A DNA stretch of 50,147 nt from Chiloscyllium plagiosum (lineage: Eukaryota), in assembly GCF_004010195.1 (NCBI RefSeq), contig NC_057752.1:14675289-14725435 (forward strand). The letters are read 5' to 3'. Both the position numbers and the translations under genes were made by a program. This document shows positions 1 to 50,147 of this stretch, piece by piece (position 1 is the stretch's first letter; each line of letters begins with the position of its first letter). The notes under the pieces were generated by a model that was given only the letters and a program-made list of their open reading frames with translations, was not told the origin of the DNA and ran no database searches.

Positions 1-565
1 CTGCCAATTTCCAAATGAGCCTCAAGCTCATCCACCTTATTTCTAATGCTTTGTGCATTCATACATAATATTTTTAATTTGTTACTGCTCTCACCCTTCC
101 TATCAATCCCTATTTCACTCAATCTTACGGCATGATCCCTTTTAGAGTTTTCTGCTCCATTGATACCGTTGTCTTTCTTGACTTCTCTTGTTCTAACTTT
201 CCCTTTAACTTCCTTCTTAAACTTCCAGTTTGTCCCCTTCCCCCCCCCCCCCACTATTTAGTTTAAATGTAGCTGTGTTGCAGTAGCAAACCTGCCTGCT
301 AGAATGCTGGTCCCCCACCTATTAAGGTGCAAACCGTCTCTCTTGTATAATTTATCCTTACTGCAAAACATACCCCAGTGATCCAAGAATTTAAATCCTT
401 GCTTCCTGCACCAGTTCCCCAGCCACACGTTCAAGTCCATTATCTCCCTGTTTCTAGCCTCACCAGCACGAGGAACTGGAAGCAAACAAGAGATAACCAC
501 CCTGGACGTCCTGCTTTTCAGCTTTCTTCTAAGTTCTCCAAAGTCCCTCCTCTTCTTCCCGACAT
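1..565 (-). mobile_element. CR1 LINE fragment: ORF1 C-terminal SGNH-esterase domain, inter-ORF region and start of ORF2 endonuclease
   Basis: ORF 258..500(-) ...FLDHWGMF..LYKRDGLHLNRWGTSILA is the typical CR1 ORF1 esterase end; minus strand 1-80 reads KILCMNAQSIRNKVDELEAHLEIG (APE N-terminus). Confidence 0.9.
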
Positions 566-582
566 CATTTGTGCAGTCAGTA

Positions 583-1951
583 TGATGGATTCAAATGTGT
601 CTATTTTGCAGAAGTAACAAAGAGGATTGATGAGGGCAGCGAGGTGGAAGTGATCTATATGGACTTCAGTAAGACATTTGACAAGGTTCCTCATGGGATA
701 CTGGTGAGCGAGGTTAGATCACATGGAATACAGGGAGAACTAGCCAGTTGGATACAGAACTGGCTCAAAGGTACAAGATAGAGGGTGGTGGTGGAGGGTT
801 GTTTTTCAGACTAGAGGCCTGTGACCAGTGGAGTGCCACAAGGATCGGTGCTGGGTCCATTGTTCCTCACCATTTATATAAACGATTTGGATGTGATCAT
901 AGCAGATATAGTTAGTAAGTTTGCAAATGGCACCAAAATTGGAGTGGACAGTGAAAAAGGTTACCTCAGATTACAAAGGGATCATGATCAGATCGGCCAA
1001 TGGGCTGAGGAGTGGCAGATGGAGTTTCATTTAGATAAAGATAAGGTGCTAAATTTTAGCAAAGCAAATCAGGGCAGGACTTATACACTTAATGGTAAAT
1101 TCCTGGGGAATGGTTGCTGAACAAAGAGACCTTGTAGTGCAGGTTCATAGCTTCTTGAATGTAGTGTTGCAGGTAGATAGGATAGTGAAGGTGGTGTTTG
1201 GTATGCTTTCCTTTATTAGTCAGAGCATTGAGTATAGGAGTTGGGAGGTCATGTTGCGGCTGTACTAGACATTGGTTCGGCCACTGTTGGAAGATTGTGT
1301 GCAATTCTATCGGAAGGATGTTGTGAAACTTGAAAGGGTTCATAAAAGATTTACAAAGATGTTGTCAGGGTTGGAGGATTTGAGCTATAGGGAGAGGCGA
1401 ATAGGCTGGGGCTGTTTTCCCTGGAGCGTCAGAGGCTGAGGGGTGACCTTGTAGAGGTTTATGAAATCATGAGGGGCATGGATAGGATACAAAGTTAAAA
1501 ATCACACAACACCAGGTTATAGTCCAACAGGTTTAATTGGAAGCACACGAGCTTTCGGAGCGACGCTTCTTCATCAAGTGAAGGAGCGTCGCTCCGAAAG
1601 CTAGTGTGCTTCCAATTAAACCTGTTGGACTATAACCTGGTGTTGTGTGATTTTTAACTTAGTACACTCCAGTCCAACACCGGCATCTCCGAATCATAGA
1701 TAGGATAAATAGACAAGGACTTTTCCCTGGGGTGGGGGAGTCCAAAACTAGAGGGCATAGGTTGAGGGTGAGAGGGGAAAGTCATAAAAGAGACCTAAGG
1801 GGCAATGTTTTCACACAGAGGGTGGTGAGTGTATGGAATGAGCTGCCAGAGGATGTGGTGGAGGCTGGTACAATTACAGCATTTAAAAAGCATCTGAGTT
1901 GGCATATGAATAGGAAGGGTTTGGAGGGATATGGGACAAGTGCTAGCCAAG
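583..1951 (+). mobile_element. CR1 LINE ORF2 RT-to-3' fragment, degenerate
   Basis: YMDFSKTFDKVPH, GVPQGSVLGP, SKFANGTK (FADD motif) and FTQRVVSVWNELP motifs broken by stops and frameshifts; interrupted by the palindromic insert at 1490-1696. Confidence 0.92.
1490..1696. mobile_element. Palindromic non-autonomous Penelope-derived insert (family A) with hammerhead motif at the centre
   Basis: ~82-bp inverted arms 1492-1573 / 1579-1660; 13-bp target duplication CATGGATAGGATA (1477-1489) / CATAGATAGGATA (1695-1707); right arm matches the Penelope 3' end at 21630-21745. Confidence 0.85.
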
Positions 1952-1959
1952 TTGGGCCG

Positions 1960-4900
1960 AAGGATCTTGCTCGGTGGATCAGTGCTTGGAGCTGCGATGT
2001 TGTGGCCATTACAGAGACTTGGATACCACAGAGACAGGTATGTTTATTGGATGTTCCAGCATTGCAATGTTTCAAACAGAATAGGGAGGGAGGTAAAAGA
2101 GGTGGAGGAGTGGCATTGCTAATCAGGGATAGTATTACAATTGCAGGGTTTGTCCACTGAGTCATTATGGGTGGAAGTCAGAAACAGGAAAGGAGCAGTT
2201 ACTTTATTGGACGTTTCGTATAGACCCCCCAATAGCAGCAGAGAGACAGAGGAGCAGGTTGGAAGACAGATTTTGGAAAGGTGCAAAAGTAACAGAGTTG
2301 TTATCATGGGTGACTTCAACTTCCCTCATATTGATTGGATCATCCTTAGCACAAATAGATTGGATGGAGCAGATTTTGTCAGGTGTGTCCAAGAAGGAGT
2401 TCTGACCCAATATGTAGATAAACTAGAGGGGAGGCCATATAGGATTTGGTGCTTGATAATGAACCAGATCAGGTGTGAGATCTCTTGGTGGGAGATCATT
2501 TCGGTGATGGTGATCACACCTCGCTGACCTTTAACTGTATTCATGGAGAGGGATAGGAGCAGACAGTATGGGAAAGTATTTAATTGGGGGAGCGAAAATT
2601 ACAATGCTATTAGGCAGGAATTGTGGGGCTTAAATTGGGAACAGATATTCTCAGGGAAATGCACAACAGAAATGTGGAGGTTGTTCAGGGAGTACTTACT
2701 GCAAGTGCTGGCTAGGTTTGCCCCACTGAGAAAAGGAACATATTATTGGGTGAAGGAACCATGGATGACAAGGGATGTGGACCATCTAGTCAACAGGAAG
2801 AGGAAGCTTACTTACGGTTGAGGAAACAAGGAACACACAGGGCTCTAGAGGGTTACAAGGTAGCCAGGGAGGAACTGAAGAATGGATTTAGGAGAGCGAG
2901 AAGGGGGCTTTAGCGGGTAGGATGAAGGAAAACCCCAAGGCATTCTACACTTATGTGAGGAACAAGAGGATAGCTAAAGTGAGGGTAGGGCTGAATTATG
3001 ATAGTGGAGGGAACATGTGCCTGGAGTTGGAGGAGGTAGAGGTGGAGCTTAATGAATACACTGTTTCAGTGTTCACTACTGAGAGGGATCTTGTTGTTTG
3101 AGAGGACAGCATGAAATAGGCTGATATGCTCAAGCAGGTTGATGTTAAGGAGGATGTACTGGAAATTTTGAAAAACATGAGGATAGATAAGTCCCCTGGG
3201 CCAGATGTGATATTTCCCTAGGTTAGTACAGGAAGTGAGGGAAGAGATTGCTGCGCCTTGGTGATGATCCTTGCATCCTCACTGTCCACTGAAGTAGTAC
3301 CAGATGAATGGAGGGTGGCAAATATTATTCCCTTGTTCAAGAAAATGAGTAGGGATAACAGGAAATTGAACACCAGTCAGTCTTACATCAGTTTTTGGCA
3401 AACTATTGGAGACGATTCTGAGGGACAGGATTTATGATTATTTGGAAAAGCACAGCTTGATTAGAGATAGTCAACATGGCTTTGTGAGGGGATGGTCATG
3501 CCTCACAAGCCTTATTGAATTCTTTGAGGATGTGACAAAACACATTGATGAAGGTAGGGCAATGGTTGTGATGTACATGGATTTTATCAAGGCGTTTAAT
3601 AAGGACCCCAATAGTAGGCTCATTCAGAAAGTAAGGAGGCATGGGATGTAGGAAAATTTGGCTGTCTGGATACAGAATTGGCTAGCCCGTAGAAGACAGA
3701 GGGTGATGGTAGATATAAAGTATTCAGTGGTGTTCCGCAGAAATCTGTTCTGGGACCTCTGCTCTTGTGATTTCTATAAATGACTTGGATGAGGACGTGG
3801 AAGGGTGGGTTAGTAAGTTTGCCAATGACATGAATGTTAGTAGAATTGTGGATGGTATGGAGGGCTGTTGTAGGTTGCAACTGGACACTGACAGGATGCA
3901 GAGCTGGGCTGAGAAGTGGCAGATGGAGGTCAAACTGGAAAAGTGTGAAGTGATTCATTTTGGAAGGTAGAATTTAAATGCAGATTACAGGATTAAAGGC
4001 AGAATTCTTGGCAGTGTGAAGGAACGGTGGGATCGCAGGTTCCACATCCATAGATTAGATTAACTACTGTGTGGAAACAGGCTATTTCATCTGACAAGTC
4101 CACACTGACCCTCCGAAGAGTAACCCACACCGACCTATTCCCCTACCCTGTATTTACCCCTGACTAATGCACCTAACTCTATGGGCAATTTAGCACGGCC
4201 AGTTCACCTGACCTGCACATCTTTGGATTGTGGGAGGAAACCACAAAGACACAGGGAAGAATGTGCAAACTCCACACAGACAGTCACCCGAGGCAGGAAT
4301 TGATCCCAGGTCCCTGGCGCTGTGAGGCAACAGTGCTGACCACTGAGCCACTGTGCTGCCCTTGTTCCCTCAATGTTGCCATCTAAGTTGATAGGGTTTT
4401 TAAGAAGGCGAATGGAGTGTTGGCTTTCATTTGCAGGGGGATTGAGTTTAAGAGCCATGAGGATATGATGCTATAGAGCCCTGGTTAAACCACACTTGGA
4501 ATATTGTGTTCAGTTCTGGTCACCTCAATATGATAACTATGTGGAAGCTTTAGAGAGGGTGCAGATGAGATTTACCAAGATGCTTCCTGGACTGGAGGGC
4601 ATGTCTTATGAAGAAAGGTTGTGGGAGCTACAACTTTTCTCACTGGACCGAAGAAGGATGAAAGGTGACTTGATAGAGGTGTATATGACGATGAGAGGCA
4701 TAGATAGAGTGGATAGCCAGAGACTTTTTCCCATGGTAAAAATGGCTGTCTTGAGGGGTCATAATTTTAAAGTGACTGGAGGAAGGTTTGGGGGAGATGT
4801 CAGAAGTAGGTTCATTACGCAGAGAGTGGTGGGTGTGTGGTGGTAGTAGAGTTAGAGAAATTAGGGACATTTAAGCACCTCTTAGGTAGGTACATGAATG

Positions 4901-5008
4901 ATAGTACAATGTAGGGTATGTAGGTTAGTTTGATCTTGGAGTTCGATAAAAGATCAGCACAACTTTGAGGGCCGAAGGGCCTGTACTGTTCTTACTATGT
5001 TCTATGTT
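1960..5008 (+). mobile_element. CR1 LINE, nearly whole ORF2 (APE + RT) and 3' tail, degenerate
   Basis: DVVAITETW, GGGVALLIR, YRPPNS, MGDFNFP, SQHGFVRG, SKFANDM, EYCVQFWSP; ends in a CTATGTTCTATGTT tail; SINE inserted at 4051-4361. Confidence 0.93.
4051..4361 (-). mobile_element. HE1-like tRNA-derived SINE
   Basis: Reverse strand: GGGCAGCACAGTGGCTCAGTGG head, GGAGTTTGCACATTCT core, CCTGTTTCCACAC..AATCTAATCT tail; same as the other copies in the window. Confidence 0.88.
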
Positions 5009-5059
5009 AACATCCAGTCTTGCCCTTCCTTCAGCCACTGATGTTACTGATACAACATC

Positions 5060-5352
5060 AACCGCAAAGTTGGAAGTGAGGGAAGAGATTTCATCATGGA
5101 TGTTACTATTGAACTCAATCAGTAGCTGGAGGTCACCTCTTGTAATGGTGCTGAAACTGGATGAGTTGCAAAGATTTTGTAAAAATGTTTGCAAAATCAA
5201 TGTTGCAACAGTAGTAGACTCATATCCTATTTCACGATTGGAGGAATGCATTGGAAGAATTAGATTAGGCTTGTTTCCAAAATTGACTCACTTAAAGGAT
5301 ACTGAAAAGTCCTATTGACTGATAAAGCGAAAGAAATATCAGTTTCTGTAAC
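5060..5352 (+). mobile_element. Isolated Gypsy reverse-transcriptase fragment
   Basis: SSWRSPLVMVLKLDELQRFC..KINVATVVDSYPISRLEECI followed by SKID.LKGY*KV.LTDKAKEIS; parallels the RT at 17400-17640. Confidence 0.8.
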
Positions 5353-5589
5353 ACTTTATCAATACAACATTGTGTCATCATCTAAGGTATGCCTAAGACC
5401 TAATGAAATAAGGGAACAAGTGTTGGACACATTAATTAAGGGTTAATTGGATTTGAATTGATTGTATATTCAGGGACCTAGTAATCCCAGGTGTAAGTTT
5501 TATGGCGTGTAACAAACTGAAGTATCGCTCTCATATTAAAGTGTGAACATCAGTTCTGTTGAAATTAATGAGTGGAATGAGAGGAATAT

Positions 5590-5739
5590 GTGGCTGTAAT
5601 ATGTGGGAAGCTATGGACTCTACCGGGGCCCTAGATGACCATATGTGCAGCTGCAAAAACTTGAGGTCCAGGTTTCAGAGCTCGAACCGCAACTGGAGGG
5701 ACGATGGCATGTCATGACACTGAGAGTTATATGAAAAGC
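5590..5739 (+). mobile_element. CR1 ORF1 N-terminal zinc-finger/leucine-zipper fragment, runs into gap
   Basis: CNMWEAMDSTGALDDHMCS then LQKLEVQVSELEPQLE across a frameshift. Confidence 0.7.
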
Positions 5740-6239
5740 NNNNNNNNNNNNNNNNNNNNNNNNNNNNNNNNNNNNNNNNNNNNNNNNNNNNNNNNNNNNN
5801 NNNNNNNNNNNNNNNNNNNNNNNNNNNNNNNNNNNNNNNNNNNNNNNNNNNNNNNNNNNNNNNNNNNNNNNNNNNNNNNNNNNNNNNNNNNNNNNNNNNN
5901 NNNNNNNNNNNNNNNNNNNNNNNNNNNNNNNNNNNNNNNNNNNNNNNNNNNNNNNNNNNNNNNNNNNNNNNNNNNNNNNNNNNNNNNNNNNNNNNNNNNN
6001 NNNNNNNNNNNNNNNNNNNNNNNNNNNNNNNNNNNNNNNNNNNNNNNNNNNNNNNNNNNNNNNNNNNNNNNNNNNNNNNNNNNNNNNNNNNNNNNNNNNN
6101 NNNNNNNNNNNNNNNNNNNNNNNNNNNNNNNNNNNNNNNNNNNNNNNNNNNNNNNNNNNNNNNNNNNNNNNNNNNNNNNNNNNNNNNNNNNNNNNNNNNN
6201 NNNNNNNNNNNNNNNNNNNNNNNNNNNNNNNNNNNNNNN
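5740..6239. other. Assembly gap (500 N)
   Basis: Exactly 500 N, the same size as the gaps at 28179 and 43679, so probably a placeholder length. Confidence 0.99.
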
Positions 6240-6560
6240 AGTGAGTCCCAGGTAGGCCCTTGGTCGCAGCGGTGGGGGCAGGCCTGTTGGGAGGGTCCCC
6301 AAGGCAAGCCCCAGGCAGCCCCAAAATGTAGTCCCAGGCAGCAGCGGTGGAGGTGGGCCTCTAACAGCAGCAACGGTGAAGGTACTGGGAGGGGCCCAAG
6401 GTAAGTCCCAGGCAGCAGCAGTGAGGCAGGCCCCAAGCAGTAGCAGCTGAGGCAGGTCTGGATGAGGTCCCAGAGACCAGCAGTGGGAGTGGGCCCCAGG
6501 TCAGCAGCAACACTCCCTTGACCTGGGTGAGGCCCAGACTGCAGCTCCAAAAGCAGGCCC
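6240..6560 (+). repeat. GC-rich degenerate repeat (CCCAGGCAGCAGC.GTG..GG.GGGCC-like units)
   Basis: Recurrent gtcccaggcagcagc and ggcaggcc/gggcccc motifs; no clean period visible. Confidence 0.45.
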
Positions 6561-6689
6561 AGGACTCAGAACTCTCACCTCCTTCTGCCTCTGCCTCTGC
6601 TTCTTCTTTTCTTCTTACTTCCTTCTCAGAGCTCTCTGGATGTGGGGCAGCTGGTCCAGGGACAGTTGCCTTCCTCTCAGACACTTTCA

Positions 6690-6894
6690 AGGAAGAGAGT
6701 CCTTGCACACACACACATACACACACACACTGATCCAGCTCCCTCAAGAGCCAGCTCTCAAACTGAACAGAACCTCTGACGCTCCTGTTTCTCTCTGTCA
6801 GACAGGGCTCCCTGATTAGACCATATTAACAGTCCCAATCAGGGAATTCATATACTATGTGGTCTTGCTGGCTAACCCTGTTACAATCATTGCA
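6690..6894 (-). mobile_element. Partial LTR-like sequence with (CA)n expansion
   Basis: Reverse strand begins TGCAATGATTGTAAC and contains inverted CCCTGATTGG / CTAATCAGGG motifs; resembles a shark LTR recalled from memory; (CA)n at ~6706-6730. Confidence 0.5.
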
Positions 6895-6989
6895 CCTCTT
6901 TTCTGAATTCTGTACTTATATCCTCTTCCTACTGACTGAAGGCAGGTACTCATTCTATCATTTAACATCCTATCAATGTCCCCCATCTC

Positions 6990-7747
6990 CACACTCATGT
7001 TGCATTTAATGGGAACTACTCTATCTCTCTACAACATTGCATCCAGACTCTTATGCATAGTTCCCTGACCAATAAAGACAAGCATGCCATACACCTTTTT
7101 TCCCACCCTATCTACTTGTGTACCCACTTTCAAGGGAGCTAATCCTAAGGTCCCTCCATGTATCAAATGCTGTTCAGGGTCTTGCTATTAACTGAACACT
7201 TTTCCTTAACATTTGATTCCTAAAGCACAGTACCTCACATTTAAACTCCATCTGCCATTTTTCTGCCCATATCTGCATCTGATCTATATTCGTCTGTATC
7301 CTTGACAACCTTCTACACTATCCACAACTCCACTGATTTTTGTATTGTCTGCAAACTGACTAACCCACCCATCTGCATTTTCATCTAATTCATTTATATA
7401 TTGATCACAAACTGCTGAGGTCCCAGTATAGATCCCTGCGGAACACCACTAGTCACAGACTTCCAGCCAGAAAAACATCCATCCACCACTACCCTCTGTC
7501 TTCTATGGGCAAGCCAACTCTGAATCCACACAGCCAAGTCACCATGGATCCCATGCTTCTTCATCTTCTGGATGAAGCTACCATGAGGGACCTTGTCGAA
7601 AGCCTTATTAAAACCCCTATGGACAACACCCACTGATCTACTCTCATCAATCACTTCTGTCACCTCCTCGAAAAATTCACTCAAGTCAGTAAGCCATGAC
7701 TTGCCCCACCCAAAGCCATGCTGACTGTCCCAAATTAGGCCATGCTA
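6990..7747 (-). mobile_element. CR1 RT fragment
   Basis: ORF 7394..7684(-): EFFEEVT..FNKAFDKVPHG..SGVPQGSILGP. Confidence 0.9.
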
Positions 7748-7956
7748 TTGAAGTCCTGTTGAATCTTCCATATTAAAGCAGCGGAGGATGCCAGGAAAAG
7801 CGCAGCACTCCCTTAGACAGGGTTCTAACATAGTGTGGTGGTAAGGATAGGTCGCCTTTGTCGCTGCACATCATTACTGTCTGAAAGATCATCTAATACC
7901 CTCTTGAATGCTTCAACTGAGTCTGCCTCCAGCACATTTCCAGGCAGTGTATAATA

Positions 7957-8512
7957 AAATCCCTACAGTGTGGAAACAGGCTTTTCAGTCCAACAAGTCT
8001 ACATCGACCCTCTGACGTGTAACCCACACAGACCCATTCCCCTACCCTATTATCCCATATTTTCCCCTGACTAATGCACCAAGCCCATACATCCCTGAAC
8101 ACTATGGGCAATTTAGCATGGCCAATTCACCTAACCTGCACAGCATTGGATTGTGGGAGGAAACGGGAGCACCCGGAGGAAACCCACGTGGGGAGAATGT
8201 GCAAACTCCACACATCCTGGATCAGTGGTGCTGGAAGAGCACAGCAATTCAGGCAGCATCCAACGAGCAGCAAAGTCGATGTTTTGGGCAAAAGCCCTTC
8301 ATCAGGATGAAGGGCTTTTGCCCGAAACGTTGATTTTGCTGCTCGTCGGATGCTGCCTGAATTGCTGTGCTCTTCCAGCACCACTGATCCAGAATCTGGT
8401 TTCCAGCATCTGCAGTCATTGTTTTTACCCCTTTTCAAACTCCACACAGACAGTCGCCTGAGGCTGGAATCGAACCCAGGTCCCTAGCGCTGTGAGGCAG
8501 CACTGCTAACCA
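7957..8512 (-). mobile_element. HE1-like SINE interrupted by a palindromic insert
   Basis: SINE tail at 7957-8000 and head at 8450-8512; split at CAAACTCCACACA. Confidence 0.88.
8215..8435. mobile_element. Palindromic non-autonomous Penelope-derived insert (family B) with hammerhead motif at the centre
   Basis: 87-bp inverted arms 8217-8303 / 8306-8392; perfect 13-bp TSD CAAACTCCACACA at 8202-8214 and 8436-8448; centre GCCCTTCATC-AG-GATGAAGGGCTTTTGCCCGAAACGT. Confidence 0.88.
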
Positions 8513-8559
8513 TAACATAACTACTTGCTCTGTGAAAAAGTTCTATGAAAACTCTGGTA

Positions 8560-8800
8560 CCCAGGGCTGATGTAGAATTCTGTTCCGAGTGGGGGGATCC
8601 AGTCGCCCACTCAAGTGTCCTCCGACTTGTGAATCAGGGTGGGTCCACACTTTGCCATTTTCTGATGACAGATGATGAGCTGGCCATCCACCCCTTCTCA
8701 GCTCATCAACTCCTGCAGCAACATTGAGCCTAGACCTCTGCCACTCAGTAGGTCCCTGACTCTGGTCACTCCTGTGGTCACGGACCTCCTTTCTTGGGGG
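8560..8800 (-). mobile_element. Probable Tx1/L1-like ORF2 C-terminal fragment
   Basis: Minus-strand ...TTGVTRVRDLLSGRGLG.. resembles the GVTRV.DLL motif of Tx1 ORF2. Confidence 0.45.
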
Positions 8801-8809
8801 TGCACTTGA

Positions 8810-10815
8810 TAGAGCAGTTTAAACGAGTCTGGCAGGGGGATGGGAACCAGAGGAGTAGGGCAGTAGATGCAGACATTGAGGGACAGGTAGAAACCAAGGC
8901 AAACTTGACTAAGAAGAAGAACAGGCAGGGAAATGTTGCTGAAAAGAGCAAGGGACATGGTCTGAAATGCATGTGCGAAGTACATGGGCAAGGTAGATGA
9001 ATTTTGAGCTTTGCGTAGTACTTGGAACTATGACATGATTGCGTTAATGAGATTTGGCTGAAAGAGGAACAGGACTGGCAGCTGGATGTCCCAGGATTTA
9101 GATGTTTCAGGTGCGATAGAAAGGGATATAAAAGGGGTGGGCAGAGTTGCATTACTGGTAAAGGAGTGTCTCATAGCTGTACTGAGGGAGGCTACATCAG
9201 AGGACTCATGCAGCGAGGCAATAAAGGTAGAACTCAGGAAAAGGAAAGGTAAAATCCCAATTCTATGGGTATTCTATAGGCCTCCCAACAGCCAGTGGGA
9301 GATAGAAGACAATATGTCAACAGATTTTGGAAACGTGTAAAAACAGCAGGGTTGTTATGGTAGGTGGTTTTAACTTTCCCTACATTGACAAGGACTCACT
9401 ATGTGCTAGGAGCTTGGATGGGGCAGAATTTGTAAGGACTATTCTCGAGGGATTTTCGCTACAATATGTAAACAATCCAACAAGGGAAGGGGTTATACTG
9501 GACCTGGTTTTGGGAAATGAGCCCAGCCGGGTGAGTGAAGTTTCAGTGGAGGATTAGATTAGATTAGATTCCCTACAGTGTGGAAACAGGCCCTTTGGCC
9601 CAAGCAATCCACACTGACCGTCCGAAGAGTAATCCACCCAGACACATTTCTCTCTGACTAATGCACCTAGCACTATGGGCAATTTAGCATGGCCAATTCA
9701 CATAATCTGCACATTTTGGGACTGTGGAAGGAAACCGGAGCACCCGGAGGAAACCCTCGCAGACATGGGGAGAATGTGCAAACTCCCATGTGAGGTGCAT
9801 TTCACAAGGAGTGACCAAAACACACATGGATGGGGATAACAGTGGTCCTCAGGTGAAGGTGTTAAATTAGGGGAAGGCAAAAGACAATAAGATTAAGCAG
9901 GAACTGGAGAATTTTGATTGGAGATGGCTTTTTGAGGGTAAATCCACATCAGACATGTGGGCATATTTCAAATGGCAGTTGAGAAGAGGTCAGGAGTGAA
10001 ACATTCCTGGAAGAATGAAGGATAGGTATGGCAAGTTACAGGGACCTTGGAGGACCAAGGTTGATATGACCTTGGTCAAAAAGAAGGAGGAGGCAGATAT
10101 AAGTTCGAGGAGGATGGGAACTGTCAAAGCCCTTGAAAATGCAGGCAAGGTCTTAAATAAGGAATTAGAAGGGCTAAAATGGGTAATGAAAAGGGCTAAA
10201 AGGGGTAGCAAACAGGGTTAAGGAGAATCCCAAGACTTTTTATACAGATATAAAAAGCAAGAGGGTAGCCAGAGAAACGGTTGACCAACTCAAGGACAAA
10301 GGAGGGAATCTGTGTGTAGAGCCAGAAGAGGTCCTAAACAAATATTTTGTGTCAGTATTCACTAAGGAGAAGGAATTGGTGTTGGATGATCTCAGGGAAG
10401 GGAATGCCAAATTTCAAAGCTAAGTTACTATTAAAAAGGAAGAGGTATTGTACATCTTAAAACGTTTTATGGTAGATAAGTGCCCAGATCCTTTTGAGGT
10501 CTATCCCAGGACATTGAGGGAGGCAAGAGAATAAATTGCTGGAACATTGACAGACATCTTTGTATCATGTGTGGCCACAAATGAGGTCCCAGAGGACTAG
10601 AGAATAGTTAATGTTGTCCCATTGTTTCAGAAGGTTAGCAGGGATAATGCAGGAAATTACAGGCCTGTGAGCCTCACATTGGGAAATTATTGGAAGATTC
10701 TCAGGGGCAGGATCTCTATCTATAAATGGACTTATTAGCAATAGACAGCGTGGTTTTGTGCAGGGGAGGTGGTGCCTCGCTAACTTAATGGAGTTTTTTG
10801 AGGACGTGTTGAAGA
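8810..10815 (+). mobile_element. CR1 LINE (end of ORF1, APE, start of RT), degenerate, truncated at the LTR
   Basis: VWQGDGNQ (ORF1 end), GLKCM, FYRPPNS, GFNFPYID, LDLVLGNEP, GNYRPVSLT. Confidence 0.9.
9552..9790 (-). mobile_element. HE1-like SINE (5'-truncated)
   Basis: (GATTA)n tail followed by the conserved SINE body on the reverse strand. Confidence 0.85.
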
Positions 10816-11463
10816 TGTAACATTATGGTTGTAACCAAGATACTTTGTTGTTTTCATAGCAGTTCAAATTTACCCAATCAGTTTAAATATGCCCCAAGAG
10901 ACAAAATCCCAATTGAACTTGAATTTTACTGTTTTGACAACATCGAAACAATGAGACAATCCAATGTTTTGGGGTATAAAAAGCAGGCATGTTGGACAGT
11001 TAGCCAGAGAAAGAGCACTACCTGCCATTGCCAAACAGACTGCCTGAAAACCCTCTCTACAAAAGGTACCTTTCTCAGATAAAACATCTTTGCAGCAGAA
11101 GACCGAAGATGACCAAGGGAGATCGACAAACAGAGGGAGATTGTCACCACAGCTGGCAGCCACTGGCTGGTTTTGAAAATGGATTTGCTGTAAATTTAAC
11201 TGGGCCTTTATTGGATCAGTAGATTGTTATAGAGTGGGGTGGGTGGTACGTAACAAATCTATCAAAGAAAGGAGGCTTAGACTTGTAAATAGTTGTTGTT
11301 TACTGTTCAATTTTAGAGTTATAGAATAAATTTTTTTTTCTTGTTAAATCATTGAATTTGGATAGTTTTCTGTCACTCGTACATTAACAGATTACGACGC
11401 AAGATGAATGTTACTGAGTGTTTGGTTTCATTAGCAGAAGGGTTTACTGCCATGGCTTAAACA
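10816..11463 (+). mobile_element. Gypsy LTR, 5'-truncated, diverged relative of 18706-19411
   Basis: Shared blocks CAATCAGTTTAAAT, AATGTTTTGGGGTATAAA (TATA-like), GCTGGTTTTGAAA and TTAGCAGA.GGGTTTAC; ends ..AACA. Confidence 0.8.
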
Positions 11464-11489
11464 TTAAAATGCTGAAAGGCTAGTACCAA

Positions 11490-11640
11490 ACTCAGGATGT
11501 AGGTTTGCTTGCTGAGCTGGACGGTTCATTTTCAGATGTTTTGTCACCATACTAGGTAACATATCAGTGAGTGTCCGGATGAAACACTGGTGGCATCGCC
11601 CACTTTCTATTTATGTGTTTAGGTTTCCTGTGGTGATGTC
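11490..11640 (-). mobile_element. Penelope-like terminal fragment (family D) with decayed hammerhead
   Basis: Reverse strand CACTGAT-ATGTTACC TAGTAT GGTGAC AAAACATC = decayed CTGATGA-stem II-GAAACGTC. Confidence 0.55.
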
Positions 11641-13487
11641 GGTTTGGTGGCTTCAGTCCATGATTTGGACAGATTTAGAGAGATCCAGTCTGGGGTTTGG
11701 ACAGATTTGAACAGATCTGGGTTAGGAAAGATTCCAGAAGATTTGAACGCTTGCTGATTACTGTCCTAGATCTTTAAATAAAATGTAGGTGAGACAATAT
11801 GTTTAATTTTGGTCACTTGTGGTTGGTTTAATTAAAGTGAGTGAAATGGCTCTTAAAATTGCTAAAGAGGTTCTGGGTTTGAAGATGATTCCCAAATTTG
11901 CCAAGAATGTTTAGAAGGAAAGAAAAAGACCTTACTTTTGGAATTAGCAAAGAGGTTAAAATCGGGAATAACCCAGGAAAAATGTAAAGCTGAAATTGTA
12001 AGGGAGTTACTCCAACACTAAAGTGAGTCAGAGAAACAGACAAATGCAGTAGAGTTAGTAAACCTGAAATTACAACTGAGGAAAGTGGAGTTAGAATATA
12101 AACAAAAAGAGAGAGGAAAAAGAGAGAGAGAGAAGGTTCTTAGCTGAGCAAAGAGAGAGAGAGAGAGAGAATTAGTGCTTCAGAAATTGCGACTTAGGAA
12201 ATTCAAATTAACAAATGGAGATAAAGAAAGAAGGCAGTGATATATACACACACAAATATGTTATAGTTCAGACTAAACTGGTAGGCAGAGCGAGCAAGGT
12301 ATTTGCAGTGCTGTCAGATGAGGGGTGAAGAGATTATGAAGAGGTCAAACAGGCTATTTTCAGTGCTTACAAATTGGTACCAGAAACGTAAAGACAGCGG
12401 TTCAGAAACATAAAGAGGGAACCAGGTCAGATTTACATTGAGTTCAAAAGAATTAAACATAGCCATTTTGATAGATGGGTGTAGGACTTAAAAATAGATA
12501 AGACCTATGAGCCTCTGAGAGATTATTCTCCTGGAAGAGTATCAAAACTCACTTCCAAAGATGATAAGAATTCACGTAGATGAACAGAAAGTTCAACAAG
12601 TGAGAAGAGCAGCAGAGATGGCAGATGAATATACACTGGTGCATAAGGCAAACTTTAGCTTCTGGCAAGAATTTCATCCTGTGAGGGGTATAAATTGGGA
12701 GAAGGAGAGATCGTATACTATGTAACAAAAAATAGAGAACACTGGTAAGAGTTTACCACAGGTTAAAAAAGAAGCCCAAGAGGGTGGAAAGGAGATGAAA
12801 GGTCTCAACTGTTTCCACTGTGGTAAAGTGGTAAGGTTGTTAAAGTGCTGGTTGTTAAAGAAGGGCACTGTGGGTAAAGATGTGCTCAAGGAAGCTCAGC
12901 TAGTGGCAATAGTGAAAGTAGGAAAAGAAACCCCAAAAAATGTTGAGGAGCTGCAGGAGAGTGCACAGGCTAGGCAGGGGCTAGGTATGGAGATAGTGCT
13001 TGATCTCTATAAAAAAATTCGCCTCTGTGGGTTAAAGTTACGCAGAGCGGGGTCAGAAGGGCAAGAAGTTACAATTTTGAGAGATACAGGATCTAACCAG
13101 ACTCTAATAGTAATAGATAAACATATTTGCACTCTTTCTGACCTGTTAGCCGAGAGAATGGTAATTTGTGGGATAGATGAACAGAAATTTAGTGTTCCCT
13201 TACATAAGATCAGCTTGGAGTGCCAACTCAAGACTGGAGAATTAACAATGGGTGTGATTGATAGAGTGTCAGTTCCAGAAATCCAGTTTGCTCTTGGGAA
13301 TGATTTAGCAGGATCCAAGGTGGGAGTGACACCCCTTTTGTGGAGAAGCCCAAGGAAGACCAAGAAACTGAGAAGTTAAAACAGTAATATCCTGGTATTT
13401 TCCCAGACTGTGTGGTAACCACATCCCACTACCATAAGTCATAACACAAAGTGAAAAGTAAGAAGAAAGATGAAGGAGTTGAGGTTC

Positions 13488-13763
13488 AGCACAGTGGTTA
13501 GCACTGCTGCCTCACAGCACCAGAGACCCGGGGTTCAATTCCCGCCTCAGGCGACTGACTGTGTGGAGTTTGCACATTCTCCCCGTGTCCCACTGTATCC
13601 CCGTGTCTCTGGTTTCCTCCCACAGTCCAAAAAATGTGCAGGTTAGGTGAATTGGCCATGCCCGTAGAGTTAGGCGAAGGGGTAAATGTAGGGGTATGGG
13701 TGGGTTGCGCTTCGGCGGGTCGGTGTGGACTTGTTGGGCTGAAGGGCCTGTTTCCACACTAAG
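13488..13763 (+). mobile_element. HE1-like SINE in Gypsy pol (copy 1)
   Basis: GCACAGTGGTTAGCACTGCTGCCTCACAG head (A-box-like), GGTTCAATTCC B-box-like motif, conserved tail. Confidence 0.9.
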
Positions 13764-14234
13764 NNNNNNNNNNNNNNNNNNNNNNNNNNNNNNNNNNNNN
13801 NNNNNNNNNNNNNNNNNNNNNNNNNNNNNNNNNNNNNNNNNNNNNNNNNNNNNNNNNNNNNNNNNNNNNNNNNNNNNNNNNNNNNNNNNNNNNNNNNNNN
13901 NNNNNNNNNNNNNNNNNNNNNNNNNNNNNNNNNNNNNNNNNNNNNNNNNNNNNNNNNNNNNNNNNNNNNNNNNNNNNNNNNNNNNNNNNNNNNNNNNNNN
14001 NNNNNNNNNNNNNNNNNNNNNNNNNNNNNNNNNNNNNNNNNNNNNNNNNNNNNNNNNNNNNNNNNNNNNNNNNNNNNNNNNNNNNNNNNNNNNNNNNNNN
14101 NNNNNNNNNNNNNNNNNNNNNNNNNNNNNNNNNNNNNNNNNNNNNNNNNNNNNNNNNNNNNNNNNNNNNNNNNNNNNNNNNNNNNNNNNNNNNNNNNNNN
14201 NNNNNNNNNNNNNNNNNNNNNNNNNNNNNNNNNN
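13764..14234. other. Assembly gap
   Basis: Run of N flanked by near-identical 1.5-kb copies. Confidence 0.99.
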
Positions 14235-15468
14235 TGGGTAATGCTAGTTCAGACTAAACTGGTAGGCAGAGCGAGCAAGGTATTTGCAGTGCTGTCAGAT
14301 GAGGGGTGAAGAGATTATGAAGAGGTCAAACAGGCTATTTTCAGTGCTTACAAATTGGTACCAGAAACGTAAAGACAGCGGTTCAGAAACATAAAGAGGG
14401 AACCAGGTCAGATTTACATTGAGTTCAAAAGAATTAAACATAGCCATTTTGATAGATGGGTGTAGGACTTAAAAATAGATAAGACCTATGAGCCTCTGAG
14501 AGATTATTCTCCTGGAAGAGTATCAAAACTCACTTCCAAAGATGATAAGAATTCACGTAGATGAACAGAAAGTTCAACAAGTGAGAAGAGCAGCAGAGAT
14601 GGCAGATGAATATACACTGGTGCATAAATGCAAACTTTAGCTTCTGGCAAGAATTTCATCCTGTGAGGGGTATAAATTGGGAGAAGGAGAGATCGTATAC
14701 TATGTAACAAAGAATAGAGAACACTGGTAAGAGTTTACCACAGGTTAAAAAAGAAGCCCAAGAGGGTGGAAAGGAGATGAAAGGTCTCAACTGTTTCCAC
14801 TGTGGTAAAGTGGTAAGGTTGTTAAAGTGCTGGTTGTTAAAGAAGGGCACTGTGGGTAAAGATGTGCTCAAGGAAGCTCAGCTAGTGGCAATAGTGAAAG
14901 TAGGAAAAGAAACCCCAAAAAATGTTGAGGAGCTGCAGGAGAGTGCACAGGCTAGGCAGGGGCTAGGTATGGAGATAGTGCTTGATCTCTATAAAAAAAT
15001 TCGCCTCTGTGGGTTAAAGTTACGCAGAGCGGGGTCAGAAGGGCAAGAAGTTACAATTTTGAGAGATACAGGATCTAACCAGTCTCTAATAGTAATAGAT
15101 AAATGTATTTGCACTCTTTCTGACCTGTTAGCCGAGAGAGTGGTAATTTGTGGGATAGATGAACAGAAATTTAGTGTTCCCTTACATAAGATCAGCTTGG
15201 AGTGCCAACTCAAGACTGGAGAATTAACAATGGGTGTGATTGATAGAGTGTCAGTTCCAGAAATCCAGTTTGCTCTTGGGAATGATTTAGCAGGATCCAA
15301 GGTGGGAGTGACACCCCTTTTGTGGAGAAGCCCAAGGAAGACCAAGAAACTGAGAAGTTAAAACAGTAATATCCTGGTATTTTCCCAGACTGTGTGGTAA
15401 CCACATCCCACTACCATAAGTCATAACACAAAGTGAAAAGTAAGAAGAAAGATGAAGGAGTTGAGGTT

Positions 15469-15759
15469 CAGCACAGTGGTTAGCACTGCTGCCTCACAGC
15501 ACCAGAGACCCGGGGTTCAATTCCCGCCTCAGGCGACTGACTGTGTGGAGTTTGCACATTCTCCCCGTGTCCCACTGTATCCCCGTGTCTCTGGTTTCCT
15601 CCCACAGTCCAAAAAATGTGCAGGTTAGGTGAATTGGCCATGCCCGTAGAGTTAGGCGAAGGGGTAAATGTAGGGGTATGGGTGGGTTGCGCTTCGGCGG
15701 GTCGGTGTGGACTTGTTGGGCTGAAGGGCCTGTTTCCACACTAAGTAATCTAATCTAAA
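15469..15759 (+). mobile_element. HE1-like SINE in Gypsy pol (copy 2)
   Basis: Matches 13488-13763, same insertion site; AATCT tail. Confidence 0.9.
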
Positions 15760-18705
15760 GTAGTGGACACTCTGTTTGACGTAATGGTGCAGGAAAAACC
15801 TGAACAGGCACTTTAAGGGTCAGGCAAAAGTGCTTAGTCCTGAAAGACTAATGGATTTACAACAGAAAGATGAGACAATAAAAAATCGATATGTTGATGC
15901 TTACTCAGAATAGGAGGGAGAGAATATTCCTGAAGGTTATTATCTCAAAGATAGAATCCTCCGGCGAAAATGGAGACCATGGCAGGTTAGTGCAGAGGAG
16001 AAACGGGCCGAAGTGCATCGGTTTCTGTGGCTGTTAGCATAAAGACAGGAAGTGTTACAGGTAGCACATGAACTACCTGTAGGAGGTCACCTAGTGGTAC
16101 GAAAGACTCATGTTAAGGTACAAAAGCATTTCTATTGGTCTGGAATGCACAGGGATGTGGTTAATTTCTACCATATGTGACATACATGCCAAATGGTAGG
16201 TAAGCTACGGACAGTTATAAAACCAGCACTTTCCCCACATTGGAAGAACCTTTCACGCGGATAATGATTGATTGTGTTGGCCCTTTCCCGGGAACTAAAA
16301 GTGGAAACCAGTACTTGCTACCAGATGTCTGGAGGCAATTCCATGATGGAGTATTAAGGCAAAAAGGGTGAGCGAGGACTTGGTAGCTTTCTTCACACAG
16401 TATGGGCTATTCAGAGAGATTCAGTTGGACCAAGGGTCTAATTTTACTGCTAGGATGTTGAAGGAAGTCATGGGTAGCTTAGGTATATGGCACTTTAAAT
16501 CAAGTGTGTATCATCCTGACCAGGGGGCTTTGGAAAGGTTGTATCAGACCTTGAAGACCATGTTGAGAGCATGCTGTCAGGATTACCTGAATGATTGGGA
16601 CAAACGTATCCCATCTATATTGTTTGCCATTGGAGATACCGCAAACAAATCTACTCAGTTTACTCCCTTCGAGTTATGAACATGAAGTGAGAGGCCCTTT
16701 GAAATTAATTAAAGAAAAATTGACAGGACCAAAGTCGGAGATCTCACACTTGGATTAAATATCGGAGATGAGGGAGAGATTAAATAGAGAAGGTGAGTTA
16801 GCCAAACAGCACCTAAAGAGGGCACAGCATAGAATGAAGCAGGTGGCAGATGACAACTCTGAGACTCGGACATTTTCCCGAGGGGATGATGTATTAGTAC
16901 TGTTACCAGTGATAGGAGAGTCCTTCAAAGCCAGGTTTAGTGGTCCCTATCAAACTGAGAAAAGGTTGAACTATCTAGTAAAGATGCCAGATCGAAAAAA
17001 AGGTATCGAGTGTGTCATGAGAACATGTTGAATACTAGAGAGAAAGAACTGGAGAAACAGGGGGTAATTACTGCCACACAAAGTGAGGAATCAAATTCAG
17101 ATATTGTGGATATTGATGTGCCTCAAAATATGTTAAAAAACAAAGAAGTCCTTGAGGAGTGGGATAGGTTCGTAAACTATCTATCTCAGGAGCACAGAAC
17201 ACAGTTGAAAGGTTTGTTCTGCAGTATAAGGGCTTTTGTAGGAATCAAATGGGGAGGACTAATGTTACTGTATGTGAAGTAGACGGATGGAATACTGTTC
17301 TGATAACACAGCACCCCTATTGGCTTAATCCTTTCAAAGCCAGACAGGTCCAGAAGAAGGTGGAGGCCATGCTTAACGAGGTTATCATTGAACCAAGCCA
17401 GAGCGAGGGGAGTTGCCGATCGTCTTAGTTCCCAAAACGGACAGGACTGAATGATTCTGCGTGGATTACTGGAAGGTCAACATCGTTACAAAATCGGACT
17501 CATATCCAATACAGAGTTTGGAAGACTGTATCGAGAAAGTTGGACAAGGCAGTTACATCACCTAGTTGGACTTACTGTGTGGTTACCAGCAGGTACCTTT
17601 ATCACAGATGACGAAAGGAATCTCTTTGGCGTTTGTAACCCCAAATGGGCTACATGAATTTAAAATGATGCCCTTTGGAATGAAGAAAGCACCTGCCACA
17701 TTCCAAAGACTCATAAACAGCACTGTGGCTGGATTAACTAACTGTGCAGTCTATTTGGACGATGTAGTGATCTTTTGTTAGTCCTGTAAAAATCTCACGC
17801 TACAGCTAGCAAAGCTCTTTGAATGACTATGAGAAGCAAAATTGGTGATAAACTTAAATAAAACTGAATTTGCAAAAGCAGAGGTGATTCTCTTGGGACA
17901 TAACATCGGTCATGGAATGCAAAGATGAAGGCCATTGAGAAATTTCCACGACCAAACTCAAAGAAAGAGGTGTTTCGATGTTGGGACTAAGCGGATTCTA
18001 TGGGACGTTTGTTCCAAACTTCAGCAGTGAAGTGGCACCATTAACTGATTTGTTGAAGAAGAACATAAAATTTTGGTAGACAGAACAATGCCTGGAGGCA
18101 TTCAACTATTTAAAAGCAGCATTAACCACTGCACCAGTTTTAGTTACACCAAATGTTTGGAAAACTTTCAAAGTTGAAGCTAGTGACATTGCATTTGGAG
18201 CGGTACTGCTCCAGGAAGATGATGATGGGATTGAACTGCCAGTTGGTTACTTTGTGAAGAAAATCAGCATCCACCAGAAGAAATACTCCACGATCGAAAA
18301 AGAACTATTGAGTTTGGTGCTGGCCTCACAACATTTTAATGTGAATGTCATGAACAATATGTCAGAGACGGTTGTGTACATTTTCACAATCTTCTTACAT
18401 TCTTGGAATGCTTTAAAGACAAGAATATGAAACTACTCCATTGGAGTCTTATGTCACAGACTTTTAATTTACAAATCATACATGTTGTGGGTCATAACAA
18501 TGTAATTGCAGGTGCGTTATTGTGGATTTAACTGATAAAGTATAGATCAGATTGGTATCTACTCAGTTATATATATGTGTGGGAAGAAGTTAATATGAAG
18601 TTAGATTAAAGTAATATGTATGTTATGATAATGTGGTTAAGGAATAGAGGGAAAAATGAAGCCATCTTTTCATTATGATGGTTCATTTTTTCTTAAGAGG
18701 GCTAG

Positions 18706-19411
18706 TGTTATGAAGGTGTAGAGGTGTATTGTACCTTTGAGAGAGAGGAAGCTAGCAAGGACTGACTGAATGCACAGTGTGTCCTGGACAAGGTATAAAT
18801 GTAACACTTGATTGAAACAAATAGCTGGTGCTGTGTTTCCATGGAACAAAAACAAATTCAAGTTCGGACAATCAGTTTAAATTATGCCCCAGATACCAAA
18901 ATCCAATTGAATTTGAATTTTACTGTTTCAGATGACATCAAACCAATGAAGTGATCTAATGTTTTGGGGTATAAAGCTAGACACTTTGCTCAGTTAAGGG
19001 AAGGACTGCCAAGAAAACCAACAAGTATAGATGTGAGACGAATAGCTCTCTGAAGGGTACCTGTTCATATGAAAAACGTGTGAAGCAGAATACTGAAGAA
19101 AAGATGACAGAGGAAAATCTACAGAGGAAGATACAAAAGAGAAGATTTGATAGCTGGCTGGTTTTGAAATTTGAATGTTTTTTGTAAATCTTAATTGAGG
19201 TTTTTATCGGGCCAGTATTGTATAGTGGGAGGTAAAAGATAGGTTTAATGTTCTCTTTTGGACTTAAAGAATAAAACTGGTAATTGTTACATTAAATAGT
19301 GGCCTCTGGGATAGTTCTTTGCCTCTCAAAATTTAATAGATTACAGCGCAAGGTGAACTTCTCTGTGAGTTGGGTTTAAGTTAGCAGAGGGGTTTACCCT
19401 GTGTCGTAACA
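18706..19411 (+). mobile_element. Gypsy 3' LTR (~706 bp)
   Basis: Preceded by purine tract AAGAGGG; termini TGTTATGA...TCGTAACA; TATAAA at ~18970 and AATAAA at ~19270. Confidence 0.88.
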
Positions 19412-19759
19412 ATTTGGGGACACCACTCATCATGTACACCACAGGTACTCATCTGCCCTGGTCAACTGCAGGCAAAGATATCCCAAGGCATGATACATTG
19501 GTAAGACCAGGCAGACACTATGACAATGGATGAATGGGGACCACGCAACAATCACCAGACAGGGGTGTTCCCTCCCAGTTGGGGAACACTTCAGCGATCA
19601 GGAACATTCAGCCTCGGATCTTCCAATGACCAACCTCCAAGGTGGACTTTGGGCTAAACAACGCAAAGTGGCCAAGCAGAGGCGGATAGCCAAGTTCGGT
19701 ACCCATGAGGATGGCCTCAATTGGGACCTTGGGTTCATGTCACACTACAGGTGACCCCA

Positions 19760-20010
19760 CTACACTATACACAACACACACACACACACTTACATACTCT
19801 CACAGAACCTCTCACGTCCACACGCTCTCTCTCAGAACACACACACACCCCTCACACTCACAGCCACACCCACACAAACACATATACACCCTCTCACAGG
19901 TTTATACTCCATCACACTCACACACCCACTCTACCAAGTGCACACACATGCAAGCACACAGACACACACATTCTCTTTCTCTCTCTCTCTGCCATACACA
20001 CACACACATA
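19760..20010. repeat. Degenerate (CA)n/(CT)n microsatellite in the Penelope 3' UTR
   Basis: Direct inspection. Confidence 0.85.
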
Positions 20011-20400
20011 TAAGTCTATAGGGTGAATTTGCATTTGTAGAATTGCAATCACAGATACATTCTATTTTGTTCAAAGTGCACGCAACCTGCAGGTAGTCAA
20101 TGCAAAAGCAGTAAATCCATGTAACATTTTATAAATTCCTACTTTGGAAATAGAACCAGTCTGGCTAATGATGAGGATACAGACAGACTCTAACCTTACA
20201 CTTTTAAAGCATTGTCTGAGCTGTCACATTTTTTCATAAAACCTTAAGTTATCTTGAGAATGTGACTGGAAAGAAGTTCTGGGTTTTACATATTAATGAA
20301 CCGAAACCTGCAACCCAGTCTAAATGAAGGAAAACTTAACAGCAATATGGGTTTGTTCAATATATCATTTTAGTTGCATGATACTATAATCTTTTGCTAT

Positions 20401-21592
20401 AAGAAAGGATCAAGACAAAAGATGGAAAATTATAGGCCAATTAGCCTCACCTCAGTTGTTGGTAAAATTCTAGAATCCATCATTAAGGATGAGGTTTCTA
20501 AATTCTTAGAAGAGCAGGGTTGGATTAGAACAAGTCAACATGGATTTAGTAAGGGGAGGTCGTGCCTGACAAACCTGTTGGAATTCTTTGAAGAGGTGAC
20601 AAGTAGGTTAGACCAGGGAAACCCAGTGGATGTGGTCTATCTAGACTTCCAAAAGGCCTTTCATCAGGTACCACACAGGAGGCTGCTGAGCAAGGTGAGG
20701 GCCCATGGTGTTCGAGGTGAGCTACTGGTATGGATTGAGGATTGGCTGTCTGACAGAAGGCAGAGAGTTGGGATAAAAGGTTCTTTTTCGGAATGGCAGC
20801 CGGTGACAAGCGGTGTCCCGCAGGGTTCAGTGTTGGGGCCGNNNNNNNNNNNNNNNNNNNNNNNNNNNNNNNNNNNNNNNNNNNNNNNNNNNNNNNNNNN
20901 NNNNNNNNNNNNNNNNNNNNNNNNNNNNNNNNNNNNNNNNNNNNNNNNNNNNNNNNNNNNNNNNNNNNNNNNNNNNNNNNNNNNNNNNNNNNNNNNNNNN
21001 NNNNNNNNNNNNNNNNNNNNNNNNNNNNNNNNNNNNNNNNNNNNNNNNNNNNNNNNNNNNNNNNNNNNNNNNNNNNNNNNNNNNNNNNNNNNNNNNNNNN
21101 NNNNNNNNNNNNNNNNNNNNNNNNNNNNNNNNNNNNNNNNNNNNNNNNNNNNNNNNNNNNNNNNNNNNNNNNNNNNNNNNNNNNNNNNNNNNNNNNNNNN
21201 NNNNNNNNNNNNNNNNNNNNNNNNNNNNNNNNNNNNNNNNNNNNNNNNNNNNNNNNNNNNNNNNNNNNNNNNNNNNNNNNNNNNNNNNNNNNNNNNNNNN
21301 NNNNNNNNNNNNNNNNNNNNNNNNNNNNNNNNNNNNNNNNNNNNNNNNNNNNNNNNNNNNNNNNNNNNNNNNNNNNNNNNNNNNNNNNNNNNNNNNNNNN
21401 NNNNNNNNNNNNNNNNNNNNTCTTCAAGGCAGAGATTGATAAATTCTTGATGTCACAAGGAATTAAGGGCTACGGGGAGAATGCGGGTAAGTGGAGTTGA
21501 AATGCTCATCAGCCATGATTGAATGGTGGAGTGGACTCGATGGGCCGAATGGCCTTACTTCCGCTCCTATGTCTTATGGTCTTATGGTCTTA
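20401..21592 (+). mobile_element. Relatively young 5'-truncated CR1 (spans the gap 20842-21420)
   Basis: Uninterrupted RT frame NYRPISLTS..SQHGF..YLDFQKAF..GVPQGSVLGP; tail CCTATGTCTTATGGTCTTATGGTCTT. Confidence 0.9.
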
Positions 21593-21623
21593 AATTCTGT
21601 GTCTTATGGTCCTGCTCCACAAA

Positions 21624-21657
21624 CACCTGAAGAAGAACAGCGCTCCGAAAGCTAGTA
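21624..21657 (+). ncRNA. Hammerhead ribozyme motif, family A (stem II damaged)
   Basis: CAC-CTGAAGA-AGAACAGCGCTCC-GAAA-GC-TA-GTA. Confidence 0.6.
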
Positions 21658-21749
21658 CTTCCAGATAAACCTGTTGGACTCTAATCTGGTGATGTGTGAT
21701 TTTTTTACTTGTCCATGCCAGTCCAACCCTGGCACCTCCACTTCTTGGG

Positions 21750-22545
21750 TGAAGGTTGAGTCAGATATTGTGTCACTGCATTGGTTTCCTTTTTCTCCTC
21801 TGCGGTCTATCACTCCTTCTGGGTGCCCTTTGTTTCAGTTTTCTTACTGGAGGGTGACATCTTTCTGTCCTTTGGGGGACCATGGCATGTGTTGCCATTT
21901 CCGGCCACTGAGCTTATGTGGTGACCCCAAGCCACTCCTACATCTTGTCTTAAGCAGACATTGTACAAGTAGCCTGCTTCCCCAAGCAGATTACAGCACT
22001 TGGACTCTTTACAGTCCTTTGTAAGGTGCCCCCACCATTTGCAGTTCCGGCAGAGGTTTATTTTGCAATCTGCTGTCATGTGCCCTGATCTCCCGTAGGT
22101 TTGGCATACTCTAGGCTGGCCAATGTATGTCAGGTAGTCTTGGCTGCCTCTGATTGTGAGGGCAGTGGAGGGTGTTCCCACTGCCATCCACCTTCAGGGT
22201 CACCTTGACCTGCTGTTTCTGGTTCAGATCCCAAAGGGATCCACAATATCAGTGCTGCCTACTTCAACCTGTACAGATGTCCCCAGGAAGGTCAGGGCAT
22301 CTGCTGCTGGGATGTAGCTGTCATACATATAGATTGTAACAAGCCGGCTCCTCTGTGCAGAGAGAATGAGCAATGATGCTGCAGATGGAATGGAGAGAGG
22401 ACCTTGACCTTCTTTCTACTCAAATACCTTCACATTGCATCATGCTTCTGAATGTCACAGCGAACTACTCCTGTTGGGGAAGTCCTGCTCCACCTTCTTC
22501 ACTGTCATCTTCACTGTATTTTGGATCCTCTGACCTGGAATGAAA
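21750..22545 (-). mobile_element. Tx1/L1-type ORF1 (ZCCHC3-like gag-knuckle protein) fragment, pseudogenised
   Basis: LTYIGQPRVCQTYGRSGHMTADC..CRNCKWWGHLTKDC..CNLLGEAGYLYNVC (three CCHC knuckles); upstream RLVTIYMYDSYIPAADALTFL..DPFGI*T. Confidence 0.85.
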
Positions 22546-23074
22546 AAGATAGAATTAAGCCTTTTAAGAATTAGAATTAAGAATTTAATACCAGAGACTG
22601 AATCAATCCAATGCTGACTGCCCACTGTTAACCAGCTGTTGATGAAAACTACTTCACTTAAACTCACATTCTAGAAACTGATTAATACATGTCCATAATA
22701 GCACTGGAAAATGGGACAGGCTGGGTGGCTCTTTCAGGAGCTGGTACAGACATAATGGTTCAAATGGCCTCCTGTACTGTAAAACTCGATGTCTATGCTT
22801 TCTTAATGAAGGAAAACGCTGATTTACAATACATTAATCCCACCTCAGTTTGTCAGATTATGACATGCAGAAATAGAAACTCAAGGTGAGATGCAGAAAA
22901 GGACAGTGTGACGAAGACAAGGACCAGTCTTTGTTGGGACAGAGACTGGCAGCATAAGAGAAAACTCACTCACTGTCACACAGCCAGTAGCTACTGAAAG
23001 AAAGTGTATGAAATTGAGCCTCTCAATTATTTCCATATATGAACAGTTGTAAATTGACTCTCAAAATCATTGAT

Positions 23075-23630
23075 TGGCTGGAGGTCCATGACTAATGGCA
23101 GGGATCCGCACTGGACCGCTGTTGTTTGAGATTTATATAAATGTCTTGGGTGAAAATGTAGGTGGATAAGTTAGTAAGTTTGCAGACAACACAAAGATCA
23201 GTGGAGTTGTGGATTATGTGGAAAGTAGTCAAAAGTTACACTGGGATATAGATCATTGGAGATATAGGCAGAGAAACGGCAAATGAAGTTTAATCCGGGT
23301 AAGTGCGAGGTGTTGCACTTTGGGAGATTAAATGTTAAGGAAAAGTATACAGTTAATGGCAGGACTCTGAACAGCATTGATGTACAGAGGGATTTTGGGA
23401 TCCTAGTCCATAGTTTCTCGAAAGTGGCCACACAAGTAGATAGAGTGATAAAGAAAGCATAAGGCATGTTTCCCTTTATTGGTCAGAGCATTAAGTACAA
23501 GAGTCAGGAAGTGATGTTGCAGCTTTATAAAACTTTGGTTAGGCTGCACTTCGAATATTGCATTCAATTCTGGTCACCACGTTACAGGAAGGATGTGATG
23601 GCTTTGAGGGGGTGGAGAAGAAATTTACTA
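23075..23630 (+). mobile_element. CR1 RT fragment
   Basis: SKFADNTK, KCEVLHFG and EYCIQFWSP motifs. Confidence 0.88.
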
Positions 23631-23749
23631 CGATAATTTCTGATCATTCAATTTTTATGTATTTCTTTGCATTGTCCAAATCACATTTTATCAATTCAAC
23701 CCTAAGATATGTATATTATTTCGTGGTCATTGGCTGGCCAGTATTTATT

Positions 23750-23925
23750 AGGCGAAACTGAGGACTGCAGATGCTGAAGATTACAGTCAAGGTTAGAGTG
23801 GTGCTGGAAAAGCACAGCAGGTTAGGCAGCATCCTGATGAAGGGCCCCTGCCTAAAACGTTGATTTTCCTGCTCTTTAGATGCTGCCTGACCTGCTGTGC
23901 TTTTCCAGCACAACTCTAATCTTGA
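23750..23925. mobile_element. Family-B Penelope-derived hairpin insert with hammerhead in the loop
   Basis: ~46-bp inverted arms (~23788-23833 / ~23879-23925) around CCTGATGAAGGGCCCCTGCCTAAAACGTT; 12-bp TSD CCAGTATTTATT / CCAGCGTTTATT. Confidence 0.8.
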
Positions 23926-25629
23926 CCAGCGTTTATTGCCCATCCAAAGTTGCCCTTGAGAACATGGTGGTGAGCTGAAAGGAAATTATCAAATTGAGTC
24001 TCTCAGTTATTTCTGCTGTGCATTCACCCACAATGCTGTTAGGGAGGGAATTCCAAGATTATGACCCTGAAACAGTGAGGGAACGGATAGGAACTTGCAT
24101 GTGGTGGTCTTCCCATGAATCTGCTGCCCTTGTCCTTCTAGGTGGAAATGGTCATGGGTTTTGAAGGTGTTGTCTGAGGATCTTTGGTGAATTTCTGCAG
24201 TACATCTTATAGATAGAAAACACTGCTGATCTGATGGTCAGTGGTCGATGTGGATGTTTGTGGACATGGTGTCAATCAAGCGGCTGCTTTTTCCTGGATG
24301 GTGTCGAGCTTATTGAGTGTTGTTGGAGCTGAACCGATCAAGGCAAGTGGGAAGTATTCCATCACTGTCCTGCACTGCACCTTATAGATGATGGATCGGC
24401 TTTGGGGAATTAGGAGGTGAGTTATACCCCCCACTGTATTCCAAGCCTCTGACTTGCTCTTGTAGCCAGTGTGTTTATGTGGCTCGTCCAGTTGAGTTTC
24501 TGGTCAATAGTAATCCCTAGGATGTTGATAGTTGGGGATTCAGTGATGGTAACACTGAATGTTAAGGCTAGGTGATTAGACTGTGTCTTTTTGGTGATGC
24601 TCATAGCCTGGCCACGAATGTGTGGCACAAATGTTACTTGCCACGTGTCAGCCCAAGTCTGGATATTGTCCAGATCTTGTTGTATTTAAACTGCTTAAAC
24701 TGCTTCAGTATCTGAGGAGCTGTGAAGGTGCTGAACATTAAACAATCATCAGCGATCATCCCCACTTCTGACCTTATGATGAAGAGAAGGTCATTGATGA
24801 ATCAGCTAAAGATAGTTTGCCTAGAACACTACCCTGAGGAACTCCTGCAGAGATGCCCTGGAGCTGAGATGACTGACCTTCAGCAACCATGACCATCTTC
24901 CTTTGTTCCAGGCGCAACTCCAACCAGCAGAAAGCTTCCACTTGATACCCATTGATTCCTGTTTTGCTAGTGTTCCTTGATGCCACATTCAGTTGAAAGT
25001 AGCCTTGATATGAAAGGCTATCATTCTCTGAATTGGTCTTCTGTCCATGAAACAAGGCTGTAATGAGGTTAATAGTTGAGTGACCCTGGTGGAATGCAAG
25101 CTGGACGTCACTGAGCAGGATATTGCTGAGCAGGTGCTATTTGATAGTACTGTTGGTGACATCGCTTTCCTGATGATTGAGAGTGGATTGATGGGGTCGT
25201 ATTGGCTGGGTTGGATATTTCCTGCTTTTTGTGCACAAGGCATACACGAAAAACTTTTCACATTTGCAGCTCAACGCTAGTGTTGTAACTGTACTGGAAT
25301 AACTTGGTGAGGGGAGCAGCAAGTTCTGGAGCACAAGTCTTCAGTACTATTGGTGGAATTTTGTTAGGGGCTATAGCCTTTGCAGTATCCAGTGCTTCTA
25401 TCTGTTCCTTGAAATTATGTGAGGTGAATTGAATTGGCTGAAGACTAAGATCCATAATGCTGGGGACCACAGGAAGAGGCTGAGATGGGTCATCCACTTG
25501 AGATTTCTGGCTGAAGATTGCTGTGAAAGCGTCAGCCTTATCTTTTGCACTGATGTGCTGGGCTTTACCATCGTTAAGGCTGGAGATATTTGTGAAGCCT
25601 TATCCTCCAGTGAGTTGTTTAATTCATTG

Positions 25630-25952
25630 CAGAATCCCTACAGTGTGGAATCAGGCCATTCTGCCCATTGAGTCAACACTGACCCTCCAAAGAGCAGCCC
25701 ACCCATACCCAGCCCCTATCCTATTCTTGTAACTGCACATAGCCCATGGCTAATCCACCTCACCTACACATCCCTGGACGCTATGGGCAATTTAGCATGG
25801 TCAATCCATCTAACCTACACATTTATGTACTGTGGGAAGAAGCTCACGCAGACACAGGCAGAATGCATGCACTACAAGCAGACAGTTGCCTGAAGCTGGA
25901 ATCAAACCCGGGTTCCTGGTACTGTGAGGCAGCAGCTAACTACTGAGCCACC
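25630..25952 (-). mobile_element. HE1-like SINE
   Basis: Diverged copy with the same head, core and tail. Confidence 0.85.
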
Positions 25953-26181
25953 ATTATTCACGGCTGGATATGGCAGGACGTCTCAGTTTAAATCTAATCT
26001 GTTGTTTGTGATCTCGGTTAGCTCTGTCTATCACTTGCTGGTACACATTTAGCCTTGTTTCATAATTTCATCAGGTTGACATCTCATTTTCAGTTGTGCG
26101 TGATGCTGCTCCTGGCATACCCTCTTGCAGTCTCCATTGAACCAGGGTGATTCCCTGGCGTGATGATAATGGTTGAGTTAG

Positions 26182-26515
26182 TTTTTTTTTTATTCATTCA
26201 TGAGATGAGGGTATCACTGACTAGAACAGCACTTATTGCCCATCCCTAATTGCCCACAGCCAAGTTAAGAGTCAACTATATTGCTGTGGCTCTGGAGTCA
26301 CATGTAGGCCAGACCATGTAAGGATGGCAGTTTTCTTCCTTAAAGAACATCAATGAACCAGGTGGATCTTTCTGATAATCGGGCATCTCTGCAGTCTAAT
26401 TTCCAGAATTTCATTAAATTCAAATTGCACCATCTGCCATGGTGGGATTTAAACCCAGGTCCTCAAAACATTAGCTGGTTTCTGCAATAATCGTCTAGTG
26501 GTAGCCACTAAGCCA
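26182..26515 (-). mobile_element. Second tRNA-derived SINE family
   Basis: Reverse strand has a GGTTTAAATCCC B-box-like motif and a 3' end GGGATGGGCAATAA...TGAATGAATAAAAAA shared with the LINE end at 23720-23960. Confidence 0.7.
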
Positions 26516-26544
26516 ACCCCCACCTTCACCAATTGATCTTATTC

Positions 26545-27615
26545 ATAGAGTATACAAGAGTTCATTCGATCCATTGAGACTGTACCGCCAAAAGTATATG
26601 TCCACACACACTAGTCCCGCTTTCCTGCACTAGGTAAATTATGAAACCCTCAGCCACACAAGATTATGACACTTCAGGTGCTTATGATTAGATTAGATTA
26701 CTTACAGTGTGGAAACAGGCCCTTCAGCCCAACAAGTCCACACCAACCCGCCAAAGCACACCCACCCAGACACATTCCCCTATATTTACCCTTGCACCTA
26801 ACACTACAGGCAATTTGGCTTGGCCAATTCACCTAACCTGCACATTTTTGGATGTGGGAGGAAACCAGAGCACCCGGAGGAAACCCACACAGACACCACA
26901 CAGTCAGTCGCCTGAGGCGGGAATTGAACTCGGGTCTCTGGTGCTGTGAGGCAGCTGTGCTAACCACTGTGCCGCCCATAAAGTATGTTTTGAAGGTTGT
27001 GAGTTTTCCTCCCTCAACTACATTCCCAGACAGTGTATTCCAGACCTTGTCCACCATCTGGGTGAAGAAGACTTTCCTCTAATCTCCTCTGAACCTCCTG
27101 CCTTTCACTTTAAAGTTATGCCCTATTTAATGACCCTTTGACTGAGAGGAACAGCTGCTTTCTATTCATTCTGCCCATGTCCCTGATAATCTTGTGCACC
27201 CCAATCTTCTCTGCTCAAAACAAAGCAACAATTGTCACTCTACACATCTGGAATTCATCTCAGGCAACATCCTGGTAACTTTCCTTTGCATCCCCTCCAT
27301 AGTAATTCCATCCTTCCTTTGGTGTAGAGACCAAAACTGCACAAAGTTGTCCAGCTGTGACCTAACCAAATTTTTGTCTGCAACATAACTAACCATCTCT
27401 TGTAAACTCTGCCTCAACTGAAAAATGCAAGCATCCCATCTGTTACTTAACTCACCTATTAACCTGTCCAGCCACCTTGAGAGATCTTTGGACAAGCACA
27501 CCACACTCTGTTCCTTTGAGTTTCCTAGTGTTCTCTTATTCATTGAGCACTTCCTTGTCTTGCTACCTCTTCCAATATGCATTATCTCACATTTATGAGG
27601 ATTAAATTCTGTCAC
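26545..27615 (-). mobile_element. Old CR1 3' fragment
   Basis: EFNPHKCEIMHIG, VQFWSL, QRKVTRMLP; interrupted by a SINE. Confidence 0.8.
26687..26977 (-). mobile_element. HE1-like SINE
   Basis: (GATTA)n tail and conserved body. Confidence 0.9.
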
Positions 27616-28178
27616 TGACCTCTCTTCCTTTCATTCACTTTGCCTACCTGCCTTGCATCAGACTCACTTTTCTTTCCTTCTCTCATATGCCCTGCCTGCC
27701 TTCCTCAATTTTTTTCTCAAGTTCACGCTCACCCTCTCCTCCTCTTCATTCTGCCCCTTGCTCAGTTCTTTTCTCCCTCTCAATCAATTTCTTTCTGATT
27801 TCTCTGTCTTTCACTATTTCTGACAATCTCTCTATGTCTCTCTTTTTAAAATGTCTCAACTTATTTCTATATCCCTCGATTCCACAGGTTCCCCCCCCCC
27901 CCCCCCCCCCCCCCCCACCNNNNNNNNNNATCCATCTGTCTGGCCATCTCTTTCCATCCCTCTCTTTCTCTATCTATTTCTATCCCTTCCACTTTAGAAA
28001 CACATGCTAACAGTTCCTATTCAAACTAATTTTTTCCATGTGACTAACTCTAACCCATATAATTTATTCACCAATAGTCACTGACTGGTCTGTAATAGCT
28101 GTGCTTGACTTCACAATCCTTTGTCAAGTCTCCATTTCCAGATGGTGCAAGTCTTCAGCCTTCTGGCACCTCTCCCGA

Positions 28179-28678
28179 NNNNNNNNNNNNNNNNNNNNNN
28201 NNNNNNNNNNNNNNNNNNNNNNNNNNNNNNNNNNNNNNNNNNNNNNNNNNNNNNNNNNNNNNNNNNNNNNNNNNNNNNNNNNNNNNNNNNNNNNNNNNNN
28301 NNNNNNNNNNNNNNNNNNNNNNNNNNNNNNNNNNNNNNNNNNNNNNNNNNNNNNNNNNNNNNNNNNNNNNNNNNNNNNNNNNNNNNNNNNNNNNNNNNNN
28401 NNNNNNNNNNNNNNNNNNNNNNNNNNNNNNNNNNNNNNNNNNNNNNNNNNNNNNNNNNNNNNNNNNNNNNNNNNNNNNNNNNNNNNNNNNNNNNNNNNNN
28501 NNNNNNNNNNNNNNNNNNNNNNNNNNNNNNNNNNNNNNNNNNNNNNNNNNNNNNNNNNNNNNNNNNNNNNNNNNNNNNNNNNNNNNNNNNNNNNNNNNNN
28601 NNNNNNNNNNNNNNNNNNNNNNNNNNNNNNNNNNNNNNNNNNNNNNNNNNNNNNNNNNNNNNNNNNNNNNNNNNNNNN
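28179..28678. other. Assembly gap (500 N)
   Basis: Exactly 500 N. Confidence 0.99.
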
Positions 28679-29607
28679 AGGATGTGGTCCAGAGTCGGAC
28701 TTGTCCTAGTGAGGATTTGGTGCAATGTAGGATTTGGCCCACTATAGGAAGTGGCCCAATGTTGGACCTGGCCCAGAGTAGGACCTGGCCCAGTGTCAGA
28801 TAGGTCCACTGTAGGATGTGGCACAGTGTAAGGTGTGGCACAGTGTAAGGTGTGGCTCAGTGTTGGATCTGGCCAATAGAGGGTGTAGCTTAGTATCAGA
28901 TGTAGCTCAGAGTAGAACCTGGCCCACTGAAGGATGTGGGCCAGTTCAGAATATGTCTCAGTGTAGGACCTGGTCCAGAGCACTACCTGGCCCAGTATAG
29001 GATGTGGCCCAGAGAAAGGCATGGCCTGGAGTAGAACAAGTCTCAATATAGGATGTAGCCCAGAGCAGGACATGTCCCAATGCAGGATGTGGCCTGGAGG
29101 ATGGTATGCAGAGTAAGATGGGTTCACTGGAGGACCTGGCCCAGTGCAGCACTTGGCCCAGTGTTGGATTTGGTCCATTAAATGGTGTCACTTGGAGTAG
29201 GACCTGGCCCAATAGAGGATGTGGCCCAGAGTAAGACCTGGCCCAAGAGGATCTAGTCCAGATTAGGACTTGTTCCAGTGCAGTATGTGGCCCCTATGCG
29301 GTTCAGTGTCAGATATAGCCCAGAATAGCACCTGGCCCAGTGTAGGACCTAGCCCAGAAGACAATGTGGCCCAGAGGAGGATTTGGTCGAGTGCATGTTC
29401 CCGGGTAGAATGTGGCCCCAAAAGGGATGTGACCCAGAGTAGGTTGAGACCTGTACAGAGTGTGGCCCATTGTTAGGATGTGATCCAATCAATACTGTGG
29501 GTCAGTGTCGGATGTTGTGGCCAAGTGTAGGGTGTGGCCCAGAGTAAGACCTGGCCCAGTGAAGGACATGGCCCAGAGTAAGGTGTGGCTCAGAGTAGGA
29601 TGTGGCA
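28679..29607 (-). repeat. 17-bp minisatellite array (plus strand TGTAGGATGTGGCCCAG / AGTAGGACCTGGCCCAG)
   Basis: About 50 degenerate 17-bp units; reverse orientation relative to 44179-48583. Confidence 0.92.
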
Positions 29608-29612
29608 AGTGA

Positions 29613-29692
29613 TTTCAAATAAACCTGTTGGACTATAACCTGATGTCATGTGACTTTTGACCTTGTCCACCCAAGTCCAACAAAGGCACTTC
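29613..29692 (+). mobile_element. Family-A Penelope terminal fragment
   Basis: CAAATAAACCTGTTGGACTATAACCTG..AGTCCAACA matches 1613-1680. Confidence 0.8.
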
Positions 29693-30061
29693 ATATCCCT
29701 GCAGGAGCTGCTGTTCTCTGCAGTGTATACGAGGACTGCTGTTCTCTACGGTATACACAGAATGAGTTTCCATGCACATTTCCCCTTCATTATCAAGATC
29801 ACCCATTTCTAACTCAGTATCGTCATCCAACTCTACCCTACTCATCACATCTACTGCTAAAACTGTCTTTTGTCACCTCTCGGGAATAAACAATGCTAAC
29901 ACATGCCACCCAGATCTCCTACAAACCTCCCTGTAACCTTGAGCTCATCCAAGACTCTGCTCCCCATTGACTTACTTGCATAAAGTCTTGTTCACCCAAC
30001 AACTCCTGTGCTTGCTGATACACAAAGGCTCCTGCTTCAAATGGACCGACATTTTAAAGTT

Positions 30062-30312
30062 AAACAGAAATTGCTCGAAGAACTCAACTGGTCTGGCAGC
30101 AGCTGGGGAGAGAAACCAGGGAAAAGTTTTAAGGTCATTGCTGCTTTTTTAGAATTAATTTTGATTCTCCACTGTTCTTTATTTTAGTTTACCAATATTC
30201 TGAAGCTGCATTCCTGCTTTCTGATGAAGGGTGACTCTACCGAAACTTTGACTCTACTTTCTCTCCAGAGATGCTGCCACACCTGCTGAGTTTCTCCAGC
30301 AATTTCTATTTG
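30062..30312. mobile_element. Family-C Penelope-derived inverted-repeat element
   Basis: AAACAGAAATTGCT..TCTGGCAGCA versus GATGCTGCCA..CCAGCAATTTCT inverted ends with an internal hammerhead. Confidence 0.7.
30218..30252 (+). ncRNA. Hammerhead ribozyme motif, family C
   Basis: CTGATGA-AG-GGT gactct ACC-GAAA-CT-TT; both core boxes present, stem III palindrome altered (ACTT instead of ACGT). Confidence 0.6.
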
Positions 30313-31036
30313 GGTTCCTGTTTTCTTTGCTGGTTATGATCATCTCTATCTCTGATCTCTTCTGGCCCAGTGTAGGGTGTGACATTTAGAAACAGTCAAC
30401 AGAAGTCAGAATAAAAGACATAACCTCATAAGAAACGCGCAGTGTAAAATTTAAAGAAAGCGAGACAATTGCAGAGAGGTGATCTGATAAAGGTGAGGAA
30501 TGAATGAGCATAGATTCAGATCCACAGGAAAGGAGCTATACTAACTCCAGAACCATGGAACATCTCAGAGACAGAGCAGCACAGAACTAAAATCTCAAAA
30601 TTGTTCAACTGACTCGCCTCTGAAACAACTTGATGTTTTAATTTGAAAATCTCCTGCTGACATTTGCAACTGGGAAGATATCAGAAGCACTGCACTCAGA
30701 GAAAAAAATCGTACAGTTGAGGAAATATCTGGGGATGAGGTGATAGCTCTGCGCAGCCCCCTTGAACATCCTTTTAAATAAGTTTCAAAATTCGATCACT
30801 GTGAACCAAGGATAAACAATCAGAAGAAACAAATACTTCTCTTGGTTTGACTTTGCTGGGTGTAAAACCACCCTTTCAAAACCCTTGGGAAAGGAGTTTT
30901 AAAAATCTATCACCCTGAGTTCAGGATAGAAATTCACATTATTCCCACCTCCTGCCCAGGATGACCATGCGTGCTCTCGACTGCAAATTACCCCTTAGCA
31001 TTGTCAGCAGTCTCTCACCTTGACAATGATGACTAT

Positions 31037-31350
31037 GATTAGATTAGATTCCCTACAGTGTGGAAACAGGCCCTATGGCCAACAAGTCCACACCGACCCT
31101 CTGAAGAGTAACCCACCCAGACCCATTACCTGACTAATGCAACTAACACTATGGTCAATTTAGCATGGCCAATTCACCTGGCCGCATATCTGTGGATTGT
31201 GGGAGGAAACTGGAGCACCTGGAGGAAACTCACGCAGACACGGGGAGAATGTGCAAACTCCACACAAAACAATCACTCAAGGCAGGAATTGTACCTGGGT
31301 CCCTGGTGCTATGAGGCAGCAGTGCTAACCACTGAGGCACCGTGCTGCCC
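31037..31350 (-). mobile_element. HE1-like SINE
   Basis: (GATTA)n tail and conserved body. Confidence 0.9.
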
Positions 31351-31547
31351 CAAGGTACTTCAGGATCATGAGTTCCGGTTCTTTTTGTGATGGAAAGAAC
31401 GAGTGGCTCTTCCAAACAAGCCAAAGAAACACAATCTCCACAATAAATATAACTACAGTTCACAAATATTGTGTTAACCTGTTTCCATGCTATAGATTTC
31501 CCAGCGTGGTATGGTGTGGTGTCCTTCCTGCAGCAGCCTCACAACAT

Positions 31548-31722
31548 ACACTGACAGACCTGCCCCATCAGAGCTGTACTCCAGTGTTATATAATGTCAG
31601 ACCTGTACCTACTTGCACTGTGCCCCAGTGGTATGCAGTGACAGACCTGTCCTCACCAGTACTGTACCCCAGTGTTATACAGGAACAGACCTGTCCTCAC
31701 CAGTACTGTAACCTCAGTGTGA
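31548..31722 (+). repeat. ~44-bp minisatellite, 4 units
   Basis: CAGACCTG anchors with units starting at 31554, 31597, 31641 and 31685; consensus ACAGACCTGTCCTCACCAGTACTGTACCCCAGTGTTATACAGTG. Confidence 0.85.
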
Positions 31723-31828
31723 TGTTGTAAGTGATCAGAATTAATGATACGTGCAACTGTATAGATGCAAAAGACAGGTGAAAGTACGGACTACAATGGG
31801 AACAAGAAACAAGGTGATTTGATTTTCA

Positions 31829-31972
31829 GAAGAGGGCGAGAGAGAAAGGGGAGAGGGAAGAGGGAAAGAGGTGGGTGAGAGAGATGGGGAGAGAGGGAGG
31901 GAAGGGGAAGGGGGAAAGAGAGGGGTAGAAAGAGGAGGAGATAGAGTTGAAGTTAGAGAGACAGAGAGAGAG
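31829..31972. repeat. Purine-rich (GA) low-complexity tract
   Basis: Direct inspection. Confidence 0.85.
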
Positions 31973-32856
31973 TGTCAGGCAAGTCTTTGTGTGGTCTGTC
32001 AATGTTCAGTTCTGTGTGTACAGTTGACATTTCTTTCTCAAGTACAAGACCCCTCCCAGATCTCTAAAACTCCCTCTAGTAGACTGTCTGTAATGGTCTA
32101 CAGCTCCTTCCTGCAATTCCTCACGATATCTTTTACGATATCTCAGTCCTCAATTCCCCACTGCCCTGTCAATCTCCACAACATCTCAAATCCCTGTGAC
32201 ACTTTGCACCTCTATAACTTCTTTACAATGCGCCTTATATTTGAAATTGCCTCCATGCCCTCTATATCTCTTTCGCTTCCTCCAACACATATTCCTCTCC
32301 CTACCTCTGGAAACCCCTCCAGTCATAACAATTTGTACTGGCTTTGTAAGGTCATTCAGGCTTTTATCTCTCTCCGTATCCATGTCACCACTTTCAGCAC
32401 CTAAAACTCTCCCTGTTTCTATCATCTCATTAAACTCTAAAATTTTCTCCTTCTTCAACGTCTCCTCCTGTTACTGGAACCCCTGCTATCACTTTAACAC
32501 CTGCAGCTCAAACAAATTTCCCTTTCTCTTTATACCATCAAGTGGTAACAATGCTCCTAATTCTGCAATATCCTCTAATCCGTACAGCTCCCCTCGTGTT
32601 CTTGCAGCCTGTACAACCATACCAAACATTTGTACAAGCCTCCTCACTGCTGTTGCCTCCTTCAGACCAAATAGTCTTCATGACCTGTAACATTTTCCAG
32701 TCCCAGCAACCCTCTCTTCCTCATTTGTAGCTGCGTTGAACCCTTCAGCCATTGTCCTTCTTCCTTTAACCTGCTTCTGCATATCTTCCATGGAATTTCC
32801 TTCACCTCTCACAACCTCCCTCTATCCCTGTAGCACTTTCCATCTTTTACAATCCT

Positions 32857-35800
32857 CACAGAGTCATAGAATCCTAAAGCTTGGAGACAGGCCTTTCAGC
32901 ACAAACCTGTCCTGGCTGACCAAAATGTCCATCCACAATAATCCCATTTCCCGACACTTGGTCCATGCCCTTCGAAACCTTTCCTATCCATATATTTGTC
33001 CAAATGCCTTTTAAATGTTCTTAATGTAACTGCCTCAACCACTTCCACTGGCAGCTCATTCCATATGCATAACACACTCTGTGTAAAAATGTTGTCCCTG
33101 AGGTTCCCTTTTATTCTTTCCCGTCTAATCTTAAACTGATGCCCTCTAGTCCTCTACTCCCCAGTTCTGGGTAAAAGACTGCATGCATTCACCCTATCTA
33201 TGCCTCTCATGATCTTTTACACTTCTAGAAGATCCCGCCTAAGTCTCCTATGGTCAAAAGAAAAATGTCCGAGCTTGTCAGAACTCTCCCTATAACTCAG
33301 ACCCTTGAGTCCTGGCAACATTCTTGCAAATTTCTTCTGCACTCTTTCCAGTTTAATATAGTAAGTCACCAAAATTGAACACAATACTCCAAGTGCAGCC
33401 TCACAAATGTCCTGTATAACTGCAACATAACTTACAGGGTAGCTAGAAAAGAACTCAAAAATGGACCAAGGAGAGCTAGGAGGGGGCATGAAAAAACCTT
33501 GGCGGAAAGGATTAGGGAAAACTCCAAGGCGTTCTGCACTTACACGAGGAATAAGAGAATGATCAGAGACAGGGTAGTGCTGATCAGAGATAGTGGAGGG
33601 AACTTCTTCCTGGAATTTGAAGAGGTGGGGAAGGCCCTAAGTGGATTTTTGCCTCAGTATTCATGAGAGATAGGGACCTTGTTGATAGTGAGAGTACCAT
33701 GGACGAGGTTAATAGGCTTAAACAGAGTGATATTAAGGAATGTGCTGGAAATTCTGGGAAACATCAAGATAGATAAGTCCCCAGGGCCGGACCAGATATA
33801 TCCAAGGTTACTACGGGAAGCGAGGAATGAGATTGCTGTGCCTCTGGCGATGTTCTTTGCTTTCTCTATCTCCATGGGAGAAATATCAGTTGATTGGAGA
33901 GAGGTGAATATTGGCCCTCTGTTCAAGAGAGGGACTAGGGAAATCCCTGGGAATTACAGACCAGTCAGTCTTACATCTGTGGTAAGTAAGGTACTGGAAA
34001 GGATTGTGAGAGATAGGATTGATGACTATTTGGAAACTCGTAGTTTGATTAACGATAGTCAGCATGGTTCTGTGAGGGGCAGGTCATGCCTCACAGGCCT
34101 TATTGAGTTCTTTGACGATGCGACGAGACAAGTTGACAAAGGTCGAGTAGTGGATGTGGTGTATATGGATTTCAGTAAGGCATTTGATAAGGTTCCCCAT
34201 GGTACACACATTCAGAAAGTTAGGAGATATGGGATACAGGGAAATTTGGCTGTCTTAATACAGAATTGGCTGTCCGAAGAAGACAGTGAATGGTAGTGGA
34301 TAGAACGTATTCCGCCTGGAGGTCGGTGTCCAATGGTGTCCCACAGGGATCTGCTCTTGGGCCTCTGCTGTTTGTAGTTTTTATAAATGACTTGGATGAG
34401 GAAGTGGAAGGGTGGGTTAGTAAGTTTGCCGATGACACAAAGGTCGGTGGTGTTGTAGATAGTGTCGAGGGCTGTTACAGGCTACAAGACATTGACAGGA
34501 TGCAGAGCTGGGCTGAGAAGTGGCAGATGGAGTTCAACCTGGATAAACGCGAACTGATTCATTTTGGAAGGTCGAATTTGAGTGCTGAATACAGCATTAA
34601 AGACAGGATTCTTGACAGTGTGGAGGAACAACTGGATGTTGGGGTCCACGTACATAGATCCCTCAAAGTTGCCAACCAAGTTAATAGGGTTGTTAAGAAG
34701 GCGGATGATGTTTTGGCTTTCATTAACAGGGGGATTGAGTTTAAGAGCCGTGAGGTTTTGCTGCAGCTCTGTAAAACCCTGGTTCGACCATGCTTGGAAT
34801 ATTGTGTTCAGTTCTGATCACTTCATTATAAAAAGGATGTGGAAGCTTTAGAGAGGGTGCAGAGGAGATCTACCAGGATGCTGCCTATACTGGAGGGCTT
34901 GTCTTATGAAGAAAGGTTGAGTGAGCTCGAGCTTTTCTCACTGGACAGAAGGAGGAAGAAAGGTGAATTGATAGAGGTATACAAGGTAATAACAGGCATT
35001 GAAAGAGTAGATAGCCAGAGACTTCCCCAGCGCAGAAATGGGTATCATGGAGGGGCATAATATTAAGGTGATTGGAGGAAGGTATAGGTATGATGTCAGA
35101 GGTGGGTTCTTTATGCAGAGAGCAGTGGTGCATGGAATGCACTGCCAGTGGTAGTAGTATAGTCAGAGACATTAGGAACATGTAATTGACTGTTGGACAA
35201 GCACATGGATGGCAGTAAATTGGGGAGGGTGTAGGTTTGGTTGACCTTAGATGAAGATAAATGCTCGGCACAACATCGTGGGCCAAAGGGCCTGTACTGC
35301 TCTATGCCCTATGTTCTGTTCTAACTCCCAACTTCTCTACTCAATGCCCTGACTGATGAAGGCCAGTATGCCAACAGCTTTCTTCACTGCCCTGTCTACC
35401 TGTGACTCCACTTTCAGAGAACCATGCACCTGAACTCCAAGGTCCCTCTATTCCACCACATCCTTAAGGCCCTACCATTGACCAAGAAACTCCTACCTTG
35501 ATTTGACTTTCCAAAATGCATGTCCTCATACTTAGCAATATTAAACTCCATTTGACATTTCTCAGCCCACTTCCCCAGCTGATCAAGGTCCTGCTGCAGT
35601 TTCTGATAACCTTTCTCACTGTCCACAATACTCTCTATTTTAGTGTCATCAGCAAACTTAATAATCACGCCTTGTACATTCTCACCCAAATCATTGACAT
35701 CGATAACAAAGGTAACAGTTCCAGCACTGACCCGTGAGGCACTCCACTAGTCACAGGCCTCCAGTCCAACAAGCATCCTTCTACTATTACCCTCTGCTTC

Positions 35801-36222
35801 CTTCCATCAAGCCAATTGTGGATCCAATTTGCCAGCTCCCCCTGGATTCCAGGCGATCTAACCTTCCAGAGCCACCAGCCACGTGGAACCTTATCAAAGG
35901 TCTTAATGAAATTCTTGTAGATCATCTCGACAACCCTGCCCTCATCAATTTTCCTGGTCACTTCATCAAAGAACTCGAGCAAATTTATGAGGCATGATCT
36001 CGCACACGCAAAGACATGCTGCCTACTCCTCATCAACCCCTGTCTTTCTAAATGCATGTATATCTTCTCCCTCAGAATCTTCTCAAGTAATTAACCTACC
36101 ACAGATGAGTTCCCAGGTTTTTCTTTGCAGCCGTTCTTGAATAAGGATACAGCATTCACTATCCTCCAGTCTTCCGGGACCTCACCCATGGCTAACAATG
36201 ATGCACATATATCAGCCTGGGC
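32857..36222 (-). mobile_element. CR1 LINE (RT to 3' tail), split by an oppositely oriented CR1
   Basis: 3' part 32857-33432 and RT part 35323-36222 (KFADDTK, GVPHGSVL) rejoin across a short TAACT duplication. Confidence 0.88.
33433..35322 (+). mobile_element. 5'-truncated CR1 LINE nested in another CR1
   Basis: ORFs 33679..34296 and 34290..34817 (KSPGPD, NYRPVSLTS, YMDFSKAFDKVPH, SKFADDTK); CTATG tail. Confidence 0.93.
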
Positions 36223-36723
36223 ACCCCTTCAGCTTTGTACAGTCTTCCAGTCATGATAGTTCTCTCCAACGCGGTTAGGTCCATTGGATGGTACAACCCT
36301 CCCTGTCATGTATACATCAGGAAATTGGAGGACTGTGAGTCAAGAATACTGCAGACATTGTGGGGAACCTCATTTATACATGGGCATAAAATCCAGACTT
36401 GTTAAATCTTCAAAACAATCCAATAGTTGAGTCAAATGAATTTTTCCATTACTTTTTTCTCTTCTGCTTTCCCATTCTGTTGTCTCTGCACAATGGTGTG
36501 TACCTTGGACTATTTACATCCCAGCCTTGATCATCCAGTAACCATTCTCCATGATGGTGATGAGGTTAAAATCATTTGCCTGTCTCAGTGTCACTGGCTG
36601 TCTATTTTATTGCAGATACTTTGTGCAGTCAAATTTTAAAAAAACTTCAATATATTTTTAACACTATTTGCTGTCATGTACTCAGTTGCTGGTGTCCAAT
36701 TTCAGTTAAACTCTTTGTTCCTT

Positions 36724-37232
36724 TGATTTTATTTGATTTAATTTAATATTGTCATATATATCTCGGTAGAGTGAAAAGTTCTGTTTTGCATGCAGTACAG
36801 GCAGATCATACCATACAAAGAGCATAAATGTAAGTGAACAGAGCTAGGAATACAATGTTATGGCTGCAGAGAACGTGTCCAAAGAGTGAGGTCAACATTA
36901 AGTTCGAAATTTGAAATCTGAAAGGACCATTCAGAAGTCTAATCACAGTGGTGAAGAGGCTGTAATTGAATCCATTGGTCCTTGTGTTTAAACACTTGCA
37001 TCTTCTGCCCAACAGAAGAGATTGGAAGAGATTATAACCGGATTGGGAAGGGGCTTGATGATGTTGGCTGCCTTTCCAAGGCAGCGAGAAGTATAGATGG
37101 AGTCAATGGATGGAAGGTTGGCTTGTGTGATGGACTGGGCTATTTCACAACTATCTGTGGTTTCTTATAGTCTTGGCAGAACAATTGCCACACCAAGCCT
37201 GTGGTACATCTATAAAAATTGCTAAGAGTCTT
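36724..37232 (-). mobile_element. Rex1/Babar-like LINE 3' fragment
   Basis: GRRCKCLNTRTNGFNYSLFTTVIRLLN resembles the Rex1 C-terminus (GRRY....RT.R...SF.P.AIRLLN); AT-rich tail at 36724-36750. Confidence 0.72.
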
Positions 37233-37234
37233 CT

Positions 37235-37438
37235 ATACTCAGAGTTGTTAGGGTTTAGAATATGCTGCCTGTGAGAGTGGTGGAGATGGATTCCATATGA
37301 ATTGGATATCTATTTGGAAGTGATTAATTTCAAGGGCTATGGAGATAGGACTGGGGAATGGAATTAGTTGGTCAGGAGCCAGTACAGTCATAATGGTTTG
37401 AATGGTCTCCTTCTGTACTGTAAATTCTATGATTCTAC
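37235..37438 (+). mobile_element. Old CR1 3' end fragment
   Basis: CAGAGTTGTTAGG..ATGCTGCCTG..AATGGTCTCCTTCTGTACTGTAAATTCTATGATTCTA tail. Confidence 0.7.
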
Positions 37439-37507
37439 TGTTGAAATGCTTCGATCTTTCTCTTTGATTTCAAAATCTCCCTTCACCTGAACTCTGGCCC
37501 ATTTTAG

Positions 37508-37787
37508 ATCATAGAAGCCATACAGTGTAGGAACAGGCCATTTGGCCCAACAAGTCCACACTGACCCTCCAAAGAGCATCCCACCCAAATTCACCTCCCC
37601 CCCCCCCTCCCCACCTTATCTCTGCAGGTCCCATAGCTACTCCAGCTAATCCAGACTATCCAGAAGAAACCCACACAAACACAGGGAGAATGTACAAACT
37701 CCACACAAGCAGTCATCCAAGGCTGGAATAAAACCTGGGTCCCTTGAGCTGTGAAGTAGCGGTGCTAACCACTGAGCCACCATGCTG
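37508..37787 (-). mobile_element. HE1-like SINE
   Basis: Conserved head and tail, internally deleted. Confidence 0.82.
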
Positions 37788-38689
37788 CAAATCATATCAG
37801 ATAGCTTTATTTTTCCATTTAATACTAGGAAGGACTGTAATGGTAACTCTTTAGTTTATTGCTCTATTTTTCTACCTATACTAAGAGCAATGGTAATGCT
37901 TCACTTTTAACTTTGTTTCTCTATGTTACCATTTATGCCTGAGTTTTGTACCTCAATACCTTTGTATATAAATTAAGCCATGTGTGGTGACATTGTACAC
38001 TTTTCACTGAACTCCTGTATTTGAGTGCATGTGATTATGAAGCTTTCATAAAAGATAAAATAAAAATGACAATAATTTGGGTAATTGTCAGATCCTGATG
38101 CGATGTTTCCTTTCAGTTTCCCAATTGCTCATGTTCTCCTTCTGCCGATTTATTTAAAATATGAAGTGAGAGAGAACCAACAAACACAGAATGGTTCTGA
38201 AATTAATCTGGTAATTTGTGGGGCTGACATAAGGAAAAAGGTCATCAGGAAAGTTGCTGAATTGTCATAAAGAGCCAAGTGATTCACTGATGCCCTTTAG
38301 GGAAGGAAACCTGTGGCCAGTCAGGACCTGCACAACACAATGACCTCTCTAAGAAGCTAGACAGAGAGATGAAGAGAGGGAGGCAGACTCAAAGAAGATG
38401 ATTTTTATATCTCCATTGGTAAACCAGAACTTTGAAAGAAACTCCCAAGCACACAACCTCCATCATTCAGAAGGACCATTGCAGTAGTTCATGTGAACAT
38501 TATTATCTCCAAGGTCTCTCCCAGTCACACACTGTCCTGACTTGTCTGACATCCAGTAATGGATGAGCAGAAGAGTCCTCCATTTAAATATTAGAAACAC
38601 TGAGGCCAATATGTTCAGTACCTGTGACATGCTCTCGAGTCACAATCCCATCCCTTTCCCTGTCAACTCCCTGAGTCTCAACCACACTA

Positions 38690-38944
38690 TTCATGGTTAG
38701 GGGGGGTAGGTATAGGACAGATGTTAGGGGTAGGTTCTTTACTCAGCGAGTCGTGAGTTCATGGAATGCCCTGCCAGTAGCAGTGGTGGACTCTCCCTCA
38801 TTATGGGCATTTAAGCGGGCATTAGATAGGCATATGGAGGATAGTGGGCTAGTGTAGGTTAGGTGGGCTTGGATCGGCGCAACATCGAGGGCCGAAGGGC
38901 CTGTACTGCGCTGTATTCTTCTATGTTCTATGTTCTATGTTCTA
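38690..38944 (+). mobile_element. CR1 3' end
   Basis: FFTQRVVSSWNALP; GGGCCGAAGGGCCTGTACTGCGCTG followed by a (CTATGTT)n tail. Confidence 0.9.
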
Positions 38945-38979
38945 AATATTTCACACCAAGGTGAGTTCCATGCATATGG

Positions 38980-39293
38980 AGTGACACGGTGGCTCAGTGG
39001 TTAGCACTGCTGCCTCACAGCTCCAGGGACCTGGGTTTGATTCCCACTGGTCTGTGTGGAGTTTGCACATTCTCCCCATGTCTGCGTGGGTTTCCTCCGG
39101 GTGCTCCGGTTTCCTCCCACAATCCACAGATGTGCAGGTCAGGGGAATTGGCCATGCTAAATTACCCATAGTGTTAGTCAGGGGTAAATATAGGGTAGGG
39201 GAATGAGTTTGGGTGGGTTTCCTTTTGGAGGGGCGGTGTGGACTTGTTGGGCCGAAGGGCCTGTTTCCACACTGTAGAGAATCTAATCTAATC
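38980..39293 (+). mobile_element. HE1-like SINE
   Basis: Full head-to-(AATCT)n tail. Confidence 0.9.
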
Positions 39294-39335
39294 ATATTTC
39301 CTCTTCAACAGCAAGATTGCCGATGTCTAACTCAT

Positions 39336-39430
39336 TTGGAGGTGGTTGTGAAGGAGCAGTGCTCCGAAAGCTAGTGCTTCCAACTAAACCTGTTGGACTA
39401 TCACCTGGTGTTGTGTGATTTTTAACTATT
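39336..39430 (+). mobile_element. Family-A Penelope terminal insert with partial hammerhead
   Basis: TGAAGGAGCAGTGCTCCGAAAGCTAGTG..; 10-bp TSD TCTAACTCAT at 39326-39335 and 39431-39440. Confidence 0.82.
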
Positions 39431-40935
39431 TCTAACTCATCTAACTCCACCCTAGCTTCAGCTCATCTGCTACTTCAACTCTTATCTATTCCACTATAAC
39501 CATGCTGGCAAGCACTGTGCCGATTTCAAACATTCAACCTCGCTGTGATCTTGAGCTCATCCAAAACTCAGCTTCTTATTTGTTTACTTGCACCAAGTCT
39601 TGCTCACCCATCAACTCCCTGTGCATACTGATCAGGAAAGGCTCCTGGTTAAAACAGGCCAAAATTTTAAAATAGAAACAGGAATTGCTGGAGAAACTCA
39701 GCCAGTCTGGCAGCATCTGAGGAGAGAAACCAGAGTTATGTTTCAAGACCAGTGCCCTATTTTAGAACAGCATCCACTGTTCTTTGTTTTATTTTACTAA
39801 GATTATAAAATCTCATTCCTGATGTCTGAGGAAGGTCATTATACCCGAAACAATGACTCTGCTCTCTTGCCACAGATGCTGCCAGTCCTGTTGAGCTTCT
39901 CCAGCAATTTCTGTTTAATGTTCCTGTTTCCTTTGCTGGTTATGATCATCTGTATCTCTGATCTGTTCCAGGCAATTAGTCTTCTTCCCAGAATGTAGTC
40001 AAAATTGTGTGCAGCAGCAAGATGGGCTGCAGTATAAACAACATTTAGAAACCATCAAAAGAAGGAAGAATAAAACACAAAACCTCATGAGAAAGCATAC
40101 AGTGAAGGGTTCAAAGAAAGTAAGACAATTGCGGAGAGGTGATCAGATAAAGATAAAACAGAAGAACGAATGAAGAATGATTCGGATCCACAGTAAAGGA
40201 GCCACAGCAACTCCAGAACCATGGCACCTCTCAGAGAAAGAGCAACACACAGGGTGGCACAGTGCCTCAGTGGTTACTGCTGCCTCACAGGGGCCTGGGT
40301 TCGATTACCATCTGTTTGGAGTTTGCACATTCTCCCCGTGTCTGCGTGGGTTTCCTCTGTGTGCTCTGGTTTCCTCCCACAATCCAAAGATGTGCAGGCC
40401 AGGTGAATTACCTATAGTGTTCGGCATTAGTCAGGGGTAAATATAGGATAGGGGAATGGGTCTGGGTGGGTTGCTCTTTGGAGGGTTGGAGTGGACTTGT
40501 TGGGCCGAAGGGCAAAATGACTCACCTCTGAAATAACTTCATGTTTCAGTTTTAAAATCTCCTGCTGAAGCTTGCAACAGGAAAGATATCAGAAGCACTG
40601 CTGTCAGAGAATAAATCTTACAATTGAGGAAATATCAACGTGATAGCTGTGTGCAGCCCCTTGAACATCCTGTAAAAGAGGTTACAAAATTCAATTAATG
40701 TGAACCCGGGATAAACTTTCAGAATAAATAAATATTTTGCTTGGTTTAACTTTGCTGTGCGTAAAACTACCCTTTCAAACACCTTAAGAAAGATGTTTTA
40801 AAAATCTTATCAATGTCAGTTCAGGATAGAAACTCGCATCAACCCCTCCTTCTGGCCCAGGCTGACCATGCATGCTCTCTACTGCACATTGCCCCTCAGC
40901 ATTGTTGGCAATCTCTCAAGTCAAGGATGATGTCT
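39431..40935 (+). repeat. Local segmental duplication, copy 2 (carries an extra SINE)
   Basis: Collinear with 29808-31035; hammerhead remnant CTGAGGAAGG..CCCGAAAC at 39826-39851. Confidence 0.88.
40251..40513 (+). mobile_element. HE1-like SINE, present only in duplication copy 2
   Basis: Absent from the corresponding position (~30580-30610) of copy 1. Confidence 0.85.
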
Positions 40936-41152
40936 ACTCAGGTTCATGAGTTTCTGCCCTGGGTCTTCATGTGACTGAACAGAGCTGTTGTACATAGTGG
41001 CAGGTCATTCCTTTTGAGAGCTTCTGTCCTACTGCTCTGCCTCATCAATAAGACACTGGGTATGAAAGGCAAAGAGAGCTTGATGGATGAGTTGACTCCA
41101 TTCTGAAGAAAGGGAAGTAAGCTCCTCCTCGTCATTCTAATATTAATATTTG

Positions 41153-41400
41153 AGCAGCACAGTGGCTTAGGACCAGGGATCCCGAGTTCAATTCCACTCT
41201 CAGGCAACAGTCTGTGTGGAGTTTGCACATTCTCCCTGTGCCTGTGTGGGATTCCTTCCACAGTCCAAGGTTGTGCAGGTTAGGTGGATTAGCCAATGGA
41301 ATATGGGGAGTGTGTCTGAGTGAGATGATATTTGGAGCGTCGGAGCAGACTTAATGGGCCGAATGGCCAACTGCCACACTGTTGGGGTTCCATGATTCTA
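41153..41400 (+). mobile_element. HE1-like SINE, diverged
   Basis: GCAGCACAGTGGCT head and GTGTGGAGTTTGCACATTCTCCC core. Confidence 0.8.
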
Positions 41401-41866
41401 ATATTGAGAGGTGACCTCTGAGAGAGCTGCAAATTTCAAACAAGACCAGACGGCATTGATGGAGGAAGGATGGTCTCATGGTGGAGGAGTCCAGAATCAA
41501 GGGTACAGACTAAACGATTTAGGACTGAGCTGAGCAGACATATCTTCACCCAGAGTGGTAAGCCTGTGGAATTACACCCCCAGAAAACAGTTGAGGTCAG
41601 AACATCGATTTCAAGAAGAGTTTTGGGGAAAGCACATGGAAAGAACTATTGGCTCTCCCAAACAAACCAAACGGAATTACAATCTCAACTGTAAGTGCTG
41701 CTCCAGTTCACAAACATTCTATTAAATGCAGTTATCAATATTGTGACCCACACCATTTTTAAACTGTAATGGAATACGAAGAAGCAGTGTGTTATAATAA
41801 ATCCAAAATTTTTACTTACCCGTGAACTTCTTTCTATGATATCTCGATCCAGAATGATTTCCTATC

Positions 41867-42191
41867 AGAGTCATAGAGGTGTACAGCATGGAAACAGACC
41901 CTTCGATCCAACCCGTCCATGCCGACCAGATATCCCAACTCAATCTAGTCCCACCTGCCAGCACCCGGCCCATACCCCTCCGAACCCTTCCTATTCATAT
42001 ACCCATCCAAATGCCTCTTAAATGTTGTAATTGTACCAGCCTCCACCACTTTCTCTGGCAGCTCATTCCATACACGTACCGCCCTCTGTGTGAAAAGGTT
42101 GCCCCATAGGTCCCTTTTATATCTTTTCCCTCTCACCCTCAGTTCTGGACTCCCCCATCCCAGGGAAAAGACTTTGTCTACTTATCTTATC
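41867..42191 (-). mobile_element. CR1 3' end
   Basis: NLFTQRAVRVWNELP; CTCTATGACTCT tail; same subfamily as 48584-48930. Confidence 0.9.
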
Positions 42192-43320
42192 CATGGTGGT
42201 TCATTTCCCAAACCATTGCAGTTTCAGCTAACTAGTCAAAGATATCCCTCACTCCCTGCTCAACTGTAGCTTCTAAAACTCCTTGAGAGATTTTACTGTA
42301 AGGTAATTATTCAAGCTAGATGAATCGAATGGTCTCAGTTTGTGTTCTAAGTTGCAACATTCTGCATGTAAGTTTATGGTCTTGGTGCTTATTGCTTTTG
42401 AGAAAATTGTGAAGTCTTAGAGAAAACAGAAGACTTAAAAGAAAGAAGTGACAAGGAGGGTGTAGTGCAGAATTGATATAACGGAGACAAGAACGTAGCA
42501 GTTGTTAAAAAATTGGGCATATTCGCATTTGACAAATGAAGGAAACTCAAGGAGACCTGACAGCTTTCTATGTCACAACTTAACAATTAAGAAATTTTCT
42601 GCAAATCAGTTCAATGGTCCCTGTTTAGAGCATTCATTGAAACAATCATTTTGCTTTTCAGGATTTGCAGTTTGTCGATATCTCTCTCTTCAGGTATTTT
42701 CCACTTCCTTGTAGGAAACTGGTTCACAAATTATGGTTAAAAGCAATAGCTTTCAGCAGTTGGTGAGGGAAAATAAACGGCTTTCTTTAGGCCTCATTTC
42801 ACTTATACTACATAGAAAAGAAGACTACCTCAATTTCCAAGGGTATGATGGCTTCTGGTTATAATCCTTCACAGTCAAAAGCTGTTCAGCTACCTGGGGG
42901 CCAATCACAGATGTTGGCAGGCAGAGAGCCTTTGTCATTGAAAACTGGTCACCACTCCACATCAGTCAGCTGTGCTTGTTGCACTTCATACACTCCCCAT
43001 GGTCCCAGTTTGTCTGCAATAAACATCATCCCTCAGCCAATATCCCAACTGGGCCTCAACTGGAGGACTGTGTGCACTTCTGGTCACCCTGCTATGAGAA
43101 GGATATTATTAAATTGGAGAGGGTTCAGAAAAGATTTCCCAGGATGTTCTCAGTCTCTGGCTTGCTGCAGTGCTCCAGCTCAGCGCAAGCTGGAAGAACA
43201 TCACCTTATTTTCTGAACCCTGCAGCCTTCTGGACCCAAAATTCAATTCAACAACGTGAGGGATTGAGTTCTCCCATCTTCTTATCTCAACCACCACACA
43301 CCAGGCCTTGTTATCACATA

Positions 43321-43356
43321 TTCCTGATGAAGGGCTTTTGCCTGAAACGTCGATTT
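43321..43356 (+). ncRNA. Minimal type-I hammerhead ribozyme motif, best preserved copy
   Basis: TTC-CTGATGA-A-GGGC TTTT GCCT-GAAA-CG-TC-GATT: both core boxes, stem II, palindromic ACGT stem III, predicted cleavage after UC. Confidence 0.75.
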
Positions 43357-43417
43357 TCGTGCTCCTCGGATGCCGCCTGACCTGCTGTGCTTTTCCAGCA
43401 CCACTCTCATCTAGACT
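43321..43417 (+). mobile_element. 97-bp family-B insert beginning at a hammerhead ribozyme
   Basis: Perfect 14-bp TSD CTTGTTATCACATA at 43307-43320 and 43418-43431. Confidence 0.88.
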
Positions 43418-43678
43418 CTTGTTATCACATAGTCTGCTATTGCACGTTGTTAAACACTAACACTCCCCAGTAATTGCTATTCAACATCCCAGCTGGATTG
43501 TTATCCACTTCTATCATCGCTCCAAATGTTCGTCTCTCTCTTTGGGCTCTATCCCCATCTATCGTTTACTCCTTAACCCCTTTCTTCTGCAAATAAACTG
43601 ACATTATCCTTATCCTAGCCAGCACCAGTTCGAGGAATGTTCACTCAAAATGTGAACTCTGATCTCTCTCCACAGATG

Positions 43679-44178
43679 NNNNNNNNNNNNNNNNNNNNNN
43701 NNNNNNNNNNNNNNNNNNNNNNNNNNNNNNNNNNNNNNNNNNNNNNNNNNNNNNNNNNNNNNNNNNNNNNNNNNNNNNNNNNNNNNNNNNNNNNNNNNNN
43801 NNNNNNNNNNNNNNNNNNNNNNNNNNNNNNNNNNNNNNNNNNNNNNNNNNNNNNNNNNNNNNNNNNNNNNNNNNNNNNNNNNNNNNNNNNNNNNNNNNNN
43901 NNNNNNNNNNNNNNNNNNNNNNNNNNNNNNNNNNNNNNNNNNNNNNNNNNNNNNNNNNNNNNNNNNNNNNNNNNNNNNNNNNNNNNNNNNNNNNNNNNNN
44001 NNNNNNNNNNNNNNNNNNNNNNNNNNNNNNNNNNNNNNNNNNNNNNNNNNNNNNNNNNNNNNNNNNNNNNNNNNNNNNNNNNNNNNNNNNNNNNNNNNNN
44101 NNNNNNNNNNNNNNNNNNNNNNNNNNNNNNNNNNNNNNNNNNNNNNNNNNNNNNNNNNNNNNNNNNNNNNNNNNNNNN
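43679..44178. other. Assembly gap (500 N)
   Basis: Exactly 500 N. Confidence 0.99.
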
Positions 44179-45557
44179 ACTGGACCAAGGTCCTCCTCTG
44201 GGCCACAGCACCTTCTGGGCCACATCCTATGCTGGGCCACATCTTACACTGGGCCACATCCTTCACTGGACCTGGTCCTACACTGGGCTACATCCAACAC
44301 TGAGCCACATCCTGCACTGGAACAGGTCCAATTCTCTGGCCTATTGGCCAGGTCCCACACTGTGCCACACCCTACACTGTGCCACATCCTACAGCAGACC
44401 ATATTTGACACTAGGCCATGTCCTACTCTGGGCCAAGTCCTAGTCCGGGCCAAGTCCTAGTCTGGGCCAGGTCCTGCAATGGGCCACATCCTATAGTGGG
44501 CCAAATCCTACAATGGGCCAAATTCTACAGTACACCATATCCTCACTGGGACAAGTCTGACTCCGGGCCAGATTCTCTATTGGGTCAGGTTCAACTCTGG
44601 GGCACATCATCCTCTGGGCAACATCCTGCACTGGGACAGGTCCTACAGTCGGCCACATCCTACTCCAGACCACATCCAACACTGGGCCATATCCTGGGCC
44701 ACACACTACATGGGCCATATCCTACACTGGATCATATCCAACACTGGACCAGATTTGACCCTGAGCCAGGCAGTGCTCTGGGCCAAGTCCTACACTGAGA
44801 CACATTCTAAATTGCCCATATCCTTAACTGGACCAGGTCCTACTCTGGGGCATGTTGTCCTCTGGGCTACATCGTACACTGGGCCACATCCTGCACTGGG
44901 ACAGGTCCTACACTAGGATGTATCCACCATTGAGCCAAATCTTACACTGAGCCACATCTTGCACTGGGACATGTCCTTTTCTCTGGGCCACATCCTCTAT
45001 TGGGCCTAGTCCTGCTCTGGGCCACACCCTATATATGGGCACACCCTACAGCGGATCACATCTGACATTGGGCCAGGTCCTACAGTGCGCCCCGTTCTAC
45101 TCTGGGCCCCATCCTCCTCTGGGCCTTGTCCTTCAGGCCAAATCCTCGACTGGGACATGTCCTCCTCTAAGCCATGTCTTTCTTTCACCGGGCCATGTCC
45201 AACAGTGGGCCAATTTCTACTCTGGGCCATGTCATACACTAGGACACATTTGAAATTAGCCCACACCCTTCACTGGGCCAGGTCCTACACTGTGCCACAT
45301 CCGACACTGAGTCACATCCTGCCCTGGGACAGGTCCTACTCCAGGCCTCAACTTTACTGGGCCATAACCTACTGCGGACAATATCTGACACCAGACCAAG
45401 TCCTATTCTGGGACAGATCCTGCACTGGGCCCTGTCCTACTCTGGGCCCCACTCGCCTCCAGACCCCATCCTCCATCGGGCCACACCCTATACTTGGCCA
45501 GGCCCTACTCTGAGCCACGTGTTACACTGGGGTACATTCTAAACTGGTCCACATCAC

Positions 45558-45855
45558 AGATTCATAGAATCTCTACAGTTTGGAAACAGGCCATTTGGCC
45601 CAACAAATCCACACCAACCCTCCGAAAAGTATCCCAGCCAGACCCATTACCCCAACCCTATCACTTTACATTTCTCCTGACTAATGCACCCAAACCACAC
45701 ATTCTTAAACACGACGGGCAATTTAGCACAGCCAATTCACTACACCTGCATATCTTTGGATTGTGGTAGGAAACCGGAGCACCCTGAGGAAACCAATGCA
45801 GGCACAGGGAGATTGTGCAAACTCCACACAGTCGCCTGACATGGGAATCGAGCCT
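45558..45855 (-). mobile_element. HE1-like SINE within the 17-bp array
   Basis: Conserved tail and body. Confidence 0.85.
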
Positions 45856-45968
45856 GTGGATTGAACTCAAAACCTCCTTTCGCTCAGCAGCCACCCATCC
45901 CTGACCCAGAGCTCCTACTCTTTGAGCTCATACCAGTTACACTGAGCTACACTGAACAGTGGGCCCTG

Positions 45969-47724
45969 TCATAGAACATAGAACATAGAAAAGTACAGCA
46001 CAGACCAGGCCCTTTGGCCCACCATGTTGTGCTGAGATTTAATCCGAATGTAAAATATAGTAACGACCTACACACCCCTCAACTCACTGCTATCAATGTG
46101 CATGTCCAGCAGTCGCTTAAATGTCCCCAAGGACTCTGCTTCCACCACTACTGCTGGTAACGTATTCCATGCATTCACAACTCTCTGCATAAAGAAGCTA
46201 CCTCTGACATCTCCTTTATACCTTCCTCCTAATATCTTCAAACTATGACTTCTCATACCAGTCAATCCTGCCCTGGAGAAAGGTCTCTGGCTATTGACTC
46301 TATTCCACTCATTATCTTGTATACCTCGATCAGGTCTCCTCTCTTCCTCCTTATCTCCAGAGAGAAAAGTCCGAGCTTATTCAACCTTTCTTCATAAGGA
46401 AAGTCCTCCAGTCCAGGTAGCATCCTGGTAAACCTTCTTTATACCCTCTCCAAAGCCTCTGTATCTTTCCTTTAGTATGGTGACCAGAACTGGACACAAT
46501 ATTCCAAGTGTAGTCTCACCAGGGACTTGTAGAGTTGCAGCAAAACATCACGGCTCTTAAACTCGATCCCCCTGATAATGGAAGCCAAAACACCATATGC
46601 TTTCTTAACAACCCTATCCACTTGGGTGGGAACTTTGAGGGATCTATGTACGTGCACATCCAGATCCCTCTGTTCCTCCACACTGCCAAGAATCCTAGAT
46701 TCAGCATTCGAGTTCAACCTTCTAAAATGCATCACTTCGCATTTATCTAGGTTGAACTCCATCTGCCAATTCTCAGCCCAGCTCTGCATCCTGTCCATAT
46801 CGCGCTGCAGCCTGCAGTAGCCCTCTATACTATCGATGCCACCTCCAACCTTTGTGTCATCTGCAAATTTACTAACCCACCCCTCAACCTCCTCATCCAA
46901 GTCATTTATAAAAACTACAAAGAGCAGAGGCCCAAGAACAGAGCCCTGTAGGACTCCACTCAAACTGACCTCCAGGCAGAATATTTTCCATCTACAAACA
47001 CTCTCTGCCTTCTGTCAGCCAACCAATTCTGAATCCAGACAGCCAAATCTCCCTATATCCCATACTTCCTGACTTGATGAATGAGCCTATCATGGGGTAC
47101 CCTATCAAATGCTTTGCTGAAATCCATATACACCACATCCACTGCTCGACCGTTGTCGACCTGTCTTGACACCTCCTCGAAGAACTCAATAAGATTTGTG
47201 AGACATGACCTGCCCCTCACAAAGCCATGCTGACTGCCTTTAATCAGACTATGCTTTGCCAAATAGTCATAAATCCTATCCCTCAGAATTCTTTCCAAAG
47301 CTTTGCTGACCACAGGCGTAAAACTGACTGGTCTGTAATTGCCAGGGAACAACATTCGCCTCCTTCCAATGCTCCGATACGACTCCTGTGGAGAACGAGG
47401 AGGCAAATATCCTTGCCAGCGGCTTAGCAACCTCCTTTCTTGCTTCCCGGAGCAGCCTAGGATAAATCTGGTCTGGCCAAGGGGACTTATCAATCTTAAT
47501 GTTTTCCAAAATTTCCAGCACATCAACTTCATCAATCTTGATCTGGTCAAGCCTGTATCCCAGCTCCTCTAAGTTTTCATTTACAACAAGGTCCCTTTCC
47601 TTGGTGAAAACCGAAGCAAAAAACTCATTTAGGGCTTCCCCTATCAAGTCAGACTCCACGCACAAGTTCCCTCCGCTATCCCTGACCGGCCCTACCTTCT
47701 CCCTGAGCATTCTCTTATTCCTCA
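45969..47724 (-). mobile_element. 5'-truncated CR1 LINE within the 17-bp array
   Basis: ORFs 47276..47809, 47053..47550 and 46472..46963 with RT motifs; (CATAGAA)n tail at 45969. Confidence 0.93.
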
Positions 47725-47917
47725 GGCCTATTCCAGGCCACATCCGACTCCTGGCCACAATACTACCCATGGCATATCCTGCACTGGGACAGGTCCTACA
47801 CTGGGCCACATTCTACAGTGGACCATATCCGACACTGGACCAAGTCCTATTCTGGGCCACATCATAAACTGTACCAGGTCCTACACTAGGCTACGTCGTA
47901 CTTAATGCCCCATCCGT

Positions 47918-48241
47918 GGGTGGCACGGTAGTGTGGGCGGCATGGTGGCACAGTGGTTAGCACTGCTGCCTCACAGCGCCAGAGACCCGGGTTCAATTCC
48001 CGCCTCAGGCGACTGACTGTGTGGAGTTTGCACGTTCTCCCCGTGTCTGCGTGGGTTTCCTCCGGGTGCTCCGGTTTCCTCCCACAGTCCAAAGATGTGC
48101 AGGTCAGGTGAATTGGCCATGCTAAATTGTCCGTAGTGTTAGGTAAGGGGTAAATGTAGGGGTATGGGTGGGTTACGCTTCGGCGGGTCGGTGTGGACTT
48201 GTTGGGCCGAAGGGCCTGTTTCCACACTGTAATGTAATCTA
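47918..48241 (+). mobile_element. Young HE1-like SINE with a partially duplicated head
   Basis: GGGTGGCACGGTAG..GGGCGGCATGGTGGCACAGTGGTTAGC; many CpGs retained. Confidence 0.92.
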
Positions 48242-48583
48242 AAAAAAAATCTACTCTGGACCACATTGTCTTCTGGGCCACATCCCACAATGGGCAGGTC
48301 CTAATCTGGGCCAGTCCTATTCTGGGCCACATCCTAAATTGAAACACATTCTGAACTGATCCATGTCCTGCACTGGGCGAGGTCCCACTCCGGGCCAGGT
48401 CCTACAAAGAACCATATCCGACACTGGACCAAGTCCTATTCTAGGCCACATCTTACACTGGGCCAGGTCATACAATGGGCCCCACCATGCTCTGGGCCTC
48501 ATCCTACTCTGGGCCACATCCTGTACTGGATGAGGTCCTACTCTGGGCATGATCCTCAATTAGGCTAATTCCTACACTGGATC

Positions 48584-50147
48584 ACATAGAGTCATAGAGA
48601 TGTACAGCATGGAAACAGACCCTTTGGTCCAACCCGTCCATGCCGACTAGTTATCCCAAGCCAATCTAGTCCCACCTGCCAGGACCTGGCCCATATCGTT
48701 CCAAACCCTTCCTATTCATATACCCATCCAAATGCCTCTTAAATGTTGCAATTGTACCAGCCTCCACCACATCCTCTGGCAGCTCATTCCATACACGTAC
48801 CACCCTCTGCGTGAAAAAGTTGCCCCTTGGGTCTCTTTTATATCTTTCCCCTCTCACCCTAAACCTATGCCCTCTAGTTCTGGACTCCCCGACCCCAGGG
48901 AAAAGACTTTGTCTATTTATCCTATCTATGCCCCCCATAATTTTGTAAACCTCTATAAGGTCACCCCTCAGCCTCCGACTCTCCAGGGAAAACAGCCCCA
49001 GCCTGTTCAGCCTCTCCCTATAGCTCAAATCTTCCAACCTTGGCAGTATCCTTGTAACTGTACCTCTTATGCTCGCATCCAAATCATTTGTGTAAATGAC
49101 AAAAAGTAGAGGGCTCAGCACCGATCCTTGTGGCACTCCACTGGTCACAGGCCTCCAGTCTGAAAAACAACCCTCCACCACCACCCTCTGTCTTCTACCT
49201 TTGAGCCAGCTCTGTATCCAAGTGGCTAGTTCTCCCTGTATTCCATGAGATCTAACCTCGCTAATCAGTCTCCCATGGGGAACCTGAAGTCCATATAGAT
49301 CACATCTACTGCTCTGTCCTCATCAATCTTCTTTGTTACTTCTTCAAAAAACTCAATCATGTTTGTGAGACACGATTTCCCACACACAAAGCCATGTTGA
49401 CTATCCCGAATCAGTCCTTGCCTTTCCAAATAAATGTATATCCTGTCCCTCAGGATTCCCTCCAACAACTTGCCCACCGCCGAGGTCAGGCTCACCGGTC
49501 TATAGTTCGCTGGCTTTACCACCCTTCTTAAAAATGGCACTACGTTTGCCAACCTCCAGTCTTCCAGCACCTCACCTGTGACTATCGATGATACAAATAT
49601 CTCAGCAAGAGGCCCAGCAATCACTTCTCTAGCTTCCCACAGAGTTCTCAGGTACACCTGGTCAGGTCCTGGGGATGTATCCACCTTTAACCGTTTCAAG
49701 ACATCCAGCACTTCCTCCTCTGTAATCTGGACATTTTGCAAGATGTCACCATCTATTTCCTTACAGTCTATATCTTCCATATCCTTTTCCACAGTAAATA
49801 CTGATGCAAAATAATCATTTAGTAACTTCCCCATTTTCTGTGGCTCCACGCAAAGGCCGCCTTGCTGGTCTTTGAGGGGCCCTATTCTCTCCCTAGTTAC
49901 CCTTTTGTCCTTAATATATTTGTAAAAACCCTTTGGATTCCCCTGAGTTGTATTTGCCAACGCTATCTCATGTCCCTGTTTTGCCCTCCTAATTTCCCTC
50001 TTAAGTATACTCCTACTTTCTTTATACTCTTCTAAGGATTCACTCGATCTATCCTGTCTATACCTGACATATGCTTCCTTCTTTTTCTTAACCAAACCCT
50101 CAATTTCTTTCGTCATCCAGCATTCCCTATACCTACCAGCCTTCCCT
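48584..50147 (-). mobile_element. CR1 LINE ORF2 with internal deletions, runs off the window end
   Basis: ORFs 49265..50116 and 48666..49184; the FADD region is missing; CTCTATGACTCTATG tail. Confidence 0.93.

Follow-up and report, generated by a model that had tools for sequence, protein, structure and literature searches.

Pseudo-LTR copies in the window

The window analyzed here, a stretch of 50,147 nucleotides of Chiloscyllium plagiosum contig NC_057752.1 (assembly GCF_004010195.1, positions 14,675,289 to 14,725,435), contains multiple short copies of the pseudo-LTRs (pLTRs) that form the 3' ends of Penelope-like elements (PLEs; Table 1). Homology search identified 15 copies, or 16 including the remnant at 43601-43678, four of them beyond those named in a sequence-only reading of the same DNA. 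That reading had described about ten hammerhead motifs from several families. All ten places are genuine copies of one motif, belong to four (sub)family groups and sit within 80-130 nt of family homology, but a complete minimal hammerhead is found at 43324 only, where all parts are present and C11.1 has become U, giving a wobble. The two family C sites at 30221 and 39826 belong to the two copies of an old segmental duplication (29924-31035 and 39536-40936, 72-80% alike) and hence represent a single insertion. The further statement that the core boxes are kept is true of three of the ten sites: 43324, 21627, with a damaged stem II, and 30221, in which both stem II and the stem III palindrome are damaged. 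Elsewhere, the minus arm at 1549-1577 carries C3 to U, its partner plus arm and the 39349 copy both begin 3' of CUGA, GAAA reads AAAA at 23834, 11535-11567 and the 8278-8305 minus arm, the 8306 plus arm has its 5' end within CUGA, U16.1 is gone at 39826, and the site at 43631 is a worn remnant interrupted by an N gap. The window copies are solo or head-to-head, not the head-to-tail tandem hammerhead units of retrozymes. A tblastn search of the window for Penelope coding remnants found none.

Table 1. Pseudo-LTR insertions of the window and their hammerhead parts
Feature	Position	Strand	Remarks
Family A head-to-head pair	1488..1698	.	9-nt direct repeat at flanks
Minus arm of this pair	1580-1488	-	Mutated at C3; short end
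Plus arm of this pair	1579-1698	+	Long tail, without CUGA
Family B1 head-to-head pair within SINE	8211..8434	.	~13-nt target-site duplication; G12 to A in the short minus arm; long-tailed plus arm with 5' end inside CUGA
Family D1 (predicted Poseidon-type) pLTR fragment	11492..11640	-	
Hammerhead of this fragment	11567-11535	-	G8 deleted, G12 to A, G16.2 to A
Tailed family A pLTR fragment	21591..21740	+	Core boxes at 21627 intact, stem II damaged
Family B head-to-head pair	23750..23915	.	Plus-arm hammerhead 23834, G12 to A
Minus arm of this pair		-	5' start lies 3' of ribozyme
Family A pLTR fragment without hammerhead core	29605..29697	+	Absent from the sites of the sequence-only reading
Old family C inverted pair	30062..30324	.	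Plus-arm hammerhead 30221; paralogue of 39670-39929
Family A short copy	39349..39427	+	Begins after CUGA; ~12-nt inverted piece upstream; 10-12-nt flanking direct repeat
Old family C inverted pair	39670..39929	.	Plus-arm hammerhead 39826, U16.1 lost
Family B1 solo pLTR insertion	43319..43417	+	Starts ~4 nt before C3
Sole complete minimal hammerhead, in this insertion	43324-43351 (core)	+	Predicted cut after 43351
Target-site duplication of this insertion	43307-43318 / 43418-43429		12 nt
Worn family C remnant	43601..43678	+	Cut by assembly gap

Ribozyme architecture and host elements

Judged by sequence, the motifs are minimal type-I hammerheads carried in the pLTRs of PLEs, a class already published (PMC4209133), and the architecture first proposed for them stands. 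Stem I closes the 5' and 3' ends. It was no part of the search patterns, and base pairs form at 20 of 21 positions over the seven family consensuses, a result matched by 2 of 5040 permutations; among 28 real copies, six of seven paired positions change on both sides. Stem II opens with G10.1-C11.1, an extra nucleotide follows A9, and compensatory changes are found, with 98% of cells paired and three of four pairs changing on both sides, figures that lean towards structure because the copies were selected by stem II patterns. The claim that stems differ between families and still pair is thus borne out. Stem III is a palindrome without a loop, AGCU in family A and ACGU in families B, C and D, and was palindromic in all 32 sampled core matches. 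The minimum-energy form of 43319-43356, alone or paired, was not a hammerhead, and the 43324 motif folded alone gave another hairpin; such folds are poorly informative for a weak 4-bp dimer helix.

The Penelope origin suggested from the window is supported by the position of the motifs downstream of reverse transcriptase (RT) or GIY-YIG frames in families A, B and D, and more weakly in C. Families A and B are likely of Neptune type, with a single upstream frame of RT followed by a GIY-YIG (CCHH) endonuclease, an assignment made by the Cys linker, which Nematis also carries in reduced form. In family A, the motif lies 296-1468 nt past the end of the GIY-YIG frame in 20 of 30 loci, and at locus L293 the RT is followed by the Cys linker, then the CCHH endonuclease and last the motif. 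The corresponding CX2-5CxxC linker between RT and endonuclease was found for family B at L021. Of 46 further distinct places with a family B RT, 23 have the motif downstream and in sense, and at L178 motifs flank the frame on both sides. Many of the remaining family B RT places run into N gaps. Family D is probably of Poseidon type, as all four loci inspected (L113, L121, L123 and L125) have a CCHH endonuclease without a Cys linker upstream. Family C is likely of Neptune type as well, with a weaker element link than A, B and D: an endonuclease lies upstream in 2 of 30 loci, and no RT was seen among the 30. Pfam RVT_1 matched five of five family B frames, two above cut-off, and the GIY-YIG endonuclease scored below cut-off. 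Pfam gave no match on family A frames, and no solved RT was matched when the family B frame was searched against PDB sequences.

Abundance across the genome

A genome-wide pattern search returned 166,279 intact-core matches, against 230 in the control. Because 24 of 32 sampled matches were structurally complete, some 125,000 complete motifs may be present. The core boxes CUGANGA, GAAA and UH are found in every family consensus and in 76 of 263 sampled pLTR copies, in agreement with the very large, mostly decayed population that had been suspected. The window is typical of the genome in this respect, with 15 copies per 47,587 non-N bases (315/Mb) compared with 263 per 959,519 bases (274/Mb) in the genome sample, from which we extrapolate to roughly 0.9-1 million pLTR fragments.

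That the motifs are chance matches to a short pattern has a negligible probability. Most window copies are degenerate, and Rfam, at E values up to 10, matched no hammerhead family on the window and reported the palindromes as weak microRNA matches, as a chance origin would allow. This account is refuted by the excess over the genome-wide control and by a count of 39 against 0-1 in shuffles, and the family homology around each motif also speaks against it. In the window itself, one complete motif was observed against 0.005 expected (200 dinucleotide shuffles), and three motifs retained the two core boxes plus UH, where 0.66 were expected. The Rfam result means that PLE hammerheads are missed by this resource, their palindromes surfacing as microRNA-like hairpins instead.

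Two raw single-cell RNA runs bearing the same species label were also searched, with 1,179 matching reads in one and none in the other. These reads come from both strands, are mostly 90-95% alike to the copies and represent passive transcription of many copies rather than element expression. Read ends do not pile up at the cut site, in a library ill-suited to show such a pile-up.

Insertion geometry and its explanation

The ends of the copies follow a regular pattern. In A, B1, B2, C and D1, 3' ends are bimodal, with two fixed ends 35-40 nt apart that correspond to the PLE tail. The 30-40-bp tail, inverted 5'-truncated copy and target-site duplication of endonuclease-positive PLEs are all found here. 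The 5' ends of A, B and C copies cluster at the 5' edge of the ribozyme, where the hazard at -10 to +9 of C3 is 0.046 per nt among 133 unpaired copies, compared with 0.003-0.008 in flanking regions; the cut site has no excess of genomic 5' ends. Restricting the set to copies with a similarity of 90% or more leaves this pile-up in place (21 of 35 at risk). Hidden subfamily UTRs were considered as its source and rejected, upstream sequence being shared by just 2 of 61 plain hotspot copies. In about five old copies the flank is rich in pyrimidines and may represent diverged UTR. Such a hotspot is missing in family D, with one 5' end there among 19 unpaired copies at risk; one D reference extends only 55 nt upstream. 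Among 49 head-to-head pairs, 47 combine a long-tail arm with a short one (binomial p ~1e-12), 37 have a direct repeat of 9-18 nt consistent with target-site duplication (control 5%), and 45 have both arms from the same subfamily; the arms are mutually best matches in only 4 of 46 pairs. Target-site duplications flank only 14 of 61 single hotspot copies.

We explain the copies as minimal hammerheads in the pLTRs of several PLE families. What remains are brief insertions, truncated at the 5' end and in most cases mutated, for which uncleaved RNA was the likely template and which are probably inert at their present sites. We put the probability of this reading at roughly 0.87 on the basis of identity with element 3' ends, fixed 3' ends, target-site duplications and covarying stems. 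The element RT would have two internal start sites, located 60-100 nt beyond the ribozyme, and would read through the ribozyme, stopping preferentially at its 5' edge in A, B and C. Where both nicked target strands act as primers, one per start site, the product would be a head-to-head palindrome whose arms are unequal, one long and the other short. The ribozyme itself was probably under selection in the source elements and, by analogy with tested relatives, would require dimer formation or the help of a protein to cleave. The 5' pile-up away from the cut site, the long and short pairs and the target-site duplications together suggest such twin priming on uncleaved RNA. In its specific form, with palindromes as twin-priming products using one RT start site per strand and Neptune-type cDNAs ending at the hammerhead 5' edge, this joint reading has, in our view, slightly less than an even chance. 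The same tentative standing applies to its account of the stop, by which the element RNA begins at that edge or the folded, possibly dimeric, ribozyme blocks RT. If true, the ribozyme would mark the head of the template rather than cut it.

The inverted pairs might instead arise from a single cDNA that snaps back at the ribozyme 5' edge, with the endonuclease trimming the one-sided tail at resolution and no second priming event. Several junctions indeed form perfect hairpins and show inverted microhomology over a short length (8294-8312; L219, L228), the shared subfamily of most paired arms fits one cDNA, and the tail is credited to endonuclease-mediated resolution in the accessible text of PMC8557442. 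Against this, many junctions contain filler bases or join arms with differing 5' ends, the ends of both arms coincide with the two positions used by single copies, and the available part of PMC11167929 describes, in vitro, a pair of RT start sites that delimit the tail, with both target strands being extended; we regard snap-back as unlikely, though a serious contender. The Cervera model, in which in vivo cleavage sets the RNA ends and copies are made from re-ligated circles, seems rather unlikely. It has in its favor the core and stems conserved with compensatory changes across families, from which activity, or at least structure, appears to have been selected, and circles too would yield copies spanning the cut site. 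Against it stand the genomic 5' ends, which show no excess at the predicted cut site, and RNA read depth that is continuous across this site (a weak test), and ribozyme mutants in PMC11167929 are described as still inserting in vitro, with no RNA ends at the site.

A separate non-autonomous class, resembling retrozymes, SINEs or MITEs and amplifying as a 100-260-nt unit, could account for the shortness of most copies, their sharp 5' edge and some target-site duplications, and pLTR-derived retrozymes, one chondrichthyan included, are reported in bioRxiv 10.64898/2026.07.22.740005. We consider this improbable, as the copies are dispersed rather than tandem, their 5' edges and palindrome junctions vary, and long copies extend into coding 3' ends.

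Comparison with known systems

The ribozyme find itself is unremarkable: both the class of motif and the elements that carry it were described in 2014 (PMC4209133), and what is worth keeping is the census and the counted insertion geometry. Within the mostly open-access main texts searched, no work on hammerheads in sharks or on twin priming in PLEs was found, nor a hammerhead census for a shark. The accessible text of Cervera and De la Peña (PMC4209133) makes no mention of any shark. The minimal hammerheads described there resemble ours in being type I, with CUGANGA plus one extra nucleotide, a stem II opened by G10.1-C11.1, GAAA, a palindromic 15.2/16.2 without loop III and a short stem I, and in forming many families per genome, mostly solo or as opposite-strand pairs; they differ in stem II, which has 4-6 bp here. 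The same text gives about 4,000 motifs in coelacanth and 9,000 in Xenopus, by another descriptor, against our 166,279 core matches. Together with the extrapolated pLTR census, this exceeds published vertebrate counts about 18- to 40-fold, and the shark genome would be the richest single described source of minimal hammerheads, a claim that belongs to the joint reading of twin priming and template head and, like it, is not quite an even bet.

As far as the available portion of Craig et al. (2021; PMC8557442) goes, our families share with Neptune and Penelope/Poseidon units an RT followed by a GIY-YIG with CCHH, a CX2-5CxxC linker present in A and B and missing in D, and 5' truncation with an adjacent inverted copy, a one-ended 30-40-bp tail and variable target-site duplication. 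The one-sided tail, described verbally there, is counted here (47 of 49), and the clustering of truncations at the ribozyme 5' edge goes beyond that account. The same source treats the role of this hammerhead as open, and the counted geometry yields testable predictions concerning the RNA start, the RT stop and the twin-priming origin of inverted copies.

The Anolis Poseidon PAc (Frangieh et al. 2024; PMC11167929, in part) is similar in having two RT start sites that bound the tail, extension of both target strands, and as template an uncleaved RNA with no ends at the cut site; these features were shown in vitro, whereas ours are deduced from genomic copies. The PAc frame starts inside the ribozyme, while that of family B apparently starts ~170 nt downstream (L007). 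Non-LTR retrozymes, as presented in the accessible part of bioRxiv 10.64898/2026.07.22.740005, are likewise non-coding, hammerhead-bearing and pLTR-derived, with one chondrichthyan genome among their hosts, and are head-to-tail tandems, in contrast to the arrangement of the copies in our window.

Hammerhead copies in the window

The sequence-only reading had named ten places with hammerhead motifs, and a motif copy is present at 10/10. Its further statement that the core boxes are kept (CUGANGA and GAAA) holds at three (43324-43351, 21627, and 30221) and fails at seven, where the copy is cut short within CUGA or carries a change at C3, G8, G12, or U16.1. Only 43324-43351 is complete among the ten; 21627 and 30221 retain both boxes and the UH triplet with damaged stems. 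One complete motif was observed in the window versus 0.005 expected (200 shuffles). Homology to family references recovered 15 copies of the pseudo-LTR (pLTR), the hammerhead-carrying 3'-end part of Penelope-like elements; four had gone unnamed, and 43601-43678 is an additional remnant. An old segment duplication (29924-31035 versus 39536-40936, 72-80% alike) carries a family C inverted pair; since both family C sites lie within it, they were counted as a single insertion. Rfam gave no match to a hammerhead family on the window, the palindromes returning weak microRNA matches only. Most motifs in the window are probably dead.

Population size

Exact patterns for families A, B1, C, and D, which differ in stem sequence, matched the genome 17,799, 21,180, 355, and 13,550 times, respectively, with 0 matches for each reversed control. 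The general core pattern matched 166,279 times versus 230 in the control, census counts being slightly inflated because duplicates were left uncollapsed (11440-11640, for example, was found again at 100% identity on an unplaced contig). Among the first 100 matches listed for this pattern, a B subfamily in which N7 is A was the most frequent. A sample of 100 unselected 10-kb stretches (959,519 non-N bases) held 32 general core matches, all three helices being present in 24; the 32 matches amount to 33 per Mb, somewhat under the genome mean of 47 per Mb. Of 263 sampled pLTR copies, 156 reach C3 and 76 retain both boxes and the UH triplet; with a pLTR density of 315 per Mb versus 274 per Mb in the sample, the window is typical. 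The suspicion of a very large, mostly decayed ribozyme population is borne out by these figures.

Structure and covariation

Stem I, absent from every search pattern, pairs at 20/21 positions over seven family consensuses, a result equaled by 2/5040 arm permutations. Compensatory stem changes were found in 28 real copies (both-side changes in 6/7 pairs, slid controls all scoring far lower), with stem II included in the picking patterns, scores inflated by kinship of the sequences, and family A omitted owing to a one-column alignment shift. For stem III, family A has AGCU and all others have ACGU, and the cleavage triplet is CUA in A and GUU in the C and D2 consensuses, GUU being a poorer NUH cleavage site than GUC or CUA. 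Further minor hammerhead families, absent from the window, occur elsewhere in the genome (loci L052:864-904 and L258:9511-9547); their stem II is GAG..CTC or GGGT..ACC, and their stem I arms differ as well.

Host elements

No Penelope coding remnant was found in the window. For an RT stretch adjoining a family B motif, the genome has 28,979 candidates; the B motif lies downstream in the sense of RT at 23/46 other distinct places, many of the remainder ending in N gaps, and at one locus (L178) it flanks the frame on both sides. Pfam RVT_1 matches 5/5 family-B-linked frames, 2/5 above the cut-off, and Pfam gave no match on family A frames. The family A motif is downstream of the frame end in 20/30 loci, one of which (L293) has the order RT, CX4CxxC linker, CCHH GIY-YIG endonuclease, motif. 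Family D motifs follow a linker-less endonuclease in 4/4 inspected loci, these having been picked for tblastn hits. The proposed Penelope origin is thus upheld by A and B behind RT/GIY-YIG frames and D behind an endonuclease; family C is B-like downstream of the motif, with an endonuclease upstream in only 2/30 loci. Judged by features described in PMC8557442, A and B are putatively Neptune-type and D Poseidon-type. Copies of A, B1, B2, C, and D1 terminate on the 3' side at either of two sites separated by 35-40 nt, a spacing that is the tail typical of Penelope-like elements.

Insertion geometry

Mapping of 5' ends, in positions relative to C3, was anchored 3' of the cut site and thus did not require the ribozyme; any copy abutting a sample edge or an N gap was dropped. 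Among unpaired A/B/C copies at risk, 5' ends fell at -10..+9 in 61/102 (0.046 per nt), at +10..+39 in 26/128 (0.008 per nt), and at -100..-11 in 10/41 (0.003 per nt). Family D has no peak near C3 (1/19), and 5' ends are flat around the predicted cleavage position. Upstream sequence is common to only 2/61 plain copies at the peak, and 14/61 have a target-site duplication, as does 43319-43417. The A/B/C peak may reflect an RNA start or an RT block. In D. virilis Penelope, the RNA start lies within the pLTR, ~120 nt upstream of the intron end (PMC2377424); the ribozyme maps to that intron end (PMC4209133).

In a single-cell polyA run with the same species label as the best-matching DNA, 1,179 reads match a B1 copy. 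They cover both strands and derive for the most part from other copies, which shows passive transcription. Depth continues across the cut site with no read-end pile-up listed, such a run being a weak cleavage test; in 171 reads the similarity breaks off 4 nt upstream of C3, repeating the genomic 5' boundary. A second RNA run gave 0 reads on this copy.

Some pLTRs form head-to-head pairs of inverted arms. One long-tail and one short arm, named for the two 3'-end positions, make up 47/49 pairs (p ~1e-12), and direct repeats of 9-18 nt flank 37/49 (control 5%). We interpret each pair as the product of a single insertion, during which both target nicks would prime, one at each RT start site, giving a long-tail and a short arm. 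Alternatively, pairs might arise by snap-back with endonuclease trimming.

Other features of the window

The near-identical copies in the table are probably an assembly duplication. The SINE, one copy of which is split by an insertion (8211-8434), presumably resembles the elasmobranch HE1 SINE.

Further features, in window coordinates
Feature	Position	Strand	Remarks
Near-100% identical copies	12264-13760, 14245-15742		1,982 nt apart, either side of N gap
Broken LTR retroelement	12700-18430	+	Protease-like, integrase (rve, weak), RNase H-like pieces; integrase precedes RNase H
Degenerate 17-nt minisatellite	28679-29611, 44171-45570, 47706-48590		Three blocks, first inverted versus other two
~300-nt SINE	e.g., 4051-4360, 38985-39297, 47933-48258		Abundant, at least 10 copies
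122-codon open frame	4950-5318	+	No Pfam match; not obviously repeat-derived
LINE (CR1/L2-like) fragments	258-590 (-), 21810-22193 (-), 33667-34817, 46472-47568		Esterase-like ORF1, zinc knuckle, RT

Relation to known systems

The hammerhead class is already published, and the window copies are further members, correctly spotted by the sequence-only reading; the value of the finding lies in population size and insertion geometry. Our literature search for hammerheads or named Penelope-like clades in sharks found no census. A 2026 retrozyme preprint (bioRxiv 10.64898/2026.07.22.740005), in the portion available, includes one chondrichthyan and counts tandems alone. As had been proposed, the motif is the Penelope kind of minimal type-I hammerhead, matching that in PMC4209133 down to G10.1-C11.1 and the additional nucleotide that follows A9; there, monomers do not cleave and dimers cleave at a low level. 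In PMC11167929, the anole element's hammerhead cleaves only with the element's protein, cleavage is dispensable for insertion in vitro, and priming at two nicks is compatible with that element's in vitro behavior.
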